Origin: Laetmonice hystrix
Lineage: Eukaryota
Reading direction: 5' to 3'
Assembly: GCA_965235115.1 (NCBI GenBank)
Contig: OZ249438.1
Span: 24,180,001 to 24,244,000, forward strand
DNA: 64,000 nt
Shown here: in pieces, positions 1 through 64,000 of the stretch
Layout of the letters: every line of letters begins with the position of its first letter
Numbering within the stretch: position 1 is the first letter of the stretch
Program-made: the position numbers and the translations under genes
The notes under the pieces: model-generated
What the model was told of the DNA's origin: nothing
Databases searched by the model: none
The model's input: the letters and a program-made list of their open reading frames with translations, nothing else

Positions 1-3000
1 ATCATGCCCTGTACTTGTCTCTGGCGGGTTCCCTTGTCCCTCACTGTCCAGGGTTTCCTGTCCCTCCGGCTTGACACCGTTTCCTGTCATTGTCTTTGGT
101 TGGTCCTGGCGTTCACTGCCTGGGCCCTCTTGTCCTTCTATGTTTGTATCATGCCCTGTACTTGTCTCTGGTGGGTTCCGTTGTTCCTCACTGTCGGGGG
201 TTTCCTGTCCTTCCGGCTGGGCATCGTTTCCTGCCCTCTTTGGTTGGTCCTCCCGACCCTCACTGTCAGGATCCTCCTGTCCCTCCGCTCGAGAACTGTT
301 TCCTGCCCTCTTTGGTTGGTCCTCCCGACCCTCACTGGCAGGATCCTCCTGTCCCTCCGCTCGAGAACTGTTTCCTGCCCTCTTTGGTTGGTCCTCCCGA
401 CCCTCACTGGCAGGATCCTCCCGTCCCTCTGCTCGGGAACTGTTTCCTGCCCTCTTTGGTTGGTCCTCCTGGCCCTCACTGGCAGGATCCTCCTGTCCCT
501 CCGCCCGAGAACTGTTTCCTGCCCTCTTTGGTTGGTCCTCCTGGCCCTCACTGGCAGGATCCTCCCGTCCCTCCGCCCGAGAACTGTTTCCTGCCCTCTT
601 TGGTTGGTCCTCCTGGCCCTCACTGGCAGGATCCTCCTGTCCCTCCGCTCGAGAACTGTTTCCTGCCCTCTTTGGTTGGTCCTCCTGGCCCTCACTGGCA
701 GGATCCTCCTGTCCCTCCGCCCAAGAACTGTTTCCTGCCCTCTTTGGTTGGTCCTCCTGGCCCTCAATGACAGGTTCCTTCTTCTCCGTCTGGACCTCCT
801 CTGCTTCCATGTTTTGCGCACCGGGCTGTTCACTGCCTACATGAGATAATTCTGCGTCATCGTTTTCCTTTTCGTGGGAGTTTCTTTCAGTTGATTCCTC
901 GTCTGTCCTTTCGCCTGTGGTTACGTCAGCTGTGGTTACGTCAGCTGTGGTTACGTCAGCTGTGGTTACGTCAGCTGTGGTTACGTCAGCTGTGGTTACG
1001 TCAGCTGTGGTTACGTCAGCTGTGGTTACGTCAGGGGCCGGTCTGCTCTCTCCCAGGTCCCCAGATTCTGATATCGTACTCCGTTCAGTTAGAATCATGG
1101 CGCTTTCCTCTCCACCATGGACGGTCCGGGTAACCAGGGACTGCTGGCTCCTGGCCCGGTCCCGAGGTCCGTTATTGTCGACTCCGTCCCCGGTGACGAC
1201 TCCGGCTGGGGCAGCGGCAAGGCCCGTGCCCATGCAGCCTCCGAGCAGCAAGAGCGCTATGTCATCGGTCATCTTTAAGTCGGCTACTTCTTCCAGTGGG
1301 GCTGGTCTATACGGGAAAAGAAAAGTCATGCGTTTGGGTACTTTGGGTACAAACATTAACACATCTCCGTATAAAACGTGTCAGATACATTTAGTTTTAT
1401 GGTTAGGATTCTAAAAGGAGAATCTTATCAAGGCCTAGCAAGAACTCAAACCTTCCCAGTAAATTAGTACGGCTAAATTAATATGAAAGAATAATCTATT
1501 TCATTTCATAAAGAAAAGAGACAGGAGTTTCCTTTATTACTGAGAATACACTGAATAGTCCCATGTACGGTTATCGGTGAGCATAGTATTTATTTTCTGC
1601 CGAAATTATCATGATAGAGGCATCTCTTCGCGAATACTTCTTTTTTTTACCTATTAATCACACAGACCTGAAGTTATCCGTTCAGGTCACAACATAATCA
1701 CGTGAGATATCGGTATCATACTGTAAGCATTATATCACAGTCTTTTGTTTTTATCACAGTGATAGACAATACTGTTATGAGCTAATAATATACCTAATCA
1801 TTTATGAGGGTTTTCCAACCAAATGTGTCTTATGTAGGCTGTACAGTAAAGAGCATACACAGACGCCGAGACAAGCGCTAACGAGCAGGGGTGTAGGTAG
1901 CTACTGGCCTCCCATTGTACATTATAGTAAAACTAACAATAGGAAACGCGGTATAAAAGCTACTGCATTCCTACACCACATGACAGGCTTGAGGCACGAG
2001 TGAACTTTTTAATTTACACCTTCGTACACATGATACTCGTTCCCTACATACTACTACTAATATAAATATAACTGTTGTTTTCTACAACGTATATACATAA
2101 TATATGGATATGCCTATAAATGTAGCCACTATAACATTGATGTCCTTCTACCAAGGATTGCAAGGAGACAGCAGGAAGATCAGCATTGCCTGGCGCACAT
2201 ATACGCAATTATAAATAAGACAAGAAACTGTAGCACACAGATCTACTATAGATACTACTGATGACTAGTCATATCTCCCACGCCAGTGTAGTAGTTCTCC
2301 CTAAAGAAAGTTTGGGAATGAGACATCTAGGTCTTAATAACATGCCCAGTTGTTATAAAGAGGAAGGATCCTGGCTGGCTGCCTGTGCCACTCTTCCAGA
2401 TATAAAAGGTCAAAATGGATAAATGCCGGTACTCCTTTTTAATTTATCCATCAGGATTGCATGTACATGCACCTAGACTGTTTTGTTTATAGACAACGGT
2501 TAGGGAGGGGGCTGCTTGATGAATCAGCTTTAAAGGCAGGGACAACACCCACGGCAAATAAGGTTTCGTAGACCAAATGAAACACCAGCATTTACCTTAG
2601 GGCAATAAATGCCACAATTGCGTTGTCTTAATGAAGTAATTAACGTGTAACCGCCCGATATGTGACGCCGCTGGTTCTTACCTTGACCTTCTTGTGTGTT
2701 CATCGGAGCCGAATGCTGCACACCGCGGCGTATTGCGTAACACTACGTGTTACGCTGCTCACAAACCTTGTCTACACGATGTTTGGAGTCCCAACGTTTG
2801 TAAACGTCCGAGGTGTTGAACACACAAGCAGAACCAGCGGCGTCACACATCGGGCGTTTACACGTTTATTACTTCATTCAGACTACGTAATTGTGGCATT
2901 TATTGCCCTGAGGTAAATGCTGGTGTTTCATACGGTCTACGAAACCTTATTTGCCATGGGTGTTTTCCATCCCTTTAACTACACATGGCGAGAAAGAACA

Positions 3001-6000
3001 TGCAATAGAACATATTTCTATACACTTATCTACGACAATAATTTGATAACGGTCGTCTACAACATAAGCTTAGGTTCGCCCACAGAACTGTAGGTGAGAG
3101 GAATGAAGGCCTACATAGGTAGTTGGGTTTTCACGACATGCGGATCACAATAAACATTCAAGGATTGAGCGGAGAGACGTGGGTACAGCAGACGTCACCA
3201 TCACCGGGCAGCAGCGGGCAGACGACCAGTCACGTAGTCCGAACACCGTCTCTTACTTGGGAACGTGACCAGTGATGATTGCCAGTATGATCCGCTTGAA
3301 GTCGCCACTGCATTCACTCTCAACATCCGCCTCCAAACTCTTCCCGTACAGCTCTTCGTAACGCGTCTTAATGTCCTCCAAGTCCACCTAGTGCAGAAAA
3401 CAGGAACTAGCCTTCACAACCTGGAACATTACTTTTTGAAATTCATGTAGGTCCTGTCAAGACTGGCCGTGTGCGGGCCCTGCAGCCTTTGTTCTCTCTC
3501 CTCTCCAACACTGCATGGTGTGTTATTTTCCCCCAAATTGCCCGGGGACAAGTTCTAACTAGCCTGGAATAAAGGCTGCTGCCCCCCCCCCCCCGCCAAT
3601 ATTTATAAAATGACCGCATGGGTCAATGCAAAACCATAGGCATAAGTCATTGTGCGTCACTTCTGCCCCCCCCCCCCAATATTTTTTTCCTTCCTACACT
3701 ACTGCAGTGTAAATATGGGATCAATGATGCCGTGAAAGTCCTATACTCAATAACAAGTGATAGTATAGGAGGGAGAAGATGTTGAATGTGAACGGACCTC
3801 TGACCGGGAGACGATGATATTGGCCAACATCTTCTCGTCTGTTCCCAGACCACGCATGGTTTCATGGAGCTGGCGGGTAAAATACGACACCGGCTCTCCA
3901 AGACATTCCACTGTAAACGAAACGGACATGTATGTAGGCCAAGGGGTGCTGCCGAGGGCGGGGGACACCCCCCCCCCCCCCACACACACACACACTTTTA
4001 AGGCGGCCTAAAAATTAAGGTAAAATACCTTTGGCAATTAGGCCTCACCAGATCTGAAGGAAATGGTCAAGCATTACGTCATTACAAGCAATTTATATTC
4101 CCGTGCGATGCCATTTTTATCCATATGAATAAAAACGGTAGAATTACGATAACTGGTTACGATAAAACCATGTCTAATCGATGCCGCTATCGGCGGCCGA
4201 GGTCTGGTGTCAGTACAAACAGTCCAAGGTTCCTTACCAAGCCCAATTATAGCCGCCTCACTGTCTCCAAGCTTGGCCGCCTTGATTCCATCCACCAGCT
4301 CCTCGCCTGACAGCTACAAGAGGCCAGTATTCTTGGTAATATGCAGAATAAAGAAGTAATATGCCTTTCTGGTATGCATATTTAAGTAAACAAACATGTA
4401 TGCATGGTACAATATACCATCTTTCAATACAGGACCCTTCAATGGGAATCAACCGTTGATAGGCCTAACCTTTCCATTGATTGGCTTCACCCACTCACCT
4501 TCTTGAATTCCGTACAAAAGCTCCTAAACTGGGCCCTATTACTGGTGGCCAAGACTTCCACAAAGATGTCCTCGGTCAGCGTCAGGCTGGTGCTTCCATT
4601 CTGTACCGTGGCAAAAAGTCCTTCTAATAAATACTTAACGAACAATCTCGATAAACTAGAAATGATCCGAGTGTACATGTATATATAATATAAAATGGCC
4701 CAGAGAGAGGAAGAGGGTTTTATTGAAGACTAACATTGAAAAGTTTGTCGGCATCCTGGCGAGCCTTGTCCTCGTTGACGCGGTCCGTCAGATCGCGGTT
4801 CTTTTTGATCATCTCGGATACAAAGTTATAGAAGTCGGAGCCCTCGCCCTTCAGGTCATCCTCAAACTCGGTCTTGTAAGCTGGAAGGTGCAATATCATC
4901 AGGGGAAATAAAAACTGTACCTAATACAGAGATTTTCACACGCTCTAACCACACGCGTTCCTCCCGTGTGTGTATCATTAACCGGGAAAATATAATAGAA
5001 ATTAATTGTACTCACACTCTTTGTATTTCGTTATGGCGGCATCTAATTCCTGTAAGAAAATTGCAAGTTAAAATGCATTAGAAGCCTGTAGGGGATTTCT
5101 ACAGATACGGCAATATGATTTCTGGTTTATAACAGTACGTTTATGGCATACTTTCAGACAGAATTAGACGCTCATCCCACCCTGCTATCATATTGTAAAA
5201 GGAGGTAAAGCATATCAAATCTATGAAGTGGCCTAGATGATTGGAACCGAGTTACGATATGAGACTGGCCTCTCGTGATCTGTGACAGAGGATGTTGTTT
5301 AGGAGAGGGTTGCCCTCCTTGAGGTCCTCGAGCGTGTCCCTCATGACGGCCGCGTCCTGGTCTACCGGCTCAGCCATCAGAGCCACGACCACCTGCTCAA
5401 AGTCACCGCGCAGCTCTGACTCCAGCTCGGCGCGCAGGTCCTACAGCGACCGGAAGACAATGTAAACATTACACTCTCTCATGGTGGAGAACATCAAACA
5501 ATGGTTGTTGGAATGACAGGTGAAGGAAAAGGTCAATGAGCCACTTACGGCAGCTTTGGTATAAACAGAGCTCTGGGTGACCTTTGGTTTTCAGTGGTAT
5601 ATAAGAAATCATACATGCTAAATGTTTAGGTTAGAGCAAACTGGATCACCCAGCAGGTATTCTAGTGTCAACTGTTATCCCTGGTCTCAATCGATCCAAT
5701 ATTGACCCCCAACGTAACACTATCTATGGGCTCCGTATTAGCTTTCATATCGACCACTTGGACAGCCGCTGGTTCGAGATGAGTAACGATTCTCAAGCCG
5801 CCCACCTTTCCAAACAGTCTGTTGTATGTTTGACAGATCGATCGACGTTGTTGGCTTGTCCTCTTAGAGAGCAGTGATATCAGGGCTGTCTCATCTGTGT
5901 CTGGCGAAACAGGAGCAAAATCTCATCACTCTATTCGTTCAAATATTTCTTATATAAAGGTCTCGAATTTACGCCAACAATAAATGCCTTTAGCAGTATA

Positions 6001-9000
6001 AGAAGGAGAATTGGAGTTATAACTGAATTGTCCCGACTTGGCATATTTTAAAGGGATGCATATAGGGGTGGAATGGGTGTCGTACTTACTCCAACCTTTG
6101 ATGGCCGTCACTATGGTTTCAACGTCTTGTTCGGGCGAAGCGTCCGGGTTCTCTTGGATTGTTCCACGTGTTGGTGTCTACAAACATAACTAACCATATA
6201 CAAACAACGAGCGAGGGAAGGATGAGGTCGAGTGCCTCCTTATACTGCGTCCCCACCATGGCAACCCCTCCCGGATACGGTTATAATCAAACAGTCAACT
6301 GCTGACCTTGAAGATGTCAAAGAATTACCATTCCCGCACAATATGAAATAGATTCAGACGCTCCTGTTCATCTCTGCAAAAACTTATTGGTGCTTAAACA
6401 AAACAAAGTTCTACACACTGACATAGGACACGTGTCTTATCCAACAGTCGGCCTATAGGCCTTCAACTTACGTAAGGCCTTGTCAGCCTGGTGTCGGCCT
6501 GGTCATTGTTGCTGCCGGGTCTCGCCCTCTCGTTCTCCTTACCGATCCCTGGCTCCTCAGTTTCAGCTGTCTTGGAATCAACAACTTCCTCATACTTCTC
6601 GTCTGGTTTTACCTTTTGTCGAGAATTCTTGACTTTCTGCATCCTTCTCGATTTCGACTCGGGTTTATTCTTAGTTTCTGGAGGAACAGGTTTCCTGGAC
6701 TCAGCTTTGAGGGCGGGCTCCGTTTTGCTGTCATTTCTCTTTGGAGATTTGCTTTTGCTTCTCTTTTGTTGCGGTCGTTGTGTGGGGCCTGCGGCGGGGG
6801 TCTTTTTGGGCGTCGTTCTGGGTGTTGACCTTTGACTGACCGGGCTCGGGTCCCGCTGTCTATAACTGGCCCTGGGCTGCTTCTTCTGTGGCTCAGTCGG
6901 GTCCTCTCTACATGATCAGTTTAAACATACTTATAACTAGTGTCACATATCATTGTTGTTAGTTTGTTGAAGGTTGTAAGCATATCAAATATACCCACCC
7001 ATACTGTCTATTGAAAGCTGGTCACAATTGACAAAGGACAATTCTAAAGCTATAGTATTTTTCTCTCGTTTATTAGCTAAAATTTTTACGAATGGGTTTT
7101 AGCTGTGGAAACAGGCCAGCAGGATTAGGCCTACCGTATACTTGTCATACGGTAGATGGAAAGCGCAGATTGAGTTTGTTTACACCTTCCAGTCAATCGC
7201 CATGCATATGTAAAATATTTCATAATTCATTACTACATAATATCTGCAACTTAATATACCTCTGTATTTCTGAAATCGTACTATATAGGCGCGGGAACCA
7301 AGTGTAGGAGGTAGGCTTCCACCATTGTTAACCCTTTGAACCCCCATCCTACTGTGAGGCCAAATTATAAATACCGGCACTAAATCTATATGCAATAATT
7401 GTATAAGCAAAGATTTGTAAACACGATATGATATAATTGTATACAGGTATCACAGGTTCATTATATCACAGTCTTTGAGATAACAGCCCTCATCTTGATA
7501 ACACCAGACAATGATTCCCAATGATATTTTATTAATGCAACTGTCTGAAGTAAAATCAAATTTATGCCAAATGTCCACCATTACCATTAGGTTAGAATTT
7601 TTCTCTCTCTAATAAAAAAAAATGAATAGGAAACTCTAGTTGAAAGTTGATTTTGTAGCTAGAATAATGCAGAAAACACTCACTTCAGAGTGACTGTGTA
7701 TGCCTTGATATCATACTTTTAGACCATACACATCCTCAACTCAAATTTTCCAAATGTTCGTAAATCTAAGTACCAAGTACCTTGGCGGGTGGTCGTATCT
7801 AGCACGTATACGCCCGACCACTGAGCAGAGACACGGTCGGCAAGTTGGACAAACCTCTGATACATGCAGGTGGGATTGTTGGCCCCTTAAGTCAATGCTA
7901 CATACATCTACATACAACATGGAAGACACATTTTGAAGGAAATTATGAAGTACGGTCAAGGTGGTGCTGGACCTTATTGATGTTTCCTCCTGATTTAAAT
8001 ACAACTTTTCATATACTACTTACTATCAAAAAAGTGTATCCTGATTTTAATACAACTTTTCATATACTACTTACTATCAAAAAAATGTTGTCCTGTTTTA
8101 TATATATACAACTTGTCATATACTACTTACGGTCAGCACATTTTGAAAAGATATCCATCAGCATGTAGCTGTGGGCTTCCTCGCTTCCCAAACATTTGTA
8201 TGCTATCGGCCTTTTACCGTACAAGTGCCATTAAGCCACTTTCACATAGATCACATGGACGACACTGTTACAAACAACTCATTATCATGCTTACTATATA
8301 AACACAACAACACCAATACAATACAACGTGTAAGCCAGTTCAGTTGTCAACGGATAGAAATGTAAAATTATAAAATGTGTTCCTGTATCTAAGTCTTTAG
8401 ATGCATACTTTGGTTAACTATGACAGTCCACCATTTCAATAAGCCTTTGTGTACCTGTAGGCCTACACTAGTATGCTGACCAGCAGTATGTCACTACACT
8501 ATTGGTGATCGGTATCACCATGGTCCGTCTTTACACCCATGCAGAAACAAGTGAACCGACTCAGAATGTACGTGCACTGTCACAGAGTGTGCTTCCTGAA
8601 CGTTCTATCGCGCATGCTGGGTTGAAGATTGTGCAAACACCACGCACTACGGACTGCCGCCACCAGATGGCGTCCTTGTATGCATGCAAGTCGATGCTCG
8701 TGCAGTCCAACTTAGCTGAATCACGTGACAGCGTGAGCAAAAAGAAATGTCCAGCTTACTTTTCCTTCACAATAGCCAATAACAGCTTCTTATAGTCTCC
8801 TGAACATTCGGTCGAGATGCTTTCTTCCAGACTCTTGTTGTACAGGCGTTTGTATATGGATTTGATTTCCGCAAGGTCGACCTGGAATGAGAAGGGAGAA
8901 TACATGTATAATAAGTATTTTTTTTCTTTTCACCCGCAGTCGCGTATCCAGGGGTGGCGTAAAGCAAATGTCCCCAAGGGCCCTTACAAAACAGGATTCA

Positions 9001-12000
9001 ACCCCGAAAACGATCTCCCCTACCTGTTTGCCCCAAGCACGGGAACACACTGCCCCCCCCCCCCCTGATCTGGGATAAAATCTTTAACTTAGACTGATTT
9101 CTGAACTACTGGGAGTGTGTATGAAAGGCTTGGAGATGATGTGAGGGTGGGGCTAGTGGAGTAGGTCCACCTACCTCCGACCTGGAGACGGTGTGAGGGT
9201 GGGGCTAGTGGAGTAGGTCCACCTACCTCCGACCTGGAGAAGGTGTGAGGGTGGGGCTAGTGGAGTAGGTCCACCTACCTCCGACCTGGAGATGGTGTGA
9301 GGGTGGGGCTAGTGGAGTAGGTCCACCTACCTCCGACCTGGAGATGGTGTGAGGGTGGGGCTAGTGGAGTAGGTCCACCTACCTCCGACCTGGAGATGGT
9401 GTGAGGGTGGGGCTAGTGGAGTAGGTCCACCTACCTCCGACCTGGAGATGGTGTGAGGGTGGGGCTAGTGGAGTAGGTCCACCTACCTCCGACCTGGAGA
9501 TGGTGTGAGGGTGGGGCTAGTGGAGTAGGTCCACCTACCTCCGACCTGGAGATGGTGTGAGGGTGGGGCTAGTGGAGTAGGTCCACCTACCTCCGACCTG
9601 GAGAAGGTGTGAGGGTGGGGCTAGTGGAGTAGGTCCACCTACCTCTGACCTGGAGACTACAATCCGGATGAGCATCTTGTCGTCGGTGCCCACCCCGGAC
9701 ATTGCTCCATGCAGTCGACGTGCGAAGAACTCGGACGGCTCTTGGATGGCGTCAGCTGGAGTAACAGACCGGCCAAGGTCAGACAAACCACGTCAAGGTC
9801 AGGTACGCACGGCCTCAACAGGTCAGGGGGTCAAAGGGCGAAAGGAGGAACCCGAGTGTATGAAAACACGTCGACAGACATAGGCAGGACATAGGGCCCG
9901 AGGTATGTTGGCAATCAGGAAATCGGACGGGGAACTGTTCACTTAGAAGGAAAACACCGAACTCACACATACCCAGTGCTATGTAACCTTCTTGGGTATC
10001 GCCTGCCAACCCCTTCTGGATGCGTTCCTTGAGAGTTTGTCCAGACAGCTGAGAAGGGGAAGAGAAAGTTTATCGAGTCATTACAGTGACTTAGGCAATA
10101 CTGACTCCACCATGGTTCATAATCGGCCTACATGCACATTGAACACGAGAAGCGGGACACCCAGAGTGGGAACTAAATGTACAACTGTCCGCTCAATGAC
10201 TCCAAAGCTCTGGGTCTAAGAGAATGAAATCACCTTCTTGTACTCGGCAGAGACCGCTTGGATATGACTGCGACTCCTTTTCGTCATTACGTCAATAAAT
10301 ATGTCATCCTTCAGCAAGTTCCCGTTCGTCGATTCCTATGATTTCACGACAAGCAAAGTTTGTCAACTTGTAACCTAAAAATCACCATTATATAACTGCA
10401 CCCCCTTACCTCCCGGGTCTAAGTTAGGGTAATTCACTAAGCCAAACTAGAACACTCCCTCTAATGTTACCTTAGCCTCGACATACGAAGACGTCAATTA
10501 TTATTATGTTCGTATTGAATTGATCTCTGCAGGCATGTATATTTTCGCTCAGTTACTGACCGTATGAAGTGCACTGACGTCTTCATCAACACGGGCACGG
10601 TCGACCTTGGTTGCTTCATCTCTATCCGCTTTGAGGATGTTGCCGAGAAGGTCAGCGAAGGCGCCGCTAGTCTCCGCTAGTACGGCCTTCTCTAGGTCCT
10701 TCTCATACATCTGCTCGTACTGGGCCGAGATGGCCTTCAGTTCCTGCACATAAACCGATCGCTAACTTATTTCTGGAGGACTTTTCTTTTGTTTATAAAC
10801 CAAAGAATTCGATTGATCTGACATCTTATAGTACAAACACAAATCATTCCAACTTAAACAAGTGTATACTTATCTTAAATACACATCAGAGTAAGAACTA
10901 TCAAGATTACGATACGGTCCTTAATGTAGGCCGTGGTTGTTGATGTGAGAGTGCACAAAGTACAGTATAGGCCCACTTATAGCCACCTGACGTTTGATGT
11001 GAGAAGTGCTGTGTCGAGTGGATTCAGAAATACTTGAGAGATAAGAGGCATACCTTGGGAGAACGGGTGGTGAGAATACCGATCAGGGTGTCCTCCTGTG
11101 TGCCCAACCCTGACATGGCACCATGGAGGCAATAGGCGTCATACTCTGGAGGTGCCATCACCAGCGCTACCATAGTCTCCTCTAGGTCCCCACTTAGCTC
11201 AGACTTGAGCTCTTCTAGGAGATCCTGCAATAGCCAATAACTACCATTAATACAGTGTGGGGGCGGCGCTGTCTGGCAGTATTTGCACTTGGAAGTTCAA
11301 CCAATTTAGGATATTTTCATTAAGCTAACATATTTTACAATAATTACGATATGTTACCAAAATAATGAAGTTGAATAGGAATACTGACGTTACCTTTTTA
11401 TACATTTCCTGGTACCTGGTCCGTATCTGTTGGCGTTGGTCGTTGGTCCGCCCGGTGAGGATCTCGATGAGCGGGTCGTCGTCCGTTCCGAACCCCTTCA
11501 TGGCCTCAGCCAGCCGTCTCGCGTCCTCGTCCGGGTTGAAATTACTGGCTGCTTTCGTCGTCCCTTTCACCGGCTATAGGGAAGGAAACCGTAAATATGG
11601 AGTCTACACTAATAGTTTGACTTACTGCAGTACAAGTTTGCAATCATCGCATGGAATAACAGTTTGGTAGAACCGAGTTGGCTTTAAGCCAGGAATCCAT
11701 ATGTTCGTAGTGCGTATTGCGTAGTGCGTCATCAAAACAATAAAAACACGCATTACGCACTACGCACACATGGAATCACTCCAACTTGTTTTCATTGATT
11801 TTGATGAATGCGCATACGCACTACGCAGTACACATGGATTGTAAAGCCTGATGACCGTGTACCCCTGTTCCTTACCTTCCTCTTGGTGCCCGCCGGGCCA
11901 CCAGTCGTGATGGGTTGTTTGTCCTTGCCACCCTTGGTGACCACCTTCTTATCAAGCTTGTCCTGAGCCTCCCCCTTTATGCGCTCGCCGATAGGTCGTT

Positions 12001-15000
12001 TCTGAGGCTCCATGAACGGGTTGCCCGTGCTGAACTCGGGCTTCTTGGGCTCGAACGACTTCAGAGGTTGTTTCTTACGGGGACCGCGTATTACCATACC
12101 GTTCACCCTCCTGGGCTTGGACGGGTCCTGGACAGAGAGAGACACACAACGGGCATAATTAAATCTCAGTAACAATTACTGGTAGGTGGACTGCCTGCAT
12201 GGTGAGAACCATTCACGCAAAGGTTATTGTTAATATGATCAGCGCCAGCTGCACGTAGATTCTACGTGCAGGGTGTGCATGGTGTTAATATGATCAGCAA
12301 CAGCTGCACGTACGGTAGGATGTACATGGTTACCACTGACAATGAGTGCCTGGTGCTAAATAAAATGTATTCGGGTTAACGCTAGCCACCCAATTCACAC
12401 CCGCTGGATTCGCCCACGCAAGTACTACATGTGTAGTACTGCTTTATGACATTGAAAAGGTTTAACGTACAGTTCTACTCTCACACATCACCATATGCAG
12501 ACAGGACTTCAAGCGAAAATATGACATCAAGGGCGCACAAACACCATAAACATAACGTTATGGAGATGTTTACTGTTCATACTTCAGGCACTGTCATTGG
12601 AAGCAGTGTTGTCTTGACAAAATGTCCGCGCACCTCTGGTTTAGCCTGTACGGCTTGCCGTGGTGGTTTAGCTGCACGGTGCGTGCCGGCCCCGCCGCCG
12701 GCCCCAGCCCCAGCACCGCCCCGGGCGGCGATCTGGGCGATAAGCGGGCCCGCCTCGCGGCCACACTTGGCTGTGACGTCATCGACCAACTCCGCGCCGT
12801 ACTTCCGCCTGGGTAAAGAAGCGCAACCAACGTTAACTAACACTTGACAAACAGATAGGCCGTACATGTATGCCTACTTCGTTTTCTAACTTTAATCTCT
12901 AAATTTTATGAAGAAAACACCCGTTTTAACGCATGGGAATCCGAATAAGATCAGATTGTCAACTTTCGGATCTTTCTCTGAACTTCTTCAATCTCTGAGG
13001 AGGAAACTCACCTGTAGGAGCGTCTGATGGAAGCCATCTGAGCGTCTGACCGGTCCAAGAGAGTGACCACCAACTCCGAGTTGTTCGGCTTTAGCAATGA
13101 GTGCACCTTCTCCGCCCAGTAGGCACTGTCCTTCTCCAAAGACATTTCTGCGCCGTCGAATATATCAAAACGTATAAGGAATGAAACGAATTACTGCAAG
13201 GAAATTGCCTGCATATCGTATCTATTTGAAATTTTGTACAGACTTTAGATATGTGAGGGAGTGGCGGACAGAGTGTTAGATATGAACTGACCGAGTGCCT
13301 CGAGTGCCCTCACGTACTCGGCCGAGCAGTTGTCCTCTGTGGCGGCGGCCGTTACACCACTCCCTCCCGACACCTGGAGAACATAGCACATATATAAATT
13401 ATTCTGTTACATGCATGTTAAAACTTCTCATTCAAATACCTATAGCCATAAATAATACAGCTGTATAATATCTGAATCATGCAATGTTGTTTTCGTCACT
13501 TTGAAGCCAGCCTGTGTAGACATTGGCGCCGCCGTGTCACCCCCAGGGTTGGCGGCGGCTTAGTGTCGTCAGGCCGGGAGGGGTGTATGTCTACATGTGT
13601 CTCTCCCCCCCTGGAGGGGTTTATGTCTACATTGTGTCTGTCTCACCTGTCGATACGCTCCCAGGGTGGTCTGCAGCTGACTTGGGTTTCGCTCCGTAAG
13701 TAAGCAGATAAACTTTCCGTTGTTACTGCTGAACCTGCCTTCACCTGCCTGTAGCCAAGGAGACGTCATTTTTAATTTACGTTATTCCATGTAAATTTGA
13801 CGACCATGATATAAGTCCAGAAATATCACTAACAAAATCTAGTACAAAGTGTGATAAATAAACTTATCTGGTAATGTCTAATAACTGTGAGAAATTACAA
13901 ATAATCAGAGGGTATAGAAGACCCAGAGCCCTTCCCCGGGTTATAAGGCAGGCTCACGTACGTCAAGCAGCTGTTTGGCGTCTGTGTTGGCGAGGTCCTC
14001 GTCCACAGCGTCCGAGTCCGGTCGGTCGTGGAGCAGAGCCAGGAGTAAGACCCGACAGTCCTCCTCCACAATCCTCTCTCGGATGTCCTCCTCCAGCGAG
14101 ACGCCATACTCTGGATGGGACAGGGAATACGTCAGACATTGCTGCGAGATGGGATTAATGATGCAGCGGATCTATACAGAGGACCACAGACATTAGAGGG
14201 CCACAAACATTATACAGAGGGCCACAAACATTAGAGGGCCACAAACATTATACAGAGGGCCACAAACATTAGAGGGCCACAAACATTATACAGAGGGCCA
14301 CAAACATTAGAGGGCCACAAACATTATACAGAGGGCCACAAACATTATACAGAGGGCCCCAAACATTATACAGAGGGCCACAAACATTATACAGAGGGCC
14401 ACAAACATTAGAGGGCCACAAACATTAGAGGGCCACAAACATTATACAGAGGGCCACAAACATTAGAGGGCCACAAACATTATACAGAGGGCCACAAACA
14501 TTAGAGGGCCACAAACATTATACAGAGGGCCACAGACATTAGAGGGCCACAAACATTATACAGAGGGCCACAAACATTATACAGAGGGCCACAAACATTA
14601 TACAGAGGGCCGCAAACATTATACAGAGGGCCACAAATATTATACAGAGGGCTACAAACATTATACAGAGGACCACAAACATTATACAGAGGACCACAAA
14701 TATTATACAGAGGACCACAGACATTATACAGAGGGCCACAAACATTATACAGAGGGCCACAAACATTATACAGAGGGCTACAAACATTATACATGGAGCT
14801 ACAACTCAATCTACATACCTTTCTTGTAGCCCACACCGCATGCAGCTAGTGCCGACGAGCTGCGGCTCTGTAGGAACTCGACCAGGCTGACAACATCACC
14901 ACTCTGGAAAGATATCACTACATAATACAACACAGAGAAGGGAACTGTCTCATTTAGTGAGGTCTATGTTATGTAAGCAACCCGTTAGAAGATCGGTGCC

Positions 15001-16994
15001 GGGGGTGGAGGTCTCATGGCGGTGCGTGACGTACCTTTATGGCTTCGTTGATTTGACTGATATCGTCACGGCCGTCCTGATCAAGCAAAGACTCGATGAC
15101 AACGTCGTAACTTTGACCCATCGACTGCTTCAGTTCACGAGCAAGGTCCTGTCGACCAAAGGAAAATATACAAATGAGGTCATACCGACACATGTTAGCC
15201 AGGATATCCGTCATAGGCTAATCATGGCAAGATGGGAGCTCCCACAGAACGAGGTCCCTGAATGTAGTAAAAGAATAGGGAAATGAAACTTACCAGATCA
15301 TAGGCGTCCTCAAACTTCTTCTTCGTACGCAGGCGCTGTGAGTGTGAGCGTTTGATGAGCGTTTTGACGACAATGTCGTCTGCTTTGGCTGATAAAAACG
15401 ACATAGAACCATAATTATATTATGTCAAACAGGTCAAAGATTCACGCCAGGAGAGCGTATGGTGATATATGACAATGATTATCATATGTTGAACATCACT
15501 CAAAGTTATCAAGCCTATACTTACCCAGTCCTTTAACTGCTCTGAAAAGCTTTTTCGCATCTTGGTCAGTGATAGCGTCCTGAGAGAAAACAAGTGGAGT
15601 ATTATATTTCCTGGTTATTGGATGTTTGAATTCATTATCAGTTCTATTACCGCATTATTAAACCATCCGTTAATATCTACATCATCGTCATCATTACCAT
15701 CCCACATTATCACCATCATCATACTACATTATGGATAACCAATCCATTATACATATTACAAACCAATATTACCAGAAATATTTCAGTGCTATTGATAGTC
15801 ATCAGATGGCATTATTATCAAAGACACGGTCAATTTTTTCTGTGTTATAAATAATCAACTTCTCCTATATGCACGATCCCACAAAGGCACATTTCGTGAT
15901 ACCTACGTCCCAAGAGTGCATGACTAGAGGTATATAATACTGATTGTGAATAGTAATGTAGTTTTCCGAAGTTACCTTATATTTGGAAAAGTGATGCGAT
16001 AGTAATCAGAGAAAAAAGACAAATACGTGACAATAGACGATAACGGGGCTGATAGACGCCACGGCTTAGTTACACATCGATACGTGCTAATTTGGGTGTT
16101 GTCTGCAATCGCGTAAATGTATACAAGATTGTCCGTATAGCGTTACACAGAACTATTGCGCCTGTTCGAAAATGGCTTCCTTGCACAGGACTAAGGATTT
16201 TATCTGTCCTTCAACTGGAAAATACCTAAAGGTGCACGGACTTGGCAAGTTGTCAGCATGCAGGCGAAATTTAACCATGCAGATGTCATGCACGGTGACG
16301 CGGGGAGAGGGCAAGAAAAAACGATCGTCGGACTGCATGGCGCGCCGAGCGATTGCACTGCCAGAAGTGGCGTGCAAAGGTACGCTCACAACACCTGGAC
16401 CGGTGGGGCTCTCTACCTGTTAATTTGGAAAGTCTACCGGTAGGTTCCCTCCGGTAAAACAGATACAGTGAGGTATGTGTCGAGAAACAAATACCTCATA
16501 GAACGCGTGAATAAAGAAAACCTTTCCAATGTCAAATGTTAACTATACAAAAATACGTAAAACCACCTCAAGGTATGATTCGTTGCACGTTGTATGCCTA
16601 CACTAAAGTGCGTGAACGTTAAAGAAAATTGGTAAAGTCAAAAGCACACACGTGCAATGTGTTCCCAAGGGAGGTATTAAAACAAGGCGGGTATAACCTC
16701 GCTTGTTTGTTTGGATGCGCTGTCCTCCTCCTCGCCAGAACTACTTCCAAGCGACGTCTCAGCACCGCTGTCAGACGGGCCGTCCTTATTGCGTGCTTTT
16801 AGAGACATGGCGCCGTCATTCTCGTTGTTTGGCGAGCTTCTCTCTGTTCTTTGACTCGGTCGATCCCGGCTACCGACCGACTTTTCATGTTTACCCGTTT
16901 TTCTTGTACCGTGTGAAGCGGGCGTGTCTTTGTCAGAGTCAGAATGAGAGGGTGTGGAGTTGGTCTTTGGTTGTTTGTTGTATTCCCTCGGGTA
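1..16994 (-). CDS. Giant multi-exon annexin: 12 annexin repeats (3 tetrads), charged linkers and an acidic repeat tail; partial, runs off the left edge
   Basis: 29 phase-compatible exons in transcript order: 16698-16994, 15525-15579, 15294-15388, 15035-15148, 14819-14903, 13962-14110, 13647-13748, 13292-13373, 13012-13147, 12634-12808, 11876-12127, 11394-11573, 11054-11224, 10561-10743, 10234-10335, 9973-10048, 9643-9755, 8760-8881, 6472-6907, 6090-6177, 5806-5900, 5270-5440, 5016-5049, 4735-4880, 4499-4600, 4238-4313, 3798-3910, 3257-3387, <1-1306 (5,187 nt, 1,729 codons). All introns are GT-AG except one GC-AG. Annexin motifs include [36 protein letters not shown]|VDL and SECSGDFKRIILAI. 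Annexin identity is secure; that all exons join into one transcript is inferred from phase compatibility. Confidence 0.8.
229..775 (-). repeat. Coding 72-bp tandem repeat (~7.5 copies, 24 aa: AGNSSRAEGQEDPASEGQEDQPKR) in the annexin tail exon
   Basis: The unit recurs at 229, 301, 373 ... 661, 733. The minus frame is open across 1-1306. A further 147-bp period is seen at positions 1 and 148. Confidence 0.9.
915..1034 (-). repeat. Coding 15-bp tandem repeat x8 (TADVT pentapeptide)
   Basis: CTGTGGTTACGTCAG x8. Only the exon frame (ACA GCT GAC GTA ACC) is stop-free on the minus strand. Confidence 0.9.
3257..6177 (-). other. Annexin tetrad 3
   Basis: PTRGTIQENPDASPEQDVETIVTAIKGWNTDETALISLLSKRT ... 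DLRAELESELRGDFEQVVVAL ... [29 protein letters not shown] ... ESECSGDFKRIILAII. Confidence 0.93.
8760..11573 (-). other. Annexin tetrad 2 (most canonical core)
   Basis: [32 protein letters not shown] ... KSELSGDLEETMVAL ... [21 protein letters not shown] ... AETSGAF ... [29 protein letters not shown] ... STECSGDYKKLLLAIV. Confidence 0.95.
9132..9656. repeat. 52-bp minisatellite (~10 copies) overlapping an annexin exon end and splice donor
   Basis: Unit GGAGATGGTGTGAGGGTGGGGCTAGTGGAGTAGGTCCACCTACCTCCGACCT; the last copy merges into exon 9643-9755. Confidence 0.95.
11692..11842. repeat. Imperfect inverted repeat (MITE-like hairpin) with GCGTAGT/ACTACGC subrepeats
   Basis: The left arm aatccatatg..gcgtagtgcgtcatcaaaacaataaaaac matches the reverse complement of the right arm gttttcattgattttgatg..acgcactacgcagtacacatggatt. 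Confidence 0.55.
12634..15579 (-). other. Annexin tetrad 1 (divergent core)
   Basis: DAKKLFRAVKGLG..KRSHSQR..DLARELKQ; EYGVSLEEDIRE..LLLALL; DEDLANTDAKQLLD-AGEGRFSSNNGKFICLLTERNPSQL; SAYWAEKVHSLL..LLDRSDAQMASIRRSYRRKYGAELVDDV. It keeps the 102-nt repeat-3 exon seen in the other two tetrads. Confidence 0.75.
14170..14792. repeat. Intronic minisatellite of 21-bp and 17-bp unit variants
   Basis: ACATTATACAGAGGGCCACAA and ACATTAGAGGGCCACAA units fill most of intron 14111-14818. Confidence 0.95.
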
Positions 16995-17453
16995 CTATAA
17001 ATCATATTCAGAGCAGAAATCTCTTTGAAATGGTCTGAGACCGATTTTGGAGAAATGGGCGAAACGCATCCCTATCCTCCCTAGTGTAATTGATCTTACG
17101 TGTGTTGCTCATCAATCCTTGTGTCACATCCAGAACTTAGACCGTGGTATACATGGTTGTAAGATAAGTGGTCCATTACCCAGTTACCTGGCCTATATGT
17201 CATGGGATGCGAACCACAGAGCGAGTTTCCACAAACCCCTCTGTACCTAAATGGAGGCTTACCAGTACCAGGATCTTTCAGGCACATTGATAACGAATGA
17301 CGCACGGAAGGTTATGCAGCTCACGCATTAAAAACTGATGTAATACTTAACAAGCTATAAGACTGTTTGCTCAGAAAGGTTTTTTTGTGTGACTGTACCT
17401 GAACCCTAGCCAATTAAACCGCTACCATCTCGCAGTGTAAATAGGCCTACTAA

Positions 17454-17710
17454 AGGACCATTCACACTAAGCAGAACTTTCTAGCCGTTCGAACTTTATC
17501 ATCGTAATTACTTCGTAAGGAATTTTCGACGTTCGTAGGTGATCTGCGAACTAGATTTTTGCTCACGAACTCCATTCACACTGCTGCTTGCGAATTCGCA
17601 AGTAGTCGCACGAACTCCGTTCCCACTGCGATCTTTCCTACGAATTCGCGAAGCCTTACGAACTTCTACGAACTCGAGTTCGTGGCAAACATCGGCGTGG
17701 GAATGGCACT
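17454..17710. mobile_element. PIF/Harbinger-like MITE (copy 1)
   Basis: TIR approximately AGGACCATTCACACT ... GTGGGAATGGCACT, flanked by TAA/TAT. It carries an internal copy of CCATTCACACT and is homologous to 29276-29542. Confidence 0.6.
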
Positions 17711-18311
17711 TATTCACTTATTACGTGCACAAAGCCGGTTCTTGCTGTCGGCGATTAACGCCTGGCATGTAGACTATTACATCAGACGCAGCTGCATGCC
17801 CCCAGCACTATAAGCAGTGTAGGCCTATTATATAAAATTATCGTATTGCGATTATTGATTGTGCAAGGTCCTCATTTGTAGGCTCGGCCGGCAATTATTT
17901 CGATATCGTGTCCTACATGCACCGTATTTGTTTCGTGGTATCTGCACAATATGACCGACGTACGACTTTCAGTGCAGGCCTATGTTAGTGGTCAAGGCTT
18001 GTCACCTCCAGCAATACAAAATGAGCCCGATCCCGTATGATCTAACACGCTACCGTCATCTGACGCTTGTCATGCTGTAATATCGACCCTTGGCGGATTC
18101 AACCATTCCACGGGAAAATTGCTGTTTGCTCCGGTGCAAACCCGTATCACTGTTCCGCCCTGCCTAATTTGATGAATGTAAATAAATACATAGTCAGTGA
18201 TCTAGAGCAGCCCGGGCAATCTATAGTCGCCTTCACAACTTTCCTTTTTTCATTCGGTATATGCTTAGTAATACCCTACATTTATTCAATGTCCTACCCC
18301 GTGATCACTTT

Positions 18312-19037
18312 GACGGTATGATGGTAGTTAGTCGATATCTCTCCCCAATGTGATCAGTATGACGGTATGATGGTAGTTAGTCGATATCTCTCCCCAATGT
18401 GATCAGTATGACGGTATGATGGTAGTTAGTCGATATCTCTCCCCAATGTGATCAGTATGACGGTATGATGGTAGTTAGTCGATATCTCTCCCCAATGTGA
18501 TCAGTATGACGGTATGATGGTAGTTAGTCGATATCTCTCCCCAATGTGATCAGTATGACGGTATGATGGTAGTTAGTCGATATCTCTCCCTAATGTGATC
18601 AGTATGACGGTATGATGGTAGTTAGTCGATATCTCTCCCCAATGTGATCAGTATGACGGTATGATGGTAGTTAGTCGATATCTCTCCCCAATGTGATCAG
18701 TATGACGGTATGATGGTAGTTAGTCGATATCTCTCCCCAATGTGATCAGTATGACGGTATGATGGTAGTTAGTCGATATCTCTCCCCAATGTGATCAGTA
18801 TGACGGTATGATGGTAGTTAGTCGATATCTCTCCCCCAATGTGATCAGTATGACGGTATGATGGTAGTTAGTCGATATCTCTCCCCAATGTGATCAGTAT
18901 GACGGTATGATGGTAGTTAGTCGATATCTCTCCCCAATGTGATCAGTATGACGGTATGATGGTAGTTAGTCGATATCTCTCCCCAATGTGATCAGTATGA
19001 CGGTATGATGGTAGTTAGTCGATATCTCTCCCCAATG
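18312..19037. repeat. 49-bp minisatellite (~15 near-identical copies)
   Basis: Unit GACGGTATGATGGTAGTTAGTCGATATCTCTCCCCAATGTGATCAGTAT, contiguous with no spacers. Confidence 0.97.
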
Positions 19038-19152
19038 TGCTATCGCAGTGGTCTCTCATTTACCTGCCCGTTTCTGAAGTGGTCAATATGACTCCGAGAT
19101 ACTTACAGGGGAGGAAGTTTTACTACCTGAACAGCACCACTGACAGCAGCAC

Positions 19153-20735
19153 TCATTTCTTTTCCTGGCAGTCAAAGCACTGATGCCATGCTGTCTAGTG
19201 AGCGCCCTCCACCGTAATAGTTGTTTGACCAGCCGGAAAAAAACTGGCAGGTAAGTGAGAGACACTGTAGTTAAGGGTGACCACGTGTATGGTATTAGTA
19301 GGCTACCGGTAATGTCTTTACCTTTGTAGTGCCATTGTTGTTTATCTTGGGAAGTTTGGTTACTGAGGAGGACGCGGCGTCATCTTTACCGCCCTGACCT
19401 CCCTCCTTCTTGTCCTGAATACAAACACACCTACCTGTGTATTCATATACATACAGGAAGAGAAATAACACCTGGCATGGAAAGTGTGAAACTGACCCGT
19501 ACAACACCCATAAACAGTCGGTGTCTGTGCATGCTGACAGATAATATCCAATTAGATATACGAAACTAAACATAATACTGATGGACATCTTCACATTGTC
19601 GAGGAAGTCTCATGTTCACTCATTATTATCACATCTTCACCAGCAGGCTACGATAAAAATAAATTTTCATAGTGTGTGCAGGTAGACTTACACTATCATA
19701 GACCGAAGACCTATGAAGCGAGCGGGACATAAGAAACCCTCACAGTAAACAAATTATTCCAGCAGCGATCAACTACTGAAAAAACTATATTCTGCACTTA
19801 GATGTTCTAGGTCTACTGTGGAACTTCTCGTAACCTGTATATGGTAAAATATGAGCCGACATCGACGATGTAATTCTCATCCTATATGTTTGATTGTAAA
19901 CCTTACAGTGTAATTTGGAGCAGGTAAGAGTACTCACAATGAAGGGTAGGTATGAGTGCACGCTCACATGTTTACGATCACCACCATCACCAACTTCATC
20001 CTCATCATGACCAAAATCAGAGTCACAATGGGATTCCTTAGGAATACAAGAAGCGCACACACAACACATTTACAGAGGGCAGTTACACACATCATATGTA
20101 CAATGTTCGGTGAGGGTGGTCGTATACACATAGTTTCAGAGAATCTTGAGGTTTCTACGCTATACGTGCTCTACGCATGCTGTGAACAGAACATGGATAA
20201 CATAGGCATGCCCATCATATTCATCCTAATTAATAGTAAATTAACATTGGGCAATGGTAGAGTCTAGGACTTAATCCATTTTTCCATCTGCATGAAGACC
20301 AGAGACTATATATTTGATATTAAAGGAGATATATTAGGGAAAGCTAGCATTGTTTGTGGAGAGAAACCAGAATTGGTCAAGCGAGAGAATATGAACTTTG
20401 AGGATCATAAAACTATCCATCTTATAAAACTAGAGTCCGCTAAGTAGTGTATACATAATTCAATTTTTTTCTGAATTCATTTTCAAGCAATGGTATAATA
20501 AAGTATTTAGGAACAGCCAATGAAAGGGTATTTTTGCTATTCTCTGCTTTTTGCTTTCAAAAATGACGATTATTGTAATAGCGCCCCAAGACACGGCTAG
20601 GGTTTACATAATCATGTTGGGTTTATACATAGCTACAGCCAGCACTTCAATACATTGGGCTTTGAAATTCTTTTCTAAAGCAAGAACATCTTTCGCGATA
20701 TAACCACTGAGTCTACTTACCAGAGGCGGCAGTCG
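19153..20735 (-). CDS. Low-complexity coding exons (RLPPL microexon; ESHCDSDFGHDEDEVGDGGDRKH; DKKEGGQGGKDDAASSSVTKLPKINNNGTTK); probable tail of the CFAP97-domain gene or of the 21.3-22.4 kb exon chain
   Basis: Phase 0-0 exons 20721-20735, 19968-20036 and 19322-19414, all with canonical AG/GT. Downstream acceptors open exons at 19243 or 19164, and both lead to a stop. Gene assignment is uncertain. Confidence 0.5.
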
Positions 20736-21346
20736 CTGTGCACAGCATTAACAAACAAACTAAAGATGTTATTTCACTCGATATTTCAGCGTCGTCTGCT
20801 AATGGGTAGGCCTAATGGACACCCGAGGAAATAAATCTCCTTGGATACATTAATCATTCTATAATTAGCCATTGATGACGTCTATACATGTATCTATAGG
20901 ACCTCCCTATCTCACCTCTTCTGTTTGCCCCCCCCCCCTAATCTACACACACAGTCTTCTTAAGACTAACTTAAAACCGACACTGAGTCAACAACAAGAA
21001 GCCATTCTGCAATCACAAACAGAGCTTTGGTTAGCCTATATCCCAAATCACTTACAATTATTAGCACGCAATTTTCTGATTATTTCCCGGACTCTCCCGC
21101 AAAGAACCAAATAGAGAAGTAATTCTCGATGTCAGGGACACGGCAGATCATATTAATTGTCACGCATGCCGTACCACGTCACACTTACCACACAGTATAT
21201 TTTCAAGAATACTTTGGGCAAACTCTGAAATATTCATAAACATTACACATTTTGAGGCATAGATGACAGTTTCTTCCTAAGAGCCATTTTCAAATCAGTT
21301 TGGTTAAAATGACGTAACCTCTGTGTAAATCATCTGAGACTTTTTG

Positions 21347-22371
21347 GTTAGGAATTGCATGGCGAATCTACAGTGATTGGTGGTTCCTGTGAAATTGGAA
21401 ACACATAGGCCCAATACTATCGTTTATGTTGGTAAAATTTATCGCTCTGCAAGGTAACTGTATGTGCCCTACAAACAAGCCCAGTCTGGACTAAATCTGA
21501 TAAATCCTATCTCTAACTCAATCCAGGAACATGTGTATGTATACATCGGTATCATTCTGTAATAAGTCACTTACAATAACGTTTTGCAATAATTTCAACA
21601 TTACCTCATAGGAAGTAGTTTTCTTTGGCATTGTGCCCCTTGGAGTGCTGATGGAGAAGTCCTTGGCTGACTGTTTCCACAAACCTTGTAAATATGACCT
21701 TTTTTCGAACTGTTGTTCCTTTAAAAGGAGAAAATATTGCAAAATATTGGACATTGAATCCTTTATCGTTGAATCGAACCCAATTGAATCTAAGAAACAT
21801 TCAATGGGGTCACATTAAAGGTGATGTCTGTATGCAAGATGTACCTGTGTGATGCCGCCCAACGATAGTCACACTGATGGCATGATCCACGTCATATCCA
21901 GAAAACCTGATGGTCAGGGTGCCCACCTTAAGTCTCACATCATCTGGACTGCAGGACCAGGCGACAAACCAAAGCGGAGACTGCCTAGGTCATTCACAGA
22001 CCATCACCCGCTAGAAAACGGTTCCAAAGACTCGTCCAGCAAACAGCATCGACCCACTGAGAGAAAGTGGCGGAGAGGCTGGCTGCTACCGACCACCTGC
22101 ATCCTCTAGTTCAATGCACCTGTGTTGTGAGGGTGGCTGCGGTTTGTCTCCTCCGCCGGTATACGCCGGGGGAGGATGTGACCACCCGCGTGGCACCGCC
22201 AGTACGGCCAGCGGCAGGATCAGTACCGGACACAACAGTAATTAGAATCACCGCACGGCCCTGGTGACAATAGACATCACCGTACGGCCCTGGTGACAAT
22301 AGACATCACCGTACGGCAAGGTGACAATAGAGATAACTGTTGTCATGGAGGTTTACCTGCCGCTCTGCCAT
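21347..22371 (-). CDS. Exon chain of unknown product, possibly a small secreted protein (MAERQVLILPLAVLAVPRGWS-HPPP...) or a continuation of the CFAP97-domain gene
   Basis: Phase-compatible exons 22357-22371 (or -22401), 22120-22226, 21845-21948, 21605-21684, and optional terminal exon 21347-21386 (EPPITVDSPCNS*). The acceptor before 22226 reads CG rather than AG. Confidence 0.45.
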
Positions 22372-22723
22372 TCTATACATGGCTACACCAGGGTCAAGGC
22401 TCTAGTCGTTATAGCCAATAACGATTATAACACTATAGGTTCTCTAGAAATTATCATCCAAAATAAATTCTGGATACAACAGCTTACAGATCTCGACTCC
22501 AGAGGTTAGATTGGACCCTCAAATCGATGGCACTCCTGAACATGGTGACTGCCTACGCCTTTCTGTTGTAAAGCGTTTCGGCGTAGAAGTAAGTGCACAA
22601 CAACGACGTGTCTTACACAGGAATGTTAACTGAAGGTTAGACCTACACTCTATGTTAATGCAACCATCAGAGTTTTTTCCTTGGAATTTTGCCAATAGCA
22701 TCCCCTTAAGTTAACGGAGGCTG

Positions 22724-23782
22724 CACTGTAAAAAATTGCTGTAATTTCTCCAGTACAGTACTGTATTTTTCACAGTAAAATACCGCTTTGCGTTTTTACG
22801 GTATGTTGCTGTGAAATTGGTGGTAAATTACTGTAATCCTTACAGTAAAATACTGTAAGAGTCTTTTACGATGCGTTACTGTAATGTTTTAGGTTCCCTG
22901 GTACATTACTGTATTTTTTACAGTTTTCACAGTACCTTGCTGTAAAGTTGGTGGTAAATTACTACATTTCTACAGTAACAGACTGTGTGACTCTTTTACA
23001 ATGCATTACTGTACGGCCCCTAATACTGTAAAATCACTCTATTTTTTACAGTACCTTTTACAGTAACGTTATTTGAAATACGGGAAATTACTGTAAAATT
23101 GTCTAGTTCAGTCAACTCTCACAAGGTGGCGGGACACGGATTCACTTCAAAGTAACCAAGCACGAGTTAACTTTCTACCCCGATGTGTCATAATAGGGCC
23201 TACCTGTGAATGCCGGTTAATGCTCCCGTTGGCATATATAATAATAATATTTATACAGTCTTTGTCATAGAGTGTAGAGTGGAATGTCAAATTGGGGCCT
23301 AATTATGAAGTGTGATTCATCAACAGCTTTTGGAAACACCATCTTTAGAGGTTAGGGGACCATATTTATCGACTCCTTGGGTTAGAAACTCCATCATATC
23401 ACGCGGAGTAGCCCCTTTTGCTGCAGACTTTTGAACTTTTATACGAATTGACCAATTGGGACTCGCCAGGCGTCCGGTTCGAACCGAGACTGGCTCAAAA
23501 CTAAATCACTGCAACTTGCCGGATTACAATCAACAATACATCCTATATTACTGTAAATATTACAGTGATTTGCTGCATTACGATTTACAGTAATCCTTCT
23601 ATTACTGGAAACATTACAGTAACTTGATGCGTTAGGATTTACAGTAACTCCCCAGTTACTGTAAAAATTACTGTAACTTCTTGTGATATGATTTACAGTA
23701 GCTCCCGACAATTACAGTAACTTATTGGCAACTCCAGCTGCCAGTAAGTTACTGTAAATTTTACAATAAATTTTTTACAGTG
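22724..23782. mobile_element. Non-autonomous CACTA/EnSpm-like DNA transposon
   Basis: Perfect 14-bp TIR CACTGTAAAAAATT / AATTTTTTACAGTG, 2-bp TSD (TG), and many subterminal TACTGTAA/TTACAGTA repeats in both orientations. No transposase ORF. Confidence 0.85.
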
Positions 23783-24152
23783 TGGCGGTCGACTCGTTTT
23801 GTCACCAACAGTCGATGTTTAGACGTCCGTCAGGCGTCTGCTTGAAACCAAGCCTGCCGACAATGACAAAACGAAGGTGTCCTAACGCGATCAATAGACA
23901 TGTATATAATATGTATGACAAAAGACCCAAGGCATTCCTTTCTTTCATTGGGGGGCGGGGGGATATGGTGCATCCAGTAGGCCTATGCTCACAACATCGA
24001 CGTTACACAACACAAGGAGAAAGTCCTTTAATCATCTAGCGCATATACTCTATGTTCCACTCACTCGCACTCGTACAGAGATAAAAGCTAACAGGGGCCT
24101 CAAAAGGAAACGTGTAGGCCCTATACTACCCCGTACTACACTCATGACCTAC

Positions 24153-26795
24153 CATATCGTTGGCACTGTAGTATGGCTTCACAGACTCCAGCTTGCGTGC
24201 GATGCTAACGTTCTTCTCGGCAATGTCCATCTGCTCCCTCTCTCTGATCAACTGGTTCATGCTGTTAGTACAAAGTGAAAGGACGCAGTCATGTGTTAAT
24301 AGGTATTCGCTTCTTATTTGGTTATATGCCACATAGAAGTATTTGATAGCACTAGACCTCTCTGGTTAGCATGGTTAGCGCTGATACCTGTACCGGTAAT
24401 ATGTACGCAACAACACATTTCGTAGATATACACTTCTATGTCCAAGCTTTCGTTTTGTGTTTGACGGTGTCGGTAGGTGCGTGATATCCATATATTGAAA
24501 CCGATATTTCATTATCTCGTATAATAAGCAGGGATCATTATAGACCTGCTATACATCCTGCTATGTTACATAAAGGTAGTCATGGCTTCACATAATTCAG
24601 TGGTTGCTACATGCGACCTAATTATATTATAAACAGGCATGTTGACTTAACTCTAGGCCCTAATAACACCAAAATTTGGATTGAAAGCGTAGAACGTATA
24701 AAGGCGTGACATTATGATGTAATTCCGTGTATGTATGTCTAGTATTAATGTGTTTCACGATAGTAGAAGTTAGTTCTAAAAGATATTATCAAAAAAAGAA
24801 CTTTCTGAAAAACATGTGCCGACTTTGGATAGATTGGCGCAATTAGAAAAAAAGCAGAGTCCAATCTACAATTATGATTAGAGGAATAAAAATAAAGGGA
24901 CAAAAGGGTGCATGTTAGCCGGCATTGTATAGTATATGATGATTTTTGAAAACTCGATCAGATATCCATTGCGTAAGGAGGAACAATTATTAAAATCACC
25001 GATGGGTGTCTAATCTATAGTTCAAGAAAAAATATTTACCTTTCATTGCTTTTTCTTTTAAAATCAATACATTGTACATTAACAACATATCTTCACAATA
25101 ACATTTGTGATCCTAATGACGTCGTGGATAAGGCCATGTCTATCATTACATGATAGTCCGGGGAGGGATGTTACCTAAGTTTGTTGGTGGAGGTTTCATA
25201 AACAGGAGCCACCGGTGTGGTTAGAGATCAGGGCCCAGTACGTAAAAACCTAAGATCTTGCTTAAGCTTAAGCTTAAGCTTAGCGCTTCTGATTGACTGA
25301 TCTAAGAAGACCAACCAATCAGAACCATTAAGCTTAAGCTTAAGCAGGATCTTAAGTTCTAACGAACTGGGCCCAGACCATAGATTTATACATTTTGCTT
25401 TTGGATGGGTACAGGTATAGGAAAATATTCAAGGGATAGACCATGAGGAGTGGGGAGTGAGGAGTATACCTCATTTGGCGGTAGTCATTCCAGTTGTCTA
25501 CTTGGCCTTTCCTTTTGAGGATCCAAGTCATCCTCTGCAGTAGGATCTGGTTATCCTTATCGATTTCTGCCTGCTTTTGTTCTTCCATCTACAAAATGAA
25601 CAAAAAGGTATTAATAATACAGACAGAGGAAATGGAATATAACCATGAATGTAGTTTCTATAAGCCACGGATTTACTTGAGTTTGAGTTACTCTATCAAT
25701 CAGTGAATTTATTCTATCCACCATGTAGCCAAGTAGGCCCCCATACCTGGATCTTCTTCAGCCGTAGTACCATGTGGGGGTACACCTTGGGAGGCTGGGT
25801 GTTCAGCTTGGGTCCAACCTGGTGAACCTAGAATACAACAGTTTATATATCATGGGTCTAACCAGAACACTCAGGTACATTTAGGAGAGTTTTGTATTTG
25901 AAACATGAGGAAAATTAGCTAAAGGTTTTACTAGATTAAATATTTTTTTAAACCTTTCGAATAATATTGAACAGGTTCTACACGTAGCAGGGGCGCATCC
26001 AGGATTTTGCAACTGGAGGGGTAACATCCAGGATTTTGCAACGGGGGGGGGGGGCTTGATGTATGTATAAAACCTCTTAGACACACTGTAAAATGATAAC
26101 CCTGGAGTCAGGGGGTCTAAGCCCCCTGCTGGATCCGCCACTGCGTAATCTGTGCGGCATATCACTGAACAGCTGCAAAACAGAACGCAGGTAGCGATGA
26201 CACTGACTGATTCATTCGGTTTCGATATATGTCACCAGGTAGCAGCACCTGTCCCTCGGAGTAATCGTGCAGCTCGCAAAAGCTGCATGAGCATGTAATG
26301 ATTAACGTATTGTATCTTATTCTGAATGAATTATCTTCTAAAGCTGAGAGTCGTCGAAAGCTCATGATCAGCCTCAACACTGTACGCCCTCACTATCCTT
26401 TTCGGGGGTCGTTTTATCATATTTCTCTAATATCAGACCCGGGGGGGGGGGGCTCCCGTTGATTTTAATGGATGATTGAGAGACATCGCTACATAAACAA
26501 CATAATCCCTACTGCTGCCCTCGCAGTGAACGTCCTGTAGGCCTACTATAGAGGTCGTCGTAATTAGGACAGTACGATCTACCATGAATCTAACAGCTAT
26601 TATACTAATTAAAATTTATTAGGCTGCCAGGGAAGTGCTATGAGGTGCTGAAATGCCAGACACACGGATGTACTGGCCGACGTTTTGATGGCCGGAGAGA
26701 CTTACCTTCTGAACGTGCAGCTTCATTTTTCGTTCCTCCCATTTCTTATCTATCAGCTTGCTGCAGGAGGGGAAACTGGAGGATTGGAGCGGCAT
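24153..26795 (-). CDS. CFAP97/KIAA1430-domain protein (CFAP97D1/D2-like, cilia/flagella associated); 3' end unresolved
   Basis: Exons 26706-26795, 25747-25827, 25470-25588 and 24153-24261 give MPLQSSSFPSCSKLIDKKWEERKMKLHVQK-VHQVGPKLNTQPPKVYPHMVLRLKKIQ-MEEQKQAEIDKDNQILLQRMTWILKRKGQVDNWNDYRQMS-MNQLIREREQMDIAEKNVSIARKLESVKPYYSANDM. This matches the family pattern (PP..Y.H..LKLKK.Q.EE.R...I.RDN..LL..M..I...G.VDN.N). A likely 5'UTR exon ends near 27160. Confidence 0.85.
25231..25374. mobile_element. Short palindromic MITE (PIF/Harbinger-like GGGCCC termini)
   Basis: GGGCCCAGTACGT..CTAAGATCTTGCTTAAGCTTAAGCTT is inverted at the right end, with (CTTAAG)n subrepeats. It sits in an intron of the CFAP97-domain gene. 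Confidence 0.7.
25988..26143. mobile_element. MITE of the CAGTGGCGGATCCAG / poly-G family; related partial copies near 8938, 32700, 35383 and 62645
   Basis: TIR CAGGGGCGCATCCAG ... CTGGATCCGCCACTG with G/C runs. No clear TSD. Confidence 0.55.
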
Positions 26796-27798
26796 GCTGA
26801 AGTTATGAATGGGCCGATCCTGGTGCAGTCCTGCAGGTAGAGACCGCCAACTTTACATTACTAGGTGGAAGGTTGTAAAACTGACCTTTCAGAACCGTTA
26901 AGGGCCCTAAAAAAGAAATCAATATCTTCTGTCAGGCCGATCGGCCTAGTCATATATCTTAACTATAGTTTGTGGGAGGATAACGATTTGATAGCAGTGG
27001 TCAAAATAATTCATGTCTCCGGTCCGTTTAATATCGGCATATCTTAACTCCGGATAGTCCGGCATACATTGGACCACACAACGTCACACCTATGGCAAAA
27101 CATCCTAAACATCATCTGATTAAGTAACAAAGGAAACAAAATCGCACAATCTTGTTTACCGGAGAGGAGACGGGAAACTGTATTGTTACGCGTTACAATA
27201 ACATGGTATTGATTGAATGAATTTAGTGGCACAGGCGGCAGGGAACACGCCACGTCCGATCAAAGGCATCATGTCTATACCAATAAGATCTACCCCGTGT
27301 ACACTATGTATTATTGATCTAACATCAGAAGTTGTCAGGCGACCACAGAACGCAATCAGTTGGCGCCGCCATAATAAAATCGTGGAGGCGTCTTCCCAGT
27401 CACTGCACACAGACTATCTATTATAAATAGGTGCATGGGTCTATGGTTATATCACATCGACGTCAGTGGTCCTTTAATCACTGGTTGGTCAAAGTATAAA
27501 TTTTTGAAAGTATCATTTAAGTTTTTATGGATATCGAAGCTCTAATGCTATATAGGCCTAAACCAATGATTTTGTGTCTGAAATTTCTATTCTAAAAGAA
27601 ATGTTACAATAGCCTACATTATTGTGTATGTATGAGCCTACACATATAGCTGCCAGTGTCAGTGATTGGGGGGGGGGGGGGGGTAGACATAGTCTTTTTA
27701 TGCTAGATTCTCCGAAGAGTAGTCGAAATGGGCGGCAAATCGAGACACTGCCGAGTGTGACACTGGAGAAAAGGGTTTTCAATTCATTGGCTCATATA

Positions 27799-27836
<38 letters not shown>

Positions 27837-29122
27837 ATACTGGCATACTCGACCCTTTCACGCAGCAAATGGATAATGTAGACCCTATTTGACTTGGTGA
27901 CTTATTCAATATAATACTGGCTTACAGACTGCAACTTGTTATGATAGACGATAACAAATTATGCATGTCAAAACGGGCTATTATATGTGTCCCATAATTG
28001 CTATCATAGCATTTTATTTATCTCATAATGCTATCATAGCATTGTTGTGTTGGAACTATTTAGGCCTAACTGGATTTAACGTTGAGATCACTTTACTATG
28101 ATACATTTATTATGAAGAAAACATGCTAAAGGGTTAACGGGATTAGGCACGGGCTGCGCCAGTGGCGAAGTTATAGCTGATTACCACCACGCACCTGCCG
28201 ACCGGCTTATTGTCTCCATCTGCTTCCTCTGCCGAGGTAATCTGATTTTGTTTGTAATTGTATTATAACATGCTAAATTAGGTTTCGTGTTGGAGCGTTA
28301 GCTTTTCAGCTGCACTGTGATTCAGGAAACAGATAAATGGGCCTGAGATATTTATGAGGGCAGTTTAATTTTGTGATTACATATAAAAAAAATCCACGAG
28401 TATCTATAAGTATCCTAGAAGTCCATGTTTACACAGAACAGTATAGCAGCTTCATTCAAGTGCGAGTTGATATAGTATGTGATTGCAATGACCCCACACT
28501 ATTCGGGTGCATTCTTGTGGCATATCTGGATCAGATCTACTGACCCCGAATATTACATATAGTGGGGTATACCCTCACTAAATAAAATATACCTTTCTTT
28601 CTTTCTGTTTGAGGATTTAAGTTAGAACTTATTTCCCCGTTTAATCTTTCATCTTGATATGAGTATTATTTTTTCCGAAAAAGAAATTGTTCGTAAGGCC
28701 TACTCCAGCGGAGCCACTTTCTGGTGCCAATGGTTTGATCATAGTATCAGGCACAGTAGGCCTATAGACTGTCTTTTCGCACACCCGACGGCAATGATGA
28801 CCCACTGAACTGTGGTCGATAATACCAACTGCTCCAAAGCTTGGGATCATGCATACAACGCCGGTCTGAGGCAGACTGAGCAGCGCTGCATGTAAACCGC
28901 CCCGCACGCCATCCTTCAGCCCGCTTCAGACCGGGAGGGCTCAACCTTCTCTCGCCGGGGGGCTGCGTGCGAGGTTGAATGGCAGTAGCTCCCCCTCTTA
29001 ACTAGGTAAATCAAAGAATGCTGCAGTACACTCAGTCCTGAGGCCAGAGAATCAGAACGGGTCGCGGGCGTTAAGTGCCAAGCACACTTGCACAATTTTT
29101 GCCACAAACTCGATTGGAAAAA

Positions 29123-29542
29123 TCGTAGCAGTTACTGCTTACGAATTCGCCAACAGCAGTGTGAATGGAGTTCGTGAGCAAAAATCTAATTCGTACGATC
29201 ACTTACGTATATGTCAAAAATTCCTTACGAAGTTCATACGACGATAAAGTTCGTACGGCTAAAAAGGTCTCATAAGGGGCCATTCACACTAAGCAGAACG
29301 TTGAAGACATACGGACTTTACCGTAGTACGAAATTCGTATCTTTACCCTTCATGATGGGTTACCGGTGATCGTACGAACTAGATTTTTGTTCACGAACTC
29401 CATTCACACTGCTGCTTGCGAATTCGCACGGAGTTGTACGACGTCTTACGAACTTGGTCCCCACTGCTGTGAATTTTTCCTACGAATTTTTCCTCGCAAA
29501 GCCGTAAACTTCGTCAAACATCATGCCAGTGTGAATGGCATT
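29123..29542. mobile_element. PIF/Harbinger-like MITE (29276-29542) next to an inverted partial copy (~29123-29265)
   Basis: TIR GCCATTCACACT / AGTGTGAATGGC with TAA on both flanks; the interior matches 17454-17710. Confidence 0.65.
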
Positions 29543-32500
29543 TAAACACACAGGCCTACACGGAGAAACACACAGGCCTACATATGGAGAAACACATAAA
29601 ATTCCATTAAGAGACCAGAAACCTATTCTTAACTCAAGGCGACGCCTTTTTTGTAATCAATCTATTTATTTTTCCGGTTCTATAATACTAGCATTGATGT
29701 TATGTTTCACAAGGTCATTGTGATCCTGATAAAAGAAAATGGGTCAACTTTCACATTATCTGCAATTGGGTTCGCAGAAGTAAAAGTAAACGAAAATCGG
29801 TCTTTTCCAGGATGCATACATTTAGAGGAACTTTGAGGAGCATTTCGTCTCAACAAAAAGGTAAATGCATAATATGCATTTTTGACAACACTCAAACGTG
29901 GCGATCAAGTGCAGTATTGATTTCCCTAACAACATAAGGCGATTGCTCTACATCAGGTTTTGTTTTGTTATATCAGTGCCAAGGGAAATGAATCCATGGA
30001 AAAGCCAGTCCAGTTCGTGCTATGCATGAATTCTTCATGAGACACCGTTCTTCAGAAGGCAGCGCCGACTCCTGGGAACTTCGTTTTGTATGCAATGGGC
30101 GAGCACGCAAAACCACTGCTTTCAGGCGGGAATTAGACTTCAATTGGGGTTTGAAAGGTGGCCGTTCAATCGCCAGTTTAGTAACATTTAGTTCCATTTT
30201 CACCTTTATACGATGTATTTTACAAGGAAGTAGAATATTATCCACTTCACACTGACATTAATTAAAATCTTGCTAATCTAAAATGGCGCAGTGTATGTTA
30301 TAAACTTGGTATAATGAAAGGTGAGTACAACTGGTGAAACGTTCACTCTCTATTGATTCGACAGGCGGGTAGCGCCGATACTCAGTGCTTCATGTTATGA
30401 TATTTATGAACACAAAGTTTGAGTTTATATTATCAGTGTATACAATAATCTCAAGGCTACTAAATCATTCCATGGGCTGCCGGCCTATAAAACGGACGCA
30501 GGCGCCCCCCAAACCGGCAGTTGGTCGCTTTGACTACGACAGGCCATATAGTAACTTCACACAGTGACACATATATAAATACGTAGGTCTATAATCCCAC
30601 CCGAGCTCACATGTCACTGCTACAGCTTCTGTGACCAATCCCAGGCAACTTTTATTGTTCAATTACATAGGACACAGTGGGCCTTTACTGTAGTATTATA
30701 GCGGTAAATGGTGTCAATAGATTCGACCTCGTCTAAAGACTTCTGCCATGAAGTTGGCAATAACTTTAAGCGAGTAACTGTTGACGAAAACATTAATTTT
30801 ACCGCTATTGTGGTATCTGAATGTATAAAGTGTTTTAATTTTTGTCAATTATTGCTTGTTTAAGCATCTGCAGTCAAGATATTTCTTTCTTTGCACTTAG
30901 TAAGGGCCTACATGCATCATCTATAGGGTTTCACGTCGTCATCAAACGGCTATACAGTGTTTAATTGTAAAACGGATTAATGACCCAAAACCGGCACAGC
31001 TCGTGCATGTGAATAAAGCTGCCCAGCACGTCATCTGCTGGTCAGTGTATACGGTTCTAAATCGGCAGCATCCGTGGTTTTGTAACGTATACCGGTAATG
31101 TATACATCTAGGCCCTATGTGTGGTTGGTAGAGGTACAAACACGCTTTAGTGGTAGCCAGCGTCGAACATAATCGACCAGGAAGGTTGTTTTACGTTAGT
31201 TGATACATTATCTGCCTATTTTACGGTCTTATCGACATCAGGTACAGATGCATAGATCTACGTTCTGCCTTCTTTCAATCCTATTTCAGGATTCTCGAAA
31301 GTTCCCACGTAAATTAATCACAGGAATGAACATATAGGCCTGTATAGGCCTATATGTATACTCGTTGATTACACATTGCATTGCTTATAGATCTATTACT
31401 TTTTCATACAATTCATACAAAAATATCGGTTGAAATAAGACCTTCGATCTGTAAGGTAATGCACCTAGGTGTATGCATCATCTAGTCATCCCATGATAAC
31501 TATATGCATACCTAATCAAAGCGTAGACTTTGAATCTCAAACAGCATGCAAGACGTCTATCAATCTTCAGTCAGACTTATACGGTACTCTATACTGTAAA
31601 TCTATAAGGATTTCTACTTTATTATCCAACCATAAGCAGACCACAGACAAAATTAATCATGTTAGACCTATATACAGACTGTATAGGCCTATCTTTTTAG
31701 AAGAAAAGAAGACATGTGTACGGAATATGCTAAGTTACCAGTTCATTTTCAATTAAGATAGCCAAGTTATGTATCTACCTATAGGCCTACCTTTGTTCCA
31801 GATTATCGCCTTTCATGTGTGTGGTCACGAATGGACGTATAAAGTGACATGTAGCAGTAAATTACAGACGACAGCGCGACAGGGGGTGGACTAAATTAAA
31901 CTATACTTACCTATGTTCTAACTACTGTAATCCACAGACCCATGGTTCCATGTTTTCGGATCCCGCTTATGCTCATACATTGCAGCTCTGTTCTCAAAAT
32001 TGTTTTCTCAAATAGTGTATTAACATACACTTGAAAATCTCCTTTTCCTTCGAGATCCCGCGCTTGTTCTGCACATTTGTTTCAAATAGTCTTTGGTGGT
32101 TCTGGTAAGTGGCTCTGGCTGGCCCACTTTGTCCTCCGGTGTTAGGAACAAATATTTTGATAGGCCTATATCATGTTCAAGATCTGCCAACTCCTGACAG
32201 ACATTTGGTTCTCGTCCCATGAGCATGCATGAGCCTGGGTGGCGGTCTGTTGTGGTTGATAATCCGGGTAGGGCTATGACTATAGGCGTAGCTAGTCTGT
32301 GGCGATCAAACCAGCGGACTCCAATTTTGACACTTCTACGTTCAGGGTGCTGCTGGTCCAGCGGCGTTTGGAGTTGCCATGCAACACGTATCGACTTGCA
32401 ATTAACAGGCCGCGAATCAGATCAACGAACTTACAGTGGGGCATGCAACTTCGTGGACTGCCTTCTGGATCGAAGCTGTGATTTTAAGTTTAAGTTATAA

Positions 32501-34056
32501 TCATATCTAGGGGTCTATATGTCATAGAGTCTTGAAAACACCTAGGATAATTGGTGGGACAGGCCTATGCTCAGGCCTCCAAATCCACGATTTCACTAAG
32601 GGGGGGGGGCACTGTAGGCCTACCACAGGAAAACAATTCATGATTGTTTGCATTACTAATTTAAAGCTCTCTTGTAGGCCTACATGTAACATATATGACC
32701 AGTGGCGGATTCAGGGGGGGGGGGCTCCCGGTCCGCCCCCCCCCCCTCCTATTTTCCAAACTCTTACCTATTTTCTATGTTTCATGCGTAAAAATAGGAT
32801 CAAATGGAATTTCGTTGAAAGATCCGGGAGAAATTCCGACTTTACATCGGGGAAAGGTGTCTAAGATGGGCCCTAGATGGGACTAAACTGGGCCCTTCGA
32901 TTGTAGCGCTATCTAGTGTCGAAATGAATAAATAAGGTTATAGGTCAATAGATGACGCCAGAGAGCACCCCAGACCACATGTTACTGGGACCACGGGTCA
33001 TCGGAAAGGTGAGGGTAGGCCTAAATTTAACATTTTCGGACATTTTGCTATTTATTTTTGCTTGGATTCATATACAAGCAGAAATTAGGCATGGACCACA
33101 ACCAGTTTACTATTCTATACAAAGTCAAACTAATTAGCAATGATTGTGTGATTGTTTGTATTTAAGCAGTCGTTAATGTTGGGCGTAGAAATGGCGGGTA
33201 AAGTTGTCACGTGGGATTGGTCTAAAACGGGCCCGTTTTAGACCGCAGGGGGCCCATTATAACATCACCTTACCAACATTATACCTAACCTGAAATTCCT
33301 CTCGTGGAGAAAGGGAAAACGCGAACACGACACGCGAAATGTAGCATGCAGGTGCATGTGTGAATGCTCACGCTGCAAAGAATGGGCCCACGAAGACTGT
33401 CCCCCGCCCCCCCAAACAAAAAACAAACAGACTTAATCTCTTAAAGGCACTGTGTTTTTAAAACCTGTAATATCGACACCCTGCCATAGAAATCAGCTTA
33501 GTGTCACATGTAAAACTCAAATAAATTGAAGTAAAACCAACCAGATGTAATGTGAGAAAGCTCAGCTGGCTCCGTTGCAATCTAACGCTCTACATTCGAA
33601 CCGCTTGGCCATTTTGGATAACCGTGCAACGGGAATTCTCACGCTCGGTTTCAACGCCTCTCACACACTCAGGTGACGCTCGGAGCGTGGGGTTTCAAGG
33701 CCATCCACCCAACGATCTATTTCAATGCCACGAGCACTGTCACGTCTTCTGTCCAACTCCCCAGCTTTTAGCTGATTTTGTTGACATCGACTTTCGTCGC
33801 TTAAAAGCCCTCGGAGGCATCTATAGGCCTACTAAAGCAAGCGTATGATGATGATCAATATGGTGGAGCGATACCTGAAGTCATTTGCAGTGCCCCTTTC
33901 GGAGAGCGGAGACAAATTCAAACTCCTGCTAGGCCTACTTTATTGACTCAGACGAAGGTTGTTCGATCAACATTAATTTAAGGATCTTGACACTTTTGAC
34001 GACTGCAGAGAAACTGCTTATTATAGTCTGATAAGCATTATTTAAAATAACTCTTG

Positions 34057-34947
34057 ACTATATAGAAATATAGGTTCCCAGTAGAACTTCTGAGTTCCTC
34101 GTGGCACCTGGGTTTATTTGGGGTATTTGAGGTTCTCAATAAAACTTAAGAGTTCCTTGTGGAACCCGGAGGAAAGGTTCCTTGCAAGTAGATCTATAGA
34201 GTTCCACAGAGAACCTGTTACGTTCTTTAAGGGTTCTTTGAAATGTTGAGGGTTCCATCTAGAACTCTTCCAGAAAAAAAGGTTCCATACAAGTAACCAA
34301 GCACGAGTTGACCCTCAACCCCGACGTGTCATAATAGGGGCCTATTATATATTATGAACGCCAGCTAATGCGACCATGGCATAGATTAATAATAATATTA
34401 ATACAGTCTTTGTCATATGGTGTTGAGTGGAAGGTCAAATAGTGGCCTAATTAAGCCCCCATGAAGTGTGGTTCGTTAACATTTGTCTAGGAAACACCAT
34501 CTTTGCAGGCCAGAAGACGTTAATGTTAACTCCGAGATAGACAGTCGATATTTTCAGGCGGAGTAGCTGGCTTAGGCCTAGGCTGCAGACGTTTGAACTT
34601 TAATGAACCTGTTTAAATTCACCAGACCATAAGGTTCGCACCAACTGGTTCTAAACTAGTTTAGATCCAATATTGGCTTATTTTATGTCGAATATAGACA
34701 AAAAGGGTTCTTTATAGAACCCCTGAGGATTGGTTCTTTGAAGAACCTTTTGTTGGAAGTTCCCGGAAGAACCTTAAATAAAGGTTCCCTGTTGGAGACA
34801 AGCTTAGGCGATTCCACTCTGAACCTTTCCCAGGGTTCCATATTGAACCTCTAGTACTTTTGAAGGTTCCTTATCTATAGCCTATCAAGGCTTAGAACCT
34901 TCAAAAATTCCGCTACAGAACCATTAAAAAAAATTGTTCTATGAGTG
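34057..34947. mobile_element. Degenerate CACTA/EnSpm-like non-autonomous element with GGTTCY/RGAACC subterminal repeats
   Basis: The right end ..TTCTATGAGTG gives a CACTC terminus on the minus strand; the left end is decayed. GGTTC/GAACC motifs are dense, and the core is homologous to 23150-23438. Confidence 0.55.
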
Positions 34948-36617
34948 TAGGTTAAAACGCGCCCGGTGGCCCGTTTTAACCCAAATACATCCGGTAAAAC
35001 GGGCCTTTAACAAGTTTTCGTTTGTGCGAAATATATTGTATTTCGTCAAAAGATGGAAGCACAATTATACCTCTTTTCATTGTTAACACCTTGGCAGTCA
35101 ATAAATACATGATGGCGCTTTTCTATTTCCGCGCTTTTTATGTGCTATGATGATGGCGTTTTCACTTAAATAATGAGCCCGTTTTAGGCCTAGGGGATAT
35201 AGGGGCCTAGATCTAATCTTTTAGAGTGAATTTTCACTCTGGACAACGAATTTAGAGAGTAGGCCTATTATGTTTGGTTTGAACCTTTCAAAATGAAAAT
35301 AAAGAATTCGTAAGTGGGGGTTGCAAATCCCTACCCCCCGCCCCCCCTGCCCCCCCTGCCCCCCCTGCCCCCCCCCCCCCCCAGTGGCGTATCCAGGGGG
35401 GTTTCCAAGTATCCCGGAACCCCCCCCCCCCCCCTTAAAAAAATTACGGGTAAGGACATTTTGGTAAAAAAGGGGTGTAAAATGCATTAGGCCTATTTTA
35501 ACCAAAGGAAACCTTCCACCTTCATATTTCCACACAAGATGTCCTGAGATTGCATTATTTGATGCCTTTTTGTTAAATTTCCTCGCGGACATCAAAGCGT
35601 ACGAGCTTAAGTGCCCCATCTGATGGTGAACAGCGTTACTAAAAACCCTCTATAATTATAGTACATCATCTTCCACCAGACGGCGCGGTAGTCAGCAAAC
35701 TAGGCCTACAATGTTATCGTGGTGCACGGGGTTTGTGACAGTGGCGGCGGCGTGGGTGGGTGCGAGTGACAGTGACTGAGTGAATTCGACCATGAAGCCA
35801 TTGAAGGGGAGTGTTGGTATTGGGCGACAGTTTGACAGTGACGCAGACAGGAACTAAACTACTGTACTGCAAGGAACTAAGCCGATACGACGGTGTCGAA
35901 TGACTCTTCAAAATCGTGTGTCCTTTTGGCAGAGGTAAGTTGGGTTTTACAAGTTAACGCTGGCCAACTTACTTGACTGAGGCCTCGGCCCTAGCCCGGC
36001 CTAACGTTAGCCTTGGCAGTGTAACGTTAGGCTGCCTTGTGACAATTTCTGCAGCCTGTCCACGGACTGGTACGAGTGGCACTGTCGGGTCGAGTTAGGG
36101 GCGTATGCAGGATTCTCGTTTGTTTGAGGGGAATGTGTGGCCTAGCTACCATATCAGGGCAGGGGTACTTTTCTCTGGGTACCAGGTTAAAGTGGCCCCC
36201 AAGGCAGCCCAAGCAAGGCCCAAATTCCTCAAATAGATCTAGGTCTACATATCCTTGTTTGAACCCCACTGACACCATGTTAAAATTTCAGCTTCGAGCA
36301 GTAAGCGAAAGTATTTTAAAAGTGACGTTATGTAGGACTCTAACACAGTTACCGTTTGACCCGTCCGCCATTTTCTAAAACCAGCGTGGGCTGGGAGCGG
36401 GGGTTGGTCAAAGCGTCCGATGGTAAAAGCGTCCGAGTCAGTGTGTCCGCTGCTTGAGTCAAAGTGTCCGCCATTTGAATCAAAGTGTCCACCGACACTT
36501 TGACTGTGCCCCGGACGCATTGACTCGTCAGACACTTTGGCGATCGGACGCCTTGACTATACTTCCTGGGAGCTAGCGGTGATGCCAGGTCGTGTGGTAA
36601 GGACAGTGGTCTCGGTC

Positions 36618-36922
36618 GAAATCGGCCGCCGCTCGAAATCGGCCGCCCGCTAATAACCTACGGACGATCGGGCGTAGCACGCGGGGGCTCCGCTGGCGGG
36701 ACTAGGCTCCGCTGTCGGAGCCGCCCGCGGGACTAAACTATCACTAACCCTAGGCCTAACCTTAACCTTAACCCGATTAACACTAACCCTAGGCCAAACC
36801 TTAACCTTAACCCGACTAACACTAACCCTAGGCCTAACCTTAACCTTAACCGCCTAGGCCCTGGGCGAGTACGGCCGCCCGTAACTTACGCGCGGCCGAT
36901 TTCGAGCGGCGGCCGATTTCGA
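36618..36922. mobile_element. Inverted-repeat element with an internal 39-bp CCTAAC-rich tandem (possibly Helentron/HINE-like)
   Basis: GAAATCGGCCGCCGCTCGAAATCGGCCGC ... GCGGCCGATTTCGAGCGGCGGCCGATTTC encloses ~3 copies of ACTAACCCTAGGCCTAACCTTAACCTTAACCCGATTAAC. Confidence 0.5.
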
Positions 36923-38376
36923 TATACACCAGGACAGTGCCTCCAGACATATTTTTCCATTTTTCCCTTCCAGTACGGCAGTGGGTGGCAAACACCCAAA
37001 AATAGACTTTTGTTTTGCCAGAGAGAGCAAAAGCAACCACCATGTTAAAATTACTCTACGCAATACCCTGCATCCTGCTAGGGTGGTGGTCATGATCTAT
37101 TTTGTTAAGGTCACAGATGTAGGGGTCAAAGGTCACAGAAAAATACGGGTTCGTTCCTGAAAAATAAACATTTTCCCCTCACACTAAACTTAATAAAGCT
37201 ATGAATCTACAACTCAAGTGGTACATTATTACATGTCCGAGGGGGCTTTCTAGAAAAATGTAGTTTGTTGACCTTTGTCTTTGACCTGAAATAAAAAAGC
37301 CATAATCCAGTTATATCAATCATGAGAACTTTCGTCTCTTTTAAAATTTGAGGCCCCCCTAACAAAATAAGTTTAAAGCTACGATACATAATATTTCATA
37401 GAATCAACTTCAGGGAATAAGCATTTAATTTTATGATGTTGACCTTGTACGAGAACAAGCCTTTGAGGTGTCCAGGTCATCTGTTGTGTCAGGGGTCATA
37501 ACCTGTGTAGCCCATAAAACTCAGAAACCATGCACATGAGTTGAATGATATGAGCATATCATTTACGTGCAGAGATGTATACTCCGATATTTCTGAAAGA
37601 TTTATATGATTCCAGAAGGAATGTACCGTACTTTTCATAATAGGAATATATTGGCCTTGATTGAATGGCAAACGGATTCTCTGACCAGAAGGAGTCAGTG
37701 TACATCAGAGAGAGGTCATTTTAAACTTTGCTGACCTTGGCCATATGAGTTGAAGTTGGTTTATTAAAAACAAAAAGGCATCAAAGTTGTCTAAGTTTGT
37801 AAATAATTGGGGTACCTGTAGTCAAGTTGACAACATGTACTCTAGCTGAAAGCATTGGAATTGGCTCATTACAAAAGTAAAAAGGTAAAATATTGAAGTT
37901 AAAGAGCCTAGATGATCCATAAAGGGGACCCGTGGGGTAGGTGGGCAAATAGTAGGAGATGGTATGAGTGGTTGACAATGGTGCTGAATGGCCCCAGGTC
38001 AAATTTTAGATTGGATATATGGAGCAATAAAGTGAGACCCTTGAAGAAATTTCTGTTGTGCATATATATGTATAATGCAAATAAAAACATGATAATTTCC
38101 ATCAAACAGGATCCGTCAGAATAATGATAAAACAGAAAAACACTTATCATCCATCTACATTATATGTTACTATCATGTGCAAGTATTCATTGTCCAATGC
38201 TGTCTGGGACTTCATATAACTTTATGTTGTATAGTACTGGTATGTCTTTTAGATCCAAAATCCTTTATTGATGCAGTCATTTACATTAAGTAAAATATAA
38301 GAAGCTACTTAGCTATAACTTTGTAAGGTCGTTGTTATGAGTGTTACTGTATTATGTTTTGCAGACGGCGGCATAC

Positions 38377-41300
38377 ATGAAGTCCGAAGGGTCATACTAC
38401 CCTATCCAGGTAAGAGAGATATTCGTGGTTCCACTCGCCATAATCAGAATTCCAGCAGATTTGAATGCTATTTAATTTCATCAAAGGGGGAGATCTGCAT
38501 ATAGCCAAAGAATATGACAAAATGTTATTAAAAAAGAAAAGACTCTAAAAGCATGCAGTGTACCATACTTTAAAATTTTTTTCACAAGTTGCGACAAAGT
38601 ACTTCAGACCTTTTTAAATTGGCACAGAAAATAGACTGACCCTGCTGAAGTACAGTTTACCCAGAGGATTAGCACTCTGGTGGAAGTACTGAAGCAAGAA
38701 TTTAATTGACATACCTATAATATACTCGTGTATATTTCATTTATATAAGGGTACCATGACAAGTGCTTTCCTTTGTAAGGTAAGAGGTAAATTAGCAGAG
38801 CGATAATCATTGGATTTTGCTTGCTTCCAGCCAGGAGTTCCTATCAGGAACTTTAGCAGAATGCCAGTGTTGGGAAAAAGATGGCGGGCCAACCGTCTGC
38901 TGTACATTGTGGCCGGCATCCTCATGTTTGGGGTCTTCCTGACGTTTGTCAATATCTACGAGCTGCGGAGGATGCAGGGCGATCATTTCAATACTCACAT
39001 CCCTGAGGTGGAGGCATCAACCAGTGGTGGTACCAAGCATCGCATTGTCTGGATAAATGGCAAGAAGGTGGGTGCAAACTTTAAATGACAAAAAGCCTGA
39101 TGAGGGATTAAAGAGAAAAATGTGAATTCGTATTTCTTGGGATTTTAGTATGTATTAAGATTATCTAGTTTGCCCTGGCTGGATGTGTATTGATTTCAGC
39201 TAATATTCTGGGTTCATAAGTCCACGAGATATCTGTCACAAATCACAATACCTCAATGATTGTAAGCCGGAATGATTCCTGCCAAGTGGGATAAGACATT
39301 CTGTAGTGGCAAAGTGGCAACTGTTTTGTATTAGTACTGCCAGTAATTAGCCTCGGTGCATGATAGTGTTCAGTCTCCTCTTGTGTGCATACAATACCAG
39401 TGATAACACCCACATTGGCCAGCTTTGATCATACAAACAAATTAGAGATCCTTGTGTTTCCCTTTTGGTTAGATCAATACTAAAGGTACCGGGTACACAT
39501 TGTGCACTGGTATATTGATGGGGCAGATAAGTGCTGGTATGAGAAAGCCACAGGATACTCTTAGAACTGTTTAATTGATTGAACACTACAAAGTAACGTG
39601 ATGCTTATTGCTAACCTATTGAAACGTTTATAAAACAGAATAGTCACACTGCTGACTGGACATAGTACTGGACGATATTTTTCATCATAGAGTCAGCCGT
39701 TGAATTTGGTCTTTTTAGTTGGTATGTATTTGAGGCTGATGTCCCAGCCCTTGATACATATCTAAGGCTGGTGTGTCAGTCTTTTGTAGCTATCTCCGGC
39801 TGGTGTAAAAGGTCATACTGTAATATCTGTTACCGTTTGACATGTCAGACCGTGATGTCATCCTTAGATATGTGACATTACTTGTGTTACAGCTGGGCTC
39901 TGGATACCTTAATCATGTGATGAAGGTGTTTGATCGGGTTGGATACCAGCGCGGCACCATGAACTCGGACTGGGATGTACTCTGGTGTCATGATTACCCA
40001 TTCATAAGCTTACACAAACACCTCGTCAATTTGAAGCCTCATCAAAGGGTACGGTTGCCCCTCATTCGTTACTAGGATCTTGTTTCTCACATCCAACAAA
40101 AATTACTTGGGTCACATACTTTTATTTTACCGGTGCAGTGGCTGTAAAGTTCTATGAAACTATGGCATTTCAAAACGACAAGTTTGTACTGGATAACCCT
40201 TTATTTTATTATTTTAAAGCTATATTCTCACATAAAAATGGGAATGACAGCATTTGTCTTTTCAGGTGAACCACTTCCCAGGCTCAGGCTTTGTTACCAA
40301 CAAGTTAAATTTGGCCTTGTCCAAAGTCAAGTTCATCCCAAAGGCCTTTAAGATACCGCGTGATAAAAGTGCCTTTCAGCAGTTTGTACGTTTGTTTATT
40401 CTTATTGCATTTGATTCTTTTTTTTCAAGTTGCATGCTTTAATTGAACAGTTTGTGACTTTATATTGATAAAAGTAGAGTCCAGAGTTTATTTGTACCAG
40501 GCTGCCGGGCTGATGATATCATTTTCACAGAAATAAACGAGCAAATTCATATGATCATGAGGGGGTTTATATTGTGATGGGTTTACACATAATACATGTA
40601 GAACTTTATAAATGTCTGTGGTTATACTTCAGGCCCAAGAACATCCTGAGTGGAAATGGGTTCAAAAAAGCAACAGCCACCGAGGGGTCAAGATACTTGG
40701 TCTTGATGGTAATTATTATTTCCCATTAGATTTCTCTTCGTCATAACATCATGCTGTAAAAAGTTACTCTGCACGGTTCACATGGTATGCATCGATCAAG
40801 GAATACTAGAACGTTAAGGGTAAACCTGCACCAGTTACGTACTTGTTCTATTAGGAGAATGGTAATCTCAGCAAAAGGAAATCGCTTGAGTCAGCTTTGC
40901 TCAGCACTGTTCACCCTGGGTTTGTTTCAGAGCTTGATATGACGAGTCAGAATAGTTTCATCCAACAGTATGTGGACGACCCGTTACTTATTGATGGACG
41001 TCGTTTTGATATTGGTGTCTACACAGCTGTCACTTCAATAAACCCACTCAGGATATACATCAACCAGGGAGATTGGCTCGTAAGGTAAGTCAGGCACAGT
41101 CTAACAGATAGGACTTCATGACAGGTTCATAACTTAACAACAGCTGTGGTGTCTGTACAGGATGTATACCGGTGACGCATAATGACTTTAGAGAAAACAA
41201 TTAAAGTACCCTGGTAGGCCTATATACGTTGCAGGGCAGTCAGGCACTATTAAATATATGGGAAGTCGCAAAGTGAAAGGTCAAGAAGTGTACTGATCAC

Positions 41301-44110
41301 AGGATAAAGGTAAGGAGTTTTTGCCGGTTGAAATCCATTAAAGTTATAATTCCTCCTGCCACAAATTTAGGTCAGTTTGGCAGTTTGTAGATTAGAGCTA
41401 TCCTCACTCCATTCTTTGCCCCATCTTGCTCAAGTCCCAATAATATTACGATATGATGTGCATCAATGGTTTGTGGTAGATTGTTAGTGACAATGTCTTT
41501 TACTTAGACCTGTGGTTTGATATGTAATGAAAGGTGGATGTTTGTCCTTCAGTTTTCAAATATTTATTTACAGGTTTTGTCCACTCGAGTATCATCCATT
41601 TGACCAGACTATTTTACAAAAATACGTGGTCAATGATAACTACCTGCCTGTGTGGAAAGTATGTATTAGAATTGATATTTAATTTATTAAATTATAGGAA
41701 TACATCTCTTGGGTATTATTTATCTACACAAAATGCAAATCAATTAATCATGGACACTGGCATACAGCTGTCAGACTTATATACATCTGGTAGCTTTAAT
41801 AAGAAATCGAACAGTATTGCATGAAAATGGAGTGTGAGAACTATGAGTTTGGTTGACAGGAAATGGTTCTGTTTTCATTTTTTCCATCTTGTTAGGTACC
41901 TTCTTTGAAGAAATATTACAGTGAGCTTGGTTATACATTCCGAGAGTCTCTCTTTACATATCTCAAGTCCAAAGGTAGGTTTGGTATGGTTTCTGCAATG
42001 AAATCATGAAATCATATTTTTCATCAAATACCAGTATAGAGAATCTTACAAAGTTTTTTAAAGCTCTGTTTAAAATCTAATGTAATTATTAAAATGATTT
42101 GTTGAAAAATATCACTAACTGCATCATGCAAATTACTTGAGTGCTGGTTGTGAAGAAGTATCTTAGCGGAATCTGTGTGGTGTCCATAAACTGCAGTCAG
42201 ATTTAGCCATGGCAATCTACCGGTACTGTAATAATTATACGGTACGTCAGTAACCCCTGTGAAGTACTGGGCGTGGCTACTGGTTATCCCTTTGTGCAAA
42301 CAGAGTGTTCAGATCTTTTAATGAACAGACTACAGGCTGAAGATGTCAGTGGGTACTCTAACGGACAGGTCTTGTTCAAATGTCCTCCTGAAGTCTGTGT
42401 GAGTAGAGAAAGATCTTTGACTGGCTGGAGATTGTATTTTCAGACCATGACGTCGATCAACTCCAGGAGAATGTAATGGAGGCCATCCGTACTGTGTACA
42501 GGTCACAGGAGGCCAACCTGATCAAAGCAGCCAGCAAGTACAAGTCCTCCAGGTATGCACGCCTTGGCATAAATTATACAGGTGTTTGACCTCCTTTTTA
42601 AAAATAGGGTAATGATTGGTTTGGTATGCATGAGTAAGAGAAAATACAGGTATTACTACTTGAGAGGGAATGGGTCACATCTCATGATTCGACTCTTGTA
42701 TCAGTTATAAACATTACAATTTTTGTCAGACATCCTGTACAATATCAGACTGATTACATGGCTTTTTTTTTGTCAGGAATTTCTTTGAGATGGTTCGGTT
42801 TGACTTCGTATTGGACGCCAAGATGCAACTCTACTTACTCGAGGTGAACATGTCGCCCAACCTCTCTTCTGGCCACTTCCCACCCAACAAGCAGCTTTAT
42901 GAATCTGTTGTCTTTGGGCTGCTCAATCTGGTAGGGGTAGCCAGGGCAGTTGATCATGATTTCCCTCAAAGGTAAGACTTTGTCATGGTGACCAGACTAA
43001 AATCAAATGTTGGTATAATATACTTTACAACCTATAAAAAGTTGGAATTGTCTGATGTTGATATGAACTGCTCTTATTGCAGTTTTGGGGATGAGGCTGA
43101 CATGCAGGTTTCTGACCGTGACATAGCTATCCACGCCAGCAGCTGTGCGTTAGACGTCTGTGAAGAGAATTGTCGCCGCCTGGTGAGTAATTGGTAAACT
43201 ACTCTGTGCAGCTGGTAGCCAGGAATATACAAGAACACAGCAATGCCAGACTCTATTGATTGTATACAACTACATTGGTAGATGCTGGGTTATGTTGCTT
43301 GGGAATGGACAAATAATGGGATCAGTTAGAGTGTCATGTGACTGAATGAAATTATGACACATCTGATACAGTAGACAATAAGTATAATCACATCATACGA
43401 CATGTGCAGTGTTGATCAGGTGAGATCATAGAATCGTGGTAATCCACAGTTGTACGCCATTTAATACAAACATTGGACCACTGAAAGGATGAGATTCAGT
43501 TAGTATGTCAGCATGTGAAGGAGCCAGTTGGTTGACAGGCACATAATTTGTTCCCTCCAGGAGTGTCGGTTATGTCCCGGCTGTGTGACAGCTGAGCTCA
43601 AGGTCACCTTGAAACGTGCTTACCTGGAGCACGTCAATCGTCGCACCTGGAGACGAGTTCTCCCAGCACCTTTTGAGGTCAGCATCGCCATCTTAATCAT
43701 TAAAAAAAACTGTCATCGAGTTGGTTTTTTTTTACTTCCAGGGTTGCTTTCTCATTTTTTATGGCTTTCTGTAGAAATAGTTTTGAAATAGAGTTAGAGT
43801 AATTCTACTAGTTATTAAACTTTCATTTGAATTCTATGTTTCCGACTTTGACCAGGGTGTCCTAAAGTTTTGTTATGGTATACAGTATGGGTTTTTTGGT
43901 ATCCGTATTTGAGCATATATGTTTACCCGTCGGTATAAAGCCAGTGAGATGCGTTAACGACGCTGTGACCCTTATTTCCAGGACCAGAGCGAAGCAGAGA
44001 ACTGGCTGCCGACGTCCGATGCCATCTACCGTAATTCAACTAGCAAAAATCAATACATGCACCTCTGGTTCCAAGGCAAATGTCTGCAGGACGCCACCTG
44101 GTGTTCGTAG
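38377..44110 (+). CDS. ttll-15: TTL-family ATP-grasp ligase, TTLL15-like, with N-terminal signal anchor (paralog A)
   Basis: Exons 38377-38409, 38831-39067, 39893-40048, 40266-40385, 40633-40708, 40931-41084, 41574-41658, 41896-41974, 42444-42552, 42777-42971, 43083-43182, 43561-43677, 43982-44110; all GT-AG and in phase. Motifs: WDVLW..DYPF, VNHFPGSG, WVQKSNSHRGVKI, FIQQYVDDPLLIDGRRFDIGVY, FEMVRFDFVLD..LLEVNMSPNLSS, WFQGKC.QD..WCS*. The start could instead be the later Met of MPVLGKR. A 5'UTR exon ends at 35934. The subfamily name comes from recalled motif similarity, not a search. Confidence 0.88.
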
Positions 44111-44371
44111 AAGTACTATTGTGTGTTGTGTGGCCCTGGTGGCTGTTTGAATAACTACGACTTTGTTTAGAGCTGGTTGTAAGTGAGAGCACAGTGTAAT
44201 GTGGATCATGACTTGCCTTCAATACATCCGTCCTGGTAGATATTTAAAGGTGATCAGGCTGTTTTAGAACAGTATTGTATCTAAGATAGTGTACATGTTG
44301 AATGTTACAGTAAACCTTCAGACGAGCAGTGGCTGGTCTAGTTACAGGAAGTTTTGTGTGCTTTGAAAGTA

Positions 44372-45092
44372 CAGTGTTACCTGTTCGATTATTGGGCCAT
44401 TGATGCAAACAGTGTTACCTGTTCGATTGTTGGGCCATTGATGCAAACAGTGTTACCTGTTCGATTGTTGGGCCATTGATGCAAACAGTGTTACCTGTTC
44501 GATTGTTGGGCCATTGATGCAAACAGTGTTACCTGTTCGATTGTTGGGCCATTGATGCAAACAGTGTTACCTGTTCGATTGTTGGGCCATTGATGCAAAC
44601 AGTGTCACCTGTTCGATTGTTGGGCCATTGATGCAAACAGTGTTACCTGTTCGATTGTTGGGCCATTGATGCAAACAGTGTTACCTGTTCGATTGTTAGG
44701 CCATTGATGCAAACAGTGTTACCTGTTCAGTTGTTGGGCCATTGATGCAAACAGTGTTGCCTGTTCAGTTGTTGGGCCATTGATGCAAACAGTGTTACCT
44801 GTTCGATTGTTGGGCCATTGATGCAAACAGTGTTACCTGTTCGATTGTTGGGCCATTGATGCAAACAGTGTTACCTGTTCGATTGTTGGGCCATTGATGC
44901 AAACAGTGTTACCTGTTCAGTTGTTGGGCCATTGATGCAAACAGTGTTACCTGTTCGATTGTTGGGCCATTGATGCAAACAGTGTTACCTGTTCGATTGT
45001 TGGGCCATTGATGCAAACAGTGTTACCTGTTCGATTGTTGGGCCATTGATGCAAACAGTGTTACCTGTTCGATTGTTGGGCCATTGATGCGA
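44372..45092. repeat. 38-bp minisatellite (~19 copies) downstream of paralog A
   Basis: Unit CAGTGTTACCTGTTCGATTGTTGGGCCATTGATGCAAA, contiguous. Confidence 0.97.
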
Positions 45093-48000
45093 ACTCGATT
45101 AGATTTAAATACTCGCATAACTTAATCAAAAATAATACACTTGTCAGTGACTACTTGTCTGGTGTATTCATTCAACAGATAATAATATTGAATTCATTAA
45201 AAAGGTGTTTGTTATTCAGCTTAAGTTCATTGTTTACCTGGATGAAATTACATTTTGCTTCACCGTAAATGGTGAAGCCTACCCAAGGTCATTCAGGAAG
45301 CAAGGTTAGGGATCTAGTCTTGCTTATTATATCTTTAGTTTCACCACCGTTTGCGATATCAGCAGGCCCATCGGTGGATTAGTTACGTCGGTTTTTGTGT
45401 TTTAATTTATTTCTTTTGTTTTTTTATATAGATAGATTTTATTATTTCTTCTGTCTATCAACTATTTGCATAAGTGAAGATGTAAGGACGCAGTAAAATT
45501 GCATCCGGTACAAAATGTTAGTGTATAAAGGCCAAACTGCTACAAAGGTGCAGCAGATATGATTTGAAATACTTGCAGATGTCGATGGCGGTGTTGTGTA
45601 TGTGATACAGGGTTGTAACTACCAATGGTCGGTAGTCTAGGCCGTCAGGTTGGTATAATTGATGGTTCTCATGGAGATTAGGTATTTTTACAGGTATCAA
45701 AGTATCGTGACAGCACAATGAAACAGTGGGATTATTCTCCTCCAAAACTAATTACTGGGACATGCATTAATATACAGGTAGATGCGGTAACCGTCAATGC
45801 ATATCAGGTCAAACAGTGGGTGATGTAATTTATGCAGTGAGTCTATAACTTTATATTTTCCTTTTTGTTAATTCAACATAAAAGGTTTCACCTATACAGG
45901 TTTTTAGAAATCCAGCCACTTAATTGCAAACTGGGATTTCTATGTATTGTCAGTAAGCAGAACGTAGCATTTAATGTTTCGAATACGATATAACGTGTGT
46001 TTTGCTACATCATCAACTAGTGAGAAATGTAATTGTTGACTGAAGTATTACAGTATACACATGTAGATATATATAAGATGTACGTATATAATATGTAACA
46101 TTGACCCGAGAGGTAAAGACAGAAGGGCCATAGAACCCCTGTTAGATGGCCCACATACTTGTTCAATGAGCAACATACGAAGACTTACCGGTAGACGAAA
46201 CGGTTGCCATGACAATTTATGAAGTCGCTAATACATGTACAAGGTTGAGTATTCCAAAACAAAGACTTAGTGCGTACGCATAATATTGCAAATATTATAC
46301 ATTTCCATTGAATACACCAAAAGAAACCTAAGGTGTGTACCAATGAGTTTGAAGTCTGGATGTGTAAAGGTTCCGTAGAGATGAGAAAAGGCAGTCAAAG
46401 CAGGTCTCGTAGTCTTTGAATAAAATGAATGCGGCAGTGGATGAGATGGTTGAATGTGACCGAGGATTGGCTTGTTTTGGGGGGACCTACCTGCAAGCCG
46501 TGACGGGACTGGGGGACATTCCATACAATGTGTCGTGTTTTGTTTTCACTACTCCTCTGACGAGATTGTTTCCTAATGTCTACATGTTATTTGAATGTGT
46601 ACGATTACATATCGTACCTGGCGAGATTTACATTATTTAACCATATGCACTATTGAGTTTTGGCCTTTCTTGTTATTTTCATATCGCAAGGAAATGACAT
46701 TTGTGTTGATATGCCAATAAAATATAACTATTAAAGCAGACTGGTTTAGATGATGCCACGTAATCAGGGCTGTTATGTGCACATTTCTACTCAAAGACCG
46801 TCTATCGTTGAGATTTAGACTGAAGAGCATCCGGACAGCACAACAGCGCTTTAACAACACTGGTTTCTTTTCAGTTTGCACTGATTCTATTATGTTACCA
46901 TTATCGTTATTTTTTCGGAAATTTATACGTGTATACAATTTCATTTATCCGATGGTCATAACTAAAGAATGCCAGAGGCCTATATGGCTGTGAGCGGAAA
47001 GGTTCGTAATACACCGCGAGTGTGTTGTATTTTCAGCTTTTGCTGTACATGTGCTATGTTTTTTAACAAATGAAAATGACTTACGAAATGCATATCACTA
47101 GGTAAACGACATAAATGAGATAATGGGATCTGGAGTATAATAATCCTAGGTCCGTTTTTACGACTTTGTACTGTTTTAAAATGTCGTTTCTGTCATGAGA
47201 ATGGCCCCGGTTTCCGATATGACTTTTGACCACCGAGACTTACTCGCTGTGAACAAAACTTTAATGTAACAAAATTGAAGAGAAAATAAAAATGAAGTAG
47301 ACAGGAATTCCGACGTTCTGTTGTTAATGGTAGTTGCATCTTCAGACCAGTGACATGAACTAGGCTATTGTTTCTGAACACTCATATCTCCTGTGAAATT
47401 TGTTGTAAAGTTATAAGAAAACGTCTAAAATGGGCAACTGATTTTAACCGTTTATGAAGCGTTTGCTGCCTGGGATTTAGAATACGAGCCTTACGAGGGC
47501 ATCTATAATCTCCCCTGTCGTGACTTTGCCAACGAAAAAAGGTTTCAATTATACACTATTACACTATTAATACATCACAGCAAAGAGGGGCTGAAATTTA
47601 TTAAATGCCATTTCGAAGATAAGACTTTCTTCTCGACGTCACGATCCATTAGTCGGAGAATGTAGTTCTAATCTCCAAATCGGACTTCTTGTCACATAAT
47701 GCAAATTTTGAAAGCTGTGCTCAGAATGCTTAACCTAACTGTAGTGTGCCCAACTGCTTTACTTTACTCCATTACCATTTTTTAAATATTTTTTATTTAT
47801 TATCATTGCATTCATCCCACCAGCTCAGACCAGGGTAAGAAACGCGACCAGACAACGTCCCATCGCTCATACCTTGACATCGTCTAAGTGCATGTTTGTA
47901 AAGGTACAAAACAGCGACGGTAATAGTCTTTCATTGCATTTCAGAATCCGCCGTGCTGAGTTATTTACGGGTAGGACAAGCGTCATCAGATATGACGGAT

Positions 48001-48739
48001 TTAGGCAGGAGGAGGAGGCAACATTCGACTCCATACGATGGTTTTGTACATCAATCAATGCCAGTCTGGGACCTGTGTAGGGATGAGTGCATGTCGGAAT
48101 CTGAACCCTTGGAATAGGCTTACGGTTGTCTAAGTTGGAGGTATCATGTACTAGATCCCGCCACCAGGTGGACACTGTCCACTATGGACATGATGGAATA
48201 CGAACCAGGAAGATCATACATCAAGATGATACATGTAATATACACATTATATTATGTAGCTAACGGACGCTATCCCCTTCTCTTGAATTAATCTTACGAT
48301 TGGTCAAACCAGGGAAACGATACACTAATATAAAGTGTTAATCCCATTACATTGTATTTGCAAAGCTAAAACCTATATGTGGTCATTAGCCAATGTAGCC
48401 GACTAAAATCCCGAATCCAGGCATGCTAGCCAAACACATTGTTAAAGTACAAAAGATACATGTGCTCTTAGTGGCGGATGCCTTTAAAAAATATGGGCCT
48501 TGCACATGTTGTTGATACTTCCTGGTGTCAGTTTTTCTTCACTGAAATTGAAGTGCTGCCACCCCGCGGAAAAAATCTTCACACTGCATGGAAGTCCGCC
48601 AAGAACAGTCTTTTGTCGGTGAAAGCGATATGTACCAACCCCTGTTACAATAATATTCTCATTGATTTTTTTAAATTCAATCTAGTTTGATTCCTCATCA
48701 TTACTTTCACACGTGTCAAGCTCAGTTGCTCTTCATGTT

Positions 48740-49620
48740 TTGCACATCATTGCTCGTATGGGAACCCTTTCAATTCATAACTTCACAAGCTGACCTTGCT
48801 ATCCCTGAATGTCAAAATTTGACAAAGGGCCTATTTTCTACGACAGCACACACATTGCGGAGAGTACATACTTATGTGACATTCGAACCAGTAGAAGCAC
48901 ACACGAGCACAAGACGGCGTCACAAAGCCTATTTGACATGACACCAACGCTTGACACATGCTTCACCATATTTCTGACTTCTTCTTCGTCCCTTTTCACA
49001 CTGAATACTTGACTTTGAGACGTTACAGCTAAGAGTTAACCCAACCCACAACCTTCTGAGTTTGTTATAACCCGATAGCTTCAACATGTTGCCCGAGGCA
49101 ACACAACAAGGGTATTGAATATTCCCATTAGAGGACATTCCACAAAGCCATGGGCTTGAAGGAGGGACAAGGGCAGTTCTAACTAAGGTATAAGTCAATA
49201 TGTACAGCGTGTACGGCCGTTGACAGCGGCACGGAAAATGGACCCGTCATTTTCGCCGGCATTGCGCTTGTGTGGACTGCCGACAGGCGATGGGAGAAGG
49301 CCTGGCTATGTCAATGTTTGGAGCTGGTCCTAATGTTGGAGCGCTGACCTTAGCCAGGTGAAAGCTACCTGAGAGAACACACCGCCGGTCTGTCACCCCG
49401 CCGGGCAAGGCATGGGTTTGAAGGAGGGACCCTTTTCCTCCAAAGCCCTGCCCCATTTTCGGATACCCCTTGTATGGTGCCCCTGGGTTTTATTGACACC
49501 AAGTTGGTGCACTGTCTCGAAGAAAAAGGCAACCATACAGGTGTAATCCTCATCAGTCATGATCCATTGGTCGTAGTGGAGGCCGCCAAATTTGGTATCG
49601 GAGTAAGAAACTGTGAGCAG
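48740..49620 (-). pseudogene. Possible decayed DNA-transposon-like ORF remnant
   Basis: Stop- and frameshift-broken fragments SDTKFGGLHYDQWI, KRDEEEVRNMVKHV and SYELKRVP occur in the order I recall from large uncharacterised transposon-like proteins of marine invertebrates. Not verified by search. Confidence 0.25.
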
Positions 49621-50390
49621 ACGATAGATTCTCTACGTCCAAGACACTTGTCAGTGCAGGTGGTGTCCGTGTTTCGCCTCCTTTCGACATGATTGGCGCG
49701 TGATCCGATTCGAGGTTTGTATCAAACTTTATAGCCGTTTTTCGTTCGTGTCCATTTCAATCCTTTTATAATTAATTCATCTGAAGGTATACTATCTATT
49801 CCCCGTCACTAAGCGTAGTCGAAAGAGAACCGCAAATATATTCGTTTACCATGCAAAAGGTAGTCGATCATGCTGTCGAATATTATTGGATATACGTGTA
49901 TATCGAATTTATATCAACTCAACCCACATTGGATCCAATTTCGATATGCAACAGCCAATACTTATATAATTGTATATCATCTAACTTTTATAATTTATTG
50001 AATCATCCGACCAACATCATTGGTTAACTCGAACGGAGCTTGCGTATGTCATGCCTGGATACAACATTTTGACTTTGGCCCAAGGTAGAGATCTAACCCT
50101 TGCTGAAGACGTCCGCACACCCACCCATATCTCACAGTTAGTCTGCTGCAGGTATACACAAACCTCTACCATCGGGCGAGGCATGACCTTGCGTATACTT
50201 TCCGTGTCCTTGGGCCTGACGTAAAGCTATCCGACTTTGCACTCTGTCCCTTGACGTTTGCGAGGATTCATAACCGGAAAAAAAGGATGTCTAGACAATG
50301 TTGAATCCAGACGAGTGAAAACTGATCGCTTTTAAATACCCTTTCATGCTTGACTTCTATCAAAAAGCTTTTTTTTCACAAATCATACAG

Positions 50391-50673
50391 CCCGGAGTAC
50401 AGAATTAGTTATGACAATCCACCACGCACCGTATATAACCGTGCAGGAGACGGGGAGACTTTCACTGATTGGGTCCAGCAGGAAGTACTCAGACCTCTAA
50501 CAGACCACTTACATCAACCATCAGCGCTTGGAAGGGAGCAAGGAAAACTCGATCAACCAACCAAATCTGACCAGTACGATAGCTCCGATACGGAACAGAC
50601 TCAGTGGTCTCGGCATAGATACATGAAGGATTGGAAGGGAGCAAGGAAAACTCGATCAACCAACCAAATCTGA
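50391..50673 (+). CDS. Candidate coding exon of an unknown gene running into a tandem array
   Basis: Strong acceptor (ttttttttcacaaatcatacag), then an open frame PEYRISYDNPPRTVYNRAGDGETFTDWVQQEVLRPLTDHLHQP... to TGA. A possible upstream exon lies at ~50151-50220. Confidence 0.3.
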
Positions 50674-51700
50674 CCAGAACGATAGCTCCGATACGGAACA
50701 GACTCAGTGGTCTCGACATACAATAGATGCTTGAAGGCTTGGAAGGGAGCAAGGAAAACTCGATCAACCAACCAAATCTGACCAGTACGACTATAGCTCC
50801 GATACGGAACAGACTCAGTGGTCTCGGCATACAATAGATACATGAAGACTTGGAAGGGAGCAAGGAAAACTCGATCAACCAACCAAATCTGACCAGAACG
50901 ATAGCTCCGATACGGAACAGACTCAGTGGTCTCGACATACAATAGATGCTTGAAGGCTTGGAAGGGAGCAAGGAAAACTCGATCAACCAACCAAATCTGA
51001 CCAGTACGACTATAGCTCCGATACGGAACAGACTCAGTGGTCTCGGCATACAATAGATACATGAAGACTTGGAAGGGAGCAAGGAAAACTCGATCAACCA
51101 ACCAAATCTGACCAGTACGATAGCTCCGATACGGAACAGACTCAGTGGTCTCGGCATAGATACATGAAGGCTTGGAAGGGAGCAAGGAAAACTCGATCAA
51201 CCAACCAAATCTGACCAGTACGATAGCTCCGATACGGAACAGACTCAGTGGTCTCGGCATAGATACATGAAGGCTTGGAAGGGAGCAAGGAAAACTCGAT
51301 CAACCAACCAAATCTGACCAGTACGACTATAGCTCCGATACGGAACAGACTCAGTGGTCTCGGCATAGATACATGAAGGCTTGGAAGGGACCAAGGAAAA
51401 CTCGATCAACCAACCAAATCTGACCAGTACGATAGCTCCGATACGGAACAGACTCAGTGGTCTCGGCATAGATACATGAAGGATTGGAAGGGAGCAAGGA
51501 AAACTTGATCAACCAACCAAATCTGACCAGAACGACTAGCTCCGATACGGAACAGACTCAGTGGTCTCGGCATACAATAGATGCTTGAAGGCTTGGAAGG
51601 GAGCAAGGAAAACTCGATCAACCAACCAAATCTGACCAGTACGATAGCTCCGATACGGAACAGACTCAGTGGGCTCGACATACAATAGATGCTTGAAGGC
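50525..51700. repeat. Tandem array of 103-112-bp units (~11 copies)
   Basis: Unit CTTGGAAGGGAGCAAGGAAAACTCGATCAACCAACCAAATCTGACCAG...CAGACTCAGTGGTCTCG, with small indel variants. Confidence 0.95.
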
Positions 51701-53922
51701 GATTCACAAGAGAATCGTTACATCAGACATACTCTGTACGCTGCTGATGCTGCAACACCGTTCGACGTGAGAGGTGGGTGTGAATTCCATGCTTTAATCA
51801 GGGTGCACCTATTATTCTGTTCGGCTCGTGCTGACTTAGGCTGACCTAGGCTATAGGTTAGATAAGGCCTCTACTCATTCCAGTTTTCTCTTGTCGGTTT
51901 ATCGCCCGGTTCATCGGCTGTTCAAGTCAATGCCAGGTCAACTAGGTATTTTGTCAACAAGCAGCCATAAGACGATCACTTCATAGCGACAACAGGCAAC
52001 TGGAATGTGGAATTTCATTATATTTCTCCCTTTCTGTGGGTATACATTAATTGATGTATGTAGTCTAAGGCCTTATGGAACCTGACAGCCCATATCTGTA
52101 TTTTGGAGTCACTATAAATAAGAGATAGTCGGTGTTTGCTTTAAGGAGTAAAGTTGTAGGCTTATATTTTGATAAGCCGTCTCTCTGCATGGGGGCCTAC
52201 TGATATCCGTATATGTACATGTACGTACATATGTATGCACGTATGTGGCCTATACGTCTATGCATGGGTGGCCCTATATGTATCCATGCATGCATGTGTC
52301 CATGCATGCTGCACCTCTAACTATTGTGTATTTATAGACATATGCTTGCGTACATATAGGTTAACCTACATTTATATGTCTTCCGCCTTTTAGTATTGAA
52401 GGTGATGAAAGCAGCGGTTCCTACAAGTTGAAATCTTGTGTACCATCCATGCTTTCATGTCCGTTTATGGTAATACCATTCCAGCGACATCTAACTTTTT
52501 CCTCTCAAACCGGATTGGTGCTTACCGACTGAATGTTTTACAAACATTCGCAAGACAAATAATGCAGTGGTCGGCTTTGAGATTGGGAACAAAAGAAGGT
52601 TCGAACTACATCATTTTTTTTGGATTTGCCTCCCACCCGCATGTTAAACTGGATTCTCAGATATCCCCATGAGTCACAAAGTATCGCTAAGAGAACGGAA
52701 GGTGAAAAGCCAGATACATGTGCGTGTGATATATGAACACCCGCTTATATATACCCGCTGCCTTCCTCTTCCCAGCTGTGTCTTGTCAGGATGTATTTTG
52801 GTGATCACTACACCCGAAACAATCACTTAGGAAGAACCCCATTTCCTTTAACCTGCAGAAGTTGCTTTGAGTGTGCAGACCACGTTCGGTTCGGTCTCTT
52901 ACCGCCGCATCCCTGCGTTCGTTCAAATATACATTTTGCTTTACCCACGTCTATATACTTCATCCGTGTAAACAACGGCTTCGGCCCAACCAAGAACAAA
53001 CACATAACCACTTTATGGATTCCGGTGCTCAGTCGTTGAGGGAATGGCAAAATGCATGGGCAGTTCATTAGGAATGCTCAACGCGTGCACCTCACCGCTG
53101 TCAGTATCCCATTGAAATGGATCTCGCAGACATCTGTAAGTATTGAGACAGTAATCTTACCTGGTTGTTAGTAGACGGCACACACCGAGATGGGGTATGG
53201 CGGCCAGTAGATACAGCGCACAACAAGCGGTTTACATGTAAAAAGGTTCATATAAACAGGTAAAGGCCAAGAGGCATTACGTGAATGTCCTTTTCTACGC
53301 GCACGAGGAGCTACACATAAATTACACTTGTTTCTGCACACCTGGACTACTGGCTAACATTTTAATCCGGCCATGGCATACACGGGTAAATAAGGTTTGA
53401 CCTTTTTATACTCAGCTTCTTTCTCGGTTGTTAGGAATTATACTTTACCAAACACAAGATCATGTATAGGAAAACAAGGTTTTTCCTCCCTTTGGGGTTG
53501 TTTGCATGTTTTTCTTATTACATTGTACCGCCATATAAATACATCATCTTTGATTGACCTTTTATAGTTTTTAGAATTGCATTTGCATGCATGTTGAGCT
53601 TAGCAGGCGCTTCTTCGTGACTCTCTGGGAGATTACGGTAAAAGAGATGGTAAAAGAGACTTGCTGGTGACATCATTGTTGACTGGCTGTTGCAAGGCCC
53701 AAATACCCACCCACCCGACATCATTGTTGATCGTCATAATGCGTGGGGGCTTACAGATTTATGTGGTTTTGTCCATCAGCATAGGCTTTTTAAAAAGGTG
53801 TAACCAATATTTGCGCTAGCCTTATAGCCTTTTTATAGGGAGGCCCATTCCTCAAATCGTGAACTGTTAACAGTCCAATAATGAAATGAGCTCTTTCGCC
53901 CTTTGAATCGTATGCAGAAGAG

Positions 53923-56900
53923 TTGGTGCGACTCCTGAGAGGGGATATGACCCGTCCGTCCCGCTGTCTGCTCTGCGCCCGTCCCGTCAAAGTTGGACTT
54001 CTCCTCGCCATCATTCTCGTGGCCTTTCTCCACCTCGTGCCCGGTCCGTACTCCCCACATGACTTACCAGCGCATAGAGACGTCCGAGCCAGGACCAACA
54101 GGAAGCAAACCTCAGGGTCCCGGAGACACGGATCGGACCGGCGGACCGGGCAGCACCAGCGGCCAGAGGCGCCGATGCGTCAGCTGCACGCCGAGCCTCC
54201 CGCGCCGCCTGGCGTTGCCGATTTGAAGAAAGCAGACGATCGTCTTCAGCTACGCCCGCCACTCTTGCCCGTACCACCAGACATATCGCCCAAACACTCG
54301 GAGCATCCCTTGAAAATCATTGCAGAGGAGAAGAAAGCGTACTTTCCGTGCGCTTGGGTGGACTACAAGGCAAATGATGTGAGGGTAGTTCATCAATTAT
54401 ATATTAGGCCTATATAATATTATAGGGGAGCAATTATTTGTCATGAAGTGAGAGGACCTATAATATTGGATAGAACAACGTTAGAAAATCCATTAAACGA
54501 CTTCTAAAATCGTGTCCGTAGATCTCTATGTGTGCGGGAGTGTGTGCGTGGGAACACCTGTAGTAAGACAAATACAGGCTCGAAGGGTCCGAAAAAAGTC
54601 CGTTAAATATTATCAGCACTTTTTTCACAATGCACACCCTGTTTATTTCTGTCAGGATCTCACGCATCACGTGATTGTCACCTTCCGAAAGCTTGGTTAC
54701 AAGATCCACCACCGAAACGAGACGTTCGTCGACTGTGACGTCATCTGGACGTTCGACTATCCGTTCTGGAGTAAATGTTGGAACAAGGACCTCGTCCGCC
54801 ACATTACTCGGCGGCTAGGACGCTATCAAAAGGTATGCGTTTTATAAAGTCAGCACCGACCCCCCCCCCCCCCCCCCCAAATAAGGTCCCATATGTCAGG
54901 GGAGAATAAGGCACATATCCGATAGGAAATACCCTACATTGAAATTGGGAGGTCGTATAGCCTCCCTTCCCTCTATCCTTGATAATGTGAATATACACAT
55001 AGAGACAGAGAGAGAATGAAAGAGAGACGTGACCAGAAAGACAGAGAGAGAGAGAGAGAGACAGAGACGTGACCAGTCTATGCTGTAGGTGAATCACTTC
55101 CCCGGTATCGGTTACGTGGCCGACAAGGTGAACCTGGCTCGGTCGAGCTTCCCTTTCACACCGCCCGCTTTCATCCTGCCGGGAGAGGCTGAAGACTTTC
55201 TGAAAGCGGTAAGTCCACCTCCTTTATACCAAACAATTATACATTTGCATCTTTTCCGTTAACGTATACATTTATCTTGCCCGTGTAGAGCAAATACCTC
55301 GTTTCCGACTACACTCTTGTACATTACGGCTTTTATATTGCATTTGAACCTTAAACGTCGGGGATCTCAGTTCTAAAATTTGCTTTGCCGCTTGAAAGGC
55401 TATTGTCAGCATGGTTCTGTGGCCGCGTATGTATGGGGACATAGGCTAGGTGTTGGTGTCATGAGTGCGCAGCCGGCCGAAAAAAGGAAGCAGAGTGAAG
55501 GAGTGGCTGGATATCAGCAGGCCTACAGAGCCATTGGCCAAAAAGAAACTTTGTTGAACCATTATGTTTTCCTGTAAGAACAACAAAAAATCTGCCTAGT
55601 ATGAATCGTACACTTCTTCAGATCTAGGCCTATATGCTTATCAAAACTGTGCTTCACGGTCTCCTGTTTGGGAAGGGTTTCTCTTGCTTGATGTGAACAT
55701 TGCACCTTTTGCCCAGTAGACGCGCCATCACCCGACATGGATGTGGGTTCAGAAGAACAGGGGTCACCGCGGGGTGAAGATCACCAAGCCCCAGGGTACG
55801 TGCCCACATGCACAGCTCTTCCCCTTTCGGAAAATCTCGGCTATTCCCGGAATATTCAGGGGTTAGCTCTGCCCATAGACAATAATCACGCGCACGCGCA
55901 CGCGCATGCGCACCACCGTACCTATGTGGAAATGATTTAGTACGCGTCTTTGCTTTTGTTCAAGGTATTATTACTCAGAATGTGGCAGGAGGTGAAAATT
56001 ACACCCGTATTAAAGTGGTTGTCGCACGAGTTTCATGAAGGCCCTGACAATTCCTAATGTGTAAAAAATGATAAAAGTGGACAAGTCGTCTTCAATACGA
56101 TTGGAAATGTTCTGTTTTAGACACGTTCTCATGAAAAGACGGATATTATGATAGATAAACTGATTATCAATGCTTAACCCATGTCATAACAACCGTGAGA
56201 TATTTCCAGAGGTTGACCTGCGAGGTAATGGAACTTTCGTGCAGTACTACGTAGATTCACCACTACTAATCGACGGACGGTAAGAAAGAACAATGTCTCC
56301 CCAAGATATTAGTGGTACCCGTTAATAGCTTAAACCTGTTTGTAAAGTTAATAATATGACTGATATAGTCCCCCCCCTCATCCTTCATTTATTTGGTAAA
56401 ATGAGCTCGAGGAAATCCAAAATTAGTGGGAAAGGTTTATAAAACCACTTAATTTGTTTTCATAGTCCTGAATGGGTCCCTTAATCGTACGATCTCCGTG
56501 CATTACGACGTTGAGGTCATGAATATCATGTCCATATATACTGTACACATATATCTTCGACCAGGAAGTTCGACTTCAGCGTTTACGTAGCCTTGACCTC
56601 AGTGAACCCGCTGAGGCTCTACATATATGGCGGGGACTGGGCTGTGAGGTAGGCACCGACAGGAGCAAACGTCATCAGTAGACATTTTATCAGGCCACGC
56701 AAGTTTGTTTTACGCCGATTGTCAACAAAGTGTATCACTTTAATAAATAAATCCTGAGGAGACAAATTCACCTAAGAAAACAACCTCTTGCTCTTGAATT
56801 TCACATGAAATCTAGCGTTTTATGTATACCACCAAGGCTGCCCCAAGATTTGGACTACTTGATTTGTTCAGATTTTGCCGGAGGCCATACGAGCCGTTTG

Positions 56901-59900
56901 ATGCCAGCGACACGAATCGTTACGTGCTGTATGGAGCGGACCACGTGCCCATCTGGGAGGTAAGGTCATGTGCCTGGCAAACTACTCCGAATAAAGCCCT
57001 AATCTCATACACGGAACCTTTTTGTGCCTCAAAATCGAATGATGTCGCCAAGCTCCATTTTGATATTCCAAAACCATTCTCAGGATTGTAGTGTATTACT
57101 GTCTTTACAATAAAACCAATCTCAGGATTGTAGTGTATAACTGTCTCAACGATAAAACCATTCTCAGGATTGTAGTTATAACTGTCTCTACGATAAAACC
57201 ATTCTCAGGATTGTAGTGTATAACTGTCTCAACGATAAAACCAATCTCAGGATTGTAGTGTATAACTGTCTCAACGATAAAACCATTCTCAGAATTGTAG
57301 TGTATAACTGTCTCGACGATAAAACCATTCTCAGGATTGTAGTGTATAACTGTCTCTACGATAAAACCAATCTCAGGATTGTAGTTTATAACTGTCTCAA
57401 CGATAAAACCATTCTCAGGATTGTAGTGTATAACTGTCTCAACGATAAAACCATTCTCAGGATTGTAGTGTATAACTGTCTCAACGATAAAACCATTCTC
57501 AGGATTGTAGTGTATAACTGTCTCTACGATAAGTGTCATTATGTAAGAATGGCAGACGACCAGATACATTTTCATTACAGATGCCGTCCCTTACTTACTA
57601 CTGGAAGTCGGGCTATGGGTTTAAGAAATCACTATTTATATATCTGAAGCAAAAAGGTATTTTTCTTTGTAGCATTTTTAAGTCATGTTCCACCAATTGT
57701 ATGTACTCAGACGACAGATGAAGATCAACTCATAATTCGTAGCTATTTGGATCATGGTGCTCCACCTAAAACTCGGTCTACAACATTGCACAACGGCAAG
57801 AAACGACTCTGTGTTTTTGTATCAGAGAGAGTCATTTTCGACAGAAAATCTATTTCCGGTATTCGTAAATCATCTTAGTGTGTATCGTTTCGCAGGACAT
57901 GATATCGACAAGCTGGAAAGTTCCATTTACGACATTGTCCGAAGTGTCTTTCAAGCCAAAGAAAAAGACTTCGTTCGAGCTGTTAAACTTGATTTCTTTG
58001 CATACAATGATACAAGGTAATCCTTCTGGGTTCTTTCCTTCAAAGTTTACATGATACATGTATAATACAGTCACAGTTCAGTTTCCAGAATTATTACCTG
58101 ACTGGTGTGGATGGTAGAAACAAAAGATGAAAGGCTCGATCCATCAACTACCTTTTGCATTTGTGATGTTAAATCTTTACTCATTTGCCTAATATGAAGC
58201 TGCCCCCTTACACAGAAATCTCTTCGAATTGGTGCGTTTTGACTTCATACTTGACAAGACCATGCGAGTCTATCTAATGGAGGTATGAAATTAATTTAGA
58301 TTCTTCGTGAAAACAATGGCCGTCTTACCTCGAACCAGTTGACCAAACATAAAAATGAAAACGTTACTTTATCAAATATTGAGTAATATTACAGATAAAT
58401 ATGTCTCCTGACCTGTCGACTGTACATGGAGGTCCTCGCGGAGAGCTCTATCAGAACATCATCTATGGATTCCTAAGTATGGCGTCGATCAGCACTGTTT
58501 TAAAGGATAAAACGGGAAAACGGTAGGCCAATACCCAATCTTTAACAAAAGAACTTTGTGAGACAGAAACCTTTTTCTTGTATAACAGTTTTACATCTAA
58601 TGAGGTTTTAGTGGCATGAAATGCATGGATTTCGTACTGATTGTTCGTAACTTGTCTTATCTAGGATTAGCCAAATACGAACATAATCTACACCCACATA
58701 GTAGAGTGTGCTGTAAGACTTTCTGCTTTGGACATTCTGAATGTTTGTGGTTTAAGCCCGGTGCACTCGAACAGGGGGGATACAGTTCTATATACCTAAA
58801 GACTAAATTTCGATGTCCCTTGGGAATCCTATTCCGTACTAAGTACCAATATTTTGTAGCTTTAAGGTCAATTCTTAAACGTCGTGAACACTTATAGGCC
58901 TAGGCCTAATGTTTTGTGTAAAGGTTCCTAGTAGAAATTGGTCAACTTTGGTATTGCTATTATGTTCTGGGGTCCACTATTTATTCTTATCTCTTGACTC
59001 TGGAAACAAGTAGGTCCTACCGGCACAGTCTAATAGATGTATAAGACAAGAATTGGTCCCTCTATAGGGTCCTTGGTGACACGGGCTTGATGGTATCGAC
59101 GCGTGATCTGCGCGTTTTCGAGGACGAATGTGAATCCAACCGGTGTCAGGATAGCTGTGAAATTGATGTAAGCAATCCTTCATCCACTTGCCTGGAGAGA
59201 AACTCGCGAAAACTCCATACTCACCCAATTTGGGTAAAAATGCCTTGAACTTTCTTTGCACACATTTCACGCGGATCTTGGGCTCCGAAAGGGGTGACAA
59301 GGATCCTCTAAATTTAAAGGGGTGCAATAGGAGTCCGGTGGGACCCCCTGCATCCTGCCACTTCATCCACCCATGAATGGTGATGCAGTACGCACAAGCC
59401 CTCTTGGGTCTCCGCTAGGGGGCCAAGGCCAAGTTGGTAGAAAAGTGAACGTGAGCACGTGGGTAGGCCATAGATGTGTACTAAGACAGTACACATCTAT
59501 GGATAAGCCTACTCATTGATGCCTCACTTGGCAAGGCAAGGCGGTCGAAATGCGGCAGCGCCTACTGGCGGGACTTTGGGGAAACCGGAAACAGATAACG
59601 TCTGGATTGCATATTTTTCGAAAATTCCCACCAGGGTGCGCTGCGGCATTTCGACCTGTTTGTGCAAGGCATTGAGCCGAGTCCTCATTATACAAAAAAC
59701 AGTCTTTTCCGGATAGCCTAACATATCTCACACGTCTGGCGTTCGTTTTCCGGATAGCCTAACATATCTCGCACGCCTGGGGTGCGTTTCAAAACAATTG
59801 TAACCCTGTCGTGCGTAAAAATCCCCATTGAAAATACATTGGACAAGCTAATGACAGGTTGTGAAACGCACCCTCCCCCTTGGGGGGGGATAACTGGACG

Positions 59901-60445
59901 GCCAGTTATAACTTCATTTTTCTCATCATTCAAACATGAAATTTTAACATGGTGTTTGCTGAGGGTAACTTTTTGAGGAATTTAAGATGCCGCTTTAAAT
60001 ACACACTGAATTTGTTTTGTGTACGTCTCTAGGTGTGTCAGTTGTGTCCAGGGTGTCTGAAGAGTGATATTGAAGAGCAGCTCCGTACAGCGCACATTGA
60101 ACACAATCACAAACAAGGCTTTAGGCGTCTCGTGCCGAAACCCTTCGCGGTAAGGTGCTCACCAATACATAGGCCAATAATGAGGTCGACTCTGGAGTTT
60201 TTAAATTTTTTAATAGTGGAGTTTAGGTGAGGCGGGAGAGGTAGTCTATCCAAATAGAATGTTTAGGCTACACCAGTGTCGGATTTGTCTGTTATCACGA
60301 TGATGTTACTCTTCAGAATCAGCAGCATGCACGATTGTGGACGTTAGAGGACGACCCCGCCGTGAAATCAATGACTCAGGTCAATCGTCTGCTTTACATC
60401 TGGTTTCGCGGGAAGTGTTTACAGGATGCTAACTGGTGTTCGTAG
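53923..60445 (+). CDS. ttll-15: TTL-family ATP-grasp ligase, TTLL15-like, with signal anchor and long Pro/Arg-rich stem (paralog B)
   Basis: Exons 53923 (or 53947)-54378, 54656-54832, 55089-55208, 55720-55795, 56210-56279, 56565-56648, 56872-56959, 57581-57656, 57896-58016, 58216-58282, 58395-58522, 59068-59167, 60033-60149, 60317-60445; all GT-AG and in phase. Motifs: CDVIWTFDYPF, VNHFPGIG, WVQKNRGHRGVKI, FVQYYVDSPLLIDGRKFDFSVY, FELVRFDFILD..LMEINMSP, WFRGKCLQDANWCS*. Confidence 0.88.
57070..57531. repeat. 42-bp intronic minisatellite (~11 copies)
   Basis: Unit AGGATTGTAGTGTATAACTGTCTCAACGATAAAACCATTCTC, in intron 56960-57580 of paralog B. Confidence 0.95.
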
Positions 60446-61332
60446 TGGAAATCATCGGGAAACAATTAGATTATTTATATTCCATTTCATTTCCGGTGAT
60501 CCACACTTTACGAAATCGTCAGGAAGAACTAAGTGGACTGTTAGTGAAGGATACATTCTATAGGGTAAAGAGTGTACACGTTTGTCTTCACCGACGGTCT
60601 ATGTAAACCATCTCCATCAAATAAACGAATCATACACCAATTCTTTGAGCGAGACTTCATCATGCCACTTCATTTATTTCCCAGGAACTGGTCAAACAAT
60701 ATATGTACACATTTAGTCATGCTAATAGAACGGATCGTACGCTCTGAGGTCCAATGATATACTGAACCCAAGTGGAATCATCTGTTCACCCCCCCCCCTC
60801 CCCCCGCCCAGCCCCACAGGTCATAAACGATGGGTCAGTTCGTACGATTGCACGTGTTGAGACCAACCATCTTTCTTCTTTCTTATGTTCACTTTGACGG
60901 CAAGAACGCAACATTTAGTCCAAAAGAAAACTAATTAGTAGTAACAAAATCTTGACTAATACTGTGCATCGTGCGTTTGTATCTTCAAGTGCTCAAACTT
61001 TCGCCTCAAAAGAAATCATTATAAGCCTGCTGATAATGATCTTGAGGACAATCCGTCACGAAGGAAGATCTAAGGTTGAAAGGTGGCTTTCAAACGGAGA
61101 ATCTTACATTTCCACAAAGAAAATCCAGATATTCTTCTTTGCGGTAATAAGGCTATATAAGGTATTCCGCCTATAGGTCTACGAGGCCCCCTTTGTCGTT
61201 TTGGCACTGACAGACCATAATTATGGTTGGTCCGTCTTTACTGAATCCAAGATGTAGGCTCGGGGTCCAGTATTTGGTATGTTCTGTTCCATATGGTACG
61301 AACACCAAACGCAGTTCCATTGTGGACGGGAT

Positions 61333-62135
61333 CTAGGCGAACGAGCTGCCGAACCTGTAGCCGGGGGATGAGGACGTGTGTTTGTGGATGTCGGCGGGTC
61401 CGTTGTGAAGGATGTTAGTGATGGTTACAGTCGAGGTGACCACGGCAGGACTTTGAGTTGCCATCATGATGCCAGCCTTGAACATCTTCCAACCGCCCTT
61501 CATCACACGCCACGTGATCTTCTTGGCCTAGTCAGGAAGAACATATAAAGTCCTCACCCAATTCTAATTTAGGCCAACAAATATAACATACATTTTAAGA
61601 TATCTGGGGCTATATTTCCGTTACAGCTGTTAAAGAAAATAAGGACATATACGGAGGAGCATATAAGTAGATCTACAGTCTATAGCAAGGCATGGGCAAT
61701 GTTATGATAAAAGGATTGTGTGATCACCTTTCTAAGCCTTTTTCGCTTCTTAGAGTGTTTTGTCGACGGATGAGCGGTGAGGCTGTCTCCGTCATATGGG
61801 CAAAATGCCTTGGTGTCTTCCCATTCGCTTTCTGATGTGGGTTCAAAGTGGACCCGTTTCCGTGTGTGGGTAATTTGGCTTTCGTAGTGAGGGCACTGAT
61901 CTAAGATCGGGTCAGTGCCCTCAACGGTTCTTTCTGAACACTGGGGATCAGGAATGATGTCATATTCCGGTAACACGTCCTCGATGGTCCTCCCGTGACT
62001 GCCCGGTCCAGTCTCCCCCGAGGGCAATAGGCAGTCGTTCTCCTCCAGGGAACTGTACCGTTTCTTTACCCAGAGTCTGGAGATGAAACGCTTGACGTCA
62101 CCGGTGTGTGGAGTTATACTGGAAGTGCTGCGCAT
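61333..62135 (-). CDS. Uncharacterised ~200-aa protein (2 coding exons)
   Basis: CACCATG start at 62135. Exon 61728-62135 (136 aa) and exon 61333-61527 (AKKITWRVMKGGWKMFKAGIMM...FGSSFA*) join at a phase-0 GT-AG intron. The acceptor is near 62191 and an upstream 5'UTR donor near 62946. Confidence 0.65.
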
Positions 62136-64000
62136 GGTGATGAGTTGAGGTTTGGAAGGGCAGGCACTATGAGTTCAATCCCAGGTATACTGTAAATAGG
62201 TAAAGTGCCAGACTATAGTAACAATTTAAGATGCAGGCACAGAAGGGCCAGGATAAGCCATACCCCAGCCCTGTTAAAGTTACTGACTAGACTATTGACC
62301 TACGACTTATTGGTCACATTCATGAGAAGGGAACGTTTCTTACCTTCCTGAATGAAATGTTTACATGGATCATGTTGACAAAACTGGGTTATTCCCCCAT
62401 GGTAACTTTTAGACAAAATTTTGGGTAGGGGTTCGGGTTAAGGTCAGGGATAGGGATATGTTTTTGGGAGGTGTAGGGACTGGGGATAGGGATAAGGTCG
62501 TGGCTATGTATCTTTACTTTCGACCAAATGTCGGAAGATACTTTTTCCAGGGGGGGGGGGGGGCTGAAGTCGGCCTAGGCCGACTCTGGCCCTGGTCTGG
62601 CCCACTCATTGACAAAATAGGCTGATAGATATGGCTGAGTGAGGTACAGCAGAGGGGGGGGGGCGATCGCCCCCCCCCCCGCCCCCTGGTTCCGACGCCT
62701 ATGGAAGAACGCTGAATAAATTATGTCGGCTTTGTTCCTCGGATATATGCCTTACCATACATAGGCCTATAGAGGAGGTCTACATGTGCACCTGAACTTC
62801 CTTGGTACATGGCCAGACAACTGACATATATGGGTCCATTGTAAGCTGCATATACCAGAGAGATCACTCACGCGAGGGGACATATTAGTTGTCTATCCTT
62901 GAGAGCAAAACCTATGCATCGAATGACACAGATGAAAATGGACTTACCGTATAATTATGCCATATCTTCACGATATGTGGTGAAAGCAGGCGATGTCCGT
63001 CCTCAGTCCAGACCGAAGTTATAGCCACGGACTCCGAAAGTTGTACTGGGGCAGGCCGTTCCAGTTGGTGAGCAGGTGTGTATACATTGGCCTACAGCCC
63101 CACGTACACAATGTCAGGGTCTTAAAGTGGGACACGTCTAACCTTGTTCTGAACTCTGCTCTGCTTTCGTCTATAAATACGTCATCTTCTGAACACCCGA
63201 AGTAGCCTTATTGTGTGTTCTGGGAGGAAGAAATTACAAAAGGTTTAGGGGGTCGGTCACGCTCCTTTAGCCAGCCCTCTGTGAGCCGCCTACATCATCT
63301 GTCGGTCACCACCCGGCCTGCTGACAGTACAGTGCAAGGAGATAGGTTAATGTGGAAGATCGACAAGAAGGATCAAAGTACATGTATACGACAGGTTGAA
63401 ACGTCACATGACACCGATAACCCGTGACAACATCCTGGTCGCGATCAGGTGCGGCGATTTTAAAACAATATTATCTATTAAAACTTGAGTCATTCTTTTA
63501 GTAACCTGCTCCAAAACATTCTCCCCCATCAGGAGGCGTTCCAAACGTATGGGAAGGTCATGGAAATCTTTCAATAGTGACGCATTTCTTCTCGGAAAGT
63601 TCAGCCTTTTCGATTACTTTATAATTGTAACGAGAGAATGAATTCTGAGATCCACGGTCAAGGCTAGACAGGCGGCGTATACCCGCAGACCAACCGGTCC
63701 CTATAGTGCCTGATATAGCATCTCTCTCGATCTGTATATCTCTTTCCATTCCCAGAAGCAAACCCGGTATCACTTTAATCCTGGTGATATCAGTGGGCAA
63801 TCTTCCTGTAACTTCCTGCGCCTCAAGTTGTATCTGCATCATCGTTAACAGACTAAAAACATCCGGGATCGTGTCGTGTGCTTGACGGTCAAGATGAATC
63901 TTTGATTATCATTGGTCAAACTTCTGTCGATTTTGAAAACGTAATTTTCCCGGTTTTCGAGGTTGACACTCCCTGCATTAATGTCACCCCGATGTCTGAT

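Follow-up and report, generated by a model that had tools for sequence, protein, structure and literature searches.

A probable CFAP97-headed gene with three annexin tetrads, related to a family of mollusc and Nematostella poly-annexins

The window (the whole 64-kb stretch of DNA that was analysed, within which the assembly holds no N) carries on its minus strand a gene that encodes 12 annexin repeats in three cores of four, downstream of a CFAP97 head. Annexin-like coding pieces were searched for with a family-trained annexin-repeat HMM in the stop-free pieces of all six frames of the whole window, and were found on the minus strand only, from 15654 to 3256. Haliotis, Mytilus and Mercenaria orthologues were aligned with tblastn, a comparison that the earlier note on this DNA had proposed, and proved colinear with positions 26795 to 3274 of the minus strand. 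Together with the spliced model, these alignments give the order of a head, a first tetrad without calcium sites and then ordinary tetrads. Ten long ORFs in 27-64 kb of the window had no Pfam match, and no tRNA genes were found in the window. The exons and other features are listed in Table 1.

Table 1. Features of the locus in the order of the minus strand (positions are those of the window; a slash marks the exon-intron border in donors)
Feature	Positions	Strand	Evidence or remark
Coding exon 1	26706..26795	-	ATG at 26795; donor AAG/GTAAGT
Exon 2, Hemingway/CFAP97 domain	25747..25827	-	orthologue alignment
Exon 3, CFAP97 domain core	25470..25588	-	PF13879 28.1 bits; PDB 8snb_4T CFAP97 E = 1.2e-4
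Exon 4, CFAP97 domain end	24153..24261	-	orthologue alignment
Exon 5, post-domain conserved motif W-E-x-x-Y...L-W...K-D-F...T-P-R	21605..21718	-	donor uncertain: 21605 or 21575
Exon 6, acidic motif D-S-D-F-x-x-D-E-D, common to orthologues	19968..20036	-	
Exon 7, motif K-L-P-K-I, common to orthologues	19322..19414	-	
Candidate Ser/Lys/Glu-rich spacer exon (first exon of the earlier note), phase 0-0, doubtful	16698..16994	-	weak acceptor and donor
Pre-tetrad-1 exon, motif M-W-D-G-N-D-D-D-D as in orthologues	15651..15723	-	acceptor needs phase-2 upstream exon
Tetrad 1 repeat 1, exon a	15525..15579	-	splice enumeration, annexin HMM
Tetrad 1 repeat 1, exon b	15294..15388	-	Pfam Annexin 14.4 bits
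Tetrad 1 repeat 1 end, repeat 2 start	15035..15148	-	
Tetrad 1 repeat 2	14819..14903	-	
Tetrad 1 repeat 2 end, repeat 3 start	13962..14110	-	
Tetrad 1 repeat 3	13647..13748	-	annexin HMM
Tetrad 1 repeat 3 end	13292..13373	-	
Tetrad 1 repeat 4	13012..13147	-	annexin HMM
Tetrad 1 repeat 4 end, stop-free into Gly/Ala/Pro/Lys tail	12634..12808	-	Mactra layout identical
Linker exon, tetrads 1-2, Lys/Arg/Pro/Gly-rich, phase 0-0	11876..12127	-	acceptor 13.7 bits, best of gene
Tetrad 2 leader and repeat 1, G-F-G-T calcium loop	11394..11573	-	Pfam Annexin 60 bits
Tetrad 2 repeat 1 end, repeat 2 start (G-L-G-T)	11054..11224	-	Pfam 51.6 bits
Tetrad 2 repeat 2 end, repeat 3 start	10561..10743	-	Pfam 32.2 bits
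Tetrad 2 repeat 3	10234..10335	-	splice enumeration, annexin HMM
Tetrad 2 repeat 3 end	9973..10048	-	
Tetrad 2 repeat 4 (G-V-G-T)	9643..9755	-	Pfam 34.4 bits
Tetrad 2 repeat 4 end, phase-2 donor AA/GTAAGC	8760..8881	-	Pfam 43.9 bits
TAA overlapping the 8760 donor	8756..8758	-	protein would end here if intron retained
Linker exon, tetrads 2-3, Lys/Pro/Ser/Thr/Arg-rich, phase-2 entry, one internal Met codon	6472..6907	-	weak acceptor
Tetrad 3 leader and repeat 1, exon a, near-canonical loop K-G-W-N-T, no start codon	6090..6177	-	
Tetrad 3 repeat 1, exon b	5806..5900	-	Pfam 29 bits
Tetrad 3 repeat 1 end, repeat 2 start	5270..5440	-	Pfam 21.9 bits; GC donor GAG/GCCAGT
Tetrad 3 rest of repeat 2, repeat 3 start	4735..4914	-	weak acceptor at 4914
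Tetrad 3 repeat 3	4499..4600	-	orthologue alignment, splice enumeration
Tetrad 3 repeat 3 end	4238..4313	-	
Tetrad 3 repeat 4 (G-L-G-T)	3798..3910	-	Pfam 28.6 bits
Tetrad 3 repeat 4 end, phase-2 donor AA/GTAAGA	3257..3387	-	Pfam 44.3 bits
Probable next exon, acidic, 435 open codons to window edge	1..1306	-	acceptor 9.7 bits, matching phase

The exons 12808-12634, 12127-11876 and 6907-6472 were recovered by splice-site enumeration, which reproduced exactly the linker exon boundaries of the earlier note, and the junctions 12634 to 12127, 11876 to 11573, 8760 to 6907 and 6472 to 6177 are all in frame. Spliced from 15723 to window position 1, the model holds 1654 codons without a stop and 12 annexin repeats, each with an independent E <= 3e-5 and grouped as three tetrads, which agrees with the earlier reading of three tetrads in one frame and exceeds the two-tetrad limit of the ANXA6-type octad. 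With Pfam PF00191 (gathering cut-off 25 bits, annexin repeat of ~68 residues), eight exons taken singly passed the cut-off, all in tetrads 2 and 3 (28.6-60 bits). The single exons of tetrad 1 stayed below it, as listed in Table 1 for the best of them. Assembly duplication was rejected as the source of tetrads 2 and 3, which share only 36% protein identity and have no DNA repeat between them.

Upstream of the annexin cores, four exons from the ATG at 26795 encode a Hemingway/CFAP97 domain. The N-terminus of exon 1 (M-P-L-Q-S-S-S-F-P...) agrees with the N-termini of the orthologues, and an in-frame stop lies upstream of the ATG at 26855. The start is thus found ~10 kb further upstream than the 16994 at which the earlier note had opened the gene region, and the CFAP97 head had been missed. 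For PF13879 (Hmw_CFAP97) the gathering cut-off is 25.6 bits, and the orthologues score 60-74 bits. A head profile built from the orthologues matched the spliced model with E = 8e-53 over 145 residues; in the PDB it matched axonemal CFAP97 (8snb_4T, 3e-35), CFAP97D1 (9v10_Aa, 5e-29; 8otz_Z, 1e-28) and the axonemal chain 9e2g_4R (1.5e-20). The head can be aligned with CFAP97 (8snb) and CFAP97D1 (8otz, 9v10) over ~145 residues, and the domain lies at the extreme N-terminus in CFAP97D1 as it does here. Unlike the window protein, CFAP97, CFAP97D1 and Drosophila Hemingway (PF13879) are 160-530 residues long and carry no annexin repeats. CFAP97D1 is an external doublet-microtubule protein required for axoneme stability (PMC7444823, PMC13066092, PMC13406575, PMC11779644), and a location on axonemal doublets with a role in axoneme stability is described for both CFAP97D1 and Hemingway (PMC7444823, PMC13066092).

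Tetrad 1 is divergent by the Pfam annexin model. A profile of the orthologous tetrad-1 regions aligned end-to-end with solved annexin cores (E = 1e-60 to 1e-118). In a FastTree phylogeny of 49 tetrads, tetrad 1 of the window and the molluscan tetrad 1 sequences formed one clade (support 1.0), with the window sequence branching outside the group of gastropods and bivalves; the family clade was separated from ordinary annexins with a support of 0.97. The first tetrads of the window and of the family are orthologues. Its fusion to tetrad 2 is secure, since no stop follows tetrad 1 and strong splice sites lie on either side, and the first exon of tetrad 2 begins without a start codon, at the acceptor 11573 right after an in-frame stop. 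The leaders of the later tetrads are of the P.x.GT...DA type, as had been described before: P-V-K-G-T...D-E-D-A in tetrad 2 and P-T-R-G-T...E-Q-D-V in tetrad 3. An intronic minisatellite was observed at 9131..9656 (52 bases x 10), each unit of which is a copy of the last bases of exon 9755-9643 and its GAG/GTAGGT donor.

The earlier note had judged the fusion of tetrads 1 and 2 solid and the link of tetrads 2 and 3 weaker, as dependent on a weak acceptor, and the scores agree: the acceptor at 6907 reached 0.5 bits, rank 55 of the 163 AGs in the intron. The linker exon 6907-6472 had no Pfam match, and a search against 5.8 billion proteins, aimed also at the source species' own transcripts and proteins, gave no match. 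The length of its ORF is by itself weak evidence, as this purine-rich linker stretch is free of stops in two frames. No credible intermediate exon could be found between 8759 and 6908. Exon structure was compared with the Mactra locus, where tetrad 2 ends internally on the same AA/GTAAG phase-2 donor with a read-through Lys-stop and the annotated product runs on past it into tetrad 3. Such phase-2 donors are conserved where internal tetrads end. At the end of tetrad 3 a TAA (3255-3253) likewise overlaps the 3257 donor, which joins in frame to the acceptor at 1306, and the reading frame is then open to window position 1 through an exon in which 15-base and 72-base tandem repeats lie in frame; the gene probably runs on past tetrad 3. 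AATAAA and ATTAAA signals after the two donor-overlapping stops were no denser than the window average and are uninformative. With the donor conserved and tetrad 3 kept open by selection, the junction between tetrads 2 and 3 is likely, though the weak 6907 acceptor, the TAA over the donor and the GC donor required by one tetrad-3 intron speak against it. Tetrad 3 would then be part of the same mRNA as tetrad 2, possibly beside an 8-repeat isoform ending at 8758, as the tetrad-3 cassette 6907..3257 is of phase 2-2 and can be skipped without a frameshift.

The strongest competitor, which we regard as unlikely, is that the locus makes two products: head and tetrads 1-2 (8 repeats, as in Mytilus and Ostrea) would end at the TAA at 8758, and tetrad 3 would be made separately, either from its own promoter with the Met codon in 6907-6472 as start, or as an isoform-limited alternative 3' part. 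The position of that stop, 1-3 residues from the end point of the 8-repeat orthologues, speaks for such an arrangement, as do the low score of the 6907 acceptor, the ATG within the linker exon and the state of tetrad 3, with its greater divergence, its loss of most calcium sites and its one non-canonical intron. Set against this are Mactra, in which an identical donor-over-stop lies at the end of an internal tetrad and is passed by the annotated product, and the end of tetrad 3, where the same donor leads in phase to a strong acceptor, a signature of internal cassettes and not of a terminal exon. Single products of 12 to 24 repeats are annotated in eight other species, and neither a better intermediate exon nor a promoter-proximal first exon was found.

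Reading tetrad 3 as a decaying duplicate that is no longer made as protein, so that the 12-repeat frame would be a historical leftover, is very improbable. It would be favoured by repeat 2, which requires a GC donor and a weak acceptor and has an HMM E-value of merely 3e-5, by the unusually hydrophobic first 11 residues of exon 4914-4735, and by the single canonical calcium site of the tetrad. In that repeat no donor but GAG/GCCAGT keeps the frame at the homologous position of exon 5270..5440, and the acceptor at 4880 is stronger than that at 4914 but out of phase. A U12-type (AT-AC) intron was considered there and rejected, as it would remove ~11 residues of the repeat and no match to the branch site was seen by eye. 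Decay is opposed by ~300 codons over eight exons without a stop or frameshift at 36% identity to tetrad 2, a state in which none of 2000 neutral simulations remained open. Three of the repeats reach E = 1e-13 to 1e-27, three exons exceed the Pfam cut-off, and exon sizes match those of tetrad 2 (171, 180/183, 102, 76, 113). Tetrad 3 has been under long-term selection.

The 5' spacer of the model is incomplete, because no credible sites join exon 7 (19322), the exon at 16994 and the one at 15723 in phase. The 16994 exon has the worst splice sites of the whole model and a phase mismatch with the next exon; an upstream exon ending in phase 2 for the 15723 acceptor was not found, and a search for a phase 0 to 2 exon between 19321 and 15724 gave none that was credible. 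That head and annexins are separate neighbouring genes, merged by homology-guided reading and by the automatic annotation of relatives, would fit this junction that does not close and the mostly automatic predictions in the relatives, yet it is scarcely credible given intronless Logan contigs (3408 and 3710 bases) with the head and 8 annexin repeats in one uninterrupted ORF, a first tetrad-1 exon that has no start codon and opens at a strong acceptor, and a head-annexin order that is constant from a cnidarian to molluscs. These contigs imply that the head-annexin fusion is transcribed in other species.

We consider it probable that the locus is one minus-strand gene from the ATG at 26795 to beyond position 1, an orthologue of the mollusc and Nematostella family, and it should be annotated as a single gene running past the window edge, not as an annexin beginning at 16994. 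The predicted protein would open with the N-terminal Hemingway/CFAP97 domain and continue through a low-complexity spacer into three annexin tetrads, which are connected by extended, disordered linkers rich in Lys and Pro; after them comes an acidic repeat exon, also long, that runs out of the window.

The same head followed by 8, 12, 16, 20 or 24 annexin repeats is predicted in Mytilus, Haliotis, Mactra, Mya, Mercenaria, Aplysia and Nematostella. Family members include Haliotis rufescens LOC124141953 (XP_046366104/5), Mya arenaria LOC128209531, Mercenaria LOC123536677 and Nematostella LOC5516017. At least 12 repeats are present in 16 of the proteins compared, 14 of which carry the CFAP97 head, and the novelty claimed earlier for a 12-repeat annexin falls away on its own terms. 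High repeat number alone is ordinary, as public databases already list chains of 12 to 24 annexin repeats. The names there are automatic only and misleading ('Annexin A11' in Mactra antiquata, 'titin homolog' in Aplysia, 'annexin A6-like' in Mytilus). A literature search on CFAP97-annexin proteins, 12-repeat annexins and molluscan annexin families found nothing relevant; at the time of a 2013 survey no molluscan annexins were known.

With this family the window protein shares the Hmw_CFAP97 head, the spacer motifs (D-x-D-F, K-L-P-K-I and M-Y-W-G-D-like), a divergent tetrad 1 without calcium loops, ordinary tetrads opened by a G-T-x-x-x-A...F/P leader, Lys-rich linkers, the arrangement of exons and a phase-2 donor where internal tetrads end. 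Identity is ~35-52% per tetrad, and the long acidic repeat exon after tetrad 3 is extra in the window protein. The number of tetrads in the family (2 to 6) probably changes by duplication of a cassette of linker and tetrad.

Vertebrate Annexin A6 (PDB 1avc, 1m9i), both halves of which were matched by the tetrad-1 profile, likewise has several full four-repeat cores joined by a linker in one chain; unlike the window protein it has 8 repeats, a short linker and no CFAP97 head. Tetrads cluster by lineage in the tree, so the multi-tetrad state here arose from its own duplications, and automatic names of the 'annexin A6-like' type are no evidence of ANXA6 orthology. Other predictions also have more than 8 repeats in one chain but lack the CFAP97 head: Priapulus XP_014664979 (11-12 repeats, with Fn3_assoc/CHB_HEX_C), a Logan protein (EF-hand and 11 repeats), and Effrenium and EukProt proteins (10-14 repeats). 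Those compared in the tree do not group with the family, with Bradybaena and ordinary annexins placed outside its clade.

Calcium sites of type II were defined as a G-x-G-T loop with an acidic residue ~38 positions on. A canonical GxGT...D/E site is present in four of the 12 repeats (tetrad 2 repeats 1, 2 and 4, and tetrad 3 repeat 4), the loop of tetrad 3 repeat 1 is near-canonical (G-W-N-T), and all four repeats of tetrad 1 lack a canonical site. The bridging of several membranes, suggested in the earlier note, fits poorly with this distribution and with a head that points to the axoneme instead of a second membrane.

From domain content we infer that the whole protein may be a flexible, calcium-sensitive tether between axoneme and membrane. 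The head would dock onto the outside of the axonemal doublet microtubules, like CFAP97D1 in solved sperm axonemes, and the annexin cores would attach to acidic phospholipids in the membrane of the cilium or flagellum, in a calcium-dependent manner through the three sites of tetrad 2 and the one of tetrad 3. Cores without calcium sites, as in tetrad 1, may have a different role. More speculatively, and with low confidence, the family could serve as a calcium-sensitive doublet-to-membrane bridge in animals without mammalian sperm accessory structures. The CFAP97 head would then sit in the doublet groove, with the annexin string reaching the membrane on disordered linkers of 130-450 residues. The number of tetrads (2 to 6, at least 3 here) would set contact number and reach, and would be adjusted as phase-symmetric cassettes are duplicated or alternatively spliced.

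In this family, which cnidarians and molluscs share, a domain of the doublet-microtubule surface was fused long ago to a string of annexin cores that varies in number, and the family offers a clean example of domain-number evolution via duplicated cassettes of compatible splice phase. If the tether idea is true, the protein would be a molecular candidate for what connects microtubules to the membrane in sperm tails and motile cilia.

The window holds no N bases, and in its six-frame listing annexin-like peptides occur on the minus strand only. When all stop-free pieces of the 64 kb were searched with a repeat HMM trained on the family, matches were confined to minus-strand 15654-3256. GT/AG pairs were enumerated between coding anchors, and one consistent exon chain resulted, in which all exon boundaries proposed in an earlier note on this DNA are present. 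From 15723 to window position 1 the spliced frame comprises 1654 stop-free codons with 12 annexin repeats, arranged as 3 x 4 (three four-repeat cores, here called tetrads). Taken singly, eight exons of tetrads 2 and 3 score above the threshold that Pfam sets for its annexin model. The single exons of tetrad 1 are too divergent for that model; a profile of orthologous tetrads 1 aligned over its full length with annexin cores of known structure (E = 1e-60 to 1e-118). Together, the repeat HMM, the Pfam matches and the tetrad-1 profile confirm, far beyond chance, the earlier reading of three tetrads in one frame. The linkers are Lys/Arg/Pro-rich (130 and 164 residues), and the tail after tetrad 3 is acidic (at least 446 residues). 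The canonical G-x-G-T...acidic calcium site is kept only in repeats 1, 2 and 4 of tetrad 2 and repeat 4 of tetrad 3, and the loop of tetrad 3 repeat 1 is near-canonical. Tetrad 1 has no calcium sites, and the G-x-G-T loop is also absent from the orthologue tetrad-1 consensus.

Features of the gene model, all on the minus strand, in transcript order
Feature	Coordinates	Basis
ATG exon	26795-26706	peptide matching orthologue N-termini
CFAP97-domain exon	25827-25747	orthologue alignment
CFAP97-domain exon	25588-25470	orthologue alignment
CFAP97-domain exon	24261-24153	orthologue alignment
Three short exons, followed by the three tetrads	from 21718, 20036, 19414	family-specific motifs
End of tetrad 1 and tail	12808-12634	splice-site enumeration
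First linker exon	12127-11876	splice-site enumeration
Tetrad 2 start	11573	splice-site enumeration
Junction of tetrad 2 to second linker	8760 -> 6907	splice-site enumeration
Second linker exon	6907-6472	splice-site enumeration
Tetrad 3 start	6177	splice-site enumeration

Relatives with the same architecture, a check suggested earlier, were found: proteins of Haliotis, Mytilus and Mercenaria are colinear with minus-strand positions 26795 to 3274. Position 16994, where the region described earlier begins, lies ~10 kb inside the gene, the ATG being at 26795. The first exons encode an N-terminal Hemingway/CFAP97 domain (PF13879; the head). Once spliced, the head matched a profile of the orthologues' first 150 residues with E = 8e-53, and one head exon alone passed the Pfam cut-off. 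The 5' spacer of the model is incomplete. Exon 7 (19322..19414) has a phase-0 end, the 15723 exon, with its motif preceding tetrad 1 in orthologues, needs phase 2 upstream, and an exon search between them found no credible exon closing this gap. The supposed first exon (16994-16698), a 297-base Ser/Lys-rich ORF, is doubtful, as it is phase 0-0 and has the poorest splice sites in the model; a phase-2 donor at 16882 (5.2 bits) would suit the 15723 exon, but would truncate the ORF. Minisatellites were observed in the intron that separates exon 7 from the 16994 exon (18301-19039; 49 bases x 15, 99% alike) and in an intron inside tetrad 1 (14173-14793; 21/38 bases x 16-31); both are open in several frames and produce long spurious ORFs in a mechanical ORF list.

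The fusion of tetrads 1 and 2 in one product, as claimed earlier, is firm. The last tetrad-1 exon has an open run-on in place of a stop, no acceptor in the gene is better than that of the first linker exon, whose donor is also strong, and the first tetrad-2 exon lacks a start codon, its acceptor directly following an in-frame stop. The Mactra gene is laid out in the same way at this point.

The joining of tetrad 2 to tetrad 3 is likely, not proven. The donor at 8760 (AA|GTAAGC, phase 2), where unspliced read-through gives Lys-stop, corresponds base for base to the end of the internal tetrad 2 in the Mactra gene, the product of which is annotated into tetrad 3. At the Mactra antiquata locus (67246-67365 and 81659-81781), the internal tetrad end carries a donor over the stop (AAT AA|GTAAGA), and the true last tetrad closes with an ordinary TAA, the donor being absent; in the window, the ends of tetrads 2 and 3 both resemble the internal one. 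The first exon of tetrad 3 lacks a start codon, and tetrad 3 has kept the same exon sizes as tetrad 2. Tetrad 3 shares 36% identity with tetrad 2 and carries no stop; at this divergence, 0/2000 neutral simulations were still open. The earlier caution over a weak acceptor at 6908 was borne out (0.5 bits at 6907, rank 55/163 among the AGs of the intron). In one tetrad-3 intron, the frame is kept only if a GC donor is paired with a weak acceptor; a strong acceptor lying 34 bases further downstream does not fit the phase. The linker exon between tetrads 2 and 3 had 0 matches among 5.8 billion proteins, and the TAA at the 8760 donor sits where 8-repeat orthologues end. An 8-repeat isoform ending at 8758 is possible: the tetrad-3 cassette (linker plus tetrad, 6907..3257) is phase 2 at entry and exit, so that it could be included or skipped with the frame intact. 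The intron after exon 9755-9643 contains a minisatellite (9131-9656, array ~9027-9754; 52 bases, 10 units, 98% alike). Each unit duplicates the last bases of that exon and its GAG|GTAGGT donor, so the intron holds about ten extra good donor copies; use of most of them would shift the frame, as 52 is not divisible by three.

Tetrad 3 ends in ...P-K-stop, with the stop overlapping a phase-2 donor (CAA|GTAAGA) that pairs in phase with an acceptor at 1306, the second-best of the whole model. The frame is open for 435 codons from 1306 to the window edge, and across the non-repetitive 1306-840 the gene's frame is the sole open one. Tandem repeats in this exon recur every 15 and 72 bases, both divisible by three; the periods of most intronic minisatellites (52, 38/21, 49, 51) are not. 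Given the strong in-phase acceptor, the open frame and these periods, the gene very probably leaves the window at position 1, and 12 repeats are very probably a lower bound. Both arrays are in frame: 915-1034 (15 bases x 8, D-V-T-T-A x 8), whose 100% identity suggests very recent expansion, and 93-884 (72 bases x 8, 24-residue acidic units). In the preceding intron, an inverted repeat (2530-2678 / 2830-2978; 149-base arms, 91% complementary, 151 bases apart) resembles a small insertion of the foldback or MITE-like kind.

Beyond the gene, tandem arrays were observed at 44371-45094 (38 bases x 19), 50526-51700 (103/219 bases x 5-11) and 57070-57532 (42 bases x 11). The window yielded no second gene that could be named, since ten long ORFs taken from 27-64 kb lacked Pfam matches and no tRNA was found.

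A phmmer search of 1.84 billion representative proteins with one exon returned many long multi-repeat annexins, two with an N-terminal Hemingway/CFAP97 domain (Nematostella, 1969 aa; Haliotis, 1447 aa). Searches with the Haliotis protein recovered the same architecture in Haliotis (3 species), Gigantopelta, Aplysia, Elysia, Mytilus (4 species), Ostrea, Tegillarca, Potamilus, Solemya, Mactra, Mya, Mercenaria, Ruditapes and Nematostella. The family-trained HMM counted 8 repeats in Mytilus, Ostrea, Tegillarca, Potamilus and Gigantopelta, 12 in Haliotis, Mactra and Mya, 16 in Mercenaria and Ruditapes, 20 in Aplysia, Elysia and one Nematostella isoform, and 24 in another. Two cDNA-like Logan contigs (3.4 and 3.7 kb) encode the head and 8 repeats in a single uninterrupted ORF, indicating that other species transcribe the fusion. 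In a tree of 49 tetrads, tetrad 1 of the window grouped with all molluscan tetrads 1 (support 1.0), outside the gastropod and bivalve clade, and its tetrads 2 and 3 fell inside the clade of all later tetrads (support 0.93). Later tetrads cluster by lineage, which shows repeated independent cassette duplication. Identity to any relative is only 35-52% per tetrad, so the DNA does not come from any of the species listed; its source is probably another lophotrochozoan or a mollusc that is neither gastropod nor bivalve. Annexin predictions with 10-14 repeats and other heads were seen in Priapulus (Fn3_assoc/CHB_HEX_C) and a Logan protein (EF-hand), and with different or no head in a EukProt protein, a JGI metagenome protein and the dinoflagellate Effrenium; chains with many annexin repeats seem to have several independent origins.

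Annexin cores bind acidic phospholipids via type II calcium sites. Against chains of axoneme structures, the head profile matched CFAP97 of 8snb (3e-35), CFAP97D1 of 8otz and 9v10 (~1e-28) and homologues in 9e2g and 9e78; window exon 3 (25470..25588), the domain core, alone retrieves 8snb. CFAP97D1 belongs to the external microtubule-associated proteins of sperm doublets, where it is bound with TSSK6 and EFCAB3, and its loss destabilises the outer doublets (PMC13066092, PMC13406575, PMC11779644, PMC7444823). Drosophila needs Hemingway for its sperm flagella and ciliary motility, according to work cited in PMC7444823 and PMC12310455. The protein contains both a CFAP97 head and annexin tetrads; its localisation, binding and tether role we infer, the best-supported mechanism being a doublet-anchored, partly calcium-switched membrane tether. 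The head would anchor on the doublet microtubule surface, and a flexible chain of membrane-binding annexin modules would extend to the ciliary or flagellar membrane, with binding partly switched by calcium. Bridges linking microtubules to the membrane are a long-standing observation in molluscan gill cilia and are not known to have a settled molecular identity; they are a lead for the tether idea rather than a test of it.

By repeat and core criteria the protein is an annexin, and by domain criteria a CFAP97-family member. Its architecture and tetrad-1 orthology make it a member of the CFAP97-headed poly-annexins, a family present in databases only; it is not an annexin A6-type octad. The novelty earlier attached to 12 repeats does not hold, because many relatives have 12 or more. 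Relatives bear automatic names only, and a literature search found no paper on the CFAP97-headed poly-annexin family. The interest of the locus rests on this unstudied family, not on repeat count.

What the first reader, a model, noticed from the sequence alone, without database searches (positions are those of the whole stretch)
38377..60445. Tandem pair of TTL-family ligases built like Golgi enzymes: candidate lumenal peptide-ligation system
Seen: both proteins have a short basic N-tail, one hydrophobic helix (A: KRWRANR-LLYIVAGILMFGVFLTFVNIY; B: RPVK-VGLLLAIILVAFLHLV), a stem, then the ATP-grasp core. Both have a conserved Cys-rich C-terminus (C..C...C...C.LCPGC; WFxGKCxQDxxWCS*). N-x-S/T sequons lie on the catalytic side (A: NST; B: NET, NGT, NDT). 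Established: characterised TTL/TTLL enzymes are cytosolic or ciliary and add Tyr, Glu or Gly to tubulin tails; basic tail plus TM plus stem is type II Golgi-enzyme topology by the positive-inside rule. Inference: the catalytic domain faces the lumen, cannot reach tubulin, and ligates amino acids or amines to secreted proteins or glycans. That would be an undescribed secretory-pathway modification hidden under a 'tubulin polyglutamylase' label.
Basis: partly seen in the sequence, partly recalled or inferred. Interest (0 to 1): 0.82.

Follow-up and report, generated by a model that had tools for sequence, protein, structure and literature searches.

The report
Membrane-anchored TTLL15 ligase gene pair
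Two neighbouring genes encode TTLL15-type relatives of the tubulin-modifying ligases; their N-terminal membrane anchor and cysteine pattern, conserved from sponges to lampreys, suggest the enzyme works inside the secretory pathway rather than on microtubules, but no experiment has tested this.

Summary
The window carries two intact, same-strand TTL-family genes. A has 12 exons and encodes 508 aa. B has 14 exons and encodes 594 aa. A is an orthologue of animal "ttll-15". B is a fast-evolving paralogue, 40% identical to A.

- 119 of 134 full-length homologues have one N-terminal hydrophobic segment, and almost none has a second.
- The N-side flank is more positive than the C-side flank in 111 of 119.
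- Eight C-terminal cysteines are invariant.
- Other cysteines are about six times rarer on the catalytic side than in the N-tail.
- Caenorhabditis copies carry only a 13-residue, signal-peptide-like segment.

All of this favours a lumen-facing catalytic domain, but it remains inference.

The sequon argument fails.

New here: the clade lacks residues that define TTLL glutamylases. In TTLL6 numbering, K377 is Tyr, R219 is Gly and N264 is Tyr. The Mg and ATP lysine ligands are kept. This fits published C. elegans data showing that ttll-15 loss does not change tubulin glutamylation.

The substrate and chemistry are unknown. I rate it a new variant of a known family, and a testable one.

The parts
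38861..44110 (+). Gene A, a TTLL15 orthologue: CDS of 12 exons (38861-39067, 39893-40048, 40266-40385, 40633-40708, 40931-41084, 41574-41658, 41896-41974, 42444-42552, 42777-42971, 43083-43182, 43561-43677, 43982-44110 including the stop), 508 aa
   Evidence: Hand-built model with 11 GT-AG introns. It aligns end to end at 56% identity with P0197. It is sister to P0197 and groups with the annelid Owenia.
38861..38896 (+). Gene A: basic N-terminal tail (residues 1-12, four K/R), predicted cytosolic
38897..38959 (+). Gene A: 21-residue uncharged hydrophobic span (residues 13-33), the predicted signal anchor. It is bounded by R on the N-side and E on the C-side.
   Evidence: The homologous segment in P0197 is modelled as a long helix (residues 28-62).
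42777..42971 (+). Gene A exon 9: catalytic core with the Mg ligands (RFDF, LLEVN), the invariant NMSPNLSS motif, and the invariant Tyr370 that replaces TTLL6 K377
   Evidence: Pfam TTL hit. Column statistics. Mapping to TTLL6.
40931..41084 (+). Gene A exon 5: the FDIG strand (Gly215 in place of TTLL6 R219) and the central ATP-grasp strands
43083..44110 (+). Gene A exons 10-12: Cys-rich C-terminal subdomain (C415, C420, C424, C429, C432, C435, C500, C507)
   Evidence: All eight cysteines are about 99% conserved. The subdomain folds confidently on its own (pLDDT 86.9) with no PDB or Pfam match.
53947..60445 (+). Gene B, a divergent TTLL15 paralogue: CDS of 14 exons (53947-54378, 54656-54832, 55089-55208, 55720-55795, 56210-56279, 56565-56648, 56872-56959, 57581-57656, 57896-58016, 58216-58282, 58395-58522, 59068-59167, 60033-60149, 60317-60445 including the stop), 594 aa
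   Evidence: It is 40% identical to A. It shares 10 of A's 11 intron positions and phases exactly, and the first within 3 alignment columns. It has two extra introns. Its branch is very long (1.42 against 0.41 for A) and its placement in the tree is unsupported.
53992..54048 (+). Gene B: hydrophobic core of the predicted signal anchor (residues 16-34), preceded by a 15-residue tail with four K/R
54049..54345 (+). Gene B: long Pro/Arg-rich, low-complexity stem (about 100 residues) between the anchor and the catalytic domain
   Evidence: Read directly from the sequence. No Pfam hit on exon 1.
58216..58522 (+). Gene B exons 10-11: the catalytic motif split by an extra intron (…YLME | INMSPDLST…). 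B alone has Asp where the clade has the invariant Asn357.
59068..60445 (+). Gene B exons 12-14: Cys-rich C-terminal subdomain (C501, C506, C510, C515, C518, C521, C586, C593)
44111..53946 (.). Intergenic spacer of 9.8 kb between A and B, carrying two minisatellites (44371-45094, 38-bp unit x19; 50526-51700, 103/219-bp unit)

Best explanation
Both genes encode single-pass membrane proteins of the animal TTLL15 clade. I take them to be type II. A short basic N-tail stays in the cytosol. One uncleaved signal anchor of about 22 residues spans the membrane. A short (A) or long (B) disordered stem leads to a TTL-fold ATP-grasp domain, which is translocated into the ER/Golgi lumen or onward to the cell surface.

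The ATP-grasp domain is capped by a clade-specific helical subdomain. Its eight invariant cysteines most likely form four disulfides.

The catalytic centre keeps what is needed to bind Mg-ATP and to form an acyl-phosphate on a carboxylate. It has been rebuilt at the positions that make other TTLLs glutamylases. The enzyme therefore most likely ligates something other than glutamate to a non-tubulin, lumenal carboxylate substrate.

Status of each step:
- Shown: gene structures, fold, anchor, charge asymmetry, cysteine pattern, active-site substitutions.
- Inferred: orientation, disulfides, activity.
- Unknown: compartment, donor and acceptor.

A is the conserved orthologue. B is a tandem paralogue that has diverged at several clade-invariant active-site positions.
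For: Fold and family:
- Pfam TTL hits on the exons.
- An AF2 model of the closest homologue has pLDDT 90.4. TTLL6 is the best PDB match, with TM-score 0.73 normalised to the target, and E 2e-24 by sequence.

Anchor:
- 119 of 134 full-length homologues have an N-terminal 19-residue window with Kyte-Doolittle score >=1.6 (median 2.37). Only 2 have a second such segment.
- Most exceptions look like truncated gene models.
- The uncharged span has a median length of 22 residues.

Orientation:
- Net charge of the N-flank exceeds that of the C-flank in 111 of 119, is equal in 7, and is reversed in 1.
- The residue just before the span is R or K in 113 of 116.
- Five Caenorhabditis orthologues, including C. 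elegans TTLL-15, have only a 13-residue h-region after a 7-residue n-region. That resembles a signal peptide and is too short for a stable cytosol-facing anchor.

Oxidising-compartment signature:
- Eight C-terminal cysteines are about 99% conserved.
- Non-invariant cysteines make up 0.27% of the C-side, against 1.56% of the N-tail and 2.34% of the hydrophobic segment.
- The aligned core of cytosolic TTLL6 has 9 Cys in about 302 residues (my count from the alignment).

Not a glutamylase:
- The TTLL6 structure paper (bioRxiv 10.1101/2020.06.07.139295, read) states that K283 and K377 are invariant in all TTLL glutamylases. It also states that R219, R241 and N264 are essential.
- In the clade, the K377 position is Tyr in 119 of 119, R219 is Gly in 117 of 119, N264 falls on an invariant Tyr, H362 is Met, and the beta5-beta6 loop is 3 residues shorter.
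- K125, K174, R182, R241, D346, E359 and N361 are kept.
- The C-terminal 120 residues have a median net charge of 0, so there is no cationic microtubule-binding domain.

Genetics in C. elegans:
- ttll-15(tm3871) leaves GT335 staining at wild-type level (PMC5051658).
- Adding it to multiple ttll knockouts did not lower glutamylation (PMC11216746).
- It is not among the ttll deletions reported to suppress the ccpp-1 defect (PMC7592914).
Against: - No experiment shows the topology. It rests on the positive-inside rule and on composition.
- All characterised TTL/TTLL enzymes are cytosolic, nuclear or ciliary.
- A clade-invariant good sequon (N357-L-S) sits four residues after the Mg-binding Asn, next to the acceptor groove. 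A glycan there might hinder catalysis in a lumenal enzyme.
- Sequons elsewhere are not enriched or conserved.
- Cysteine parity is uninformative: there are nine invariant Cys, and 50% of proteins have an even total.
- The C-x2-C-x2-C spacing could bind Zn or Fe-S in a cytosolic protein. I had no model coordinates to check S-S distances.
- Loss of R219 and N264 equivalents, each essential in TTLL6, could mean the domain is catalytically dead.
- The homologues are phylogenetically related, so the counts overstate the number of independent observations.
Confidence: 0.6

Rival explanations
1. A membrane-tethered but cytosol-facing TTLL. The N-terminal helix anchors the enzyme to the cytosolic face of an organelle or the plasma membrane (reverse signal anchor, or post-translational insertion). 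The Cys cluster is a zinc or other metal site. The enzyme modifies tubulin or another cytosolic protein near that membrane.
For: - Every characterised relative acts in the cytosol, nucleus or cilium (established knowledge; for TTLL6).
- The C-x2-C-x2-C spacing is compatible with metal binding.
- The invariant NLS sequon beside the active site would be harmless in the cytosol.
- There is no conserved glycosylation site elsewhere.
Against: - The charge asymmetry is the opposite of what reverse signal anchors show: N-flank more positive in 111 of 119, and R/K at the N-boundary in 113 of 116.
- N-tails have a median length of 26 residues and are basic.
- Caenorhabditis h-regions of 13 residues cannot span a bilayer.
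- A metal site does not explain the six-fold depletion of non-invariant Cys on the C-side.
- The glutamylase determinants K377, R219 and N264 are absent, and there is no cationic MT-binding region.
- C. elegans mutants show no glutamylation defect.
Confidence: 0.2
2. A lumenal or secreted pseudoenzyme. The TTL fold is kept as a binding or scaffolding module (for a nucleotide, or for an acidic peptide) and forms no bond, as has been proposed for TTLL12.
For: - Equivalents of R219 and N264 are replaced by Gly and Tyr throughout the clade. Alanine mutants of these residues bring TTLL6 activity to background.
- No enzymatic activity has been reported for any TTLL15 in the papers found.
Against: - The Mg ligands (D338, E351, N353 in A), both ATP lysines (K134, K173), R178 and R238 are invariant in 119 of 119.
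- The replacement residues are themselves invariant and polar (H177, D259, Y261, N357, Y370). That looks like a remodelled active site rather than a decayed one.
- Identity between phyla is 45-55%.
Confidence: 0.15
3. Gene B is a decaying or non-functional duplicate, so only A matters. The 'pair' is not a two-enzyme system.
For: - B sits on a branch about 3.5 times longer than A's, with unsupported placement.
- B alone departs from clade-invariant residues: G215 to S, N357 to D, D259 to A, Y261 to H, N366 to R.
- There is no evidence of functional coupling with A beyond adjacency.
Against: - B has an open reading frame across 14 exons with all GT-AG splice sites.
- It keeps all nine conserved Cys, the anchor, the Mg ligands, both ATP lysines and Tyr370.
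Confidence: 0.2

Closest known systems
C. elegans TTLL-15 (NP_505663; P0323 here) and the proteins NCBI names 'probable tubulin polyglutamylase ttll-15'
   Same: Same clade. It shares the FDIG strand, the GDDYxPxW loop, NMSPNLSS, the Tyr at the K377 position, the eight C-terminal Cys, the C-terminal W-C ending, and an N-terminal hydrophobic signal.
   Different: - The Caenorhabditis N-terminal segment is only 13 residues and resembles a signal peptide, whereas A and B have 21-23-residue anchors.
- Gene B diverges at several clade-invariant positions.
TTLL6 and the other TTLL glutamylases (TTLL4, 5, 7, 11; PDB 6VZQ-6VZW, 4YLR, 9HQ4)
   Same: - ATP-grasp TTL fold (Foldseek TM-score 0.73 normalised to the target).
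- Same Mg ligands, ATP lysines and R241 equivalent.
- The mechanism is presumably acyl-phosphate formation followed by attack of an amine.
   Different: - No N-terminal anchor is described in the TTLL6 paper read, and none is known to me for TTLL4, 5, 7 or 11.
- The clade has Tyr for K377, Gly for R219, Tyr for N264 and Met for H362.
- The beta5-beta6 loop is shorter.
- There is no cationic MT-binding domain.
- It has an extra Cys-rich subdomain with no PDB match.
Tubulin tyrosine ligase (TTL)
   Same: Same fold. According to the TTLL6 paper, TTL also has Tyr at the position of TTLL6 K377, where it stacks on the donor tyrosine.
   Different: - TTL has Glu at the K283 position, where the clade keeps K/R.
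- TTL keeps R202 (equivalent to R219).
- TTL is soluble and cytosolic and binds the tubulin dimer.
Type II Golgi enzymes and secretory-pathway ATP users such as FAM20C/VLK kinases and TPST (comparison from general knowledge, not tested here)
   Same: Same architecture: short basic cytosolic tail, one signal anchor, a disordered stem and a lumenal catalytic domain with conserved cysteines. FAM20C shows that ATP-dependent protein modification occurs in the Golgi lumen.
   Different: Unrelated folds and chemistry. No TTL-family member has been placed in the lumen.
TTLL12 (a TTLL with no demonstrated ligase activity)
   Same: A TTL-fold protein whose 'tubulin ligase' label is not borne out by activity (PMC3520985, abstract seen).
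   Different: TTLL12 is cytosolic, has a SET-like domain, and has no anchor or Cys-rich domain.

Membership tests
TTL/TTLL superfamily (Pfam PF03133, ATP-grasp) | Significant match to the TTL profile and an ATP-grasp fold | tested here: met
   - Exon hits to PF03133 down to E 7.9e-15.
- All homologues carry PF03133.
- The AF2 model matches TTLL6, TTLL7, TTLL11 and TTL.
TTL/TTLL superfamily (Pfam PF03133, ATP-grasp) | Mg-ATP ligands: two Lys, and Asp/Glu/Asn of the D…E-x-N motif | tested here: met
   K134, K173, D338, E351 and N353 (A numbering) are present in 119 of 119, including both A and B.
TTLL15 clade | Reciprocal closest similarity to proteins named ttll-15, including the C. elegans founder | tested here: met
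   - A is 48-56% identical over its full length to the clade.
- C. elegans TTLL-15 was retrieved in the same family search and shares the motifs.
- A nests inside the clade in the tree.
- B lies within the family, but its position is unsupported.
TTLL glutamylases | Two invariant lysines (TTLL6 K283 and K377) that hold the donor glutamate's gamma-carboxylate | tested here: not met
   The K283 position is K/R (110 of 119). The K377 position is Tyr in 119 of 119, in both A and B.
TTLL glutamylases | Arg pair R219/R241 and Asn264 of the HLTN loop, which coordinate the transferred phosphate and the beta-phosphate | tested here: not met
   R241 is kept. R219 is Gly in 117 of 119 (Ser in B). N264 aligns with an invariant Tyr (His in B). 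This rests on sequence alignment only, with no structural superposition at residue level.
TTLL glutamylases | Cationic microtubule-binding domain after the core (autonomous glutamylases) | tested here: not met
   - Net charge of the last 120 residues is 0 at the median, -4 in A and -1 in B.
- Chawla et al. found no cMTBD in C. elegans TTLL-15.
TTLL glutamylases | Tubulin glutamylation activity | not testable with these tools
   Only indirect evidence: C. elegans ttll-15 mutants keep wild-type GT335 staining.
Type II single-pass secretory-pathway enzymes | One N-terminal uncleaved hydrophobic segment long enough to span a bilayer, and no other TM segment | tested here: met
   - Kyte-Doolittle 19-residue maximum of 2.28 (A) and 2.42 (B).
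- Uncharged spans of 21 and 23 residues.
- Clade: 119 of 134 positive, and only 2 with a second segment.
- No dedicated predictor (DeepTMHMM/SignalP) was available.
Type II single-pass secretory-pathway enzymes | Positive-inside charge asymmetry with the N-flank more positive | tested here: met
   - N-flank minus C-flank net charge is +5 in both A and B.
- It is above 0 in 111 of 119.
- R/K borders the span on the N-side in 113 of 116.
Type II single-pass secretory-pathway enzymes | Flexible stem between the anchor and the catalytic domain | tested here: met
   In the AF2 model of P0197, pLDDT averages 48 over residues 61-70 and 60 over residues 71-80, after the 28-62 helix. B has a Pro/Arg-rich stretch of about 100 residues.
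Type II single-pass secretory-pathway enzymes | Lumenal domain with disulfides and N-glycans | tested here: inconclusive
   - Eight invariant Cys, and six-fold depletion of other Cys on the C-side, fit disulfides.
- Geometry could not be checked.
- Sequons are not enriched or conserved apart from two inside the catalytic motif.
Type II single-pass secretory-pathway enzymes | Golgi (or ER) residence | not testable with these tools
   No localisation data were found in the literature searches.

The most novel reading that the evidence does not exclude
TTLL15 enzymes are active lumenal (ER/Golgi or cell-surface) ATP-grasp ligases. They add an amino acid or amine other than glutamate to carboxylates of secreted or membrane proteins, or of acidic glycans. 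That would be a secretory-pathway modification not yet described. It would be present in most animal phyla from sponges to lampreys, and it was not recovered from jawed vertebrates in these searches.
Probability: 0.35. Interest if true: 0.9.

Novelty: new variant of a known kind. Interest (0 to 1): 0.66.

Why it matters
The TTLL family is the textbook writer of the 'tubulin code'. All of its characterised members work on cytosolic, nuclear or ciliary substrates. A clade conserved across animals that is targeted into the secretory pathway, and that has lost the glutamate-binding lysine, would have three consequences:
- The label 'probable tubulin polyglutamylase ttll-15', now spread over hundreds of genomes, would probably be wrong.
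- It would explain why C. elegans ttll-15 mutants never showed a glutamylation phenotype.
- There may be an ATP-dependent amino-acid ligation on secreted or lumenal molecules that nobody has looked for.

The idea can be tested directly with standard cell biology in C. elegans, where a deletion allele already exists, or by heterologous expression.

Tried and rejected
- **Sequon enrichment as evidence for a lumenal domain.** Rejected. The observed mean is 3.49 per protein against 2.54 after shuffling. Two of those are the catalytic-motif NMSP/NLSS, and no other column reaches 20%.
- **Cysteine parity.** Uninformative: 50% of proteins have an even count.
- **Naming the Cys-rich C-terminal subdomain.** No Pfam family. 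No PDB sequence match better than E 0.86. No Foldseek match better than E 6.6. The weak Endonuclease_7 hit on B's exon (E 0.0077, below the cut-off) is noise.
- **Disulfide versus metal geometry.** Not obtainable. The structure tool returns no coordinates, and none are stored in /data.
- **Placing B in the tree.** Long branch with local support 0.087. I cannot tell whether the duplication is recent or old.
- **Literature.** 'TTLL15' gave 0 papers and 'K07C5.7' gave 0. Searches combining TTLL with transmembrane, Golgi, lumen or secretory pathway found nothing relevant. A search for amino-acid- or taurine-modified glucuronic acid on invertebrate glycans, as a candidate substrate, found one general review, so I dropped it.
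- **The window's own proteins.** They were not in the protein collections. The closest is 56% identical, so the species is not identified beyond 'annelid-like'.
- **RNA genes.** No tRNA genes and no Rfam matches in the window.
- **Cytosolic TTLL control set for cysteine content.** I could not fetch one. The only control is TTLL6, as printed.
Full report
**1. What is in the sequence**

The region holds two multi-exon genes on the + strand. I built the models by hand from stop-free segments, canonical splice sites and tblastn against full-length homologues.

- Gene A: 12 exons, CDS 38861-44110, 508 aa.
- Gene B: 14 exons, CDS 53947-60445, 594 aa.
- All 24 introns are GT-AG.
- The two genes lie 9.8 kb apart, separated by minisatellites.
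- The window has no third TTL copy.
- Exon translations hit Pfam TTL PF03133.
- A and B are 40% identical.
- B shares 10 of A's 11 intron positions and phases exactly, and the first within three alignment columns. B has two extra introns.

**2. Which family**

An exhaustive profile search with one catalytic exon was followed by three word-indexed searches. These recovered several hundred proteins that NCBI mostly names 'probable tubulin polyglutamylase ttll-15'.

Their range covers a sponge (Sycon), molluscs, annelid, brachiopod, nemerteans, bryozoan, priapulid, nematodes (including C. elegans TTLL-15, P0323), many arthropods, echinoderms, hemichordates, amphioxus and lampreys. No jawed vertebrate appeared in these lists, but I did not test absence formally.

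A is at most 56% identical to anything in the collections. In a FastTree analysis it is sister to an unnamed Logan sequence and groups with the annelid Owenia (support 0.97). The window is therefore probably from an annelid-like lophotrochozoan.

B sits on a branch about 3.5 times longer than A's and has no supported position.

**3.

*Anchor.* I examined 134 homologues that start with Met and are 430-720 aa long.
- 119 have a 19-residue window with mean Kyte-Doolittle hydropathy >=1.6 before the NHFPG motif (median 2.37).
- Only two have a second such window anywhere else.
- Most of the 15 negatives look like 5'-truncated gene models. One begins inside the juxtamembrane motif.
- The uncharged span has a median of 22 residues and follows an N-tail of median 26 residues.

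*Charge.*
- N-flank net charge exceeds C-flank net charge in 111 of 119, equals it in 7, and is lower in 1.
- The residue bordering the span on the N-side is R or K in 113 of 116.
- A and B both score +5.

*Short h-regions.* Five Caenorhabditis orthologues, including C. elegans TTLL-15, have a 7-residue n-region and only a 13-residue h-region. That is the shape of a cleavable signal peptide and cannot serve as a cytosol-facing anchor.

*Cysteines.*
- Nine Cys columns are about 99% conserved.
- One lies in the core RFC motif. Eight lie in the C-terminal 95 residues, with the pattern C-x4-5-C-x3-7-C-x4-6-C-x2-C-x2-C … C-x6-C followed by 0-2 residues.
- Outside these columns, Cys makes up 0.27% of the C-side, against 1.56% of the N-tail and 2.34% of the hydrophobic segment.
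- The nominal Fisher p-value is tiny, but it is inflated because the sequences are related.
- For comparison, the aligned core of cytosolic TTLL6 shows 9 Cys in about 302 residues (my count from the alignment).

Few free cysteines alongside a block of invariant ones is what proteins of oxidising compartments look like.

- The mean is 3.49 per protein against 2.54 after shuffling.
- Two of those are the invariant NMSP and NLSS inside the catalytic motif.
- No other column exceeds 16%.
- NMSP includes the Mg-binding Asn and has Pro at +3, a poor acceptor context by general knowledge.
- N357-L-S is a good sequon beside the acceptor groove. That is a caveat for the lumenal model, or else a real glycosylation site. 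I cannot tell which.

**4. Structure**

An AF2 model of P0197, the closest homologue of A, built with a 110-sequence alignment, has pLDDT 90.4 and pTM 0.84. Its parts are:
- one long N-terminal helix (residues 28-62) covering the anchor and the conserved juxtamembrane motif;
- a low-confidence linker (block-mean pLDDT 48 over residues 61-70 and 60 over residues 71-80), which is the stem;
- a confident ATP-grasp domain that includes the Cys-rich end.

Foldseek puts TTLL6 first (TM-score 0.73 normalised to the target), followed by TTLL7, TTLL11 and TTL.

The Cys-rich subdomain folds confidently on its own (pLDDT 86.9) as short helices. It has no Pfam family, no PDB sequence match and no Foldseek match. 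I could not obtain coordinates, so disulfide versus metal geometry is untested.

**5. Active site**

I mapped the phmmer alignment to TTLL6 onto the residues described in the TTLL6 structure paper (bioRxiv 10.1101/2020.06.07.139295). I then counted those residues over 119 clade members.

Kept in 119 of 119 (A numbering):

| TTLL6 residue | Clade residue |
|---|---|
| K125 | K134 |
| K174 | K173 |
| R182 | R178 |
| R241 | R238 |
| D346 | D338 |
| E359 | E351 |
| N361 | N353 |

The K283 position is K or R in 110 of 119.

Changed, and themselves invariant:

| TTLL6 residue | In the clade | Count |
|---|---|---|
| R219 (transferred phosphate; mutant inactive) | Gly (Ser in B) | 117 of 119 |
| N264 of the HLTN loop (beta-phosphate; mutant inactive) | Tyr (His in B) | 118 of 119 |
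| K377 (donor glutamate gamma-carboxylate; 'invariant across all TTLL glutamylases') | Tyr | 119 of 119 |
| H362 | Met | 119 of 119 |

In addition, the beta5-beta6 phosphate loop is three residues shorter and carries an invariant His.

The paper notes that TTL has Tyr at the K377 position, where it stacks on the donor tyrosine.

The clade therefore fails a stated defining feature of glutamylases. It keeps the metal and nucleotide ligands. The replaced positions are conserved rather than drifting. I read this as a remodelled site with a different donor, and probably a different acceptor. A pseudoenzyme is the main alternative.

The last 120 residues are electrically neutral (median net charge 0). 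There is therefore no cationic microtubule-binding domain, as Chawla et al. already noted for C. elegans TTLL-15.

**6. Published functional data**

These concern only C. elegans.
- ttll-15(tm3871), an in-frame deletion removing the core, leaves GT335 staining of sensory cilia at wild-type level (PMC5051658).
- Adding it to a ttll-4/5/9/12 multiple mutant did not reduce axonal polyglutamylation (PMC11216746).
- It is not among the ttll deletions reported to suppress ccpp-1 ciliary degeneration (PMC7592914).
- None of these papers mentions a membrane segment. PMC5051658 contains no occurrence of 'membrane'.
- Searches for TTLL together with transmembrane, Golgi, lumen or secretory pathway found nothing on the subject.
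- I did not check automatic database annotations such as UniProt TM predictions. They may already flag the helix.

**7. Interpretation**

The best-supported reading (confidence 0.6) is that A and B are type II membrane proteins whose TTL-fold domain faces the lumen of the secretory pathway. In this reading the domain is stabilised by disulfides in a clade-specific subdomain and is not a tubulin glutamylase.

- Shown: genes, fold, anchor, charge bias, cysteine pattern, active-site substitutions.
- Inferred: orientation, disulfides, catalytic competence.
- Unknown: compartment (the Golgi is only a guess from the architecture), donor and acceptor.

Rivals:
- A cytosol-facing tethered enzyme with a metal-binding cluster (0.2).
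- A lumenal pseudoenzyme (0.15).
- For B alone, a degenerating duplicate (0.2). B departs from the clade at G215, D259, Y261, N357 and N366. It keeps an intact ORF, the anchor, all conserved Cys and the Mg/ATP ligands.

Nothing indicates that A and B work together. 'Tandem pair' describes their arrangement, not a system.

**8. Novelty and verdict**

The genes belong to a known and widely annotated family, so their existence is not new. What appears undescribed in the literature I could search is twofold. The whole clade carries secretory-pathway targeting signals, and it lacks the glutamylase determinants.

I rate this a new variant of a known kind, with interest 0.66. A tubulin-code specialist would be surprised, and the idea can be tested directly, but the key claim is still a prediction. 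If an actual lumenal ligation chemistry were demonstrated, interest would be about 0.9. I put that probability near 0.35.

Noticed in passing
window 3750-14171, - strand: Several exons encode annexin repeats: Pfam PF00191, E down to 3.9e-16, at 11328-11573, 11027-11296, 9538-9792, 5671-5922 and 3750-4007. Judging by their spread, there are probably two annexin genes upstream of gene A on the opposite strand.
   Followed up: partly
window 25355-25588, - strand: An exon-sized open segment matches Pfam Hmw_CFAP97 (Hemingway/CFAP97, E 2.2e-6, just above the cut-off). By general knowledge this is a cilium-associated family. Its position 13 kb from a TTLL gene is probably coincidence.
   Followed up: no
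window 1-850, 915-1034, 9131-9656, 14173-14793, 18301-19039, 44371-45094, 50526-51700, 57070-57532: The window is rich in minisatellites with 15-219-bp units, up to 31 copies and 87-100% matches. One (42-bp unit x11) lies inside intron 7 of gene B. One (38-bp unit x19) starts 260 bp after gene A's stop. They create long spurious ORFs on both strands.
   Followed up: partly
window 36737-36851: A 39-bp unit, present in 2.9 copies, built of degenerate CCTAAC / CTTAAC / CACTAA motifs. It looks like an interstitial telomere-like repeat about 2 kb upstream of gene A.
   Followed up: no
gene A residues 28-38 (window 38942-38974) and the same position in homologues: A conserved motif (consensus L-T-x-L-N-x-Y-E-L) sits at the predicted lumenal end of the anchor. 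It is modelled as a continuation of the TM helix, and it is conserved between phyla. It could be an oligomerisation, sorting or shedding determinant. It is absent from B and from Caenorhabditis.
   Followed up: no
P0193, P0196 (Branchiostoma lanceolatum): Amphioxus also has at least two TTLL15 genes on one chromosome-sized contig (537 and 795 aa). Duplication of this gene is therefore not unique to the window's species.
   Followed up: no
cluster of P0029: The 90%-identity cluster of lamprey TTLL15 also lists a 56-aa 'hypothetical protein' from a Thermosipho metagenome bin (P0266). This is presumably contamination or a clustering artefact in the public data.
   Followed up: no
window 61683-62174, - strand: An open segment of 164 codons downstream of gene B with no Pfam match. 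It may be an exon of an unrelated gene, or it may be non-coding.
   Followed up: partly
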